Shown: positions 1 through 63,525, counted from the whole stretch's first letter. The stretch: DNA of 63,525 bases, filler included, from Malassezia furfur (GCA_052055015.1; 45 parts of 45 records of this genome joined end to end with filler, not necessarily neighbours in it), one strand, 5' to 3'. Numbers and translations: made by a program. Notes: generated by a model from the letters alone, not told the origin.

Positions 1-2
1 TG

Positions 3-1384
3 CACGCGCGCTCCTCGTCGCACGCCGCCGAGGGGCGTGCGTGGGACCGCCGCTTGAATGTCTGGGACGAGATCGAGCCGGAGCTCGCATTGGAGGAGCT
101 GGACTTGGTTGATCCGCCACCGGCATTCGCAGCCGCATCGCCGCCACCGCCGGCGCATGCGCCCGTCCCGCAAAGCCCGCCGCCGCCGTTTGTGAGCGAC
201 GACGAGGCGCCGGCGGCACCGACGGCCGCCGCCGACGCCGACTCGGACGCAAGCAGCGATGTCGAGGCGGCCGCGCCGATCGACCCGCGGGTGATGCAGC
301 AGCGCATGGCGTGGGAGAGCGACCGCCTCGCGGGCTACAGCCTTGAGGAGCGCGTGCGTCGCATGCACCGCCGGCTCGTGAATGCGAGCGAGGCGTGGGT
401 CCAGCGCGCCGAGTCCGCCGCGCCGGTCACGTACGATGCGCCGCCGGCAACTGAGCCAAGCCCGGTCGTGGATACGCGGCCGGCACCGCGGCACGGCGCG
501 CCTCGATCCGGCGACGGCCAGGTGCGTCCTGCGCCGCCGATCCGGGCACCCGAACGGCTCTCGCTGCTGGCGCCAGTGTCGCGCGCCCGCAGCGGCGCCA
601 CGCCGCATCACGATACCCCTCGGTCGGCCGCGCGTTCCGGCGTTGCTACCACCCGCGCACCGTCGCCGTCCCGTGTATTGGCGTACGCGCCACGCTCGCC
701 GTCGCGCATCCTGCACGAGGTGCGAGCGCCTGCGCCAGTGTCCGGTGGGCGCGACGACACGCAGCTGGACGACGAGTCGAGCGACGACGAGGACCCGGGC
801 GCCGCGGACTCGTCTGACTCGGAGCTCGAGTGGCAGCGCGAGCACGACGCGCTGCGGGCGCTGCACCAGTACGAAGAGGACATGCGCAAGGCGGTGCGCC
901 GCTCGCGCATGCGGGCGCGCGAAAGCGAGCAGTCGAGCGCCTCGGCACAGATGCATGCCGCGCAAGAGCGCCTATTTGCGGCCTTTTCCGAGTTGGATCG
1001 CCACCTGCCGCGTGCGCCGCCGCCGCAGATGCCGTCGAGTGCGTCGACGACGGCGCTGTACGAGGTGTCGAGCGATAGCCTCGACTCGAGCGACTCGGAC
1101 GCAAGCGGGAGCATTACGGCGTCGCAGCGCTTTACCGAGATCCCGACCGCGCCGCCGCGCGTCGCGGGCAGCGAGACGTCCGACGACCGTGCTGAGGTGC
1201 AGGACAGCGACGAGGATGTGTGGTCGGCGGCGGGCACGAGCGAGAGCGATGAGGAACGGGAGGCCCAAGAGAGAGAGGCCCAGAACGAGGCCCAGAGCGA
1301 GGTGCAGGGGAGCGAGGTGCAGCGGCGCGAGGCGATGGCCGCGCCCGCTGCGCCCGCCGAGCTGCCTGCGCCCGCCGAGCCGCC
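3..1384 (+). CDS. Hypothetical low-complexity (Pro/Ser/Ala/acidic) protein, internal fragment
   Basis: Frame open across the whole contig with plausible coding composition; no family recognised. Confidence 0.6.
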
Positions 1385-1484
1385 NNNNNNNNNNNNNNNN
1401 NNNNNNNNNNNNNNNNNNNNNNNNNNNNTTAATTAATTAANNNNNNNNNNNNNNNNNNNNNNNNNNNNNNNNNNNNNNNNNNNN
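1385..1484. other. Artificial contig-joining spacer (N44-TTAATTAATTAA-N44); first of 44 identical spacers, last at 62165-62264
   Basis: Identical 100-bp N-flanked linker with stops in all six frames; contig lengths fall steadily from about 1384 to about 1261 bp. Confidence 0.99.
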
Positions 1485-1486
1485 GT

Positions 1487-1657
1487 CCGGCACGCCCACA
1501 GCCGCGGATCGTCACGGCAGACAATGTCGCGTCGGCGCTGGCGGTCGAGCGCCCCGCGGCGCTGGCGGCGCTGCGGTTCTGGGCATCGCACGGCGTGCTC
1601 GCCGAGCTTGCCGCGCCGGCGGCGGGCAGTTTCGCGATCCAGGAGCGCGTGTCATAG
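1487..1657 (+). CDS. C-terminal fragment resembling the cullin/winged-helix region of anaphase-promoting complex subunit 2
   Basis: Reads ...VTADNVASALAVERPAALAALRFWASHGVLAE...GSFAIQERVS*; FWxxxGVLxE resembles APC2. Only 56 aa visible. Confidence 0.45.
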   Translation, partial: PARPQPRIVTADNVASALAVERPAALAALRFWASHGVLAELAAPAAGSFAIQERVS

Positions 1658-1660
1658 CCT

Positions 1661-2866
1661 CTACGACAGGAATCTTGGCTCGCCCAGCAAGCCGAGCAAC
1701 AGGCTATGTTCGCGCACGGTGCGCACGAGGGCCTGCCCCGTGGCGGACGCGGCGGCGTGGCGCGCGCCGGGCGTGTGTGCGTCGATGCCGAGCCCGGTGG
1801 CGAGCACGCGGTCCGCGAGGCGCTCGGCGGCCGAGCGCGACGCATCGGCGTCCGGTGCGCCGAGCGCCGCAAGCTGTTCGTCGAGCAGGCGCACGACATG
1901 GTGCGCCGTGGCGGCATCGGCGAGGTACAGCTGCAGCGTGCTGGCCGGCGCGTCCGGCGCGGCGGTGTGCAGCGTGAGTGCCGGGCGAGTCGTGTGCCGC
2001 TCGCTGACGAGCGGCAGCGTACGTGGCAGCGCGCGCCACGGCGCGCGGGCCTCGGCGGTCGGGGGGTAGAGCGGCGCGTGTGCGCCGACGCGCACAAACG
2101 CAAGGTTGTGCTCGCCTGGCGCGGTGCTGCACACGGTGAACTCGGCGGTGGCCGAGTGCGCAAACGTCAGCACGGGCGGGTCCATGTACAGCGCGTCGCC
2201 GAGCAGTTTGATGCGCACGTGCGGGTCGGGCGCATCGAGCGCCACGGTGACGCTCGCCGACGGCACGCCGACGACGAGGCCCTCGGCAAGTGCCGACGCA
2301 TCGAGCACGATGCGGCGCGGCGCGTGCGCGGACGCCTGTGCGAGCGGGTACGTCTTGATCGCCAGGAACGCCTCGTGCACCGCGCGGTCCGACCACACGT
2401 GGCGCACGTCGTGCGCGCGCACCGTGCGCACAAACTGCTCGAGCGACACGTGCGCGTCGAAGCGCGGCGCGAGGCCCGGCGCGGCAGGCGACGCGGGCGT
2501 GTGCAGCGCGTCGTTGAGTGCGACGAGTGCGCACGCGAGCTCGAGCGCGAGGGCGCGCGAGACGTCGCGCGCCAGCTCCGCGTGGTTGCACTGCACCCAG
2601 TGCGCCGCAAACGCACGCAGCAGCGCCTCGATGTCGCCCGTGCGCGCGGGGAAGCGCAGGTCGACGAGCAGCATGCGCAGCGCCGACTCGAGCGGCACGC
2701 CGGCAAACGCGTGCTGCGCGACGTACGCGTCGACCACCGCGCGGTGCGCCGCGTCGTACAGGTACAGCGACACGGCCGCGCGGTCGAGCTCGGGCAGCAG
2801 GAAGAGCACCTCGGCGCACGCCGTCGCGTCGGCGCCGCCCGCGCCGCGCAGGTCGTACGCGGCCGC
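1661..2866 (-). CDS. Sec7-domain (ARF-GEF-like) protein, C-terminal part
   Basis: FAGVPLESALRMLLVDLRFP...IEALLRAFAAHWVQCN and ALVALNDALH match degenerate Sec7 motifs. Confidence 0.65.
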   Translation of the reverse strand, partial: AAAYDLRGAGGADATACAEVLFLLPELDRAAVSLYLYDAAHRAVVDAYVAQHAFAGVPLESALRMLLVDLRFPARTGDIEALLRAFAAHWVQCNHAELARDVSRALALELACALVALNDALHTPASPAAPGLAPRFDAHVSLEQFVRTVRAHDVRHVWSDRAVHEAFLAIKTYPLAQASAHAPRRIVLDASALAEGLVVGVPSASVTVALDAPDPHVRIKLLGDALYMDPPVLTFAHSATAEFTVCSTAPGEHNLAFVRVGAHAPLYPPTAEARAPWRALPRTLPLVSERHTTRPALTLHTAAPDAPASTLQLYLADAATAHHVVRLLDEQLAALGAPDADASRSAAERLADRVLATGLGIDAHTPGARHAAASATGQALVRTVREHSLLLGLLGEPRFLS

Positions 2867-2966
2867 NNNNNNNNNNNNNNNNNNNNNNNNNNNNNNNNNN
2901 NNNNNNNNNNTTAATTAATTAANNNNNNNNNNNNNNNNNNNNNNNNNNNNNNNNNNNNNNNNNNNN

Positions 2967-4340
2967 GTGCCGGCGGCGCGCATTGCGCCGCTGGCCGAGG
3001 GCGCGCTGGGCGCGGAGCGGGAGCCGGCGCGGCTTGCGTCGTACTCGGTGAGTGCGCTGGCGGCCGCGCAGCGTGCGCCGCCCGTGTCGGCGCAGCGGCG
3101 GATGCACGACCCGGTGGCGATGCTGCGCGGTGCGGGCGAGTCGCAGCACAACCAGCTGGAGGAGCTGGTGCTGCGCCCGGGCGCGCAGTACCGCGTGGTG
3201 GTGTCGCACCGCCCGCCGCGCGAGGCGCTGGACGCGACGTACAGCGCGGGGCGCCTGCGCGAGGCGTCGTTCCGCATCTACCTGGACCACGCGCGCCTGC
3301 GCGACAATGCGCGGGCGCCCGGCGGGATGCAGCGGCAGACGATCGACTGCCACCTGCGGACGTGCACGCCGTTCATCTCGGTGTCGCCCAAGGTGGTCGA
3401 CTTTGGCGTGGCGGGCGTCGGCACGCGCAAGCCCGGGCAGATTGCCGTGACGAACCACGCGGACCTGAGCACGCGCATCCTGCTGCGCTTCGTGAGCAAG
3501 GTGCTGAGCATGTACATGGACCCGATCACGGTGCCTGCGCGGCAGACGGTCGAGGTGCGCATGGACTTTTTCCCGCGGCGCGTCAACGACGCGTACCGCA
3601 AGCAGATCACCGTGATGAATTTGCTGAACCGCCCGAACGACCAGATCTTCGAGGTGCGTGCGCGCAACGTCGACCTGCAGCGCGTCAGCTTCCACTCGCT
3701 CTTCTACCGGATTTTGACGCGCACGGGCGCCAACTACCTCGACTTTGGCGACGTCAACATCCACTCGTCGCGCGTGCGCAGCTTCGCGATCGAGAACCTG
3801 TGTGCGGAGCGCCTCGTGCTCGAGCTGAGCGTCGCGCACCCCGAGGACCTCGTGCTGTACGTCAAGGCGCCGCCGCGCACCGACGCGCCGCCCGCCGCAG
3901 ACGGCGCGCGCGACGACGCCGAGGCACGCGAACGCCCGCGCGCGGGCACCGAGCGCAAGGAGCGCTTCCTCGAGACCATCTCCACGGACGCCACCGCCCT
4001 CGCACGCACCGACGCACACGCATCCCGCGCGCCGCGCACGCCGCGCCCCGCACGCCGCGACGACGCACGCGCCGCTACGCGCCCCGCGCGCCTCGACCTC
4101 GGCGCGGCGCTCAAGCGCGGCCTGCGTGGGCGCGTGACGTACCGCCACGGCGCATCGATGACGTTCAAGGACCGCACCCTCCTGCACGCGCTCGAGCCGC
4201 TCGACCTCGCAAGCGGGCCGCCGGTCGACGCCGCACGGCTCTCGGCCAAGGCGCGGCGCGTGCAGCGGCTGCAGGCGCGCGACGGCGACGGCGACGCACC
4301 GGCCGACACGCGGCATGCACGCACCAGGACGCCGGTGGCG
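2967..4340 (+). CDS. Conserved large fungal protein with ASH/PapD-like Ig-fold repeats, internal fragment
   Basis: Repeated pattern ISVSPKVVDFG...IAVTN...TVPARQTVEVRMDFFP and NYLDFGDV...RSFAIEN. Confidence 0.6.
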
Positions 4341-4440
4341 NNNNNNNNNNNNNNNNNNNNNNNNNNNNNNNNNNNNNNNNNNNNTTAATTAATTAANNNN
4401 NNNNNNNNNNNNNNNNNNNNNNNNNNNNNNNNNNNNNNNN

Positions 4441-5806
4441 GGCGACGTGCTCGACGACACGCACTCGCTCGCCTCGGTGTCGCACACGCGCTCCGAGGTC
4501 GGCGACGACACGATGAGCACGCTCACCTTCCGCCCCGCGTACCCCAGTGCGGACGCGTGGATCCGGCGCTTCCGCGGCGAGGGCCTCAGCCGCAAGTACT
4601 GGATGGCGGACGAGACCGCGAAAGAGTGCCGCGACTGCCTGCTGCCGTTCACGCCGCTGCGCCGGCGGCACCACTGCCGCATCTGCGGCCAGATCTTCTG
4701 CCACAAGTGCTGCTCGAACATTGTGCCCGGCGCGCGGTTCGGGCACGCGGATGCGATCCGCACGTGCAATCAGTGCCTGCGCATGCTGCAGGAGTACGAC
4801 CGGCGCGAGGCGATCGACTCGGAGCACCGCGCCGCGGCGTCGTCGCGCGCCGACGACGCGTCGAGCATCGCGCCGCTCTCGCCCACGGAGCCCGACGTAG
4901 ACGACCTGCACACGCCGCAGTCGCAGTTTGCGGCCACGACGCTGTTCTCGCGCGACGCGCATGCGCTGCCCTGGCGCGTGCCGCGCGCCGACGACGACAG
5001 TGCGTGGGACGGGTCGTGGGAGGCGGACGACACGCACGACGCCGGCGACGCGCGCGACGCGCCTGGCGCGCTCGAAGCGCTCACGCCGTTCCGCGCGGGC
5101 CTCGACGCGGACGACGCGGCGTCGCCCACGCCGCTTGCGGACGCGTCGTTTGACGAGCCGGGCCCCGTGGTGGCCGGCGAGCCGGAGCGCGAGGAGTCGG
5201 AGCAGGATGCGGACTCGCCGACGCTGCCGCGCGAGGCGCCCGGCTCGCCGGTGCGGCGCACGGCGCGGCAGAAGCTGATGCGCGGCGCGTCGCGCTTTGT
5301 GACGAGCACGGCGCTGGGTGCGCCGTCGCTGGTGTACTTTCTGCGCATGCTGCACCAGGTGCTTGTGGCGGAGCACGTCGGCGACGTGCAGGAGTGGAAG
5401 GAGACGGTCAAGCTGCTGGCGCTCGCGGTGATCGAGCGGGTGCGCATGCGCACGCGGAGCACCTATCTGACGGACATCCGCAACTTTGTCAAGATCAAGT
5501 GCATGCCCGGCGGGCGCATCTCGGACTGCGAGTTCCTGGACGGCTACATCTGCACGAAGAACGTCGCGACGAAGCGCATGGCGAGTTTCCTGCCGGTGCG
5601 CAACGCGCGCATCATGGTGATTGCGTTCCCGCTCGAGTACCACCGCAACGCGAACCAGCTCATGTCGCTCGAGCCGATCATGGCGCAGGAGCACGAGTTT
5701 TTGCGGATCCTCGTGGCGCGCATCCTCGCGCTGCGCCCCAACGTGGTGGTGGCGGAGAAGTCGGTGTCGTACTATGCGCTGCAGCTGTTCGAGGAGGCGC
5801 ACGTCG
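4441..5806 (+). CDS. FAB1: 1-phosphatidylinositol-3-phosphate 5-kinase (PIKfyve), fragment
   Basis: FYVE finger (YWMAD...C..C...RRRHHCRICGQIFC) followed by the CCT/Cpn60-like domain (VKIKCMPGG...CTKNVATKRM). Confidence 0.95.
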
Positions 5807-6059
5807 NNNNNNNNNNNNNNNNNNNNNNNNNNNNNNNNNNNNNNNNNNNNTTAATTAATTAANNNNNNNNNNNNNNNNNNNNNNNNNNNNNNNNNNNNNN
5901 NNNNNNTGGGGGGGGGGGCCGCCGCCGCCGCTGCCCCCGCGGCGTGCGTCGGAGGCCGCGCAGGTGCCGCCGCCCGTACCTCCCAAATAGTCCCTCGCTT
6001 GTCACTATGGGTGTCTGCTGTTTTGTCGGAGCGGCGTGTGGCGACGCCGCGTGCCGGGA

Positions 6060-6377
6060 TCAGGAGCCGCGCTTATCGAGCGCGGCAAACATGGTGGAGC
6101 TCTCGCTGTATTCGGCGCCCGGGATGCCGCGGAAGCTGTGTGAGAGCGCCGATACGTACCGCTTGCGCATGTCCCACAAAGAGCGCTTGCACTGCACAAA
6201 TCCCTTGTACGCCTGCTGGCACTCGATGGGCAGCTCGGCGCGGTGGTCCGTCAAACACTCCTTGCCCGTGTGTCCGTGCACCTGGACGCAGTCAGACGCC
6301 TGCAGGCACTTGGCCAAGTCCTCGCGGAGCTGGTCGCACTGCCGTCAGTCGCGCGCCGCACGCACCACCCCCCGCAT
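6060..6377 (-). CDS. PET191: Cytochrome c oxidase assembly factor Pet191/COA5, complete; introns 6339-6365 and 6136-6159
   Basis: Splicing gives MRGVCDQLREDLAKCLQASDCV...ECQQAYKGFVQCKRSLWDMRKRFRG (twin CX9C-type protein with the DMRKRFRG motif). Confidence 0.88.
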
Positions 6378-6484
6378 CGTCCGCGCCGGACGAAGAACGC
6401 CACGTGCCACGCCGGCGGCTCCCGATCACGTGGCAGACTGGCTTTTCGGCGGTTTGCGAGCAGCCGACGGCAGCGCGACGCAGC

Positions 6485-7271
6485 ATGGACGCGGCCGAAG
6501 ACGTAGCGTCTGCACCGGGCCCTTCTACCGATGCTGGCGCGCGGCGGCACTTTTTGCGTCCGGACGATGCGCCGTCCCACGTGCATGACACCAGCGCGCC
6601 GGGCGTGGCCGAAGTGCTCGTGCTCGACCCCGGGACGAGCGAGTCGCCCACCGAGGAGCAGGAAGAAGAGACGCGCGCCGTCGAGCGCCATCTGCGGCGC
6701 TGGGCCGAGCAGGAGCGGCTGCAGCGGAAAAACTCACGGAGCCAGCCGGTGCGCAACCACAGCGTGCTGCCGATGCACACGACGGGTCTCGTGCGCAAGT
6801 TGAGCAGCTCGATCGCCGCGCGGCACCGACATACCCCTTCTGCCTACGACAATGCGTTTGAGATGGTGCAGCCGAGCGAGTACGAGCGGCCAGCAGATGC
6901 GCCACGCGCGCCCACGCGCTACGCGTCGGTCGACAGCGAAGAGGGCCACTTTGTGCACCTGGGCGAGCCGAGCGAGCAGCAGGCACTGCAGGCCGACCAC
7001 TCGCACTACTTTGACCCCGACGGGCACGCGGGCGACATCAGCTCGGTGTCGTTCGACGACTTTGACGAAAATAAGGCGCCGCACGGCGCGCCGCCGCCCG
7101 ACGTAGGGCCCGCGCCGCCATCGGCGGCCGCGTACGACGACGCGTCGCCGCTTGCCAGTCCGACGCCCGCCGACGATGCCACCATGGCCGCGACGCTGGC
7201 GCGCATTCGCTCCGACGACTTCCCGCGCGTCACGGTGGGGCGCGCGTCCAGCATCGCGGCGCGGCGCGGCG
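6485..7271 (+). CDS. Hypothetical protein, N-terminal part (MDAAEDVAS...)
   Basis: ATG at 6485, divergent from PET191, frame open to the contig end; no family recognised. Confidence 0.6.
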
Positions 7272-7371
7272 NNNNNNNNNNNNNNNNNNNNNNNNNNNNN
7301 NNNNNNNNNNNNNNNTTAATTAATTAANNNNNNNNNNNNNNNNNNNNNNNNNNNNNNNNNNNNNNNNNNNN

Positions 7372-8735
7372 TCCAGCGGCGCCGTCCGCGCGTGCACGCC
7401 GGGGCCGAGCTCGCGAGTTGCGGTGCCGCGCTCGCCCCTCGCGCCGGGACCGTCGAGTCCCGCCGCCGTTGAGGGCCCTCCGCCTGGCGCGTCGGCGTCG
7501 CCCGTGCGCGCCCAGCTCGGCACGTTTGCGGCGCCCGAGACGCCGCTGCGCACGCCGCAGCGTGCGGCGCCCGTGCGTGCGCGCCCCGGCAGTGCGCTCG
7601 GCACGACGCGCCCCCGAACGATACCCAGCGCCCGCACGCCGCGCGGCGCACCGGCCATCTCGGTCGGCCTGAGCCCGTGCGTGTACCGCACGGGTGTGCG
7701 CACGCCGGGCAGCGCGCGCACCTTTACGCCGCCGTTCAAAAAAGCGCCCGTGACGCCTGTGCGTGCGCCGCCCGAGCGTGTGCCGCTCTTTGACCTCACG
7801 GCGCCCGCTGCGCGGTTGGACTACCGCGCGGCAGGCTTTTGGCCGCGCCCGCAGACGTGGGAGGCGGCGATCGCGCGCGGCGTGCCCGTCGAGGCGTGCA
7901 TGATTCTTGCGGACCCTCCGTGTGCGGCGCACTATACCCTGTCTGGCACGCACGGCGTCGACGAGGCGCTCGCGGCGCTGCACGCGCTCGGCGCGCAGCG
8001 CGCGACGCGCAAGTGGGTGCAGCACCACTACACGCTCATCCTATGGAAGCTGGCGGGCTACGCGGCGTCGAGCTCGTCGGACCCCGTGTCGTGGTGGCAG
8101 TGGGAGCACGTGCTGAACGCGCTGCGCTACCGCTACGAGCGCGAGGTGCACCGCGGGGCGCACAGCTGCGTGAAGCGCATCCAGGAGCGCACCGCGCCTG
8201 CGGACCGCGCCATGGTGCTGTGCGTGTATGCGGTGCAGCGCCTGCCCCATGCGGACCCCGACGAGGGGCCGTCCACGGTGCTGCACCTCACCGACGGGTG
8301 GTACCTGATCCGTGCCGAGTTGGATGCGCCGCTGCAGCGCGCCGTGGACGCCGGCAAGATCCAGCGGGGGCGCAAGCTCGCCATCTGTGCCGCCCAGCTG
8401 CACGCGTTTGGCGACGGTACGCCCGCGCTCGACGCGCTGCCGACGTCCGACCTCGTGCTCGCGGCGAACGCCACGGCGCTCGCGCCGTGGGACGCGCGCC
8501 TCGGCTTCCACCGCGCGCCGTTCGTGTCGAGCCTGTCGCGCCTCACGAGCGACGGCGGGATCGTCGGCGCGATGGACGTGGTACTGGATCGCATCTACCC
8601 GACCGGCTATCAAGAAGGCCACCGCGATGCACGCGGCCTGCCCGTCTTCCCCCACGCCGAGCACGGCGGCGAGGAAGAGGCGGAGCGTGCCGCGCGGTGG
8701 CACACGGCGCGGCACGGCGCCGAGGCGCAGCTGCG
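7372..8735 (+). CDS. BRH2: BRCA2 homolog, PhePP motif plus helical and OB1 DNA-binding region, fragment
   Basis: FTPPFK (PhePP), WVQHHYTLILWKLA, LRYRYEREV, LTDGWY, ANAT..APWDARLGF. Confidence 0.93.
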
Positions 8736-8836
8736 NNNNNNNNNNNNNNNNNNNNNNNNNNNNNNNNNNNNNNNNNNNNTTAATTAATTAANNNNNNNNN
8801 NNNNNNNNNNNNNNNNNNNNNNNNNNNNNNNNNNNG

Positions 8837-10060
8837 CCGCTGCTCATCGAAAAGATCCCGGTGCGCAACGGCAACGGCACTGTGATGATCGCCGAGTTTG
8901 GGTGCCTCAACTCGCGCTCGATGCAGCTCCTGCGTCCGATCATCGAGGAGTTTGCGAAGCACGTCGAGTGCGACCCCGGCGCGGCGGCGGCGGACGCGAC
9001 CGCCGAGGCGGTCAACGTGAACGGCATCGCCGCAGTGGACAGCGTCGCGACGATGCCGACGGTGCGCGACTTCTTCGTGATCCACGAGGACGTCCCGCAG
9101 GCGGACTTCCACGCGTTCACGCACCTCCTCGACACGCACCCCGAGTCGTACCTCAACCCCGCGTGGCAGGCGTCGCACAAGCCGTCGCTGCAGAACTGCG
9201 TCTTCTCCTCGTTTGTGGCGCGTCCGTTTGGCTCGCGCATCGTGCCACAGGACACCCTGCACTTTGGGTTCAGCTTGATGGACCTGCAGTGGACACATAC
9301 CCCCAACGCCACCGACGTCTCCCTCGCGACCACCGCGCAGGCCGAGCTCACGAGCTTTCTGCTCGCGCGCGCCAGCGAGTTTGCCAAGGGCGGCGTGCTC
9401 GTCATGGCGTTCATCGCGCGCTCCGAGGCCGACGACGCGCCCACGGCGCCCCTCGCCGCCGGGCTCGACCGCACGCGCCCCGGCGCGGCGCCCACGGGCG
9501 CTCCTCCACCACTCTCTCCGCACGCGCCCCGCGACATCTGGGCGACGATGTCGGACATGCTCGTGCCGTGCCTGCAGCGCCTCGTGTCCTGCGGCATGCT
9601 CAAAAGCACCGTCGCGCGGCAGCTGCTCACGCTGCCGATGCACCCCCGCACGCCGTCGCAGACGATGCGCGTGCTCAACGACCTCGACCACCTCTGGGAG
9701 CTCGACTGGAGCTGCGGCGTGGGGCAGGACACGCCGCTTCTCAGTGCCTCGGGGCGCGAGCCGGCCGTGTGCAGCGAGCGCGAGCCGCTGCGCCTGCCGC
9801 AGCCCGCATGGGTGGCGCTGCAGTCGGGGCGCATCTCGCATGCGTTGTACACCGAGCACGTCATCCAGATGTTCAAGCATCTCTACGAGTCTCACTTCCG
9901 CATGGTGCTCCGCGAGCGCGGAAAACTGAGCAAGGGCGCATCCGAGTTTATCCTCGATAGCCTCTGGGACGTGCTCTCCTCGCGCATCGAGGACACGCAC
10001 GCCTCGCCCCTCGCCGAGTGCGAGCTCGAGGTGCAGCTGATTGCGCTGCGCCGCCGGTAG
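8837..10060 (+). CDS. SAM-dependent carboxyl methyltransferase-like (SABATH/Methyltransf_7 fold) protein, C-terminal part
   Basis: IAEFGC, VIHEDVPQADF, FSSFVARPFGSRIVP..TLHFGFS...LQW and FLLARASEFAKGGVLV parallel SABATH motifs in order. Confidence 0.6.
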   Translation, partial: PLLIEKIPVRNGNGTVMIAEFGCLNSRSMQLLRPIIEEFAKHVECDPGAAAADATAEAVNVNGIAAVDSVATMPTVRDFFVIHEDVPQADFHAFTHLLDTHPESYLNPAWQASHKPSLQNCVFSSFVARPFGSRIVPQDTLHFGFSLMDLQWTHTPNATDVSLATTAQAELTSFLLARASEFAKGGVLVMAFIARSEADDAPTAPLAAGLDRTRPGAAPTGAPPPLSPHAPRDIWATMSDMLVPCLQRLVSCGMLKSTVARQLLTLPMHPRTPSQTMRVLNDLDHLWELDWSCGVGQDTPLLSASGREPAVCSEREPLRLPQPAWVALQSGRISHALYTEHVIQMFKHLYESHFRMVLRERGKLSKGASEFILDSLWDVLSSRIEDTHASPLAECELEVQLIALRRR

Positions 10061-10294
10061 TTCGCCACCGCTGTATAGTACACAAGGGAGAATCCCCGTT
10101 GACGTTCGCGCGCTCGCCCGTACCCCGGCGCCCGTCAGGCACCGTGCACGCCCCGGCGCCCGCCAGGAACCGCGCCCGCCCACCGTGCGCGCCCNNNNNN
10201 NNNNNNNNNNNNNNNNNNNNNNNNNNNNNNNNNNNNNNTTAATTAATTAANNNNNNNNNNNNNNNNNNNNNNNNNNNNNNNNNNNNNNNNNNNN

Positions 10295-11137
10295 CACGGC
10301 GCCGCTCTGGCTCGCCGACAGGCTCGAGCGCGGGCGCGGGAGCGAGCTGCGCTCGGCGCGCGGGCGCGTCGCAAGCGTCGCAGTCTGGGCGTTCTGCAGA
10401 CGCATCTGGAGCTGCCGCATGTGGTCGCGCAGGCGCTCGAGGGTATAGGCCTTGCCAGGCGGAGCGCCGCGCCGCGCCGTGACGAGGTCGCTGAGGTGCA
10501 GCTCGTCGTCGTCGGCGCCCGTGTCCTCCGCGGCGTCCTGGGGCACGGGCGCAGGCGCAGGCGCGGGCGCGGACGCGGGCGCGGCGCGCTGGCGCACCGC
10601 GAGCTCCTCGCGCAGGTCGCGCAGCTCGTCCTTGAGCCGCTGGTTCTCTTCCTCGAGACGCGTCTTGTCCTCAAGCTCAGACTCGAGCAGCGCGGTGCGC
10701 TCCATCGCCGAATTGTACTGGCGCTCCATGTCGGCGAGGGACGAGTTGATCATCCGCTCGGCGTTCTCGAGCTCGTCGTTGTCGAGCTCCATGTCGCGCA
10801 GCTTGGTTTTGTACGCGTCGTGCGACTCGCGCAGCTTGGACAGCTCGCGGTGCAGCTCGCCGAGTGTGGTGTTGTGCTCAGCAAGCGACTGCTGGTACTT
10901 GCCGCGCCACTCGTCCACGTCCGCGCGCAGCGCCTCGTTCTCGGCCTGGAGCGCGTCGGCGCGTGCGGAGGTCTGCGCAATGTCCGCCTCGAGCTCCGCC
11001 TCGAGCTCTTTCGAGGACTCCATAAACTCCTGCAGACCATTCCCGGCCTCGCGCAGCGCATCCTGCATGTGCTGCACCTGCGCCTTGTAGTGCAGCGCCT
11101 CCTCGGCGGCATGGCTGAACCGCGGCGCGTCGCTCAT
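10295..11137 (-). CDS. nudE: Nuclear distribution protein NudE/Nde1, N-terminal part
   Basis: LQEFMESSKELEAELEADI, KLRDMELDNDELENAER, ERTALLESEL coiled-coil signature. Confidence 0.9.
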
Positions 11138-11186
11138 GCTCGACGCCGCGACCAAACACGCATCACGTGCAAGTGTTGCTTCCACG

Positions 11187-11648
11187 ATGAGCGCTGCGAC
11201 GCCGCTGCGCCGCGGACCGCGCGCGTCGCTCGCGCGCGTGTCGACGCCCCAGGCAGGGCCACGGCGCTTCGAGATTGGCGACGAGGTGCGCTTCGAGGGC
11301 AGCGACCTGGTCGGCGTCCTCCGCTACCTCGGCCCGGTCACCGGCCGCGACGGCCACTTTGCCGGTCTCGAGCTGATCGGCGCGAGCGCCGGCCGCGGCA
11401 AGAACGACGGCACGATCGCAGGGTACGTGTGCGAGCTCACCCAGCGTCCAGTACTTTGCTACGGCGCCGAACAACGGCGTGTTTGGGCCCGCGGCCAAGC
11501 TCGTGCCGCTGCATGCACGGCCCACCAGCGCGACCGCTCGGCCGCTGTCGTCGCGCAGCGCAAACCGCACGGACGAGCGGCCCGCGTCGCGCACACGCAG
11601 CCACATGCCGCTGCCCAACGGCACGCCGCAGCGCACGCCTGCGCCACG
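11187..11648 (+). CDS. CAP-Gly microtubule plus-end protein, CLIP-170/Bik1-like, N-terminal part; intron 11423-11444
   Basis: GVLRYLG...FAGLEL...GKNDGTIAG|VQYF...NNGVF; removing the 22-nt intron restores the CAP-Gly motif. Confidence 0.8.
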
Positions 11649-11748
11649 NNNNNNNNNNNNNNNNNNNNNNNNNNNNNNNNNNNNNNNNNNNNTTAATTAA
11701 TTAANNNNNNNNNNNNNNNNNNNNNNNNNNNNNNNNNNNNNNNNNNNN

Positions 11749-12758
11749 CTTCGCGCGGTAGTCGTAGAAGCCCTGCGCGTGAGTGGAGGCGGCGCACGTA
11801 CCTGGCCCGACTTGACGCCGAGCCAGCCGGCCTGCACCATGCGGCGCAGGAGGCCGGGCGGCGCGTAGTGCGGCTCGCCGGTCGCTTCGTAGATCGACTC
11901 CATGACGCTGTGTGAGCGGTGGGGGCGACGCACTGTAGACAGATATCCTGCGTAAGCGGCGCACACGTACCAGCCCCACAAAGTCGGCGAGGCGCAGCGG
12001 GCCCATCGGGTGGCGCATGCCAAGCACCATGGCCTTGTCGATGTCCTCGTATGTCGCCTCCTTGGCCTCGGCCATGCGCACCGCCTCGCGCATCGCCGCG
12101 ATGTTGATGCGGTTCACGATGAAGCCCGGCGTGTCGACGCACAGCACCGTGCGCTTGCGGCACGCGACCGCAAACGCCGTCGCGCGCTCCACGGCCTCGT
12201 CGCTGGTCTGCAGCGCGCGCACGATCTCGACAAGGCGCATCACCTGCACCGGGTTGAAAAAGTGGATGCCGACCACCTGGGGTGAGCCGTTCGAAGACGT
12301 ACGCGTGCGGCGCTTGTCGCGGCCTCAGCGGCGTCCGTATACGCGTCGGCGGCGGCGCGCGCGAGCGCGGTGATGCTGAGCGCCGACGTGTTGGACGCCA
12401 GGAGTGTGTGGAGCGGTAGGCGCTGGGCGAGCTCGTGGAAGAGGCGCTGCTTGACGCTCATGTCCTCCGATGCGGCCTCGATGACGAGATCGGGCGCATG
12501 TGCCGACGCGAGCTCCTCGATGCTATGGACGACGTGCACGCCGTCGAGGATCGGCCCGACGAGGCGCGGCTCGATGCGGCGGTACTTGGCGGCCTTGCGC
12601 AGTTGCTCCTCGAGCGAAGCGCGGCCGCGTTCGGCCTGTTCCACGCTGATATCGACGAGGACGATGCGCGGGACGCGTGCGTGGACGGCGGCTACGAAGG
12701 CGATGCCGATGCCCATCTGGCCGCAGCCGAGCACCGCGAGCTGCTGCACGTCGGACAT
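11749..12758 (-). CDS. 3-hydroxyacyl/3-hydroxybutyryl-CoA dehydrogenase, near complete; introns 12277-12302, 11948-11970, 11908-11933, 11773-11801
   Basis: GCGQMGIGIA Rossmann motif, LASNTS, GIHFFNPV, DTPGFIVNR, HPMGPLRLADFVGLD, GVKSGQGFYDY after splicing. Confidence 0.93.
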
Positions 12759-13042
12759 GGCACAGGAAGCGAGCGAGCGTGGGGGCGTGCGCGCGTGCGC
12801 GCCGCGGCGGCGGCGTGGGGCGTGTGGGGTGGAGGCGTGTGCGGATCGGGCATGTTCGGCCGAGATGCGTGTGCGTGCATCCACAAGCACGCAGCGATTG
12901 GGTGGGCCCGGTGCAGGCCCGGCCCAAGGTGCCCGGTCCGGAGGTCGGCCGTGGGGTAAAGCGTGGCAGGCGGACGGCCGCGTGCGGGGTGGGTGCGAAA
13001 GCCGGAAGGTGTGCGGTGCGCCTTGCTCTGTTCCCTATCATC

Positions 13043-13101
13043 ATGGCCGATTTCCCTGCTACGGAGAACGGGAAGTTTTCGTTTAAGAACCGTGTCGTGG
13101 T
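13043..13101 (+). CDS. Probable N-terminus of peroxisomal multifunctional beta-oxidation enzyme (FOX2/Mfe2-type SDR)
   Basis: MADFPATENGKFSFKNRVV resembles the F-x-x-R-V-V-V(TGAG) start of MFE-2; only 19 codons visible. Confidence 0.5.
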
Positions 13102-13201
13102 NNNNNNNNNNNNNNNNNNNNNNNNNNNNNNNNNNNNNNNNNNNNTTAATTAATTAANNNNNNNNNNNNNNNNNNNNNNNNNNNNNNNNNNNNNNNNNNN
13201 N

Positions 13202-14553
13202 CTGGCGCCGGCGCACTCGCGTCGCGCGGTGCCTGCCCATGCGCCTGCTCCAGCTGTGCGTGCAGTGCCTCGACCTCGGCGCGCAGGTCCGACGCGCTCG
13301 TCGCGAGCGTGCGCGCCTTGTCGAGCTGGTACGCGAGGCGCTCGATCTGTACGGCGTCCGCCTCCACTTGGTCCGTGCGCGCCTGCAGCGCGCGCTGCAG
13401 CGCCGCCTCGCGCGCGGTGCGCTCGGCGATCTCGGCGTCGTGCGCGGCGCTGTGCTGCATCGCGGCATGCAGCGTCGAGGCACGCGCGGTCCACGGCACC
13501 GCGTCGTCCACTGGGATCGCATTCGCGGGGTCCGCGATCGCAGTGTGCAGCGCGTCGAGCGTCGCAGCGAGCCGCTCGGCGTCGCGCACCGCCGCCGCGC
13601 CGTCGTCGGGCAGCGCGGCACGCAGCGCGTCGGGCGTCGCAGCGCCTGCATCGATCTCGGCGGCGCGCACCAACGCACACACCCCGTGCGCCATCTTGGC
13701 TGCGAGCGCCGCGAGCTGCGACGAGAGCTGCCCAAGCCCCGGGAGCTGCGGCACGCTCTCGATGTGCACCGCCTCGTGTGCGGCGCGCAGCGACGTCAGA
13801 ATGCGCACCATGTTGCGTGCCGGCACACGCGCGCGCCGCGCAATGCGCACGAGCGACGCCGCCTGCTCCACGGCGTCGTTGGCCGCAAGCCCCGTGCGCT
13901 CGGCGAGCGTGCGCAGCTGGGCATGCGCGAGGCCCGCGGCGGCGAGCAGCGTGTCGACGTCGTGCGCCGCGAGCGACGCGCTGCCCGCCTCCTTCGCCGC
14001 GAGGTCCGCGACCGAGACGTGCGTCTGCAGCGCAAGCGATACCTGCTCGAGCTGCGGCACAATCGCGTCGCATGTGCGGCGGCACGCATGCTCGTCCCAC
14101 CGGTCGCGCTGCACGTCCTCAAGGAGCTGGCGCAGCTGCTGCTCCGCGGGCGCGAGCGCCGCGGCGTGCCGCGCCTGCGCCACAAACACGTCGGGCGGGG
14201 CGGTGGCGAGCGCCGCCGCCGCCTGCTCGGCAAGCGCCGCGAGGTGGGCAAGCGCGTGCCGCAGTGCACACGCGTCGAGCAGTGCCTCGTCGAGCGTGCC
14301 GGCCAGCAGGCGGTCCTGCACGTCGGCATGCGCCGCGAGCGCCTCGCGCAGCAGCGTGCCAAGACGCGCGATCCGCTCGAGCACGAGCAGGGTACCGACG
14401 GCCGCCTCGTCCGCCGCCCAGAACGTCGGCGGGAGGTAGACGCGCACGACGTCGAGGTGCCGCTGCGCCTGCGCAGCGTCGAGGCGCTCGAGCGAGTGAT
14501 GCAGTGCACGCGCCTGCGCCAGCTGCGGCGGCGCACCGAGCAGCGCCGGCGCT
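13202..14553 (-). CDS. Dynactin subunit 1 (p150Glued)-like protein, internal fragment
   Basis: Helical domain followed by PWTARASTL and a coiled coil, typical of the fungal p150 C-terminal half. Confidence 0.65.
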
Positions 14554-14653
14554 NNNNNNNNNNNNNNNNNNNNNNNNNNNNNNNNNNNNNNNNNNNNTTA
14601 ATTAATTAANNNNNNNNNNNNNNNNNNNNNNNNNNNNNNNNNNNNNNNNNNNN

Positions 14654-16000
14654 CGCAGCTGCTCACGCGCTCGGCCAGCACCGCGCGCTCCTCGCGCGCG
14701 ACGTTGCGCTCGGCCGTCCGCGCCTGGATCTGGGCGGCCCACGGCGCAAGCTCCTGCTGCCGCGCCTCGATTTCCTCGTGGAAGGGGCGCGTCTTGGCTG
14801 CCAGACGCTCGCCGAGCGCCTGCAGCGCCGCCTGCTCGCGCTCGAGCGACGCCTCGTGCGCCGCCTGCTCCGTGGCGATGTGCGCGAGCTCGTCGCGCGC
14901 CTGCTCCGCGGCGGTGCGTGCCTCGGCGGCGCGCGCCTGGTCGTCGGCGAGGCGCGTCGCGAGCTTCTTGCGCTTGCCCTGCAGCAGCTTCGCGCGCGCG
15001 CGCAGCTCGACGTGGTGCTTTTCGTGCCGCGCGAGCGCCTGTGCGCCCTTGTTCGCGCGCGCCTCGACGTCGGCGGCCGCGGCGCGCACCGCGTCGAGCT
15101 CGCGCTGTGCCGCCTCGCTCGCCTGCTGCGCGTCGGCGTGCTTGTGTGCCTCGTCGGCGAGGCGCGCCTCGAGCGTCGTGCGCTCGGCGGCGGCCCGCGT
15201 CCCAAACGTAGCGCTGCCACAGCGCCGACTGGTGCCGCATGAGCGCATTGTGTGCGCGCAGGTACGCCTCGGCGTCGCGCCGCCGCGGCTCGAGATGGCC
15301 CAGCTCGCGCTGGACGATCTGCACGCGGTGCAGCTTTTCGGCGCGCGCCTCGTTGGCCTCGTCCACGGCACGCGCGTGCGTCTCGATGGGCGCCTTGAGG
15401 TCGCTGGTGCCGATGATATCCTCGAGGTACTCGAGCAGCCCCTCGTCGTGCTCCGTGCGCGCCTTGGGCGGCATCTGCGCGATGCTCTCCACCTCGCCTT
15501 GCAGGATGAGGAAGCGCTTGTGGTCGAGGTCGATGCCGCGCTCACGCAGCAGCGCAGTTACCTCGGTGAACGAGGAGCGCTTGCCGTTGATCGTGTACTG
15601 CGACGTGTTGTTGCGCTGCGCCGTGCGCGCGACGATCAGACGGCTGCCGGGCACCACCTCGAACGCCTCCGAATCGGGCGTATCGACGATCTCACGGAAC
15701 CACACCTCGACCGTGCACTGCGCGGGCGGCGCGACGCCATCGCGGCTGTGGATCAGCTCGCTGAGGCGCCCCTGGCGCATCTTGTTCGCGCGCCAGCCAA
15801 ACACAAAGAGCAGCGCGTCGATCACGTTGCTCTTCCCGCTGCCGTTCGGCCCCACAACGCTCGAGAAGGATTTGTGGAACGGCCCGATCTCCTGCCGCCC
15901 CGCGTACGACTTGAAGTTGTCGAGCACGAGCTTGTGGATCACGAGCCGGCGCTGCGGCGCCGCGGGCGCCGCGGGCGTGCGCACGTAGCGCGACGCGGTG
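14654..16000 (-). CDS. SMC4: Condensin subunit Smc4, N-terminal fragment with apparent frameshift near 15190
   Basis: NFKSYAGRQEIGPFHKSFSSVVGPNGSGKSNVIDALLFVFG, GIDLDHKRFLILQGEVESIAQM, GLLEYLEDIIGT. Confidence 0.96.
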
Positions 16001-16100
16001 NNNNNNNNNNNNNNNNNNNNNNNNNNNNNNNNNNNNNNNNNNNNTTAATTAATTAANNNNNNNNNNNNNNNNNNNNNNNNNNNNNNNNNNNNNNNNNNNN

Positions 16101-17422
16101 CCTGCCGCGCGGCACGCGCCGCGGCGCCCTCGGCGTCGTGCGCGCGCTCCCACGGCGGGCGCGTGTCGTGGAGGATGTGTTCGTCGAGGACCGTGTGCAT
16201 CGCTGCGCCGTCCTGGAGCGGCGCGGCGGGCGGCGCACGCACGCCGGTGTGGGGCAGCGCCGTGCGCCGCTCGCGGCGGCTCTCGGCCAGGTCCGCGTTG
16301 AGCGACGCGACGCCGCGCGCGTACTCTGCGATCCAGTTCTCCTCGGTGAGGTCGGCGCGCTGCAGCGCGAGGCGGCGCTGTGCCCAGGGCCCCGCGCGCT
16401 CGAACGGCGTGTGGCCCGCGTCGCCAAACGTCGTGACGACCGCCTCGCCGTGCGGGTCGACGGTGGTGTACGTCGCGGCGTCTGGGCGGCGGCGCCCGCG
16501 GTCGCGCTCGCGGTCGCTCTCGCGGCGGCGCTCGGCGCGCAGGATGCCCTCGATCGACGGCATGCTCACGAGCGCGCCTTCGCGGTGCCCCTCTTTGCGC
16601 GCGAGGGCCTCGTAGTAGTCGTCGAGCACCATGCGCCCCTTGGTGATGATGCGGGCGCCAACGAGCTGGAACACGGAGCGCGCGGTGACCACGGTCACGT
16701 TGCGCACGCGCAGCTGGCCCGCGAGGCGCGCGTCGCTCGCGAGCGCCTCCTTCTCCTCGGCGCTCAGCACGAGCTTGTGGAGGAGGGGGTGCTTCCGGAA
16801 GAAGTACGCCGAGTCGCGGAAGCCGAGCGCGCGCGCCACGTCGATCGACAGCATGTACTGCCGCGCGGGGTCTGAGCGCGTCGGCAGCGAAAACGTCGGC
16901 ACCCGGAACGTGCGCCCGCCCTGCAGGTGGCCGGACGCGTCGATCTTTGTCTCGCCCGCCGCGTCCGTGTCGAGGGACAGCTGGTCGTCGGTGATGTGGT
17001 ACTCGCGCCCGTCGATCTCGATCGTGTCGCCCTCCTCGCCCTCGTCCTCCTGCTCGCTCTCGGACTCGGGCGCACGCGCCGCGCGCCGGCGCTTGCGCGG
17101 CGCATCGCTGTAGGCGTCGTCGGAAGAAGATGCGTCGCGCGCCTGCGATGCGCGCGAGCTGGCGCGCGCGCGCGTGGGGCGCGAGCGGCTGCGTGTGCGC
17201 CTGCGCGCACGCGGCGCATCGTCGTCGTCCTCGTCGTCCTCGTCCTCGTCGCCGGCCGCGTCGTCCGCGGCCTCGTCCTCGTCCTCGTCCTCGTCTTCGT
17301 CCTCGACGCCCGCGTCGTCCTCGGCGCCCGCGTCCTCTGCGTCGTCGTCCGTCTCCTCCTGCATGCGCGCACGCGCCGAGCTGCGCCGCGGCCGCCGCAC
17401 GCCGTTCCCCCGCGTCGCTCAT
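16101..17422 (-). CDS. Chromatin-remodelling complex subunit Rsc7/Npl6/Swp82 family, N-terminal part
   Basis: GETKIDASGHLQGGR.F...YMLSIDVARALGFRDSAYFF...VVTARSVF...GARII..G...DDYYE. Start uncertain: ATG 17422 is one base out of frame; an in-frame ATG lies at 17364. Confidence 0.85.
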
Positions 17423-17538
17423 GGACGTGGTTGTTGCGNNNNNNNNNNNNNNNNNNNNNNNNNNNNNNNNNNNNNNNNNNNNTTAATTAATTAANNNNNN
17501 NNNNNNNNNNNNNNNNNNNNNNNNNNNNNNNNNNNNNN

Positions 17539-18873
17539 CCGCCGCCGCGCCCGGCGCGGGCGGCAGCAGCGGCGCGGCGTCGTCGCAGGAGCTCGATGAT
17601 GACCCGCTGTGGTTCGACGAAGAGGACGACGAGGGCCTCGACGACGACGACGACGAGGCCGACGCGCTCGAGGCGATGCTCCCGCGCGGCGCAGGCGGCC
17701 TCGGCTTCGATCTGCACAGCCTGTCCGGCCTGCTGTCCGGCACCTCGGGGCGCTTCCGTGCGCTGCTGCAGGCGCTGCAGCAGAGCGCCCACGACCCCTC
17801 GGCGCGGCTGCTCGCGCTGCAGGAGCTGTCCGAGGCGCTGAGCATGGCCACGGAGGACACGCTGCTCGGCCACTTTCCCACGAACGCGATCGTCGCCGAG
17901 CTCGTCGCGTCGCTCGGCGGCCCGGCGCCCGCGCGCCCCGCGTCCCTGGTCGACGAGGAGGACGCGGCGCTGGCCGCGGCGCTGGCGGCGTCGGGCGGCG
18001 ACGGCGCGGGCGAGGTCGAGATGTATGCGTGCCGGTGCCTCGCGCACCTGCTCGAGGCGCTCCCCGCGGCGGCCGCGAGCGTCGTGCGCCACGGCGCGGT
18101 GCCGCTGCTGGTCGCGAAGCTGCACGAGATCACGTTTATCGACCTGGCCGAGCAGGTGCTCCAGACGCTCGAGAAGCTCTCCACGACGCACGCCGCGGCG
18201 ATCGTGCGCGCGGGCGGCCTGCACGCCATGCTGCAGTACGTCGACTTCTTCTCGCTGTACGTGCAGCGCACCGCGCTCGCCACCGCCGCGAACTGCTGTG
18301 CGCACGTGACGCCGGCGGTGGCGGCGCGCGTCGCGGACGTGATGCCGATGCTGCGCGGCGTGCTGGGCTACGCGGACGCGCGCCTCGTGGGCTCCGCGGC
18401 GCGCGCAGTGTGCAGCGTGGTCGAGGCGTACGCCGAGCACCCCGCGCTGCTCGAGGAGCTGCTGCTGCACACCGACACGGTCGCGCTGCTGCTCCAGCTG
18501 CTGTGGCGCATCACCGGCACCGCGAGCGGGCCGGCGCTGAACGACGCGGCGTACGTCGCGCTGCTGCACGCGCTCGCGCGTGCCGCACGCGCCTCGGTCG
18601 CGGTCGCCGAGGCGCTCGTCGCGCACGACACGCTCGAGCTCCTCTTCTTCCTGCTGACCGGCGCTTCGGCCGACACGGCGCCGAGCGCCACCGACGTGCT
18701 CCTGACGCTCGCGCAGCGCCCGCCGGCGCAGGTGCGCGAGGCGCTGCACCTCGCCGCCGAGCTCCTGCCCGCGCTCCCCGCGGACGGCGTGTTCGACGCG
18801 CGCGCCTACACGGAGAAGGCGTTCCGCGCGTGGGAGCGGCACGCCACCGACGACGACGCGCCCGCGCGCCGCC
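17539..18873 (+). CDS. UFD4: HECT E3 ubiquitin ligase Ufd4/TRIP12, N-terminal ARM region fragment
   Basis: LQELSEALSMATED, ACRCLAHLLEALP, ITFIDLAEQVLQTLEKLS, LQYVDFFS..VQRTAL..AANCC. Confidence 0.92.
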
Positions 18874-18973
18874 NNNNNNNNNNNNNNNNNNNNNNNNNNN
18901 NNNNNNNNNNNNNNNNNTTAATTAATTAANNNNNNNNNNNNNNNNNNNNNNNNNNNNNNNNNNNNNNNNNNNN

Positions 18974-19961
18974 GGCGCTCGGCGCGGAGCATGCGGCGCT
19001 CCTGGCGCAGCTCGACGCGCTTGCGCCCGCGGAGCGCACCGCGCAGCTCGACGCGCTCTTTGCCGCATTTTTGCGCGACGAGGGCGAGCGCCTGCGCTCC
19101 GCGGCGCACGTCAAGGCGTCGCGCAAGGCGCCCAAGCCCGCGCTGCCGACGCCGTTTGTGCAGGCGGTGCTGCGTGCGGCGCTGCCCGCGGCCGAGAAGG
19201 GCGCGGCGCAGCCGGTCGCGCCGCAGACACTGCGGTACCTGCTCGAGCGCAACGTCGTGAGCGCGTCCATGGTGCCCGGCGACGCGCTCGTGCCGCGCGT
19301 GCGCGCGACGGGCGACTGGAGCACGCTGTACCTCGTCCTGCGTCACGTGCCGGACCTGGCGGAGGCGCACGCGGTGGCGATCGTGCGTGCGGCGCTCGCG
19401 GCGCGTGCGGACCCCGCGGCGCCGACGGTGGCGCGCGTGCTGCAGCACGTGCTGGCGCCGCCGCCGTTCAGCAAGCCGGCGCTGCGCATGGCGCTGCGCA
19501 CGCACATCGTGGACAACGACGAGGTGCTCATCCTGCTCGACGTGGTGCGGTGCTGGATCGACGCGGCGCTGCACGCGCCGCTCGCGGGCGCGGCGGGCGC
19601 GCGTGCGGCGGAGCATGTGCGCACGGTGCCGCGCACGCGCATCACGTACCGCACGAGCGACGTGCGCGCGCCGTCGCTGGACGCCGTCGCGTCGTTCGGC
19701 GAGGACGTGCTCGATACCTTCTTCCCGCAGCTGCTCGCGGACGCGTCGACGCACGCGTGCCTCGCGGAGTGCACGCGTGCGCTCACGCAGGATGCGGGCG
19801 ACCTGCACACGCTCGCGCGGCTCAGTGCGCCGCTCGACGCGTTTGCGCGCGCCGAGGCCACCAAGGGCGCCGCCAAGACCGAGGCCAAGTCGAAGCGCCT
19901 CGCGCTGCACGAGGCGAGCCTGCTCGTGCCGCTGTACTCGCACGAGTCGCTCGAGGTGTAG
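18974..19961 (+). CDS. Utp8/NOL11-like U3 snoRNP (t-UTP) protein, C-terminal part
   Basis: Helical protein ending LVPLYSHESLEV*, resembling the YSxExLEx terminus of NOL11/Utp8; also LRHVPDLAE and PFSK..LR.ALR. Confidence 0.55.
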
Positions 19962-19989
19962 GGTGTGTAGTAGCATGGTATGGCGTGGT

Positions 19990-20305
19990 CTATTTTCCGG
20001 GGTGGTGGGCGTCGCCGTCCTCGTCGTCGCCGAGCGCAAACGGCTCCATCTCCACGTCGCGCTCCGGCGAGCGCGGCGGCGAGCGCAGCGGCACGCGGCC
20101 CGCGCCCGCGCCGGGGTCCAGCACGTACTGGCCCACCGCGTGGTAGCGCTGCGGGCGCATGCGCGCGCGCCGCCGCACCCACAGGCACCCCGCGACCGCC
20201 ACGCCGATCAGCGCCAGGACAAACACGTTGCCGAGCACGTCGACGTGCGCCGCCTGCTCGACGGCGCCCTGCGCGGGCGTGGGCGTGGGCGACACGGACG
20301 GCGCC
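19990..20305 (-). CDS. C-terminus of a type I membrane protein (TM helix plus cytosolic tail), possibly a Golgi Kex-type protease
   Basis: Hydrophobic helix NVFVLALIGVAVAGCLWV, basic stop-transfer RRR, YHAV motif and acidic FALGDDED tail. Confidence 0.45.
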
Positions 20306-20405
20306 NNNNNNNNNNNNNNNNNNNNNNNNNNNNNNNNNNNNNNNNNNNNTTAATTAATTAANNNNNNNNNNNNNNNNNNNNNNNNNNNNNNNNNNNNNNN
20401 NNNNN

Positions 20406-21736
20406 CCTGCGCCGCGCCGTCGTCCGCCGCCGCGTCGGCCGCATCGGCCTGCGCGGCCTGCCGCACCTGCGCGACGTGCCGCGACTTGTGCCAGAGGCGG
20501 TGCGCGAGCGCCGGCACCTGCTCCGCGTCCGCCTTGAAGTGCTCGACGCGCGAGCGCTGCCCGTCCTTGCCGACGAGCACCTGCTCGATCTGCTTCTGGG
20601 AGAGCTTGAGCGTGCCGTGCGGCAGCGTATAGTGGGGGCACACGAGCACGTCGAGCGCGTGCGTCGGCGTGCCTTGCGCAACGGCCGGCGCGAGGTCGGC
20701 GATCGCGAGGCCAAAGCGCACGTCGGGCTTGTCGGAGCCGTAACGCTGCATCACATCCGCGTACGAGTACACCGGGAACGTGCCGCTCGGCAGCTCGGCC
20801 ACGGAGCGCCCGGCCGCCGCCCACATGGCGCGCACGAGGCCCTCGGTGGTGTCGCGCACCTCGGTGCCACCGATGTGCCACGCGCTGGTGGGTGCGTGCT
20901 CGGCGCCGCGCACAAAGCTCATCTCGAGATCGAGCTGCGTAAACTCCGGCTGGCGGTCCTTGCGCCCGTCCTCGTCGCGGAAGCACTTGGCGAACTGGAA
21001 GTAGGCGTCGCACACGCCTGAGGCCATGAGCAGCTGCTTTGGCTGCTGCGGCGACTGCTGCAGCGCATAGAACGACGGCGGCGCATCGGCGGCGCCGCGC
21101 GTCGGCACGAGAAACTCGCGTGCGCCCTCGGGTGTGGAGCGCAGCAGGACGGGCGTCTCGATCTCGGTAAAGTGGCGGTCGTGCAAGAAGCACCGCGCGG
21201 CATGCGCCACGCGGCTGCGCCGCCGGATGTTCTCGCCGAGCGCCGCGCGGCGCAGGTCAAGGTACCGGTAGCGCGCGCGCAGCGTCTCTTTGGGCAGCGG
21301 GGCGTCGGGATGGCACTGCGTCGCGTAGAACGGCAGCGAAGCGTCGGCGGCATTGAGCAGCTGCCATGCGTCCACCACGACCTCGATGGCGCCCGTGGAC
21401 ATGTCCTGGGTCAGAACAAAACGGCACCTACCGCGTTCTGGGCGCCGGCCGCGCGCGGCTGCACCGTGCCGTGGATCGACACGACGCTCTCCACCGGCAG
21501 GTCGCACAGCGCCTCGAGGGCGCGCTCGTCCTGGGCGCCGCCGAGCTTGAGCTGGACGACGCCCGAGGCGTCCTGCAGCGGGACGAACGCGAGCTGCTTG
21601 GAAATCTTGCGCGGCGTGCGCATCCACCCGCCGAGCACGACGCGCTCGCCGACGTGCGCGGCGTGCAGCTCGCCGCAGCGGTGCGTGCGTGGCGCGGTGG
21701 CCCACTGCGCGGTCGGCGCGTGCGTGTGCTCGCGGA
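20406..21736 (-). CDS. MSD1: Mitochondrial aspartyl-tRNA synthetase, fragment; intron 21406-21431
   Basis: RTHRCGEL, RYRYLDLRR, EIETPVL..STPEGAREFLVP, QSPQQ.KQLLM, CFRDEDGRKDRQPEFTQLDLEMSF, YGSDKPD. Confidence 0.95.
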
Positions 21737-21836
21737 NNNNNNNNNNNNNNNNNNNNNNNNNNNNNNNNNNNNNNNNNNNNTTAATTAATTAANNNNNNNN
21801 NNNNNNNNNNNNNNNNNNNNNNNNNNNNNNNNNNNN

Positions 21837-23163
21837 GTCTTGTGCATCGACACCACCGTCTGCAGCTCGTCGACCTCGCGCTGCAGCTGCGCAGCGGCGA
21901 CACGCAGCGGCTCCGCATCCTGCGCGCGCTCACGCAGCGCCGTCACCTCGGCCTCGGCGTGCGCCGCACGCGCCTGCAGTGCCGCAACATCGGCCTGCAC
22001 CTCGCGCGTCTGCTCGACGTCGCGCTGCAGCTCCGCGAGGCGCCGCTCCGCTTCGTGCGCACGCGCCGTCTTGGCTTCGGCCGCGGCATGCGCCGCATCC
22101 CGCGCCTGCTCCGCGGCCGTACGCGCCGCTTCGTGCGCTTCGGCCTGCGCCTGCTCGGTCGCCAGTCTGTGTGAGTGGGCCACGTACCGTTCCGCGAGCG
22201 CTGCATACGCACGCGCGTGCTGCGCGTCCCACGCCTCGTGCGCATCGACGCGTTCACGCACCGATGCCAGCAGCACATCGCTCTGCTGCACGCTACGTGC
22301 GAGCGCATCGACCGTCGCCGCAAGGCTCGCGATGCGCCGGGCGTCAGCCGCGCGCTGGGCAGACGCCGCATCCATGGCCTGCGCCCACTGCGCACGCTCC
22401 GCGTCCCACGCTTGGGCGCGCGCCACATGGTCGGCACGCTGGGTATCTAACGCGGCGGCGTGCGCCGTCCGCAGCGCCTGCAGCTCGTCGGCGTGCTGCG
22501 CTGCCAGTGCCTCGGTCGCGCGCGTGTGCGTGTCTTGCAGAGCGCGCACGGCTGTGTCATGGGCTTGTGCTGCATCCCGCTGCGCATCGGCATGCGTCGC
22601 GCGCTCGGCGTCCAGCGCATCGGTGTGCGCCTGCGCCTGCGCTGCGAGCGCCGCAGCATGCTGGGTGCGTGTGGTGTGCAGCGCCGCGTCGTGTGCGGCC
22701 GTGCGCGCCGCGAGCGCCTCGGCGTGTTTCGCATGCAGCGACTCGAGTGTTGCACTGTGCTCGGCCCGCAGCGCCTCGAGCGCCGCGTCGTGCTCGGCCC
22801 GCAGCGTGTCCAGCGCTGCGTCGTCCACCAGCGGCCGCGCGCGGCCCTCGACGCACGTCGCATCAGGGTCCGGCTGCAGCGCGGCCACCGCATCGAGCGC
22901 CAGTGCATAGTTGAACTGCGTATGCTCCAGCTCGCTCGCGAGCGCCGCGGGCGTTTGCGCGGCCCGCTCGTCGTACGCACGGCACAGCGCCTTATGCTCC
23001 GCGGCACGCTCCGCGTCCCGAAACTCAACCATCTCCATGCACTCGTCCAGCAGGATCGCCAGTGGCTCCAGCTCGTACGGCACCTGCCCTACGGGCTCTG
23101 GCTCGCCGAGCACGAGCGGCGCATAGAGCCGCTCGCGCACCAGCGCGCGCGCCGCGTCCGCCG
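21837..23163 (-). CDS. Ala/His/Glu-rich long coiled-coil protein, internal fragment
   Basis: Open frame across the contig with 11-residue-like repeats (LRAEHDAALEA); family not recognised. Confidence 0.65.
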
Positions 23164-23263
23164 NNNNNNNNNNNNNNNNNNNNNNNNNNNNNNNNNNNNN
23201 NNNNNNNTTAATTAATTAANNNNNNNNNNNNNNNNNNNNNNNNNNNNNNNNNNNNNNNNNNNN

Positions 23264-23634
23264 CGGTAGCGCAGCATGTTGGCGCGGCTCTTGTTGAAGC
23301 TGGGGAACTCGACGTTCAGGCTGTCCGACGGGGTGTACTCGTCCACCAGCGTGCAGCCGTTGCTGCCGACCGTACGACCGCTCGAACTGTTGTTGTTGCG
23401 GAAGTTGTGGCCGTTCTGCGACGACTGCGGCAGGTGCAGGATGGACGGCAGACCCCACGAGCTCTCGGGGTGGCTACCCGAGCTGGTCTGCACCGAGGCA
23501 ACGCGGCCGCCGCTCGAGCTCGACTCCGTCGTCATGGAGTTCTGCGTCACCGGCACGGGCTTGTAGTTGGCGGTCGCCAGCGAGAGCGACGAGGCCACGC
23601 GGGAGAAGTCGAATCCGGGGGAGAGGATCTGCAT
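23264..23634 (-). CDS. Probable glycoside hydrolase family 5 (exo-beta-1,3-glucanase-like), N-terminal part
   Basis: Ser-rich leader then FPSFNKSRANMLRY, resembling the segment just before the RQQxSVNLGSW motif of basidiomycete GH5s; catalytic domain not visible. Confidence 0.5.
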
Positions 23635-24078
23635 GTTGTGGGATATTATAGGTTCCGACCAGCGGACCTAGGGATGCCGAAACAATGAAAGAGGATGAGG
23701 GTGAGAACGCTTCGCACAGCGAATGCAGTTCGTGCGCCTAGGAACACCAGGTTGCCTAGACAAAGGGAGTCGGATGGGTGGAGAAAGGAGCACAAGAATG
23801 TCAGTGCTTACGCTCGCTCCGAGACAGGACCACGCCGCAAAGGGGGAGGGGAGGGGAAGATGGATGACGTTCGGCCGCGGCGCAAGCCATCGTTATATAG
23901 CGCCTGCCTGCACGAAGCTTCGTTGAGCATCTACGGCGTGCGGTGCCGGTGTCGCGGCGGCAGCCGCGTGCGTCAACTCCACACAACATCTACGCGGCAC
24001 CCCTCCACTGGGAAGGTGGAGGCGCCCACCGGCAGCAAAACTCTACGCGGCGTGCCACCGTGGCGCACGGGCGCCTCC

Positions 24079-24587
24079 TCATGCGGTGCCGTGCGTGCCA
24101 AGCGTTGGGAAAATGTGGCGGTGCATTACCACGAGGATCTTGACAAGGTGTGCGGCCTTGCCAAGACTGTGGAAACCCTCGGCAACACTGCCCGACCCGG
24201 GTGGGGGCGACAACAAAGTGGAGCCAAACACGAGGCCGAGGTTGTGCGGCGCCATGAGGTTCACCTTGGAGCCGCGCGCCACCATAGCGAGGTGCACCGC
24301 AATGCGCTCGAGCGCATGGTAGTGGCTGCGGGGGAATGCACGGATCAGGTGGCTCATGGCCCGCACGCGGCGCGCCTGGTCGCCGATCTCTTCGGTTTCA
24401 AGTAGGCGATGGTAGAATGCGTACGGCACCACGGGCTCGGGCAGCTCGCGCAGCCACAGCTTGATGGTGCTCGCGATGACGTGCACGTCGACGCGCGCCA
24501 GCGCCGAGGCACTCACCGCGCGCGTGCACAGGGCCTTGCGCAGCGCGTCGACCGACTGCTTCGCGCCCGAGATGCGGTAGATGCCCT
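24079..24587 (-). CDS. RhoGAP-domain protein, C-terminus
   Basis: GIYRISG arginine finger, DVHVIASTIKLWLRELPEPV, NLMAPHNLGLVFG.TL. Confidence 0.92.
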
Positions 24588-24767
24588 NNNNNNNNNNNNN
24601 NNNNNNNNNNNNNNNNNNNNNNNNNNNNNNNTTAATTAATTAANNNNNNNNNNNNNNNNNNNNNNNNNNNNNNNNNNNNNNNNNNNNCTTGCTAGGAAAA
24701 TGAACGACGGATCTACATACCCGACATGCTCGCTGTCATGCAGTGATGTGTAGAAAAGGCAGCTCGC

Positions 24768-25402
24768 CTACAGTAATTTGAATTGACGCGTAAGCTGGTC
24801 CATGACCGAAATGGGCGCTGGACCGAGGCCGATTACGGTGCGACTGCCGGGCTCTACTTGTGTGCGGCCCCTGCGTGAGTGTGTGTCACGTACGCGTCCT
24901 GGATGATGCGCGCTGCGACGCCCAGCGACTTGGCGGCCTCGGCGAGGGATTGCAGTCCGTCCTCGTTGGGTACCTTGACAGCGATCTTGGTTTGGCTGGA
25001 ATGAGTCTCGCGCACGTACCCCAAACGTTGCCAAGTCTGTACGTACTGGGGCGTGATCCGCTTAGCAAGACGGTACGCCGCAAGAGTCGCGTGTCTCATA
25101 TAAGTAACTGCGGCAACTTACCCGCATTGTGCTGCGATTTTTCCCTTGTCCATTTTCAAGTCGGTGCGAACGCCGAGCACCTGGGGGTAAGCGGACACAC
25201 GACCGCGCGCACGTACCATCTTGCATTCCTCCGAGGTAGGGGCAGGGGCATCTTCCTCGCCTTCGTGGCCGTCGTCTTCATCGAGCTCTTCTTCACTGTC
25301 GGACAGCACAACTCCGTCCTGTGGCCACCATGCATGACGCGCATTATGCACAAAATAGCCCACAACTGCGCCCGCGGCAAAAAGGCCCGCCGTACTCGCC
25401 AT
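24768..25402 (-). CDS. PTH2: Peptidyl-tRNA hydrolase 2, complete; introns 25181-25216, 25095-25121, 24996-25019, 24871-24893
   Basis: Spliced product has [29 protein letters not shown]...GQTKIAVK...IQDAGRTQVEPGSRTVIGLGP. Confidence 0.93.
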
Positions 25403-25620
25403 TGTTCGCTTGTCCGCTGCCGAGAAAATTTTTCTGCCGATCAGGGTTAGACAGGCGCCCCCTGGATTAAGCAATTGCCCGTGCGCCGCGCGCGGAATTA
25501 CTGGACAGACGCGAAATGAAAAAGCCGCTTTCTTTGGAGGTTCCTGGCGCGGCATGCATGCGCGCCACAAAATTTTCTTCGGCCGAGCCGGACCCCACCG
25601 CAACGCCACCGGGGACAAAG

Positions 25621-25627
25621 TATATAA
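25621..25627 (+). promoter_or_regulatory. Putative TATA box of the polyubiquitin gene
   Basis: TATATAA 55 bp upstream of the ATG in an otherwise GC-rich context. Confidence 0.6.
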
Positions 25628-26009
<382 letters not shown>

Positions 26010-26109
26010 NNNNNNNNNNNNNNNNNNNNNNNNNNNNNNNNNNNNNNNNNNNNTTAATTAATTAANNNNNNNNNNNNNNNNNNNNNNNNNNNNNNNNNNN
26101 NNNNNNNNN

Positions 26110-27426
26110 TCAAGCTCAGCCTGACCAAGCCGGCGAGCGACGACGTGCAGCGCCAGCGCGGACGGCCGCAGCCGGTCGTGGCACCGACGCGCGCACACGC
26201 ACCACGGTCGATCGCGACACTCCTGCGCCAAAGGCAGGCGCTGCGCCGCAAGGGACTCGACACCGCTGGCCTTTCCCACGCCGAGGCCCTAGCCGTGCAC
26301 GACACGCGCATCGCCGACGAAATTGCCGCGGCACAGCACCGCATGAATGCGACGCACGTGGCACAGGACGCGGCGCACAGCGACGTGCCCCTGGCGCTCG
26401 GCGACGACGATCATGGCCAGCTCCTGCGCCTCCTCGCGCGCGACGCGGCACATACGCAGCATGCCAAAGCACGCACGGCACCGCCCATGCTGTGGACCAC
26501 GTCGTGCTCCCCCTTGCGCACCGCGTGGCCGCCCGAACTGACCGCGTATGCGCGTGATCCTGCGTCTCTGGATACCCGCCTCGCGCTAGGCACCGCCGCG
26601 ACCCTGGCGGTGCCACGCGAGACCCTCGTGACCTGGCTCGTGCACGAACGGATCACGACGCGGCGGCACAGTGCTCACGTTGCGCTCCAGGCACTCGCAC
26701 GCACCCAAAGCGAGGTGCAAGCGTGCTTCTGGGACCAGGTGCCGCATGCGATGCGCGCACTTGGCGCTGACGCCGCGCTCATCGGCGTGCCGACGGCGCC
26801 GGAGCATGCCGAGGGACAAGCACCGATACCCTGTGCGCCGACTCCAGGCGTGCATGCGCTCTGGGAGACGTGCACTGCGATGCCATGCGAGGCCGCCACG
26901 CCGGGCCTCGGTGCCCTCCTCGTTTTGTATGCCGCATCGCTGCCACCGTCGGTCGCGTCGATGGACCTGGTCAGGCGGCTGCTGTTGACGGTGCCGGCCG
27001 CGCCGCTCGTGGCCTCGCTCGTGCGCGTGGGGCTACGGCTGCCGCGGGCCCACCAGCTGCGCCTGGTGCGGGCGTTGCCCGGCACGCTGCGCGGCGTGCG
27101 CGCCGACGTGGCGCTGTGCCTTGCGACCGATCGGTGGAGCGTCCCGGCCGACCGTCTTGCGGCTGCGCATGCGTTCTGCACCGAGGTGCTCGCCACGGCG
27201 GCCGTGCGCAACGACGACGACGCGGCACTGCGTGACACACTCGCCCTCCTTGCCTACGCCGTGGAGGTCGGTGGCGCGGCGCGCGACACCCCACTGGCGC
27301 CCTGGGCGGCGTTCCACGCGGCGCTGGTGCGCCTCGACGCGAGCATCGACGACCACCGCGGCGCGCTGGCAGAACGAAGCGCATGCAAGGACACGTTACA
27401 GCGGCTACAGCTACGTGTACGGTATC
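26110..27426 (+). CDS. Hypothetical protein, possibly Nse6/SLF2-like Smc5/6 cofactor
   Basis: Open frame; C-terminal LDASIDDHRGALAERSACKDTLQRLQLRVRY recalls the terminal helix of FAM178/SLF2-type proteins. Confidence 0.4.
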
Positions 27427-27526
27427 NNNNNNNNNNNNNNNNNNNNNNNNNNNNNNNNNNNNNNNNNNNNTTAATTAATTAANNNNNNNNNNNNNNNNNN
27501 NNNNNNNNNNNNNNNNNNNNNNNNNN

Positions 27527-28223
27527 CGCCGCGGCGCCGAGTGGCGGCGCGGCGGCGGCGGGCGGCGGCGTGCAGCTGGACCCCGCGTTCCCGGCGTCGT
27601 TCAGCGGCTCGCTGATCTTTGCGCCGCAGGACAACCTGAACACCGACGCGCTGTACCCCGGCAAGTATACCTACCAGGACGACATTACGCCTGAGCGCCA
27701 GGCGGAGGTGGTGATGGAGAACTACGACCCCGCGTTTGCGGGCATGGTGGCGCAGGAGCGCGCGCGGCTGCAGACGGCGGCGACGGACCCTGCGTCGCAG
27801 CCCGGCGTGGTGCTGGTGTCGGGCTACAACTTCGGCACCGGCTCGTCGCGCGAGCAGGCGGCGACGGCGCTCAAGTACGCCGGCGTGCCTGTGGTGCTGG
27901 CCGGGTCGTTCAGCGACGTGTTCAAGCGGAACGCGATCAACAACGGGCTGATCTGCCTGCAGTGCCCCGAGCTGGTGGAGGAGCTCACCGCGGCGTACGC
28001 CAAGGACGGCGCACGTGGCCAGGGCGGCAAGGGCCCTGGCGAGATCAGCGTGCTGTTGCGCGATGCGGATCTGCACCTCGACTCGGCGACCGGTGCCGTG
28101 GAGCTGCGATACGCGGACGGGCGCGTGGCGCGGTACACGACGCGCCCCGCGGGCATCGGCCGCTCGATCCAGGAGATCTATGTCGCGGGCGGCATGGAAA
28201 AGTGGGTGGCCGAGCGTTTGTAG
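27527..28223 (+). CDS. LYS4: Homoaconitase, C-terminal swivel domain
   Basis: DNLNTDALYPGKYTYQDD...MENYDP.F...GYNFGTGSSREQAATA...FKRNAINNGL. Confidence 0.93.
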
Positions 28224-28257
28224 CCACGTGATAGACGACGTCGATCAAGCGGGGGGC

Positions 28258-28838
28258 ATGCATGCGGTGCAGGTAGGGCAGCGTGCGCACGGCTGACGCA
28301 CAGACGCGGTTCTGGGCGGTGCGCGACTCGCTCGCGCCCGTGCTGCGCGAGAGCAAGTTTCGCGAGCACGGGCGCATCACGCCCGAAGAGTTTGTCCTTG
28401 CGGGCGACTTTCTCGTGCGCGCGCATCCGGCGTGGCAGTGGGCGTCCGGCGAGTCGTCCAAGGCGCGCGAGTACCTCCCGCGCGACAAGCAGTTCCTCAT
28501 AAACAAGGGCGTGCCGTGCTTCCGCCGCGTGAGCACGCTGCCGGCCAAGAAGCGGCGCAGCCGGCTGCTCTCGCCGAGCTCCACCACGAGCCTCTCGCGC
28601 CAGAACCGCGAGGCGCGCGCGTTTGGCGGCACCGCGGACGACACGGAAGAGGTGCTATACCTCGACGACGAGCACGACAAGCACGAGAGCTGGATCATGA
28701 TGCACGCGACACCGGACCATAGTGCGGCGCCGTCGCCCGATTCGCGGCGCGCGTCGATGCTGAGCGACGACGTAGGCCGCGCGCTGCCCGCGCACCTCGA
28801 GCGCCTGTCGCTCGACGAGACGTGGGGCGGCGCGCGCG
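28258..28838 (+). CDS. ATG3: Autophagy E2-like enzyme Atg3, N-terminal part; intron 28273-28303
   Basis: [43 protein letters not shown]...WQW...[15 protein letters not shown]. Confidence 0.93.
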
Positions 28839-28938
28839 NNNNNNNNNNNNNNNNNNNNNNNNNNNNNNNNNNNNNNNNNNNNTTAATTAATTAANNNNNN
28901 NNNNNNNNNNNNNNNNNNNNNNNNNNNNNNNNNNNNNN

Positions 28939-29052
28939 GGCGCGGCGCTGGCGGCATGGGTGCGTGCGCAGCTGCCGCGCCTCGTGCAGCTGTCGGCGTC
29001 GGCGCGGCCCGCGGCGCGCGACGTGCTCGTGGCGCTGGATGCGGCGCTATAG
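28939..29052 (+). CDS. C-terminal fragment of an unidentified protein
   Basis: GAALAAWVRAQLPRLVQLSASARPAARDVLVALDAAL*, convergent with OMA1. Confidence 0.5.
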   Translation, partial: GAALAAWVRAQLPRLVQLSASARPAARDVLVALDAAL

Positions 29053-29055
29053 AGG

Positions 29056-30248
29056 CTATGCGGCCTGCGCGGTGCGTGCGCGCGGCATGGAAAACGGCGA
29101 ATTGCCCGTGAGCGTGGCGGCGGCGTCGGCAAACGCGGAGCGCTGCCTGCATCCGCTGCCATCGTAGGCCTGCTCGGCGCTCGGTAGCTGTGTGAGGGAG
29201 ACGGCGGACGTACCCATTGCTGGATCTGCTGGACGCGTGTGCTGTCGACCGGGTGCGTCGACAGGATCGACTGCGCCGACTCGGCGAGTTTGCCCTGGCG
29301 CCCTGCGCTGCCGCCGCCCATGCGCTGCCAGAAGGAGACGGCCTGCGACGGGTCGAAGCATGCCTTGGCCATGATCTCGAGGCCGATGTGGTCCGCCTCG
29401 CTCTCCATTGTGCGCGAGTTGGGCAGCGACATGAGCAGGTTGAGCGCCATGCGGCTCAGCCCGATGTCGAAGCCGAGCATGTCCATGAACAGCCCGAGCA
29501 CATACACTACCGTCAGCCCCGACATCTTCTCCGCCGGGTGCCGCGCGAGGACGTGCGCAATCTCGTGCGAGAGCACGGTCGCGAGCCCGTCGTCGTTCTG
29601 GCACACGGGCAGAATGCCGGTGAACACAAAGATGGAGCCGCCCGGGAGCGCAAACGCGTTCTTCTCCGGGCTCGCGATGACGTGCACGTTCCACTGCGTC
29701 GGCGGCGCGCCGGGCGCACGCTCGCGGTCCAGATCGCCGCACACGTCGATGATGCGCTGCGCGACGCTGCGCACACGCACCGCGTCCGGCGACCACGACG
29801 ACAGGACGCGGTCGCCGTACGTCTGCATGGTCTGCTCGTACGACTGGCGCCCAAGCTGGTCCTCGTCTGTGACGCTCACGTCGAGGAAGCGCCAGCGCCC
29901 GGTCTCGGGCACCTGCTGCAGGTGGCAGACGTAGTAGACGCCGCCGGCGCCCGCGAGCACGAGGACGACGGTGAGCTGGCGCTGGCGCTGGGTGAGCTGG
30001 GTCGGTGCGGCCGGGCGCTGTGTGGGCGCCTCGTAGGCGTACAGAGGTGTGCCGCCGCGGTACGCGTCGTACGGCGGCGGCGGCGCGCGCGTGGTGCGTG
30101 CGCGCTGCTGGTCGCGTGCGCCCTGGCGGAGCAGGTCGATCAGGAGCTGTTCCTGCTCGGCGCGGCGGCGGCGGTCGTCGTCGCGCGCGAGACGCGGCAG
30201 CGTGCGTGTGAGTGCGATGCTGCGCGGCGCGGGTGCTGGGTGAGCGCC
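29056..30248 (-). CDS. OMA1: Mitochondrial M48 metalloendopeptidase Oma1; intron 29188-29213
   Basis: VPETGRWRF, NAFALPGGSIFVFTGIL, LSHEIAHVLARH (HExxH), SRTMESEADHIGL, LSTHP. Confidence 0.93.
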
Positions 30249-30491
30249 NNNNNNNNNNNNNNNNNNNNNNNNNNNNNNNNNNNNNNNNNNNNTTAATTAA
30301 TTAANNNNNNNNNNNNNNNNNNNNNNNNNNNNNNNNNNNNNNNNNNNNCGCGCATCCCGAGCTCGGTGCACACGGCGCCGGGCAGGCGCCCGGCGTCGCT
30401 CCACGCTTCGCAAACCGCGCGCATCGACGTTGTGGGTATTTTTGCAAATTTCCCGATCACGCCGCGTACGCCTCGACGACGACGACGGAGA

Positions 30492-31531
30492 ATGGTACGT
30501 GGTGGCCGGCTCACGCGCAGTTCCGCAAGTACGTTGCGCGCGCCACTGACCCAGTACGTACGATAGCGACAACACCGTCTGTACGTCTCGCCACTCACGC
30601 AGTCTCGCCGCAGGGCCGGCTCCACCAGGTGGAATACGCGCTCGAAGCCGTCAAGCAGGGCTCGGCGGTGGTCGGCGTGCGCTCCCAGACGCACGCGGTG
30701 CTTGTCGCGCTGAAGCGCGCCCCGTCGGAGCTCGCGTCGTATCAGCGCAAGATGCTCAAGATCGACAAGCACATCGGCATCGGCTTCGCCGGCCTCACGA
30801 GCGACGCGCGTGTGCTGAGGTACGTCGCTGTGCGGCTCACGCAGCAACTACATGCGCCAGCTCGCGCTGTCGTCGCGCATGATGTACGCGCGCGCGCTGC
30901 CGCTGTCGCGCCTCATGAGCGCGCTGGCCGACCGCGCGCAGCTCAACACGATGCAGTACGGCAAGCGGCCGTACGGTGTGGGCTTCTTGGTGATCGGCGT
31001 CGACGATACCGGCCCGCACCTGTACGAGTTCTCGCCGACGGGCAACTGCTTTGAGTACTATGCGATGTCGCTCGGCGCGCGCAACCAGAGCGCCAAGACC
31101 TACCTCGAGCGCCACATGGACGAGTTTGCGGACGTCGATGTGAACGAGTTGGTGGTGCATGCGCTGCGCGCGCTGCGCGAGACGCTCCCGCAGAACAAGG
31201 ACGTACGTCTTGCGCACTCACGCAGCTCGAGCGCGCCGCGGTGTCGGTCGCGATCGTGGGCCCCGGCGCGAACGCCGACCCCAACTCGCCCAAGGTGCGC
31301 GAGGGACAGCAGTTTACGCTGCACGAGGGCGACGAGCTCGCGCAGTGGTTCGACGCGTACGTTGCCGTGGACTGACCCAGGCTCGGCCCCAAGGAGCGCC
31401 AGCGCGCGGCGCAGCAGGCGGCACAGGCCGAGGCCGCGCAGGCCGACGCGGCCGGTGGAGAGAATGGCGAGCAGGGCACGGGCGACGCCGCGCCCACCGA
31501 TGCCCAGGCGCCGATGGACGAGGAGAACTAG
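30492..31531 (+). CDS. PRE5: 20S proteasome alpha-6 subunit, complete; introns 30495-30520, 30529-30554, 30581-30602, 30820-30844, 31203-31225, 31357-31380
   Basis: Splicing gives [33 protein letters not shown]...[14 protein letters not shown]...RPYGVG...[12 protein letters not shown]. Confidence 0.95.
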
Positions 31532-31569
31532 TGTCGTAGATGGATACCATGGCGGCAAGAGCGCGGGGC

Positions 31570-31632
31570 GCCCGGCGCCGGCCAGGGACCGCCCAGCGCC
31601 GCCCAGGGACTGCCCAGCGCCGGCCAGGGATC
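31570..31632. repeat. 21-bp tandem repeat, 3 imperfect copies
   Basis: GCCCGGCGCCGGCCAGGGACC / GCCCAGCGCCGCCCAGGGACT / GCCCAGCGCCGGCCAGGGATC, just downstream of PRE5. Confidence 0.85.
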
Positions 31633-31770
31633 GGCGGGGGCCCACGGGGGCCCANNNNNNNNNNNNNNNNNNNNNNNNNNNNNNNNNNNNNNNNNNNNTT
31701 AATTAATTAANNNNNNNNNNNNNNNNNNNNNNNNNNNNNNNNNNNNNNNNNNNNATGCATGCATAGGGGG

Positions 31771-33057
31771 CTACGCCAAGGCGCCCCAGCGCCCGAGGCC
31801 CGCCGAGAGCAGCGCAAGGCCGACGAGCATGGTCGTGTACGTGATGCTGATGAGCCCGAGGCGCGGGATGAACACCATCCACACGGTCGTCGCGACGGTG
31901 CGCAGCGCCACAAGCACGAGCAGGGTCGGCCACATGGTGACGAGCGGCGGGAAGGGCAGGAACGCATAGGTATTCCCCTGTGTGGTGGGGTCGCCGAGGC
32001 ACCCCTCGGCCTGCGTCAGCGATGCGGAGAGGATGAGCGTGCACCCAATGTCCCAGAGCACACTATCGAGGCGCCACAAGGCGATCGTTGCGGGCGAGAC
32101 GTTCTCGAGGAGCTCGCCGAGCTGTTCCTCGAGCTCGGCCTTTTCGCGCACGAGGATCAGCTCGTCGATCGGCATCTCTTCCTCTTCGGTCGAGGTCGAG
32201 GCGCTCGCAGAGGCCGACGAGGCGTCGTCGTTGTCGTCGTCGGCGTCGGCGGCGGCGCTCGTGCCGACATAGTCCGTCAGCAAATCCTCCTCGTCGAGGC
32301 TCGGCACGCGGTCGACCGAGCGGTACAGCGGGAGGAACTTGCCGAGCTGGTAGGTGCCAGCGACGAGCTCGGCGGCCGCCCACCCAGCGCCGAGCCAGAG
32401 GGCGACGGCGAAGCGGGGGTCGTCCGGCCCGATCTGGCACGTCATGTCGTCGATGGGCGTGGTGGTGGTGGCGGCGCGCACGAGCTTGGTGTTGTGCTGC
32501 TGCCACGCAAGGGCGACGACGATCACGACACAGAGGGCCTGGCCGAGGAGGCGGAGTCCCTCGACGACGACCGAGCGGAGGAGGGCGGACGCGAGGCCCG
32601 TGAGGATCATGACGGACTCGTCAAAGAGCGCCGACGCGAACAGCCAGTCGTGCGGGAGGACAAAGAGCGCCTTGGTGACGAGGAAGGTCGCCTCCCAGCA
32701 CACGGGGCGCAGGGCGTAGGCTGTGTGCCAGCTCATGGCGCCGAGCGCGACAAAGAGCGCCATGACGCGCGTAGTGAGGATCGGCGCGCACGCGTGGGTG
32801 TCGGCGTCCGGGTAGAGGAGATGCATGTCGCACACGTCGAGCACGGCGGACGACGCGCCGAGGGTGGTGCCGAGCACGGCGAGCGCCGGGAGCAGGGCGA
32901 GTGCATGGCCGGCGAGGAGGCGCGCCCACGACACCGGGGCGGGCAGGGGTCCGACGCGGATCTGCGAGTTGTCCGGCGACTGGATGGGCGACCAGTTGCT
33001 GGGCCGCAAGAAGTTGGACCCGCCGACGTCCGGCATCGTCGAGCCGCGCGCGAAGCG
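31771..33057 (-). CDS. Uncharacterised multi-pass membrane protein
   Basis: About 420 aa with roughly 7-8 hydrophobic segments and an acidic loop (REKAELEEQLGE); ATG at 33036. Confidence 0.75.
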   Translation of the reverse strand, partial: RFARGSTMPDVGGSNFLRPSNWSPIQSPDNSQIRVGPLPAPVSWARLLAGHALALLPALAVLGTTLGASSAVLDVCDMHLLYPDADTHACAPILTTRVMALFVALGAMSWHTAYALRPVCWEATFLVTKALFVLPHDWLFASALFDESVMILTGLASALLRSVVVEGLRLLGQALCVVIVVALAWQQHNTKLVRAATTTTPIDDMTCQIGPDDPRFAVALWLGAGWAAAELVAGTYQLGKFLPLYRSVDRVPSLDEEDLLTDYVGTSAAADADDDNDDASSASASASTSTEEEEMPIDELILVREKAELEEQLGELLENVSPATIALWRLDSVLWDIGCTLILSASLTQAEGCLGDPTTQGNTYAFLPFPPLVTMWPTLLVLVALRTVATTVWMVFIPRLGLISITYTTMLVGLALLSAGLGRWGALA

Positions 33058-33157
33058 NNNNNNNNNNNNNNNNNNNNNNNNNNNNNNNNNNNNNNNNNNN
33101 NTTAATTAATTAANNNNNNNNNNNNNNNNNNNNNNNNNNNNNNNNNNNNNNNNNNNN

Positions 33158-33325
33158 GCCGGGCGCCAGCGCCCGCACCGCACGCGCGCTCGTGTCGAGC
33201 AGCTCGGCCAGCTGGTCGTCGCAGTGCAGCAGGCGCGCGAGCAGGTCGTCCGCCGTGTGCGCCTCGGACGCGCCGGACGCGTCCGAGCCGGGCGTCGGCG
33301 CGCCGTCCGCGCGCGCGTGCGTCAT
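33158..33325 (-). CDS. Probable Mediator subunit Med11, N-terminus
   Basis: DDLLARLLHCDDQLAELLDTSARAVRAL resembles the first helix of Med11. Confidence 0.5.
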
Positions 33326-33340
33326 GGTGCGAGGCAACGA

Positions 33341-34460
33341 CTACTCGGCCGAACTACGGTGGGCCGTGCGCTTCTTGCGCCGGGGGGCGCCGCGCGCGTC
33401 GGCGTCCTTGCGCTTGGGCGCACGCGCCTCGGCGTCGGGCGCGCGCGGGGCGCGCACGCTAAACGTCGTCGAGAGCGTGCGCGAGGGGTCCTCGTGCATC
33501 TTGCGCACGCGCGCCTCGGCCTCCGCCCAGTCGGCGGGGTCGTCGTCCGGTAGGAGGTAGCGCTGCATCTCGGCATCCTGCGCCAAGTCCGCGCGCATCT
33601 GCTTCTGTGCCGCGTCCTGCTCGGCGAGCGCGTCGCGGCCCGCCTCGGCGAGCTCCTCGTCGAGCTCCTGGAGCACGGGCTGCGCGCGCGCGGGCGCCTC
33701 GGCGGGCGCGGGCGCCTCGAGCGTCTGTGCGACGGAGCGCCGCTCCAGGGCGCGCAGATTCTGCACCATCCAGCGCACCGCCTTGGCGAGCAGCGTGTGC
33801 GCCTGGCTCAGCGGGAGCTGCAGCTCGCCGGCGGCGTCGTCGAGCGTGCGCCGCTGCAGGCCGACGGCGAGGAGCAGCGCCGCCGACAGGCCGCTGACGG
33901 TGAGCTGCGTCGCGGCGCTCTCCTCGTCGTCGCCGACGACGCGCAGGCGGCCGGCAAAGTAGAGCGTCGCGAGCGTCGGCAGCAGGTCCAGCACGACCTG
34001 CAGCTCGAGCAGGTTGTTCCCGTACGACTCGAGGCGCTTCATGTCGAACGGCGTGAGGAGCCACGCAAGCTCCGCGGCGGTGAGCGCCGCCTCGGGCGCC
34101 TCGCTCGCGACGGACGCGGCCTCGACGACGCTGAGTGCCGTGAGCGTGCTCAGCTCGCGGAAGCGGAACGCGAGCAGCGACAAGAAGCGCCGGCGGAAGT
34201 CGCGCGCAAACGCCGCGAGCCACGCTGCGCCGCGCGCGGCGCCGATCGTCTTGAGCTGCACCGTGGAGTACTCGCCGGTGAGCTCGTTGGGCGTCTGCCG
34301 CATGTACAGCGGCACGAACCCCGCGTGCTTCCAGAAGCGGAACAGGCTCGGCGTCAGGCCGTACGACACGCCGAGCCACTCGAGCCGCTCCGGCGCCCGC
34401 TCCGCGAGCCGCTCGAGGAGCGGCGGCAGCTGCGACGCGTCGCGCACCGCCCCCGCGCCG
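33341..34460 (-). CDS. KRE33: RNA cytidine acetyltransferase Kre33/NAT10, C-terminal part
   Basis: LGVSYGLT..LFRFWK.AGFVPLYMRQTPNELTGEYS, DFRRRFLSLL, TPFDMKRLESY. Confidence 0.95.
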
Positions 34461-34560
34461 NNNNNNNNNNNNNNNNNNNNNNNNNNNNNNNNNNNNNNNN
34501 NNNNTTAATTAATTAANNNNNNNNNNNNNNNNNNNNNNNNNNNNNNNNNNNNNNNNNNNN

Positions 34561-35862
34561 CGCGTGCAGCGCCGCGCGCAGCGCCGCGAGCACCGTGTCG
34601 GCGCGCACGTCGGCGAGCACGCGGAGCAGCGCGACGAACGAGTCCGCGGGCGTCGTCGCGGCAAAGTTGTACACGATGCACGGCGTGCCGTAGAAGCGCA
34701 GCAGCTGCTCGAGGCCGCCGCGCGCGAGAAAGTCGCGCGCGTGCGCGGGGTTGCGGAAGAGGCCCTCGAGGAAGCGGCACTGCACGTCGAACGCGCCCAC
34801 GACGCGGTTCGTGTCGCGCGCGTGCGGCTCGACGAGGCGCGTGTCTGCGGGCGCGAGCGCCGTGTCCTCGACGCGCGGCACCGGCGGCACGCGCGGCGCG
34901 TCGGTGCACGGCAGCAGTGCGTACTGCGCGCGCACCTCGTCGTCCGCGTGTGCATCGATAGCAAACGCCTCGGCGTCGCGGAGCGTGTGTGTGATGGCGT
35001 CCGCGATGCGCGCGTGCACGGCGTCCTTGAGGCTCGGGTGGTGGCGCACGAGCTCGTCGATCGCCGCGCCGAGCAGGTGCGCGTGGTCGCGGTCGAGGAG
35101 CATCTTTTGGTGGCGCGGCGCGTCGAGCACGCCGAGCACGCGCGGCACGACGCCGTGCTGCGTCACGAGCGCGAGGCCCGGCGCGTTGAGGCACAGCGCG
35201 CCGATCGCCGTCGTCGCCGCGGACACCAGCTCAAAGTTCGGCTCGAGCCCCGTGGCGATCGCCGCGACAAACGCCTCGGGCAGGCGCTGCTCCTGGATCG
35301 TGGCGAGGAGCGTCGGCTCGTTGTGCACAAACGTCGCCATGATCTGGATCGCCTGCGCGAGCAAGAGCGGGCCAAACACGTGGCGCGCCTCGAGCACGCC
35401 GCGCAGCGCCGCGACGAGCGGCGTGTCGATCAGGTTGCGCAGCCCCTCGGCGGTGCCCGGCGTGGTCATCAGGTGCACAAACAGCTTCAGCAGGTTGCGC
35501 AGCAGCGCCACGCGCCCGTGCGCCAAAGGCGCCCCCGCCGCCGCGCCGCGCCGCACCGCACGCTCGACGCACGTGACCAGGTCGTCGAGGCCGTGCGCGT
35601 CGAGAAAGTGCGCAAACGCGGGGGGGTACGCGTACATCACGCTGTCGAGCAGGCCGACGGCGCGCGACGCGGTGCGCTGCACCACGAACGCGTCCGCGGG
35701 GAGCTGCGCAAGCGCGAGCAGGCGGGGGACGAGGCCCGCGCCCACCACCATGCTGCTCCCGCTCACGGTCGTCGTGACGTACGCGACGAGCGTCATCGTC
35801 GCGTCGACGTACGCGTCGAGCGCCGCGTCCGGCGCCGCGTCCGCCGCGGCGCCGAGCGCGCC
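34561..35862 (-). CDS. TOM1: HECT E3 ligase Tom1/HUWE1, N-terminal DUF913 region fragment
   Basis: GTAEGLRNLID, IMATFVHNEPT....IQE..LPEAF, IGALCLNAPGL, LGAAIDELVRHHPSLK. Confidence 0.92.
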
Positions 35863-35962
35863 NNNNNNNNNNNNNNNNNNNNNNNNNNNNNNNNNNNNNN
35901 NNNNNNTTAATTAATTAANNNNNNNNNNNNNNNNNNNNNNNNNNNNNNNNNNNNNNNNNNNN

Positions 35963-36240
35963 CGCGCTCGCCGCGGAGCATGGCGATGCACGTCGCGAGC
36001 ATCCACCCGTGCAAGCACGCGAGCATGATGCACAAGATGATTGCGCGCATCAACGACGCGGCCGCCGAGCCGCCCGCGGCGCCGCGCACCTGGGCCGGCG
36101 CCGTGCGCCGGCTGTGGGGCGTCCACGAGCCGCTGCCCGACGAGGGCGGCGTGCAGGTCGACCAGTACCTGATCCTCTTTCTCAAGTTTATGGCGAGCAT
36201 CGTGCCGACGATCGAGATCGACGCGCCGCACCCCGTGTGA
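35963..36240 (+). CDS. ATG3: Atg3 C-terminal part with the catalytic HPC motif
   Basis: ASIHPCKHASMMHK and VDQYLILFLKFMASIVPTIEID. Confidence 0.93.
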
Positions 36241-36320
36241 GCGCCGGGGCCCGGGCGCTCCCCTCCACCCCTGCTGTAGCATAGTCTAGGTATCTGTGTG
36301 ATGGACGAGGCCGCGCGCGG

Positions 36321-37263
36321 TCACGCGGCGTCCTCTGCGCCGGCGGCGGGCTGGCGCTGCGCCGCGCGTGCGCGGCGCACCTCCTCGCCGTGCTCCTGGC
36401 GCTCGGCGATCCACTGCTGGCGCGTGCGCCGCTTCAGCGCGTAGCGGTGCGTGCGCGAGTGGAGGTGCTTGGCGCGCTCCGCTTCGCGCACGCGGAAGGG
36501 GCGCGCGGCGTCGCTCGTGCACACCTCGCAGGTGAACAGGGCGTTGCGCTCGAGCGCGCCCTGCTCGCGGGGCGTGCGCGCGAGCAGCTCGTCGGCCGCC
36601 GCACACACGGAGCGCGGCGCGGGCATCGACGCGTGCGCCAGGAACGCCTGCGTGAGCGCCTCGGCGGGGCGGCGCACGTCGGTGTCCCAGCGCGCGGGGT
36701 CGGTGGCGTCGAGCACGTACAGGTACACCTCCTCGCCGCGGTCCTGCGCGGCGTGCACGGCCGGGAGCAGCTGGTTGCGGATCCACGCGGTCTGCCGCTT
36801 GGCGTAGCGGCGCGTGGCGACCTGCATCGCGTCGATCGCCGCGGCAAAGAGGCGCTCGGCGGTGGCGTCGTCGCCGTGCTGCTCGCGGTGCGTGAGGTAG
36901 GCGTCAAACTCCTTGTACCCTGCGTGAGCGGCGCACGTACCGATGGCCTGGTAGATGCCGCGCGTGTAGTCCACGTCGGTGCGTGCCTCGCGCGCCAGGG
37001 CCCGCAAAGCGTAAATCTCGTCGAGGAGGCCGCGCTGCGTGAGGGGGCGACGTACCTCGACCATCTGGCCGATGCGCCGGTCGAGCCGCGCATTGAGCGC
37101 CGCGCGCTCGCTCCACACCCAGAACAGCAGGCGGCGCGCGCCGAACGGCGGCGCGTGCGGCGCGGCGTGCGCGGCGTCCTGCGCACGGACCCACTCGGAC
37201 TGCGGCGCGCCGGTGTCGCGCAGGATGCACAGCGCGCGGTACAGCTTGCGGTGGTCGCGGTGG
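36321..37263 (-). CDS. MOD5: tRNA dimethylallyltransferase, C-terminal part; in-frame introns 37035-37055 and 36920-36940
   Basis: WDHRKL.RAL, LDRRIGQMVE|RGLLDE, GIYQAIG|YKEF, ATRRYAKRQ.AWIRN, C-terminal CEVC...HLHSRTH zinc finger. Confidence 0.93.
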
Positions 37264-37363
37264 NNNNNNNNNNNNNNNNNNNNNNNNNNNNNNNNNNNNN
37301 NNNNNNNTTAATTAATTAANNNNNNNNNNNNNNNNNNNNNNNNNNNNNNNNNNNNNNNNNNNN

Positions 37364-38631
37364 GAGGGCGCGCGGGGGGGCGCACTGGGCCCCGCGCCGC
37401 TCGACGGCACGGCACGGGCGGCGCCCGGCGGGTCGCACCGTGCGCGTTTGGCGCTTTTTTCGGGACTGTCCCACACGCGCATCGCCGGTACATGACTGGC
37501 GTAGCGCGCCGGGCGTGCCAGTCGTGCGCTCCGCTCGGGTGCGGGCATCGGTGGGGCCTCGGCCTCGGCCGCGCGCGCCGTGCCGGGCGTAACGACTGGC
37601 GCTGCATGCGGCGCGGTACTGGCCGTGCTGGGCCCAAAGGGCAGGGCCGCGCCGGTCGTTGTGTCGAGCTGCCCCCTTCCGTCCTTGGCCGGCGACGGCG
37701 GTGCAGGCAGCGGCGCCGTGACGCGCTGCGGCGGCACGCGCTCCTGCGTAAACGGCGTATGGCGCACGGCCGTGCGCCCTGGCACCCATCCCGCGGGACT
37801 CGGTGCGGCGCTGGGTGCACTGGCGCGCGGCGTGCCGGCTGCGCGGCGCTCCGGGCTGGTGGACGGCGGCGCGGCACGCACCGGCGACGTGTATACGTCG
37901 TGCTGGGCCGGCCGCGCCGGTAGACGCGTGCGCAGCGGCGAGACGCCCGGCGTGCGCTGCGGCGTCGGTGCGAACCGCGCCGCGGCCCAGTCGTGTAAGA
38001 GCGACTGCACGGGCGTGAGGGATTGTGGCGATGCATGCGAGGGCGTACGCAGCGGCGTGCTTGTGGCGCGCGGCTTGTCGTCCGGCGACGCACTCGCGCG
38101 CAGCGGCGTGCGCCGCGGCGAGTTGGAGACGTCGCCGAGCGCTTCGCGCACCAGGGAGCGGTGCGCGATTTGCGCATCGGTCGGCGACGCGGCGCGTGCC
38201 ATCCCCGGCGAGCCGTCGTCCGAGCTGGGCGTGTGCGGCAGCGGTGTCGTGCGGTCGTACAGCGAGGTGGGTGCACCGCCGCCCAGGGCCGCAACCATGC
38301 CGTGCTCAGGCGTGCGGGGTGTCCCAAAAAAGATGGTGTGCGCTGGCACGGGCGAGGCCGACGGAGCGGGTGGTGGTGTCGTGGGCGGCGTGGCCGCCCC
38401 GTCCGTGCAGGGGGGCACCGGGGGGAGCGGGCGTGCGCGCGGAAGCAACACCGCCGGCGCGTCGTCCGGCAGGGTGTGGAGCGTCCGCACAGGCTGCGCG
38501 CTCTGGACTGCGCGGGCTGTGTGCGGCGGCGTGCCCCAGTGCTCGTGCTTGTGGGGCGACGGTGTCCACATCGCGCGGCGCGGCGGCGTGTGCGGCGTAG
38601 ACGCCGAAGCCGCGGCGCCGACGTCGTGCAT
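37364..38631 (-). CDS. Hypothetical disordered Pro/Thr/Ser-rich protein, N-terminal part
   Basis: Open frame from ATG 38631 with many S/T-P sites and REALGDVSN (D-box-like RxxLxxxxN). Confidence 0.6.
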
Positions 38632-38762
38632 GGCGAACAACACCGCGTCGCGCTATCACGTGNNNNNNNNNNNNNNNNNNNNNNNNNNNNNNNNNNNNNN
38701 NNNNNNTTAATTAATTAANNNNNNNNNNNNNNNNNNNNNNNNNNNNNNNNNNNNNNNNNNNN

Positions 38763-40059
38763 CGCGCGCACCGCCGAGGCCACCGGCACGGTGCGCAGCA
38801 GCCCCGTGTCGCGCGCCACGCCCACGACACGCATGCGCGCCCCGCCGACGTCCACCACCTGGTCGCTGTGCAGCCACGCGGCGCGGTAGGCGTCGACCAG
38901 CACGCCAAAGTCGTACGACGCCGCGACAAACGCACTCAGCACGCGCTCGAACGCCGCGAGGATCGCCGCCGCACACGCCTCGAGCGCCGGCGCCGCGCCG
39001 CCCGCCGCCGCGGCGACCTCGGCGAGGCACGTCGTGGGCCGCGCATTCGTCACGTTCACGCCGCACCCCACCACCACGTCGAACGCGTCCGCGCCGGCGT
39101 GCGCCCCGACCAAGATCCCACCGAGCTTGCGGTAGTGCCGCGTCACGCCCTCGCGCTCCACCGCGACGCTCCCCGGCGCGGCCGCCGGCACCTCGCCGTA
39201 CACGTCGTTCGGCCACTTGATCTTGAGCCGCCCCCGCAGCGCCGCGCCGCCCTCCACGCCCTCGCTCACGCCGTACACAATGGCCAGCGCCGCGAGGTAC
39301 TGCACAAACACGCTCTTCGCCGCGGCGCCCAGCGGCCACGCCAGGCGCGTCGAAAACTGCAGGCACCCGCCCGGCGACACCCACGCATTCGCGCCGCGCC
39401 CGCGCCCGGCCACCTGGTGCGTCGCAATGAGCGTCGTGCCGGGCGGCGCGGCGTGCAGCAGCGCGCGGTTCCGCTCCAGCAGCGTCTGCGTGCTGGTGAC
39501 CACCTGTCCGTAGCCCAGCACGTCGCCGACGCTCATCTGCCCCGCGCCCAGCGGCCACGGCAGCGCGCCCGGCCGCCGGAACGCGAGGCGCGCCGCGACC
39601 AGCGCACGAAAGTAGCGCGGAAACACAAAGAACGGCGCGACGCGCGCCGCACCCGCCTCGTCGTCGTCCACGAGCCGCGCCGCCGCGCCGACGAACGCGA
39701 CGTACTTCGGCACACGCGCCCAGTCCACCGCGGCGTCCACGGTGTACGCCGCATAGTCCGCGTCCCAGCACGCCTCGTGCACCGCCGCCAGGCTCGCGGC
39801 CGCGTCGCGCTCCACGTCCAGCACCGTATACGTGTCCGCCTCGCGCACCACCCCCGCGACCCGCACCGACCCCGCACGGTCGGCGAGCACGCGCGCGACG
39901 CCGGGCAGCGCGGCGCCCGCCGTGTCCGCGGTCGCGGCCGCACACAGCGCCCCGCGGAATGCCGCGAGCATCGCGTCGCTCCGGCTCACCACGTACAGCG
40001 GCGCCAGGCGCACCGGCTCGGTGAGGCTCGGCGGACCGACGGGCGCCGCGCGCGGCCGC
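38763..40059 (-). CDS. BPL1: Biotin--protein ligase, catalytic region
   Basis: YGQVVTSTQTLL, ATHQVAGRGRGANAWVSPGGCLQFS, KIKWPNDVY, KLGGILV, GCGVNV.N..PT. Confidence 0.95.
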
Positions 40060-40159
40060 NNNNNNNNNNNNNNNNNNNNNNNNNNNNNNNNNNNNNNNNN
40101 NNNTTAATTAATTAANNNNNNNNNNNNNNNNNNNNNNNNNNNNNNNNNNNNNNNNNNNN

Positions 40160-40659
40160 GTCTGGGTCATCTGGCAGTGCAATACCTGAACAAGATGGGC
40201 TGTGAGGTGGTGGTATTCAGCCATTCCAATGGCAAGAAAGAGCAAGCTGCCAAGCTCGGTGCGCACGAGTTTGTGGCGGTGAAGGAGAACCCTAAGATGG
40301 AATGCGTGAAGCCGATTAACCATCTGCTAGTATCCACGAGCCAGCAGCCCGACTGGGCACAGTACTTCGAGGTGATGGCGCCGCGTGCGAGTATTGTGCC
40401 GCTAAGTGTGTCGATGGAGGCCATGGACCACCCGTATGAGGCCGTCGTTGAGCAAGAGCTGCGGATCACTGGAAGTCTGGTGGCGCGACGCGAGCTACAT
40501 AAAGAGATGCTCGCGTTCTCGGCGCGGCGAGAGGTTCTGCCGTGGGTCGAGGAATTGCCCATGACCGAGGACGGGCTGAACGAGGCGTTTGACCGGCTCG
40601 AAAAGGGCGATGTGTGCTACCGGTTTGTGCTCAAGTCGCAGCGTACGCAGGCCGAGTAA
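40160..40659 (+). CDS. Zn-dependent NADP alcohol dehydrogenase (CAD/ADH6-like), C-terminus
   Basis: GLGHLAVQY..KMGCEVVVFS, KLGAHEFV, ITGSLVA, AFDRLEKGDVCYRFVL. Confidence 0.9.
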
Positions 40660-40694
40660 GTAGTGAAGCCAAACCAGTGCATGCGGTAGCAAGG

Positions 40695-41455
40695 CTATGG
40701 CGGCGTGGGCCAGTAAGTCCCGTCGTGCTGGTTCCAGCGCTTGGCGAGGCGCTCGTCGACGCCCGGCACGCCGTACTCGGGCTTCTCCTCGTCCGAGTCG
40801 GGGTCGATGATTTCGCCGTCGCCCGCATATTGCGGCTCGATGTCCTCGTCGTCGTCCGTGCGCATTGCTGTGCGCACCTTGGAGAGGCCCGAACGTGGCT
40901 CACGCACGGCCATATCGTGCAGGAGCGCCTGCATCTGTGACTGCTTCGTGTCGTCGAGGCGTGCCTTGCGTTCGCGCTGGACGCGCTGCATCTCCGGGAG
41001 GTAGTCGCGGAGGTACTCTTCGCGTGCCTCGTTGACTGCACCAAGGAACGACTCCATCCCGTCGCCTGTCGCAGACGAGACGCCGACGGCGCGCAGGTTT
41101 TTGTAGAATTCGTCGAGGACGAGGCTCATGGAGTTCATCAGGCTGTTTAGGTAGCTCGGCTCCTCCGTGCCGCGCGCTGGGAGTGGCGCGTTCGGGTCCG
41201 CGGCAAGTGCCGACGGATCGCGTGCGTTGCCGGCCATGAGCGCGCGCTGGAAGGCCTCGAAGTCGTGCATCCAGTCAAACGCAAACGTAGGGTCCTGGAC
41301 GTCGGTCTTGTTGAATACGACAATGAAGGGCATCTTGGTCTTATACATGATACTGCATGCGTACAGCATGTTGCTCATGAACGTCGCTGGCGCGGTGGTG
41401 CGCGGGGTATCCACGACGTAGGCCACGACCGTCGGCATCGCACTGGCGAGCGCAT
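40695..41455 (-). CDS. NPA3: GPN-loop GTPase 1, C-terminal part
   Basis: YVVDTPR...[48 protein letters not shown]. Confidence 0.94.
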
Positions 41456-41555
41456 NNNNNNNNNNNNNNNNNNNNNNNNNNNNNNNNNNNNNNNNNNNNT
41501 TAATTAATTAANNNNNNNNNNNNNNNNNNNNNNNNNNNNNNNNNNNNNNNNNNNN

Positions 41556-42851
41556 TCGTCCTCTGGCACGACGCGGACGCGGGCACCGTGTACCGCAGCG
41601 ACAACGAGGGAAAGACGTGGGAAGCAGTCAAGGGACCGCGTGCGGGCGCCGCCTACTTGCTGATCGAGCACCCGTACGACCCCAAGCAGGCCTTTATCCT
41701 GTCGAACGCCCAGGAGCACTGGCGCACGCGCGACCGCGGCGCGACCTGGCAGCACTTCCGCACGCCCGACCCGCCCGCGATCCGTGCAGGTATCCCGCTC
41801 GACTTCCACGCGGACGCACAGCACCGCGAGTACATTTTGTACACCGGGCGGCGGTGCACCGCCGGCCTGCCGTGGCAGCGGAGCGTGTGCCACGACGTGG
41901 TGTATTACACCACGGACGCGTTTGCCAGCGTGCACCTCGCGATGGAGGTCGTGTTGCACTGCAGCTGGGCCAAGACCACGCCCGAGCTCAACGTGCCGAA
42001 TGCGGCGATGCAGCGCGTCTTTTGCATTGCATGGGACGAGTCGGCGAACAACCGCGCGGCGAATGCCGGCTCCTCCAAGACGCGGCTGTACGAGAGCGAC
42101 GACTTCTTCCAGACCAAGCGTCTTGTGGACCTCGGCCTCGGGCGCGACGCGCGCGGGTTCATGGGTCTCGGCGCGTCGCGACGCTACCTGATTGCGGCGC
42201 TGCAGGCGCCGGGCACGGCGCGCGAGCTGGCGCTGTACGTGACGCTGGACGCGGTGCACTGGCATCGTGCGCATTTCCCGCACGGGCAGCTCCTGCACGA
42301 GAACGCGTACACGATCCTCGACGGCCCGCGCTTCCACCTGCTCGTCGACGTGCTGGACGCCGCGAGCCAGACCGGTTCGCTGTTCCTCAGCGACGGCTCC
42401 GGCACCAACTTTACGCTGGGACTGCACGGCACGCAGCGGAATGCACAGGGCGTTGTGGACTACGAGCACCTTGCCAACATGGACGGCATCGCGATCGCCA
42501 ACGTGCGCAGCGAGCCGGGCGCCCATGTGCGCGTCAAGACCATGATCACGCGCGACGAGGGGAGCCACTGGGCGTATTTGCGTGCACCTGCGCGCGACGT
42601 CGACGGGCACAAGATCGGGTGCGACGTCGCAGACACGGCGCAGTGCTCGCTGCACCTGCACGCCCTCGTGCGCCCGCACAACGCCGGGCGCGTGTTTAGC
42701 TCCGCGGCGCCCGGCCTCGTGATGGGCGTCGGCTCGGTGGGTGCGGCGCTCCGCCCGTACGCGGACTGCGACACCTTTCTGAGTACGGATGCGGGAGCGA
42801 CGTGGCGCATGGTCGCGCGGCACCCGCACAAGTACGAGTTTGGCGACCAGG
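41556..42851 (+). CDS. VPS10: Vacuolar sorting receptor Vps10/sortilin, luminal fragment
   Basis: Asp-box repeats (SDNEGKTW, TRDRGATW, TRDEGSHW, STDAGATW), CSLHLH, SSAAPGLVMGVGSVG, YEFGDQ. Confidence 0.93.
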
Positions 42852-42951
42852 NNNNNNNNNNNNNNNNNNNNNNNNNNNNNNNNNNNNNNNNNNNNTTAAT
42901 TAATTAANNNNNNNNNNNNNNNNNNNNNNNNNNNNNNNNNNNNNNNNNNNN

Positions 42952-44246
42952 ACCCCGCGTGGTACGACGAGGCGCTCGTCGCCGCCGACGCGCCGCGGCC
43001 GACGCGCCGCGCGCTGTACGACCGGCTGCATGCGCTGCTGCAGCAGCTGCTGCGCCTCGTCCCGACGCTCGCCGCGGCGCTCCAGAGCCAGGTCGCGCGC
43101 CACTTTCCGCACAAGCGCGACCGCACGCTCGCACAGGTGCTGTACGTGCGCAACGTGCTGCGCGTCACCGCCTACTGCGAGGCGCTCACCGAGCCGATCT
43201 GGGCCGCGGTGCTCGACCATGTGCTGCAGGTCGACGTCGAGATCCAGGTGGAGCTCGACGAGCTCGAGGAGCAGGGCCTCGCGCCCGCGTGGGGCGAGGT
43301 GGCGGTGCTGGCCGGCAAGCTCGACGCGCTGATGAAGGTCGTGTTCGACTTCCTTGCGCAGCACGTGGGCCCCGGCGCGACGGACGCGGGCGCCGACGTG
43401 CGGCGCTACCAGCTGTACCAGACGCTGCTCGGCCTGTTCACGCGCGCGGTGCTGCCCACCTTCCGCTCGCGGCACGTGCAGTTTGTGCTGTTCTGGTACG
43501 CGTCGCTGGACGCCGAGTTCGCCGACATGTTCCTCGGCACGCTGCTGAGCAAGAGCCTGTATGCGCCGCAGCGCGACGCGCGCACGCCCGCGGGCACCGA
43601 CGCCGCGGCGTTTTTGCGCATCGCCGCCGCGAGCTACGTCGCGAGCTTCGTCGCGCGCGCACAGTACATCGACGCGCCGACGACGCGCACCGTCGTGCTC
43701 AACCTGTGCACCTACCTCGACGCGGGCCTCGAGGCGTTTGCGCAGCAGGGCGCGCGCGCCCGCGCCCGGGCAGCGCGAGCACGCGCTGTTCTACGCGGTG
43801 GCGCAGGCCGTGTTCTACATCTTCTGCTTCCGCTGGCGCGACCTGCGCCAGGCGCCGAGCGCCGCGGACGCCACGCTCGCGGACGACGACGGCCCCGCGT
43901 CGCTCGCGCACACCTACCCCACGGCGTGCTCGTTCGAGCTGTCGCCGCAGCTCATGCCGACGCTGCACGGCACGTCGTTCTCCTCCGCGTCCTCCGCGGG
44001 GAACACGTCGGTGCTGAGCGCCGAGGCGGGGTGGGCGCCCGGCCTCGCGGTCGTGCAGCGCGCCATCACCTCGCCGCTGAACCCGCTGCGCTACTGCAAC
44101 GCGAATGTCGTGCACCAGTTTGCGCACGTCGCACAGCACACGGGCTTTTTGTACTGCTACTCGATCCTCGACGCGAACGCGCGCCGCGCCGCGCCCCCCA
44201 CGCACGACACGTCCGCGCCGGGCACGCCGCGGCGGCACGGCGCTGC
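42952..44246 (+). CDS. RRN3: RNA polymerase I initiation factor Rrn3, fragment with apparent frameshift near 43755
   Basis: FPHKR, DVEIQVELDEL, KLDALM, LPTFRSRHVQF.LFW, AASYVASFVARA, FYAVAQAVFYIFCFRWRDL, LNPLRYC. Confidence 0.93.
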
Positions 44247-44346
44247 NNNNNNNNNNNNNNNNNNNNNNNNNNNNNNNNNNNNNNNNNNNNTTAATTAATT
44301 AANNNNNNNNNNNNNNNNNNNNNNNNNNNNNNNNNNNNNNNNNNNN

Positions 44347-44714
44347 TGGGAGGGGGTGTGTCGGCTCCCCCGGCACCTCCCGCACCCCCTGCACCCGCAG
44401 CTCCGGCCGTGCCACCCGCACCGCCCGCACCTGCCGGACCGGGCGGCTCGGCGTTGGCAAGTCTGCCACCGCCTCAAGAAGGACGCAGCGCCCTGCTGGC
44501 AAGCATCCAGGGTAAGAGCGTCAAGGACCTGAAAAAGACCGAGACGCGCGATTCATCCAGCCCCAAGATTGGCACCAGCGGGGGTGCGACGCCTGCGCCG
44601 GCCGCTCCGAGCGGCGCCGAAGGCGACCTTGCCAGTGCACTTGCATCTGCGCTCAGCCAGCGCAAGGGTCACATGGGCGGTTCGGACGACGAGGAGAGCG
44701 ACGAGGACTGGTAG
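44347..44714 (+). CDS. WASP/Las17-like Arp2/3 activator, C-terminal proline-rich-WH2-C-A region
   Basis: Polyproline tract, GRSALLASIQG...LKK (WH2), DLASALASALSQRK (C), DDEESDEDW* (A). Confidence 0.88.
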
Positions 44715-44977
44715 GCAACCCACGTAGGACTACAGACAGGATCGGTGAAACGATAGCGTCGCACTTAGCCAAAATCTACGAGGGGCGCGCGCACAGACAT
44801 TTTTTTGGTTTTAAGGTCACAAATAGATTGGCCGATACACTCCGCCATCGGCTTGAGCGGGCAGGAAGAAAAGCATGCGAATACACTATCTACCAAATGG
44901 TAAACGTCGCGACAAGACTATCCCACAGGGGGCAGCTTGGTGCATCCGCAATTTTAAGACAGCAATGCTGTCGCAAT

Positions 44978-45641
44978 TTACTTCTTCTTCGAGGCCTTCT
45001 CGGCGGCCTTGGTGACCTTGCCGCCCTTGCCCGAGGTCTTCTCGACGCTCTTAATGACACCGACAGCGACGGTCTGGCGCATGTCACGGACAGCGAAACG
45101 ACCCAGGGGCGGGTACTCGTTGAACGACTCAACGCACATGGGCTTGGTCGGGATCATCTCGACGATAGCAGCGTCACCCGACTTGACGAACTTGGGGTTC
45201 TCCTCAAGCGTCTTACCCGAGCGACGGTCGATCTTCTCGAGAATGTGGTTGAAGCGGCAGGCAATGTGAGCCGTGTGGCAGTCAAGCACCGGCGAGTAAC
45301 CGTTGCCGATCTGACCGGGGTGGTTCATGACAATGACCTGCGACTTGAACGAAGCGGCCTCCTGGGCGGGGTCGTTCTTCGAGTCCGAGGCGACGTTGCC
45401 GCGGCGAATGTCCTTCACCGACACGTTCTTGACGTTGAAGCCGACGTTGTCACCGGGGAGACCCTCAGGGAGCGACTCGTGGTGCATCTCAACCGACTTG
45501 ACTTCGGTGGTGACGTTCGAGGGAGCGAAGGTCACGACCATACCGGGCTTGATGACACCGGTCTCGACACGGCCGACGGGGACAGTGCCGATACCACCAA
45601 TCTTGTACACATCCTGGAGGGGAAGACGGAGGGGCTTGTCG
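44978..45641 (-). CDS. TEF1: Translation elongation factor 1-alpha, C-terminal half
   Basis: [28 protein letters not shown]...[21 protein letters not shown]. Confidence 0.99.
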
Positions 45642-45741
45642 NNNNNNNNNNNNNNNNNNNNNNNNNNNNNNNNNNNNNNNNNNNNTTAATTAATTAANNN
45701 NNNNNNNNNNNNNNNNNNNNNNNNNNNNNNNNNNNNNNNNN

Positions 45742-46398
45742 CGGCTGTGCGGCAGCGGCGACCACAGGCGCCGCAGACGACGACGAGGCGGCCGCGCTCG
45801 GTACGCCGCGTGCACTGCTGCTGCTCGCCGCGGGCTCCGCCGGCGCCGGCGCCGAACGTCCCCCCTGGTCCTGCACGGACAAGGCCAGTGCGCGCTGCAG
45901 CTCCTCCTCCTCGCGGCGCAGGCGCTCGGCGGCGTCGGCATTCGTCGTCGCGACCGAGTCGTCGTCCGCCTCAAAGTACTCCTCCTTAAGACTGCGCACC
46001 GTGTCCGAGACGAGCGCCAGCGTATCGTCGTCCTTGTATTCGTTGGCCCATTCGCGGAGCAGGGTCAGGATGCGCTTCTTGACGAGCGCATGCGTGGTGC
46101 GCTCCATGACCAGCCGCGAGAGCGTGTGCATAAACGCGCGCGACGCGATCTCGTGGTGCACCGAGGTGCCGCAGTTCTTGGAGAGCATATCGGTGAGGGT
46201 CAGTGCGTAGAGCTGGACATTGGTGTTGCGGTGCGCCAGGCGGCGCTGGATCGCCGCCAGCATGAGCCGCGCATTGCCCTCGTTGTTGTCCGACAGTTTG
46301 TCACATAGGTCGAGATTCAGCTGCCAGTTCTCGCTCGTGAGGCCCTCGTCGGTGGCCTTCACGACGAGATCCTCGTACGGGTTCGGTGCTTTAAACAT
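45742..46398 (-). CDS. HSE1: ESCRT-0 subunit Hse1/STAM (VHS + UIM), N-terminal part
   Basis: MFKAPNPYEDLVVKATDEGLTSENW...NVQLYALTL...KNCG..VHHEIASRAF; REEEELQRALALS (UIM). Confidence 0.93.
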
Positions 46399-46453
46399 GC
46401 CGCCGCCCACGGTCGTCCCACGCAAGCCACGTGGCGGTGTTGGTTCCGCCGCG

Positions 46454-47032
46454 ATGGACGATCTCGCGAACCTGGACTTTGGTGCGTCCGCGCAGCAGCG
46501 CGGCGCGCAGGGCGCAGGCGCAGCGAGCTCGTACAACTTCGACGCGCTCCTGCGGTCCATGCCATCGACGCGCTCGGCGTCGCCACACAAACCCGCGGCA
46601 CCCGCCCCGGCGTCCGCGCCAAAAAAGGGGCCGGCGGCGCCCCCGGCCGCCGCGAGCACCGACGCCTTCTTGTCGCTGCTGCCCACCTCGTTTGCATCGC
46701 AGGCACAGCAGCCGATGAACTCGCGTGCATCCGCACAGCCGCCGACGCCGCAGGTGCCCAAGGCGGCCGCGCCGACCAAGCAGGCCGACCCATTCGACCT
46801 TGACGCATGGGACACCCTCGGAGCCGCATCGCCGGCGCCAGCCGCCGCCCGCCCTGCACAGACCGCATCGGCGCCCGGCCTCGACTTGCTTGACGAGACG
46901 CCCGTGCCGACCAAGCCGCATGTGCGCGTCGCCGCCAAGTCCACGGGCCCGTCCGAAGCGGACCTGCTGGAAGACTTTTTCGCATCCAAGGCGCCGGCGG
47001 CCCAGCCGGCACCCGCCGCGCCGGCCGCACCG
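46454..47032 (+). CDS. Probable auxilin-like clathrin uncoating factor (Swa2-like), N-terminal disordered part
   Basis: MDDLANLDF start with DAF, DPF and DLL short motifs; UBA/TPR/J domains not visible. Confidence 0.5.
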
Positions 47033-47132
47033 NNNNNNNNNNNNNNNNNNNNNNNNNNNNNNNNNNNNNNNNNNNNTTAATTAATTAANNNNNNNNNNNN
47101 NNNNNNNNNNNNNNNNNNNNNNNNNNNNNNNN

Positions 47133-48422
47133 CGCCGGACGCGCCGCCGGACCCGCCTGCCGGTGACGCAGCGACGGACGAGCCGGCCCCGATCCCAAAC
47201 CCCGCACCCGCGCCCGACGAGGTGCAGGGTGCCGATGCGCCCGAGGCGCCGGAGCCATCCCAAGCACGGCCGACGTGGCGTGCCGGTGTCCCCATTCCGG
47301 CGCTGCCGAAGCTTGCGTGGCGCTCCGCACCGGCCGCTAATGCGGCGCCTGCGCGCGGCACCAGCCAGGTCCTGCCGAGCTTCGACGAGACGTTTGCGCG
47401 CCCTCCCCGCGTCTGGCCGCCGCACGCGGGCTGGTGGGAGCGGACGGTGGGCGCGGTGCAGGCGTACCTCTTTCCCCCGCGCGACGGCGACGCACGCCGG
47501 CGTACGCGGCTCACCACCTCGCTCCCACGCCAGTCGGAGCGCGGCTCGGCCGCGCCGCATTTGCATGCCGAGCACGAGCAGGCGATGCCGCGTGCCTACC
47601 GTGTGCTGGGGGAGGCCCACGCGGCGTCGCATGCGTATGCGCGCGTGCGCAAGGTGGTGGTGATTGGTGTGCACGGGTGGTATGCGCAGGGCATCTTTAA
47701 GAACGTGATCGGTGCGCCGGTCGGCACGTCGATGCGCTTTGCAACGATGATGGCCGCGAGTGTGCGTGCGCAATTTGCCGAGGCGGGGCATCCGCTGCCC
47801 GACGAGGCCGTGACGCTGATCGCACCTCAGCACGACGGGCGCGTCGAGGACCGCACGCAGGCGTTCTTCGACGCGATCACCGGCAACGAGGCATGGGTGC
47901 AGGCGCTGCGCGAGGCCGATGCGGTGCTGGTGGCGGCGCACAGCCAGGGCGCGGTGGTCGCGACGCTGCTCGTGCACCGCCTGCTGCGCGAGGGCGTGGT
48001 GGATGCACGCCGCGCGCGCGTGTGTGTGCTGAGCATGTGCGGCATCTACCAAGGTCCGTTTGTGCACCTGCAGAGCACGCTGGCGTCGTCGTACATCAAC
48101 TACTTTGAAACGCGCGCCGCGCGCGAGCTGTTCGCCTTCCAGACGTCCGACTCCGCCGTGTCGGTGCAGCATCGCGACGCGTACGCGGCGAACCTCGCGG
48201 CCGGCGTCAAGATGGTGCACGTTGGGTCGATGGACGATAACGTCGTGCCGCTGTACAGCGCGCTATATGCCTCGGCCGCGCACCCGTCGATTCTGCGCGC
48301 CGTGTACGTGGACGGCGTGGCGTTCCCCCGCGCCGACTTCCTCACGAGCCTGCTGGTGCTGTGCGTGGCGGTGCGCAACGGCGGCTTCCACGACCACAAT
48401 CTGCTGACGCTGCTCAGTGCCT
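47133..48422 (+). CDS. YML020W-like alpha/beta-hydrolase domain protein, fragment
   Basis: VVVIGVHGW, G.P.GTSMRFA, AHSQG nucleophile elbow, GSMDDNVVPLYSA...HPSILRAVYVDG. Confidence 0.8.
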
Positions 48423-48522
48423 NNNNNNNNNNNNNNNNNNNNNNNNNNNNNNNNNNNNNNNNNNNNTTAATTAATTAANNNNNNNNNNNNNNNNNNNNNN
48501 NNNNNNNNNNNNNNNNNNNNNN

Positions 48523-49299
48523 GCGCCACGCCGCGAGGAACGCGCCGAGCGGCATGCGCCGCGCCTCGCGCAGCAGGCTCGTGCCGAGGAAGCGCGCAAT
48601 GTCGGCGGTCGCGAGCGCGACGTGCGTCGGCACACCGGTGGGCCGCGGCGGCGCACAGAACCAGTCGCACAGCACGCGCTCCGCGACCTCGGGCCGCGCG
48701 GCCATCTGCAGCGCCGCGAGCGTCGGCGCGTACGGCACGCGCTCCGGCGCACACGCGAGGATCTCGAGCTGGTTCACCAGCACGCGCAGCAGCTCGTGCA
48801 CGAGCGCGGGCGCGACGCGGCGCATGTGCCCGTCGAGGAGGAGGACGTGGTGCGTGCGCAGCGCCTCGGCGAGCTCTGCCTCGCTCGCCTGCACGATCGA
48901 GCGCAGCTCGTGCGGCGTGTAGCGCCGCGCGCCGCCGTCGTCGTAGCCGCCGGTGTACGCGCCGTCGTCGAGGAGCGCCGCGAGGCGGTCGACGCGCGCG
49001 GGCGTCGGCACGCACTCGAGCGTGTCGGTGGCGTTGGCGTGCAGGCGCAGCTGCACGCCGTGCGCGCCCGCGCCGCGCTCCACGCCGCACACGAGCAGGC
49101 TGTTGCTCTGCGACACCTGGCGCACGGCGTACGTGCGCTGCGGCGTCGTGAGCGCCGCCTCGTCGCCCGCACGCCCGTTCAGCACGAGCGGCGGCGCGTC
49201 CGCATGCGGCACAAGGTGCGCCTCGAGCTCCGGCGGGACCTCGAGCAGGCAGTAGGCGCGCGGCGCCGCGGCGGTCACCAGCGGCACGCCGTCGTCCAT
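48523..49299 (-). CDS. DCC1: Sister chromatid cohesion protein Dcc1, N-terminal part
   Basis: YCLLEVPPEL, GRAGDEAALTT..RTYAVRQVSQSNSLLV, VQASEAELAEAL. Confidence 0.9.
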
Positions 49300-49330
49300 C
49301 GCCACGTGGCTTCCTCCGCACTTTCGCACC

Positions 49331-49811
49331 ATGGGGCACGGCGGACGCGCGCACGCCGCGGCGCCGCCCGGCGTGGCGGCCGCCGACGAGGACGCGGTCG
49401 CGTCCGACTCGGACGGCGACGCGGCGCCGGGCAGCGCCGACGGCGAGGGCGTGTGGGAGCAGGCGTTCTGCATCGTGTGCAACTGCCTCATCGAGCCCGA
49501 CGACGCCGCCGCCGCCGCCGCCGACGCCGACGCCCGCTCCGCCGACGCCGACGACGGCGCATGGGAGGCCGCGGCGGTGTCCAAGGTGCCAATCCACGCA
49601 CGCGTGCACGCCGCACGCCGCACGCCGCGCACCACGCACAGCGACGCGCCACACCGCGCGCCCCTCTTTTGCTCCGACGAGTGCCGCCGCGCCGACGAGG
49701 CGCGCGCCGAGCACCTCACCGAGCTCGTGCAGTACATGGCGCCGCTCACCGACGGCGTGCGGCGCACGTCGCAGCCGTCGTACGCGCACCACAGCGGCTC
49801 GCTGGGCGCCA
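49331..49811 (+). CDS. Ecl1-family (life-span regulator) zinc-binding protein, N-terminal part
   Basis: FCIVCNCLI ... LFCSDECRRADE with a long insertion between the two Cys pairs. Confidence 0.65.
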
Positions 49812-49911
49812 NNNNNNNNNNNNNNNNNNNNNNNNNNNNNNNNNNNNNNNNNNNNTTAATTAATTAANNNNNNNNNNNNNNNNNNNNNNNNNNNNNNNNN
49901 NNNNNNNNNNN

Positions 49912-51196
49912 CTCGCCCGCGTCCCCGGGGGCACCGCGCGCCGCGCCGCCGCTCCCTGCCGCGCTCACCGACGTGCCGCTCGACGACGTGCGTGCGGTGC
50001 CGCTCTATGGCCGCCACGACCTCGATACCCTCTTTTCCCCCGCGCCGTTTGACGGCAAAGAGACCGAGCTGAACTGGCAGCCGCGCGAGCGCGCGGTGCT
50101 GGCGCTGCGCGGCGCGCTCAAAGGCGGCGTTCCCCCAGAGCTGCACGCGCCGTGGGTGGCACACGTGCGGCCGTTCCAGGAGCCGATGCTCAAGGCGCTC
50201 GGCTCGCTGCGGACGACGCTGGCAATGCACGCCATCCACCTCGTGCGCCAGCTGGTGCTGGCGTTCCGTGCAGAGCTGGAGCCAACGCTCGATGCGTGGT
50301 TCGTCGCGCTGATCCGCATGGCGGGCATGACGAAGAAGATGGTGGCCTCAGCGAGCCAGCTCGCGGTGGCCACCATCCTCGCGGTGGTGCCGCTGCGCGG
50401 CCTGCACTGGCACCAGCTGCAGCTCGGCATGGGCGACAAGAACAGCGCGACGCGCGTGCACATGGGCAAGCACCTGCACACCGTGCTGCAGACGCAGCGG
50501 CGCGCGGCGCTCGAGGCACACGGAGGCGTCGACGCGATGATGCACTGCTTCGACAAGGTGCTCGCCGACCCGAACGTCGAGGTGCGCACCGTCGCGCGCG
50601 AGACGTTCGTCCTCTTCCACGCGCAGTGGCCGGCGCACGCCGCGCGCGTCCTGGACGCCCTGCCGCCGCCCGCGCGGAAGCAGACCGCGGCACTCCTCGA
50701 GAAGCCCGCGCCGAAACGCGCGGCACGCACCGCCGCCGGGCCCTCGTCCACGGTGCTCGCCGCGAAGCACGCGGCGATCCAGGCGCAGTCGCCGCGCCGC
50801 GACGCCGCCGAGGCCCGTGCGCCGCGCCCGTCGGTGTGGCATCCGAGCCTGGTGGAGGGCGGCGGTGCGCCGTTCGGCGCCGCGGACGCCTCGGGCGACT
50901 GGCTGCACGCCGCGAGTCCGTGGCGCGCACAAGGCGCCAGCGCGGTGCCCCACACGCCGCAGCGCGCCGCGCCGCAGTTTGCGTTCGCGCCGGGCGGCGC
51001 GACGTTTTCGCCCTCGACCGAGCCCATTTCCGCCGAGGCACGCCGCGCCGCGCAGGACGCCACGGCCTCAGCAACGCAGCTCTCGGGGATGATGGCACAG
51101 CTACGTGTTGAGGTACAGGAGCAGGGCGAGCCCGCGGGCGGCAAGGCGCCACCGCCCGCGCCGCCCTTGCCCGCGGTGGAGGCGGCGCGTCCCGAC
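49912..51196 (+). CDS. STU1: CLASP family microtubule regulator, TOG domain fragment
   Basis: FDGKETELNWQPRE, SLRTTL, TKKMVA, DKN...R, LADPNVEVR..ARETF. Confidence 0.9.
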
Positions 51197-51296
51197 NNNN
51201 NNNNNNNNNNNNNNNNNNNNNNNNNNNNNNNNNNNNNNNNTTAATTAATTAANNNNNNNNNNNNNNNNNNNNNNNNNNNNNNNNNNNNNNNNNNNN

Positions 51297-52575
51297 GCGG
51301 CCTGCGCCTCGGCACGAGCCGCGTCGGCGTCGGCCTGCGCGGCCTCACACGCCGCGCGCCACTCGTCGGCGTCGGCGCGCGCGACGTCGGCATCGGCACG
51401 CGCCTCGTCCGCCTCGGCACGGAGCACCTCGAGCTCGGCACGCACCTCGGCGATCGCAATCTGCACCTCGCGCACCTCGGCACGCGCATCGTCGGCCTCC
51501 GCCAGGGCCTCTTCGGCGCGCAGGCGCGCGGCCGTCAGCTCCTCCTGCAGCGCATGCACCGCGTCGTGGTGCGCCTCGCGCGCGAGACGCAGCTCCTTGC
51601 GCAGCGACGCGAGCTCTGCATGGTGCGCCAGGTCGGACGACGCGCCCGGCGTCCACGCCACGGCGCCGGCGCTGCGTGCGGGCAGGTCGCTCATGCGCGG
51701 CCCCCGGCGCGGGGACGCCGCTACGTCGTCGACGCGCAGGTGGCTGCGCTGCGGCGTCTCGGCGGCGACGTTGCGGCTCGTGAGGATGAGCCGCGTGAGG
51801 TGGTCGATCTGCGCCTTGAGGCCCTGGCGCGTCTCGCGCAAGTCGGCGACCTGCTGCGCCTCGGCCGCATGCTCGCTGCGCAGCGCCTCGAGGTCCGCGG
51901 CGCGCCGGGGAGGGGTATGGGGCGGCGAGTCGGACGACGGCGGGGCACTGGCGCCCGCGCTCGCCTCGAGCCGCGCGCGCAGCGTGTCGAGCTCGCGGCG
52001 GTACTGCTCGAGGAGCGCCTTGTCGTCGACGGTGACGTGCTTCTGTGCCTTGGTCACCACCATCTTGCACCGCCGCCCGAACTTGAGCGTGGACAGCGTC
52101 TCTTGCGCGGCGCTGCTCTCCTGCGCAATGGTGCAGATCACCGCGACGCGCGCGTCGCCGCTCAGCGACGTCTGCAGCAGGCGCGTCAGCTTCGAGTCGC
52201 GGTAGGGGATGTGCGCGTCGGCGTGCGCCGCCGGCTCGGTGAGCTTCGCAATCACCGTGCCGAGCGTCAGGAGCGACTTGTTGATGTACGCGGCCTCCTT
52301 GCGGCGCGCCAGCTCGCTCGCCGCCCGCTCGCTGCCGGCCAGGTCGATCAGGTTCAGCTGCGAGACACGCACGCCGCCCTGCGCCGCCTCGCGGCTCTCG
52401 ATCGTGAGCTGAAAGACGGAGTGCGAGCGCGAGCTGCGCGTGTTCCAGTCGGTCGCGCCCACATGCCGCGCCGCCTCGCCGCGCTCGAGCAGCGCCAGGA
52501 CCTCGGCAGGGGTCGTGACGACCTCTTCGTGCAGGTTCGCGAGCGTGATGCGCCCGCGCTCCTCGACGATGCGCG
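51297..52575 (-). CDS. Kinesin-7 (Kip2/CENP-E-like) motor C-terminal half and coiled coil
   Basis: GATDWNTRSSRSHSVF, LNLIDLAGSERA, INKSLLTLGTVI.KL, HIPYRDSKLTRLLQTSLSG, IDHLTRLILTS. Confidence 0.9.
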
Positions 52576-52675
52576 NNNNNNNNNNNNNNNNNNNNNNNNN
52601 NNNNNNNNNNNNNNNNNNNTTAATTAATTAANNNNNNNNNNNNNNNNNNNNNNNNNNNNNNNNNNNNNNNNNNNN

Positions 52676-53952
52676 CCGCCACGCCGGTGCGGGCGCCGGC
52701 ATCCGAGTCCGCAGCGCCTGCCCCCCTTGCGGCGGCGGGTTCGGCCACTGCGTCCGACACCACGTCGCCCGATGCGGCGCCGAACATGCTGCTCGAGCTG
52801 AGCCTCGACGAGGAGCGCATCGTGTACGTGAGCCCAACCTGGACGCGAGTCGTGGGCACCGACCCGGCGGCGCTGCTCGACGTGCCCATCGCACATCTGC
52901 TCTCGGCGCGGAGTGCCACCATCTTTGCGCGCGCCACCAAGCAGCTGCGCGAGAACGCATGGCACACGGTGGAGCTTGTGTGCGAGGTGGTGCGGCTGCC
53001 CGGTAACGAGACGCCTGCGCGCCCTCTGCCGCTCGTGCTCGAGGCGCAGGGGATGCTGGTGCACCACCGTGCGCCTCCCGAGCCATCGCATACGATGTGG
53101 GTACTGCGCGTGAGCGACCCTGCGGCGGGTGAGCGGTCGATGCAGCAGCCGCAGCTGAGCCAGCCGGCGACCAACGTGCCGCTGGCGACCGCCGCGCTGC
53201 ACACCGAGCTGCTGCTGTGCCGCATCTGCGAGCGCGAGGTGCCCGCGTGGTTCTTTGCGAAGCACTCCGAGATCTGCCACGAGATTCACCGTCTCGAGCT
53301 AGAGATTGGCACGATCAATGAGGTGCTTTTAGAGCTGAGCGAGTCGGCGCGTGCGCTGCTTACGCGCCTGGAGAGCGACCCTGCCTCTACCTCGGTGGCG
53401 CACGCCGAGCGCGCGACGCGCGGCGCGCATGACATGGTGTACCGCGGACAGGTGCTGACGCTCCCACCCGCAACGAGCGTGCCGTCGGCGCTGGAGGGCG
53501 TCGCCAAGGCCGTACCGCTGGAGCGCGCCGCGTCGCGTGCGCATGCCGTCAAGCAGGCCGCGCATCTCGTCGAGGCGGCGCTCTCTCTGCTCGACACGGC
53601 CATGTCGATCTCGACGCCGGGCGTGCGCGACGATGCGCCCGAGGACTGGACACAGCTCTTGTCGCCGCGCTCGGAGCGCCACGTCGAGGCGCTGCGCACA
53701 TGGCGCCTGCCGCGCACGCAGGACACGGCGCTGCGCATGCTCGCCGACGACGTGCAGGAGGCGGCGACGAACAAGGTGCACGCCGTGAACCGGATGCGGA
53801 ACACGATCGTCTATGTAGAGACGGTGCGCATGGAGAGCGAGCAGCGCGTCGCTGAGCTCCTCAACGGCGGCGGCGCCACCCTGGTTGAGGAAGCGTTGGC
53901 CGACGCACCCGGCAACGTGCCGAACGCGGCGCCCACCGAGACGCCCGCCGAG
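52676..53952 (+). CDS. RIM15: Rim15/Cek1 kinase, N-terminal PAS and zinc-finger region
   Basis: PAS (LELSLD..IVYVSPTW..VVG; LEAQGML...PSHTMWV) and CRICER.VPAWFF.KHSE.C.E.HR; K..AVNRMRNTI.Y.E. Confidence 0.88.
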
Positions 53953-54052
53953 NNNNNNNNNNNNNNNNNNNNNNNNNNNNNNNNNNNNNNNNNNNNTTAA
54001 TTAATTAANNNNNNNNNNNNNNNNNNNNNNNNNNNNNNNNNNNNNNNNNNNN

Positions 54053-55328
54053 CCACCGTCGGGGGACCCGGGGGGGCGGCGGGCGTCGACGCCCCCGCCG
54101 CCGACGGCGACCAGGACGGCGGCGCACGCTCGACGGGCTGAAGCGTCGGCGGCTGCGTCGATGCCGGCGGCACGACCAGCGGCTCGCTGGGCGGCGGCGG
54201 CACCGACGTCGGCGCCGGCGCCGAGGCACCAGCGCTGCCTAGCGGCTGCGACGCGACGCTCGTGCGGTTCGAGTCGACGTCCGCCTCGCCGGGGAAGCCG
54301 CCGGGGAGCGAGATGCCCTCCTTGGTCTCGGACGAGGCCGCACTGCGCACGGGCGCCGAAGTGGGTGTCGCGACCGGCACCGGCACGGCGATGGGCGCCG
54401 GCGGAGTCCGCTCGCCGGGCGCGTACGTCTCGGCGGCGGGACGCGCACTGTCGACGTCCTCGGGGCCCTCCTCGTCCTCGTCCGAGGACTCGGTGGGGTC
54501 GACGACCGAGGTGGTGGAGGCCGCTGCGTCGTTGTACACGCCGTACTGCGACTCAAACGTGCCGCGCGCGGCGCTCGGCTCGCTCGCGGGCACCTGCGTC
54601 GCGGCGAGCGCCTCGAACGGGTTGTAGCGCGTGCTGCCCGGCGTCGCGACACCCGTGGGCGTCGCGCCCGATGAACCGACGTCGCGCGTCGGCTCGGTGG
54701 GCATCGCACGCACCGACTCGTGCTCGGCCTGCGCCGTAGCGAGCTGCTTGGAGGCGATCGCCGCGAGACCCGCGTGCTGCCGAGCCTCCTTGGCGATGCG
54801 TTCCTTTTCCTCGCGCATGCGCGCCGTCTCGCTCTGGAGCTCGGCGAGCTGGCGCTTGGTCTCGCGCAGCGACTCGCGGTCCTGGAGCAGCTTCTGCTCC
54901 AACTCGTCCTTCTGCGTGCGCGCCGCACTGAGCTCGCTCTCGGTACGGATCACCTCCTGGCGCAGCGCATCCAGCTCGGTCGTCTGCGACTGCACGCGCT
55001 CCTCAAGCTCGCGCACCGCCGCCGACTCCGACTCGTGCTCGGTGCGCGCACGCGCAAGCTGCGCCTCGAGCTCCTGCAGCGACGTCGCGTTGCGCGCCGC
55101 CGTCGATTCGGCCGTGGCGCGGCGCGTCTTGAGCTCGTCGAGCGACTTGGTCGTGCTCTCGAGCGCGTTCTGTGCATTGCCGACGTCCGCGCCGGTGCTC
55201 ACCGGCGTCGGCGCGTCAAAGTCGTCATCGAACGCGTTGAACGCGGTGGCCGCACGCGACGGCGTCGCCGAGGGCGCCGCCGAGGGCGCCGCCGCCGCCG
55301 ACGTCGTCGTAGGCGCACGGGTCGCAGG
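54053..55328 (-). CDS. Ede1/Eps15-like endocytic scaffold, coiled-coil and Pro-rich region
   Basis: DVGNAQNALEST...LRQEVIRTESELSA.R.QKDELEQ...ARQHAGL.AI..KQL, NPF, LPGGFP. Confidence 0.7.
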
Positions 55329-55428
55329 NNNNNNNNNNNNNNNNNNNNNNNNNNNNNNNNNNNNNNNNNNNNTTAATTAATTAANNNNNNNNNNNNNNNN
55401 NNNNNNNNNNNNNNNNNNNNNNNNNNNN

Positions 55429-56702
55429 ATCCACCGCTTTGCCGGCGCCTTTGTCGACCCTGCTCTTGGTGCGGCAAGCGCAATCAATTACTGGATCATG
55501 ATGGTTTCGATGCTGTGCCTGGAGGTCAATGCACTGACAAGTGTGCTGTTGTACTGGGTCGACGAGAGTAACGAGCATATGCTAAATATTCTTATGCCGT
55601 TCCTTGTGCTAGGCTCCTACTTTTTGCTGAATATCCGGGACTCGCGCTGGTTTGGTGAGGTGGAATTCTGGATCGGCCTCTGCAAGATCGTTACGGCTGT
55701 TGGTCTGCTGATTATGACCGTGTTCCTGATGTGCGGTGCCAATCCCAAGTTGGATTCGTTTGGCTTCCGTTACTGGGTGCATCCAGCGCCAATGAATGAG
55801 TATCTCTTTTCAGGAGGAAAAGGGCGGTTTTGTGGCGTACTCGCAGCCATCATTAACGCCGCATGGACCTTCCAGGGACCAGACATGGTGTCAATTATTG
55901 CAGGCGAGGCACGCAACCCACGTAAGGTTATTCCTAAGGCGTTCAAGACAGTGTATGTGCGTCTGACGGTCTTCTTTATCGGTTCGGCCATCGCTGTTGG
56001 CATTCTTGTGCCGTACAACGACGAGATCTTGAACGATGCCATCCAGAAGAGCCTGCCCGGTGGCTCGCGTACTGCGTGGGTGCGTGCGTTGAACCGCCTC
56101 GACATCCCTGTGCTGCCCCATATTATTAACGCGGTTATTTTCACCAGCATCTACTCCGCTGGTAATGCCATGACGTTTGCCGGCTCGCGTTCGCTGCTCG
56201 GCATGGCGATGGAGAAAAAGTTGCCCAAGATCTTTACGTGGACAAACCGCAATGGTGTGCCATACGTTGCAGTCGTTGCGACGCTCTCGATTGGTCTGCT
56301 CTCTTTCCTGCAAGTGTCTAAGGGTTCGAGCCAGGCGCTCTTTTACTTTATTGATGTGTCCACCTGCTCGCTCCTCGTGACATGGGTGATTGTTGCCGTA
56401 TCACATCTGTGCTGGCGCCGTGCGATTGCCAAGCAAAACTTCCCGCTGAGCAGCCTGCCGTACGCGTCCAAGCTCGCGCCCTACACTACCTATTATGCGA
56501 TCGCCAACGGCACGCTTGTACTTCTCATCTGCGGCTGGGACATTTTCATCAAGGGCCGTTGGGACCCCGTGATCTTTGTGCCGCAATACTTTGCGCTTGG
56601 CATGGTCGTCTTCTTTTACTTCTTCTACAAGGTTCTCCAGCGCACCAAGATTGTCCGCCCATCTACACTCGACATCTCGCACGGTATTGGCGAGCTGATT
56701 GC
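55429..56702 (+). CDS. Amino acid permease (YAT/APC family), fragment
   Basis: FGEVEFW...CKI, FGFRYWVHP, AGEARNPRKVIPKA, HIINAVIFTS.YSAGN, NRNGVPYVA; multiple TM helices. Confidence 0.93.
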
Positions 56703-56802
56703 NNNNNNNNNNNNNNNNNNNNNNNNNNNNNNNNNNNNNNNNNNNNTTAATTAATTAANNNNNNNNNNNNNNNNNNNNNNNNNNNNNNNNNNNNNNNNNN
56801 NN

Positions 56803-57959
56803 CGAGCCCTGCGCCTGCCGCCGGCACGGCGGCATCTGCGCCGCCCGCGAGCCAGGCACCCGCTGCGCCGCCCGCGTCCAAGAACCCCGAGGAGTGGTCG
56901 GTGGACGAGGTGCTCGCGTGGGCCAAGGGCAAGGGCTACGACCCACAGACCATCGACAAGCTCGCTGAGCACGAGATCAGTGGCGATGCGCTGCTTGCGA
57001 TGGACATCAACCTGCTGAAAGAGATCGACATTGTGGCGTTTGGCCGGCGCTTCCACCTGGCCAACGGAATCAAGGAGCTGCGTGCGCAGGCGGCCGGCGA
57101 GGCGCCGCCGCCGTCGACGCACGTCTCGCCCGTGCCGCCGTCGAGCTCGTTTGCGACGGCAGGTGCGTCTGCGCCGCTCTCGGCGCCCGTGTCGGCGACG
57201 GGCTCGTCGGTGCCGACGCCGACGCCGCCCGTCTCGGCGCCGTTCTGGTCGCCGTCGATGTCGACGCAGCCGACGCTGCCGAGCTCGGCGTCGGTGCGGG
57301 AGGCGCCCATGACCTCGCCGACGTCCGAGTGGAGTACGCACCACCTCGACACGCCCGCGTCGTCGTACACGGGCGGCGGCGCGGCGCGTGCCGAGCCGCT
57401 GTATCTCTCCGGCTCGCAGCTCGGTGCCAACTTTACGCTCGCACCGCCCGCACACTTTGCGGCGGCGGGCAAGGCGCCCGAGGAGCCGACGATCCGTGCA
57501 GTGCCCCCCGTGATGCCGTCGTACCTGGCGGCGACCGCGACGCCGCCCAAGCCCGCGGCGCCCACGGCCGCTCCAGCAGCCACCGTGTCGCCGACCGCCG
57601 CCGCGGCGGTGCCGTCGCCGATGCTTACGAGCCCCACGCGCGGCGCGGAGCCGCCGAGCGCCCCACCAAGCACCGCAACGCCCGAGTCGGCGGCGCAACG
57701 TGCGGCGGCGCACCCGGCAGCCGAACCGCTGCAGGCCCCTGCCGAGCGCCCTGCGCGGCAGCCGTCCGCGTCGAGCTCCTCGTCGCGCCTGCTGCACTTC
57801 CCCGAGATGGGCCGCAACCTGTTTTCGCCGCGCAAGGAGGCGCGCGTGCCGGACGACGGTGGCAAGGCGGCGCGGGCGAGCGCGGTGCCGAGCAAGGCGC
57901 AGATCTCGCTGCCCACGAGCAACGCCAACTTTGCCGCCGCGGGCGCCGGTGCCGTCTGA
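56803..57959 (+). CDS. Boi1/Boi2/Pob1-like polarity protein, SAM domain fragment; 3' end probably chimeric
   Basis: PEEWSVDEVLAW...EHEISGDALLAMDINLLKEIDIVAFGRRF (SAM); the expected PH domain is absent. Confidence 0.75.
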
Positions 57960-58172
57960 CCAAACGCGCCGTGGGCGGGTGCGTTAGCGGCTGCGCCGCC
58001 GCACGAGAAGCCGCCCGGCGTCTGTTCCGGTGCCTTGGTGCCAAACAGGTTGGCCGGGGGCTGGGCTGCGGGNNNNNNNNNNNNNNNNNNNNNNNNNNNN
58101 NNNNNNNNNNNNNNNNTTAATTAATTAANNNNNNNNNNNNNNNNNNNNNNNNNNNNNNNNNNNNNNNNNNNN

Positions 58173-59370
58173 TGGGCGGTGGCGCGGGTGGCGACGCCTT
58201 GTCGCGGCGCGAGGCGGGGCGGATGCGGTGCGGCCCGCCGGGGCCGCGCATGTCCCAGTGGTCCCAGTTTTCCATGATGCCGAGCACCTCGCCCCACTGT
58301 GCGCTGCCGACGCTCACGAGCCCGTCGTTGCCGTGCAGCTTGCCGTGGAGGTTCTGGCTGCTGCCGTCGTACTGGGCGCCGCTGGTGTCCGACTCGGCGG
58401 CCTTGTCGAGGATGAGCTTGGGCAGCCACAGGGGGTGGAAGAGCGAGATGTCCGGCGTGCGTGCCGCGACGCTGAAGTAGCGGACGTGCGGGTCGTCGCG
58501 CATGCGCGGGTTGAAGAGGCCCGTCATGTACTTGGTCGAGAGCATGGCGTACGCCGGCTGGTCAAAGATGGACAGGATGTAGGAGGAGAGCGTGCTCGAC
58601 ACCGACGTGAGGGCGCGCGTGAGCGTCGACATGCCCGGCACGGTGCCCGACGCCTCGTTGATGCGCTCCTTGGCCTCCTCCTTGCGGCGGAGGAGCGGCT
58701 CCTTGAGGCTGTACGGCAGCGGGCGCTTGGGCGCCTCGGGCGGCTGCACGTCCTGCTCGTGCATCATCTTGTCGATCAGGTCGAGGCCGACGCCGATGTT
58801 CGCGTTGCACCAGTCCATGAACGGGCTGCCGCGGTGCGGCGTCGCGAGCGTCGTGAGCGACGCGGGCGTGTACTCGGTCGGCTGGATGCGCGAGATGATG
58901 TAGCGCACGTCCAGGCCGCCCATGCTGTGCCCGACAAAGTTGAGGCGCGCGCCGCGCGCGCCGCTCTCGGCGCTGCACAGCCACGCGTGCAGCGACTCGG
59001 CGCGCTCCTTGATCGAGCCGGTGGGCGGCACGCCGTGCACGAGCACCTCGGCGCCGATGCGCTTGCGCAGCACGTCGAGCGCCGCCGACCAGTACTGGTA
59101 CTCGAGGCCGAGGAACGGGCCGCGCACGTCGAAGCCGTACAGCCCGTGGCACAAAACGATCGGCAGCCGCGGCGTGCGCACGGGGTCAAAGAGCAGCGGG
59201 TGGTGCATGAGCTGCGCGAGCTTGCTCCCTTCGGAGGGGTGCGGCGCCGACTTTTTGGGGGGCGGCGTGCGTGGCGCGGCGTCGCGCCGCACCGCACACG
59301 TCGTGAGCGTGCGTGTGCGCCGGCGGGCGCGTGCGCCGCCTGCGCCGCGCGGGCGCGCTGCAGTCCGCAT
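58173..59370 (-). CDS. Tgl2-like triacylglycerol lipase with probable mitochondrial presequence
   Basis: PIVLCHGLYGF, GHSMGGLD.RY, LTTLATPHRGSPFMDW, NDGLVSV.SA.WG, DHWD; Arg-rich N-terminus. Confidence 0.9.
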
Positions 59371-59539
59371 CCTGGCGGGGGGGACGAGAAGAAGTCGGTT
59401 GGGCACGTGCGCCGCGGCGCGTGGCGGTCTGGGGTCGGGNNNNNNNNNNNNNNNNNNNNNNNNNNNNNNNNNNNNNNNNNNNNTTAATTAATTAANNNNN
59501 NNNNNNNNNNNNNNNNNNNNNNNNNNNNNNNNNNNNNNN

Positions 59540-60476
59540 GATACCCCCCCACGGCGGACGCGGCGCTGCTCGACGCGCAGCACGGTGCCGAGCACCGCGT
59601 CGAGGCGCGCGAGCAGCGCCGCGTCCGCCGTGGGGGGGTATCGCTGGAGCAGGCGCAGCAGCGCCGCCTGCAGCCACGGCACGGGCAGGCCGTGGAAGAG
59701 GTAGATCTCCTTGTAGTCCTCGTCGACGACCACCTGGTGCAGCTGGTCCACGGCCGCGCGGTAGCACGCGCGGAACGCCGCAGGGTCGTCGCGCACCACG
59801 ACGCACAGCAGCTGCGCAACGCTCAGCGACACGCCCAGGTTGCGGTGCCGCACAAGGCGCGCCAGGTGCGCACTCCACTCGCCCAGGCGCACGCCCTCGG
59901 GGAAGACGCGGTACAGGTGCGCCAGCGTGAGCGCGGCCTTCTTCTGGACCCACGTCGAGGACGTCCTGCGTCAGCCCACCACCACGTACGGCGACACGAC
60001 CAGTTTGAGCACGTCTTCGGCAAGCGCCTCGGCGACGCCGACGTCGTGCACGCTCGCGAGCGCGTGCAGCGCAAGGCACGTATTTGCCTCGTTCCGGTCC
60101 GCCAAGTCGCGCCGGATCGCGTCCAGCGCGCCGGGCAGGCGCGCGGCGCGCGCGGCGCCGAGGCACAGCAGCGCCAAATACCCCTGCGTCAGTCAACCCC
60201 ACGCACGATCTGTTTCTCCGAGTACCGCGCACTGTGCAGCAGCTTGAGGATCTCGGCATCGCCCACGTCCACGGGGAAGCCCTGCAGGTGCGTAAAGAGC
60301 ACCTTGGCCACGTACTTCTTCCGCTGGTACCCATCGAGCTTCGCGCCGGCGCCCAGCTTGAGGCGCACGTGCGCCATCTCCTTGTGGACGCGGCGCTCGG
60401 CGGCCTCGCGCGTGGTGCACGCACGCAGCTCGCTGATGTACTGCGTCAGTCCGCGCATCTGCGTCGCCTGCGACAT
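59540..60476 (-). CDS. APL3: AP-2 complex alpha-adaptin, N-terminal part; introns 60184-60206 and 59966-59989
   Basis: MRGLTQYISELRAC, LDGYQRKKYVAK, YSEKQI|GYLA, VQKKAALTL, VPWLQ..LLRLLQ.YP. Confidence 0.94.
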
Positions 60477-60695
60477 GCCGACCGTGCGCCGCCCCCTGTC
60501 GCTCACGGCCGTGCACACACCCGCACCGCGCGAGGGTGACGTCACGTGATACGCGCGGCCGCGGGCCGCGCGCGGGGCCGCGGAGCCAAGCGAGGGGCGC
60601 GCGCGCACGCAGAACAACGGGGTGAAGCTATTGCTGGAGGGCCACTGTGTGTGCTAAGTGGGTGGGGGAAAAGAAAAAACAGGGCACGGCCGCGT

Positions 60696-60803
60696 TTAGG
60701 CAGCCTCCTCGCCCTTGGCCTCGGCGGCCGGCGCAGCCGGCGCCGCGCCCTCGGCAGGGGCGGCCGCGGCGCCCTCGGCGGGCTTCTCGGTGTCCTGCAT
60801 GTC
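60696..60803 (-). CDS. Probable 14-3-3 protein C-terminal tail
   Basis: DMQDTEKPAEGAAAAPAE...GEEAA* resembles the tail that follows LTLWTS in fungal 14-3-3; the core domain is not visible. Confidence 0.5.
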   Translation of the reverse strand, partial: DMQDTEKPAEGAAAAPAEGAAPAAPAAEAKGEEAA

Positions 60804-60903
60804 NNNNNNNNNNNNNNNNNNNNNNNNNNNNNNNNNNNNNNNNNNNNTTAATTAATTAANNNNNNNNNNNNNNNNNNNNNNNNNNNNNNNNNNNNNNNNN
60901 NNN

Positions 60904-61782
60904 GGTGGGCGCCGACGCCTCATCGGCGGGCGCAGGGGCCTCGTCGTGAGCAGGCAGCGGCTCACGCTCGTCGCGCGGAGGCAGCGGCTCGCGGTCGTAC
61001 GCGCGGTCATCGTCACGCGGAGGCAGCGGCTCGCGGTCGTACGCGCGGTCGTCACGCATCGGCGGCGGCGGACGCTCGTCGCGGTCGTCGCGCGGAGGAC
61101 GCGCGTCGCGGCCCCAGCGATCGCCCTCGCGCGGGGGATATGCGCCGCCGTCGCGCGGCTCGCGGCCCCAGCGCGTCGGCACCGGGCTGCGCTCGCGCTC
61201 CGCGGGCGGCTCGCCGTCCGGCTCAGCGCGCAGCAAGGCGCCACGCAGCTCGGTGCCCTCGATCTTGGCCAGCGCACGCTCGTAGTCGTCGCGGTGGTCG
61301 AACTCGAGGGCGCCCTCGTCCGGGCGCGACGGGTTGATGTCCGAGTACACCACCTGGCCGTGCTCGCGGCCGACGTCCTTGAGGTCCTGCCAGCTCGTGC
61401 CCGGCGGCAGGTTGAACACAACGATGCGGTACAGGCCACGGCGCGGCCCACGGCGCGGGGGGCGCGCGTCGTAACGGTCGTAGCCACGCGGCCCGCCGTA
61501 CGGCTCGCGCTCGCGGTCACGGTCGCGCGGGCCGCGGTCATCGCGGCGCAGCGGCTGCTTGGCGAACTGCACAATCAGGCGATCGCCCATGAACATGGTG
61601 CCGTCAAAGTCGCGCACGGCGAGTTCGGCGTCACGGGGGTCGTCGAACTCGACGAACCCGAAGCCGTTCAGAATACGCACATCGACGATGCGGCCGAGAC
61701 CACGGAAGAGGTCCGTGATGTCCTCGCGGAGCACGCCCTGCGGAAGCCGGCCGAGGTACAGACGGGCAGAGACGTCAGACAT
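60904..61782 (-). CDS. SR-type splicing factor (Srp2/Npl3/SRSF4-6-like; RRM plus pseudo-RRM)
   Basis: RLYLGRL...GFGFVEFDDPRDA, SWQDLKD pseudo-RRM motif, RD/RE-rich tail. Confidence 0.9.
60953..61056 (-). repeat. Coding tandem repeat (RDDRAYDREPLPP-like units)
   Basis: Two near-identical 39-42 bp units plus a shorter third unit. Confidence 0.8.
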
Positions 61783-62359
61783 GCTTCCTTGAAGAGAAGG
61801 GCGCGCGTCGATCCTGCGCGGGGAATCACGTGATGTGGGGCCTGCGCGGCGTTCGCTGGGAGGCGCCCAGCGCGCGAGACGGCGCGGCGAACGGGGCGCG
61901 CGTTGGGCCGTACGGGCTGAGGGAGTGCGAGGCGGCCGCGCGTCGGGCGCGGCGTGGCCGGGCCGCGCGTGCGCTGTGCCGTGGCAGCCGCGCGCCGGCG
62001 CTGGTGCCGCACGCGGTCCGTAGCGCGCGGCGATAGGCGAGCAAGTACGGACGTGGGAGCGCTGCGGTGGGCGATCGCTCTATGCGTGGCGTGGTGTGGG
62101 CGGCGTGATGCGGCACAGCACGCCGTCGTGCCGCCGCCCGCGCCGCGCGGGAACCGGCTCGCCTNNNNNNNNNNNNNNNNNNNNNNNNNNNNNNNNNNNN
62201 NNNNNNNNTTAATTAATTAANNNNNNNNNNNNNNNNNNNNNNNNNNNNNNNNNNNNNNNNNNNNGCATACGGCGCCGCGCCGCGACGTCCGTGCGGGCGG
62301 CGGCGAAACTCTAGCGCGCGTGGGCGCGATTTGGGGGGCCCGGCCTCGAGCCAAGAGAT

Positions 62360-62760
62360 CTTGGACCACGTGGCGGCAGCGCGGCGCCGTATGCACGCCA
62401 CGTGGCCTCTACGCTGGTCTGCCCCAAGGGCTGGGTTGGTGCCCATTTTTGGCGTCATAGTGAGTAGGGTTGCGCAGGCCGGATCGAAGCACGTGGCACT
62501 GCTCCCAAAACGACGTCATAAGCCCACCGCGACCGTTGCGGTGCCTTGAGGAAATGACGCACTGACAAGAGATCTCGTCGTATGGTTGGCCCAACGGTGC
62601 GCTCTGGCTTGGGCGTGAACCAGTCTTGTTCGTCGCGGCAACGAACGCTATGCAAGGCCGAATGAAAAGGGCGCGCGGCGGGTGCGCGGCGTGGCGCTCG
62701 AAAAATAGACTTTGGGTGCCCACGACCCTCGCGCAGTATGACGCTGGATTGGGTCATAAG
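62360..62760. promoter_or_regulatory. Extended upstream region with clustered CACGTG and ATGACG(C/T) motifs
   Basis: CACGTG at 62367, 62399, 62490; ATGACGY (either strand) at 62452, 62513, 62554, 62738. Confidence 0.55.
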
Positions 62761-62870
62761 CTTCGCAGTCATTGCCACTAGACCCAACAGCCGTATGGTC
62801 TTTTAGGAAGTGCCTCGAGTCCCAGGAAACAGGCTCGTTGTGAACCGCCATCCCCCCGTGAATCGACACG

Positions 62871-63525
62871 ATGGCACCATCCCAAGATGGGGAGGGCTAC
62901 GTGCCCGTGGACGGTGAGCCAACCAACTCGACCGTCCAGGCACACCTTCCCAACGAACAGACCGAGGGCCTTGGGCCCTCCAAGGCGCATCTCACGACCG
63001 GCCACAAGGCCCAATTACAGAACGACCCGAAGGGCGAAGCGGCGCGACGAAGTCTCGCGATGCTCAACGAAGTGCCCTCGCGTGTGCACAACAAGCGGCT
63101 GCGCGACTTGTACGGTGGCGCGGATGTGCATGTCTCGAACCGCATGCGCAGCCTGCCCTCCTACCGGCGCAAGGGCCAGCAGGCCCACGCCGACGACCAG
63201 GACGACGAGCGAAGCGCCTCGTCCAAGATACCCGACCGTCCCATGGTGGATGGGGCCGCGCAGGACACCGGCCAAGACACGATCGTCGCCGATGGCATCG
63301 ATGGCGGCACGGAGGAGGTGCCGCACGACGGCGCTCCCCCGATGCCGACCAACGAGGCGCAGCCGCCGCGCACGCGCGGCCTGGACGACAACACGATCCG
63401 CCCGCCGCCGAGTCTGCAGGATCTGCTGAGCCCGTATCCGAGCAAGCCGTCCTCCTCGTCTTCCTCGTCGAGCGACCAGCAGACGCGGCGGCAGTCGTGG
63501 AACACGGTGGGCTCGAATGCGTGGG
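62871..63525 (+). CDS. Hypothetical protein, N-terminal part (MAPSQDGEGYVPVDGE...), runs off the window
   Basis: Frame open from ATG 62871 to the end, so absent from the supplied ORF track; includes RRQSW, a PKA-type site. Confidence 0.65.
   Translation, partial: MAPSQDGEGYVPVDGEPTNSTVQAHLPNEQTEGLGPSKAHLTTGHKAQLQNDPKGEAARRSLAMLNEVPSRVHNKRLRDLYGGADVHVSNRMRSLPSYRRKGQQAHADDQDDERSASSKIPDRPMVDGAAQDTGQDTIVADGIDGGTEEVPHDGAPPMPTNEAQPPRTRGLDDNTIRPPPSLQDLLSPYPSKPSSSSSSSSDQQTRRQSWNTVGSNAW

Follow-up and report, generated by a model that had tools for sequence, protein, structure and literature searches.

Short introns in Malassezia and in other lineages

How the multi-megadalton spliceosome removes introns of less than 30 nt is an open question, for which ciliates, microsporidia, myxozoans and dicyemids are the usual examples. 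Short introns of the genus Malassezia are already in print as well. For M. sympodialis, 5,350 curated introns with a mean of 30 bp were reported in 2017, 99% of them supported by RNA-seq (PMC5389616), and for M. restricta a mean of 37.2 and a median of 30 have been given (PMC9241646, PMC6473144). Malassezia annotators set the minimum intron length at 15–20. The available text of these papers provides summary lengths and holds no analysis of branch geometry, of a length floor or of splicing factors (PMC5389616, PMC9241646, PMC6473144).

Several described systems share single features with these introns. In Paramecium, introns are about 25 nt long (PMC5014332). Stentor has thousands of GT-AG introns of 15–16 nt and has kept all snRNAs (PMC9505925). 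In both Stentor and the M. furfur group the branch A lies five nt before the last base, as the 10th nucleotide of 15 and the 16th of 21, respectively. In Stentor the introns are rich in AU, and the branch, whose A is at +10/+11, has a weak consensus (PMC9505925), whereas those of the M. furfur group are GC-rich with a strong donor and branch and a floor at +16. Yarrowia, Trichomonas and Giardia likewise lack a pyrimidine tract and fix the branch point a few bases from the AG; their introns are, in contrast to the minimal introns found by the thousand in Malassezia, longer and few, with medians of 204 (n=719) in Yarrowia and 104 (n=34) in Trichomonas (PMC2483917). Myxozoans and dicyemids reach medians down to 22 bp, with the tract missing or very short and U2 conserved, but their splice motifs are weak and U2AF is reported to be conserved (PMC13644364), whereas Malassezia has strong motifs and a decayed RNA face of U2AF65. 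Malassezia is not mentioned in the available text of that paper.

Introns of the Malassezia furfur window

The window analysed here is a stretch of 63,525 nt, filler included, made up of 45 separate contigs of 1,261–1,384 nt each with artificial spacers between them; it is not one locus. The source genome belongs to the Malassezia furfur group and looks hybrid. Its assembly comprises 1,856 contigs, and a second copy was seen for seven of the 14 window contigs searched.

Table 1. Putative introns of the window, with positions counted from its first nucleotide
Gene and intron	Length (nt)	Position	Strand	Remarks
COA5/Pet191, intron 2	24	6136..6159	-	3n, no stop; Pfam Pet191_N on preceding exon; weaker support
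COA5/Pet191, intron 1	27	6339..6365	-	in-frame stop if kept; Pfam
Intron inside CAP-Gly domain	22	11423..11444	+	Pfam model 1-44 of 65 lies before intron
3-hydroxyacyl-CoA dehydrogenase, intron 4	29	11773..11801	-	Pfam
3-hydroxyacyl-CoA dehydrogenase, intron 3	26	11908..11933	-	follows 14-nt exon; second copy 25 nt
3-hydroxyacyl-CoA dehydrogenase, intron 2	23	11948..11970	-	Pfam
3-hydroxyacyl-CoA dehydrogenase, intron 1	26	12277..12302	-	Pfam
Aspartyl-tRNA synthetase	26	21406..21431	-	donor GTAGGT; Pfam
Coiled-coil gene	21	22167..22187	-	no Pfam family; second copy 24 nt; weaker support
Peptidyl-tRNA hydrolase PTH2, intron 4	23	24871..24893	-	Pfam model 49-81 then 83-115
PTH2, intron 3	24	24996..25019	-	kept, 8-residue insertion versus 1q7s
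PTH2, intron 2	27	25095..25121	-	donor GTAAGT, ends GAG; second copy 28 nt, ends CAG
PTH2, intron 1	36	25181..25216	-	second copy 35 nt
ATG3, near gene start	31	28273..28303	+	donor GTAGGG; Pfam
M48 peptidase (OMA1-like)	26	29188..29213	-	Pfam; second copy 25 nt
PRE5 (proteasome alpha 6), intron 1	26	30495..30520	+	position common to agaric-like fungi
PRE5, intron 2	26	30529..30554	+	follows 8-nt exon
PRE5, intron 3	22	30581..30602	+	follows 26-nt exon
PRE5, intron 4	25	30820..30844	+	position common to agaric-like fungi; Pfam
PRE5, intron 5	23	31203..31225	+	PRE5 homology
PRE5, intron 6	24	31357..31380	+	in-frame stop if kept; PRE5 homology
MOD5 tRNA isopentenyltransferase	21	36920..36940	-	kept, 7-residue insertion versus 3eph
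MOD5	21	37035..37055	-	kept, 7-residue insertion versus 3eph
Adaptin (AP-2 alpha-like), intron 2	24	59966..59989	-	in-frame stop if kept; Pfam model 78-125 then 127-223
Adaptin (AP-2 alpha-like), intron 1	23	60184..60206	-	donor GTGCGT; Pfam

Eleven genes of the window contain a total of 25 GT-AG introns, which lie between 6136 and 60206 and have a length of 21–36 nt (median 24, mean 25.0). A preliminary description had given the same size range but counted 24 introns in 10 genes; the gene it lacked is probably the coiled-coil gene. The rigid layout it proposed is confirmed: the donor is GTACGT in 19 introns, GTGCGT in three and GTAGGT, GTAAGT and GTAGGG in one each, the acceptor is CAG in 24 and GAG in one, and a branch-like CTNAC/CTNAT is present in all 25, its A lying 5–7 nt before the intron end. 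The donor consensus of U12-type (minor) introns is RTATCCTT, which none of the 25 matches. The claim that each removal restores a motif or the reading frame holds for most introns and not for all. If kept, 15 would shift the frame and four are multiples of three with a stop; the remaining six are multiples of three free of stops, among which those at 6136–6159 and 22167–22187 are the least well supported. A pattern candidate at 38005–38048 was dropped, its removal restoring nothing recognisable, and for ATG3 an intron of 31 nt was preferred to one of 21 nt. An Rfam scan of the window returned no match.

A strict intron pattern matched 21 times in the window versus 0.68 ± 0.82 times (maximum 3) in 100 dinucleotide shuffles. 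That such introns occur genome-wide, which one window alone could not establish, is borne out by 5,681 matches in the genome versus 186 for the reversed pattern used as a control, a thirty-fold excess. GC-AG donors show no excess (85 versus 135 in the control). Among 201 sampled introns, a purine precedes CTNAC in 78%, the spacer between branch motif and YAG is 1 nt in 112, and the spacer columns are without consensus. Only three contain a pyrimidine run of at least six between branch and AG, so that the stated absence of a polypyrimidine tract is upheld; the sampled introns thus have a branch-anchored 3′ splice site, i.e., no tract and a short, constrained distance from branch to AG. Genes of the M. 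furfur group therefore appear to carry thousands of introns, mostly of 21–40 nt, and these are, as had been noted, far shorter than those of relatives such as U. maydis, where the median is 95 nt.

Evidence for splicing from homology and gene copies

Removal of the segments regains a conserved protein as judged by Pfam, by PRE5 alignment and by solved structures, with two of the 25 weakly supported. Without its six introns, PRE5 aligns collinearly with its M. furfur, smut and agaric counterparts; the alignment score falls when any single intron is kept, and in the public M. furfur model all six are removed. The 21-nt segments of MOD5 and the 24-nt segment of PTH2, when kept, appear as exact insertions of 7 and 8 residues relative to the structures 3eph and 1q7s. 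Three of the PRE5 introns fit within 108 nt, the exons between them being 8 and 26 nt long.

It could be argued that these segments are not introns at all, and instead assembly errors, coding insertions or recent mobile elements, as six of the 25 are in-frame and stop-free. We consider this extremely improbable in view of the thirty-fold pattern excess and of the second gene copies, which diverge in an intron-like manner: for 10 introns the identity is 96.7% in the donor, 89.7% from branch to AG, 90.1% in the exon flanks and 57.7% in the middle, and the length differs in five of the 10, by 1 nt in four of those. Furthermore, other Malassezia have introns at the same PRE5 positions, with middles unrelated in sequence and somewhat greater lengths (23–43 nt, one of 69). 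Positions 1 and 4 are common to agaric-like loci, where the introns are 50–80 nt long; the new positions and similar copies that mark introner-like, recently inserted mobile elements were thus not found. The 25 segments are accordingly read as U2-type spliceosomal introns, the RNA support being that from M. sympodialis by analogy.

Length floor and branch geometry

The length distribution was obtained from motif calls, mostly with GTAYGT donors, in a sample of 600 kb out of 13.68 Mb. The median of these calls is 24, compared with the 30 published for M. restricta. Calls of 21 nt number 28, while lengths of 18–20 nt do not occur. The branch A is found at +15 in 2 calls versus 3 in the control, at +16 in 37 versus 4 and at +17 in 45 versus 0, and no excess over the control is seen at 60–300. 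The floor of 21 nt is reached when the branch A lies at +16 and is followed by 5 nt; exceptions are three calls of 16–17 nt and one longer call with its sole branch motif at +15. These calls point to a sharp lower limit at 21 nt, and no such floor was found in print for Malassezia. The floor may differ by species, since the PRE5 introns of other Malassezia are somewhat longer. Nor does +16 mark a physical limit for splicing in general, because Stentor splices with a branch A at +10.

Human splicing fails at a donor-to-branch distance below about 46 nt. The minimum in Malassezia, 15 nt, is about one third of this, and it is therefore a fair inference that U1 and U2 crowd each other on these introns.

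U2AF65 and SF1

A change in the machinery concerns U2AF65. Of 101 other fungal sequences, 99 retain each of five positions on its RNA face and the remaining two show gaps only, whereas all 20 rows of the Malassezia clade retain three or fewer. The decay is thus present in 20/20 Malassezia-clade sequences versus 0/101 other fungi. The aromatic RNP residues and R227 expected for tract binding on the RRM1-RRM2 RNA face are not fully retained; in human U2AF65, R227A lowers tract binding about five-fold (PMC4786784). Two further RRM2 aromatics are kept in all 20 rows, so some RNA binding may remain. The identity of RRM1 to distant fungi is 35.8% in Malassezia versus 54.3% in other smut-group sequences, while the corresponding values for the UHM are 49.7% and 50.1%. 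By this alignment, the RNA-binding face of U2AF65 has decayed clade-wide and in a domain-specific manner, which was not found in print. The U2AF65 tree was a quick tree of 70 of the 121 rows.

SF1 is intact, and every one of its 121 rows carries the GxxG motif. Here, motif conservation alone was used, because the tree gave no clean Malassezia clade (support 0.49). The budding-yeast U2AF65 (Mud2) is degenerate. A branch recognition centred on SF1/BBP would resemble that of C. merolae and microsporidia (PMC10158995) and that of budding yeast with its Mud2.

Spliceosome inventory

Of 11 components looked for, nine are present, namely U2, U4, U5, U6, U1-70K, U1C, SF1, U2AF65 and METTL16; six protein families were searched and five found. 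The U2, U4, U5 and U6 snRNAs lie above the Rfam cut-offs. GUAGUA of U2 is intact, so that the CTNAC/CTNAT branch motif can pair with it, U5 loop 1 looks normal and the U6 ACAGAGA box is canonical, by which a compensatory change in this box is rejected. Nor can the C at +4 be put down to a loss of METTL16, which is present in two copies. U1-70K, whose RRM matches human U1-70K, and U1C also have two copies each.

A U1 snRNA was not recovered from the fragmented assembly with the Rfam model (41 of 173 candidates scored), by pattern searches for motifs of the 5′ end, the loop, the Sm site, the promoter and the terminator, or by Rfam scans of candidate loci. Of the pattern matches, the 23 from one search and four of the 16 from another were judged from 80 letters each, and 11 ACTTACCTG sites included none that looked U1-like by eye. 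One candidate starting with ACGTACCTGG, which would have been a perfect partner for GTACGT, is really an intron of 25 nt within a protein-coding gene, so a compensatory U1 change is unsupported. The RED_N profile of RED had no match in the fragmented assembly, in a search that had no positive control.

The missing U1 snRNA and RED_N matches would fit a truly reduced spliceosome in the style of Cyanidioschyzon or microsporidia, in which U1 snRNA is lost or bypassed and U5/U6 read the donor directly. This is very unlikely, as both searches were made in 1,856 contigs with the coverage and controls given above, a second copy was seen for just half of the window contigs searched, and U1-70K and U1C are kept in two copies each. 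In C. merolae the U1 snRNP is absent and 26 of 71 proteins remain (PMC10158995), whereas Malassezia has U1-70K, U1C and thousands of introns. Neither loss of U1 snRNP proteins nor a very low number of introns (5,681 pattern matches versus 186), both typical of such lineages, is therefore observed.

The normal appearance of U2, U6, U5 loop 1, SF1, the U1-70K RRM, U1C and METTL16 could instead speak for an unmodified spliceosome. In that case, the genome being compact, deletion bias would have shortened the introns, U2AF65 would have drifted passively once the tracts were gone, and the assembly order would be unchanged. Myxozoans with introns of about 22 nt keep U2 and U2AF (PMC13644364), and by the layout the base-pairing sites of U1 and U2 should not overlap in a 21-mer. 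Nevertheless, this explanation is unlikely, since human splicing fails far above the distances seen here and a clade-wide, domain-specific decay of U2AF65 is a change of the machinery even if passive. The suggestion of a modified or reduced spliceosome in the preliminary description thus survives in its first half, by the U2AF65 decay, and not in its second, with nine of 11 components found and U2 and U6 canonical. The inventory of U1/U2 snRNP and U2AF that it called for yielded U2, U1-70K, U1C and U2AF65, and no U1 snRNA in the fragmented assembly. It was right that short Malassezia introns are established but understated what was known, since thousands with RNA support had been described for M. 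sympodialis in 2017.

Proposed mechanism

The best explanation overall, with a probability of roughly 0.7, is that of shrunken U2-type introns combined with a modified 3′ recognition step. Ordinary U2-type introns, at least some of them at ancestral positions, would have shrunk until little was left beyond the signals. These are a donor of 6 nt, in most cases GTACGT, then a free spacer of at least about 6 nt, (R)CTNAC, as a rule 1 nt, and finally YAG. The 3′ end would be chosen via the branch motif, which is read by SF1 and then by U2, with the first YAG taken at a near-fixed short step downstream. U2AF65 would probably no longer read a pyrimidine tract and, with an SF1-binding UHM that evolves at a normal rate, survive mainly as a bridge. 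The 15-nt donor-to-branch minimum would be the shortest loop tolerated with donor and branch both held. A human-style complex holding both U1 and a full U2 footprint will not fit; therefore, either the donor would pass from U1 to U6 early or the protein footprint of U2 would be trimmed, a step for which the chances are about even.

A bolder version is tentative and rather doubtful. Here, early assembly would be rebuilt around a 15-nt ruler, with U2AF65 as an RNA-blind bridge, a U1 snRNA too remodelled for standard models and a donor that U6 receives no later than the docking of U2, so that a prespliceosome with U1 plus U2 never forms on most introns. As part of this version, and equally doubtful, the three PRE5 introns within 108 nt would leave no room for normal intron or exon definition.

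Significance

Malassezia is an under-described lineage of tiny introns with a probably modified 3′ recognition step. Its introns number in the thousands, their signals are strong and easily read, their floor is sharp, and close relatives with introns of about 95 nt are available for comparison. For M. furfur, transformation and CRISPR methods have been published (10.1101/638429). With these introns, relatives and genetic methods, it can be tested directly how short the donor-to-branch distance may become and whether RNA binding by U2AF65 is needed. The findings are also relevant for annotation, since at these sites several public Malassezia PRE5 models show gaps or surplus residues. The 21-nt floor and the worn U2AF65 hint at how such short introns may be excised.

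The introns of the window and the evidence for splicing

The window comprises 45 contigs of 1,261–1,384 nt each with artificial spacers between them and is not a single locus. The source genome amounts to 13.68 Mb in 1,856 contigs, and second copies with 81–92% identity were found for 7 of the 14 window contigs searched. Proteins named Malassezia furfur and M. brasiliensis match one PRE5 exon at 99% identity, and doubled, hybrid assemblies have been described for M. furfur (PMC4634964). The genome is here read as that of a furfur-group hybrid. Contig C86 (L128), which is AT-rich and matches a group I intron, is probably mitochondrial DNA within the assembly.

Here, 25 introns in 11 genes were counted, with lengths of 21–36 nt and a median of 24 nt; the preliminary description had listed 24 in 10 genes. 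Their existence stands and their number is corrected. The donor is GTACGT in 19 introns, GTGCGT in three, and GTAGGT, GTAAGT and GTAGGG in one each, the acceptor end is CAG in 24 and GAG in one, and a branch-like A lies 5–7 nt before the intron end in all of them. A strict intron pattern matches 21 times in the window compared to 0.68 times in dinucleotide shuffles (n = 100), and 5,681 times across the genome compared to 186 times for the reversed pattern, overlapping matches being included in the genome totals.

Intron retention causes a frameshift in 15 of the 25 cases and a stop in four others, leaving six that are in-frame and stop-free. Two of these six are exact 7-residue insertions relative to yeast Mod5, one is an 8-residue insertion relative to 1q7s, and one is 36 nt long, its second copy 35 nt. 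Furthermore, Pfam models continue over the junctions (PTH2 from 49–81 to 83–115, proteasome from 1–60 to 62–174, adaptin from 78–125 to 127–223). Once all six introns are removed, PRE5 aligns collinearly with the proteins of M. furfur, Sporisorium and Armillaria, and the alignment score drops when any single intron is retained. The second gene copies serve as a built-in control for intron divergence: for ten introns, the two copies share 96.7% identity over the donor, 89.7% over the stretch from branch motif to AG and 90.1% over the exon flanks, compared to 57.7% over the middle, and the length differs in five of the ten, by one base in four of these. Judged by protein homology, frame restoration, second-copy divergence and pattern excess, the tiny GT-AG segments are real introns, as initially claimed; for 6136–6159 (COA5/Pet191) and 22167–22187 (coiled-coil gene) the evidence is weaker. 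One PTH2 intron combines a GAG end with a weak branch motif, while its second copy ends with CAG, and this allele may splice poorly.

Features of the window and of one further locus of the genome
Feature	Position	Strand	Remark
COA5/Pet191 intron	6136-6159		
Methyltransf_7 ORF	8837-10057	+	SAM-dependent carboxyl methyltransferase family, E 2.5e-09
Coiled-coil gene intron	22167-22187		
PTH2 intron	25095-25121	-	GAG end
PRE5	30492-31531		proteasome alpha 6
Two-RRM protein	60904-62079	-	arginine/aspartate-rich tail, SR-like
U6 gene	L001:1486-1605	-	outside the window

The two-RRM protein is a possible splicing regulator. The Methyltransf_7 family is known mainly from plants.

Geometry and lower size limit

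The geometry was determined on a 600-kb sample of the genome drawn from its eight longest contigs, in which all 714 GTAYGT sites were scanned for the branch motif CTNAC up to 300 nt downstream. With positions counted from the intron start, the branch A is at background level at +15 (2 versus 3 in the control) and rises sharply at +16 (37 versus 4) and +17 (45 versus 0); the excess fades by about +36 and none is present at 60–300. The sample yielded 235 intron calls compared to 23 in the control. Of these calls, 201 are 21–40 nt long, and the median is 24 nt among the 206 of at most 40 nt. Calls of 21 nt number 28, all with the A at +16 followed by 5 nt, and calls of 18–20 nt are missing completely. 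The length distribution from these motif calls places the edge at 21 nt. Against a strict floor stand five calls of 16–17 nt, of which two are nested inside longer introns and three lack an explanation, as well as nine longer calls with a first motif before +16; in eight of these nine another branch-like motif is visible by eye at or beyond +16. In 112 of the 201 introns CTNAC and YAG are separated by 1 nt, and in three a pyrimidine run of at least 6 lies between them. Other donor classes display similar peak lengths with a higher background.

Age of the introns

For PRE5, 13 of 80 metagenome loci were inspected, among them seven Malassezia-like and five agaric-like ones. The Malassezia-like loci have the same six intron positions with patchy loss and lengths of 23–43 nt, with one of 69 nt. 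Positions 1 and 4 are common to the five agaric-like loci, at 50–80 nt (two lengths read by eye). At least introns 1 and 4 are, by sequence comparison, old and later shrank. In Ustilago maydis the median is 95 nt, with poly-T 15–40 nt from the acceptor (PMC2483917). One to four of the six positions are occupied across the Malassezia-like loci L175–L180 and L237, and intron loss is suggested to be frequent within the genus. At tiny-intron positions, three public Malassezia PRE5 models (P0001, P0003, P0011) are either short of 2–5 residues or contain an insertion of 8 residues, and these introns look mis-annotated there.

The splicing machinery

The preliminary description had proposed a modified or reduced spliceosome. 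A reduction is not borne out: of the 11 components looked for, a set outside which about 60 further core proteins lie, 9 are present, and U1-70K, whose RRM matches that of human U1-70K, and U1C are kept with two copies each. SF1 is intact, METTL16 is present in two copies, and U2 (one copy), U4, U5 and U6 (two each) were detected above Rfam cut-offs. RED gave no match in the genome in a search without positive control, and U1 snRNA was not found in the fragmented assembly by Rfam model and motif pattern searches. Since the assembly is fragmented and the U1 proteins are kept, U1 snRNA is taken as missed, not lost.

A modification is partly supported, through U2AF65; the U2 GUAGUA and U6 ACAGAGA motifs are canonical. 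U2AF65 has two copies, the longer one truncated at a contig start, and both RRM1 RNP1 aromatics and one RRM2 aromatic of the human protein are replaced. In a set of 120 homologues plus query (quick tree of 70 rows), 20 rows form one clade with six named Malassezia records (SH-aLRT 99), one row being near-identical to the query. Human residues were counted from the alignment, with an offset that we take to give human numbering. Of the RNA-face positions Y152, F197, F199, R227 and Y302, at most three are kept in all 20 rows and at most two in 19, compared to all five in 99 of 101 other rows, the remaining two showing gaps only. R227 touches the tract in the human protein (PMC4786784). The replacements vary between Malassezia species, as expected for lost constraint. 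Identity to distant fungi is 35.8% for RRM1, 49.6% for RRM2 and 49.7% for UHM in the Malassezia clade, compared to 54.3, 72.2 and 50.1% in other smut-group proteins. The decay is domain-specific: RRM1 and RRM2 are lowered and UHM is level. The N-terminal region is shortened as well: it contains 2–7 RD/DR dipeptides, compared to 8–36 in 18 of the 21 outgroup records that carry a name; the other three are short records. Two RRM2 aromatics are retained in 20/20 clade rows, and the SF1 GxxG motif in 121/121 rows. Within the machinery, U2AF65 is the clear change.

Several further observations concern the snRNA and splicing genes. An AACGGCC motif lies upstream of all four snRNA genes (U2, L003; U6, L001; U5, L140/L141; U4, L155/L156), followed after 36–67 nt by a TATA box in U2, U4 and U5, and is likely a Malassezia snRNA promoter element; a search of the genome with it found no U1. 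U6 (L001, L002) shows an apparent extension of ~15 nt beyond the Rfam model, a possible extra hairpin ahead of the T run and a single inserted base in the region of the internal stem-loop. The putative Sm sites of U2 (L003), U5 (L140) and U4 (L155) end with TTTTTC(G/T), not the usual TTTG. Both METTL16 copies (L142, L143) carry a stop-bearing 21-nt intron, and U1-70K and U1C (L112, L114) have three tiny introns of 23–27 nt and two of 23 and 32 nt, respectively.

Proposed mechanism

The sequence shows minimal introns whose donor and branch motifs are strong and which lack a pyrimidine tract, together with canonical catalytic RNAs, an intact SF1 and decayed RRMs of U2AF65. SF1 and then U2 would locate the branch motif, the next YAG would be taken as 3' splice site, and U2AF65 would act mostly as a bridge. 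In a 21-nt intron the donor hexamer spans +1 to +6 and pairing with U2 covers about +11 to +17, and the RNA pairings do not overlap, as about 4 bases stay free between them. In human splicing the donor and the branch must lie ~46 nt apart (PMC11291888) compared to 15 here; therefore, seating of U1 together with a full U2 particle as in humans is unlikely. Two candidate solutions for this crowding would be an early transfer of the donor to U6 and a U2 footprint that is trimmed. Some tiny introns of the window are separated by exons of only 8, 14 and 26 nt, which argues for removal one at a time. In Stentor the branch is located at +10 (PMC9505925), and by this comparison the +16 edge is specific to the Malassezia lineage.

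Relation to published work and meaning

For M. sympodialis, 5,350 curated introns with a mean of 30 bp and 99% RNA-seq support have been reported, and the supplementary length figure (Fig. S8) may already show the lower edge (PMC5389616). The median in M. restricta is 30 (PMC9241646), its annotators set the minimum intron down to 15–20 (PMC6473144), and a review terms Malassezia introns 'very short' (PMC7426719). Since this shortness is already known for the genus, the tiny introns as first described are less surprising than at first sight. Full-text searches, which covered few subscription papers, found no paper on the branch geometry or the lower size limit of Malassezia introns or on Malassezia U2AF65, which leaves absence unproven; the accessible parts of PMC8476143, PMC3560662, PMC2396436 and PMC12506658 hold nothing on these subjects. 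Malassezia is likewise unmentioned in the accessible text of a 2026 paper that lists lineages whose introns are shorter than 30 bp (PMC13644364) and of a reduced-spliceosome review (PMC10158995).

Malassezia is one more lineage of tiny introns. It has a measurable ruler, and the RNA face of its U2AF65 has decayed across the clade, a decay that we did not find described.
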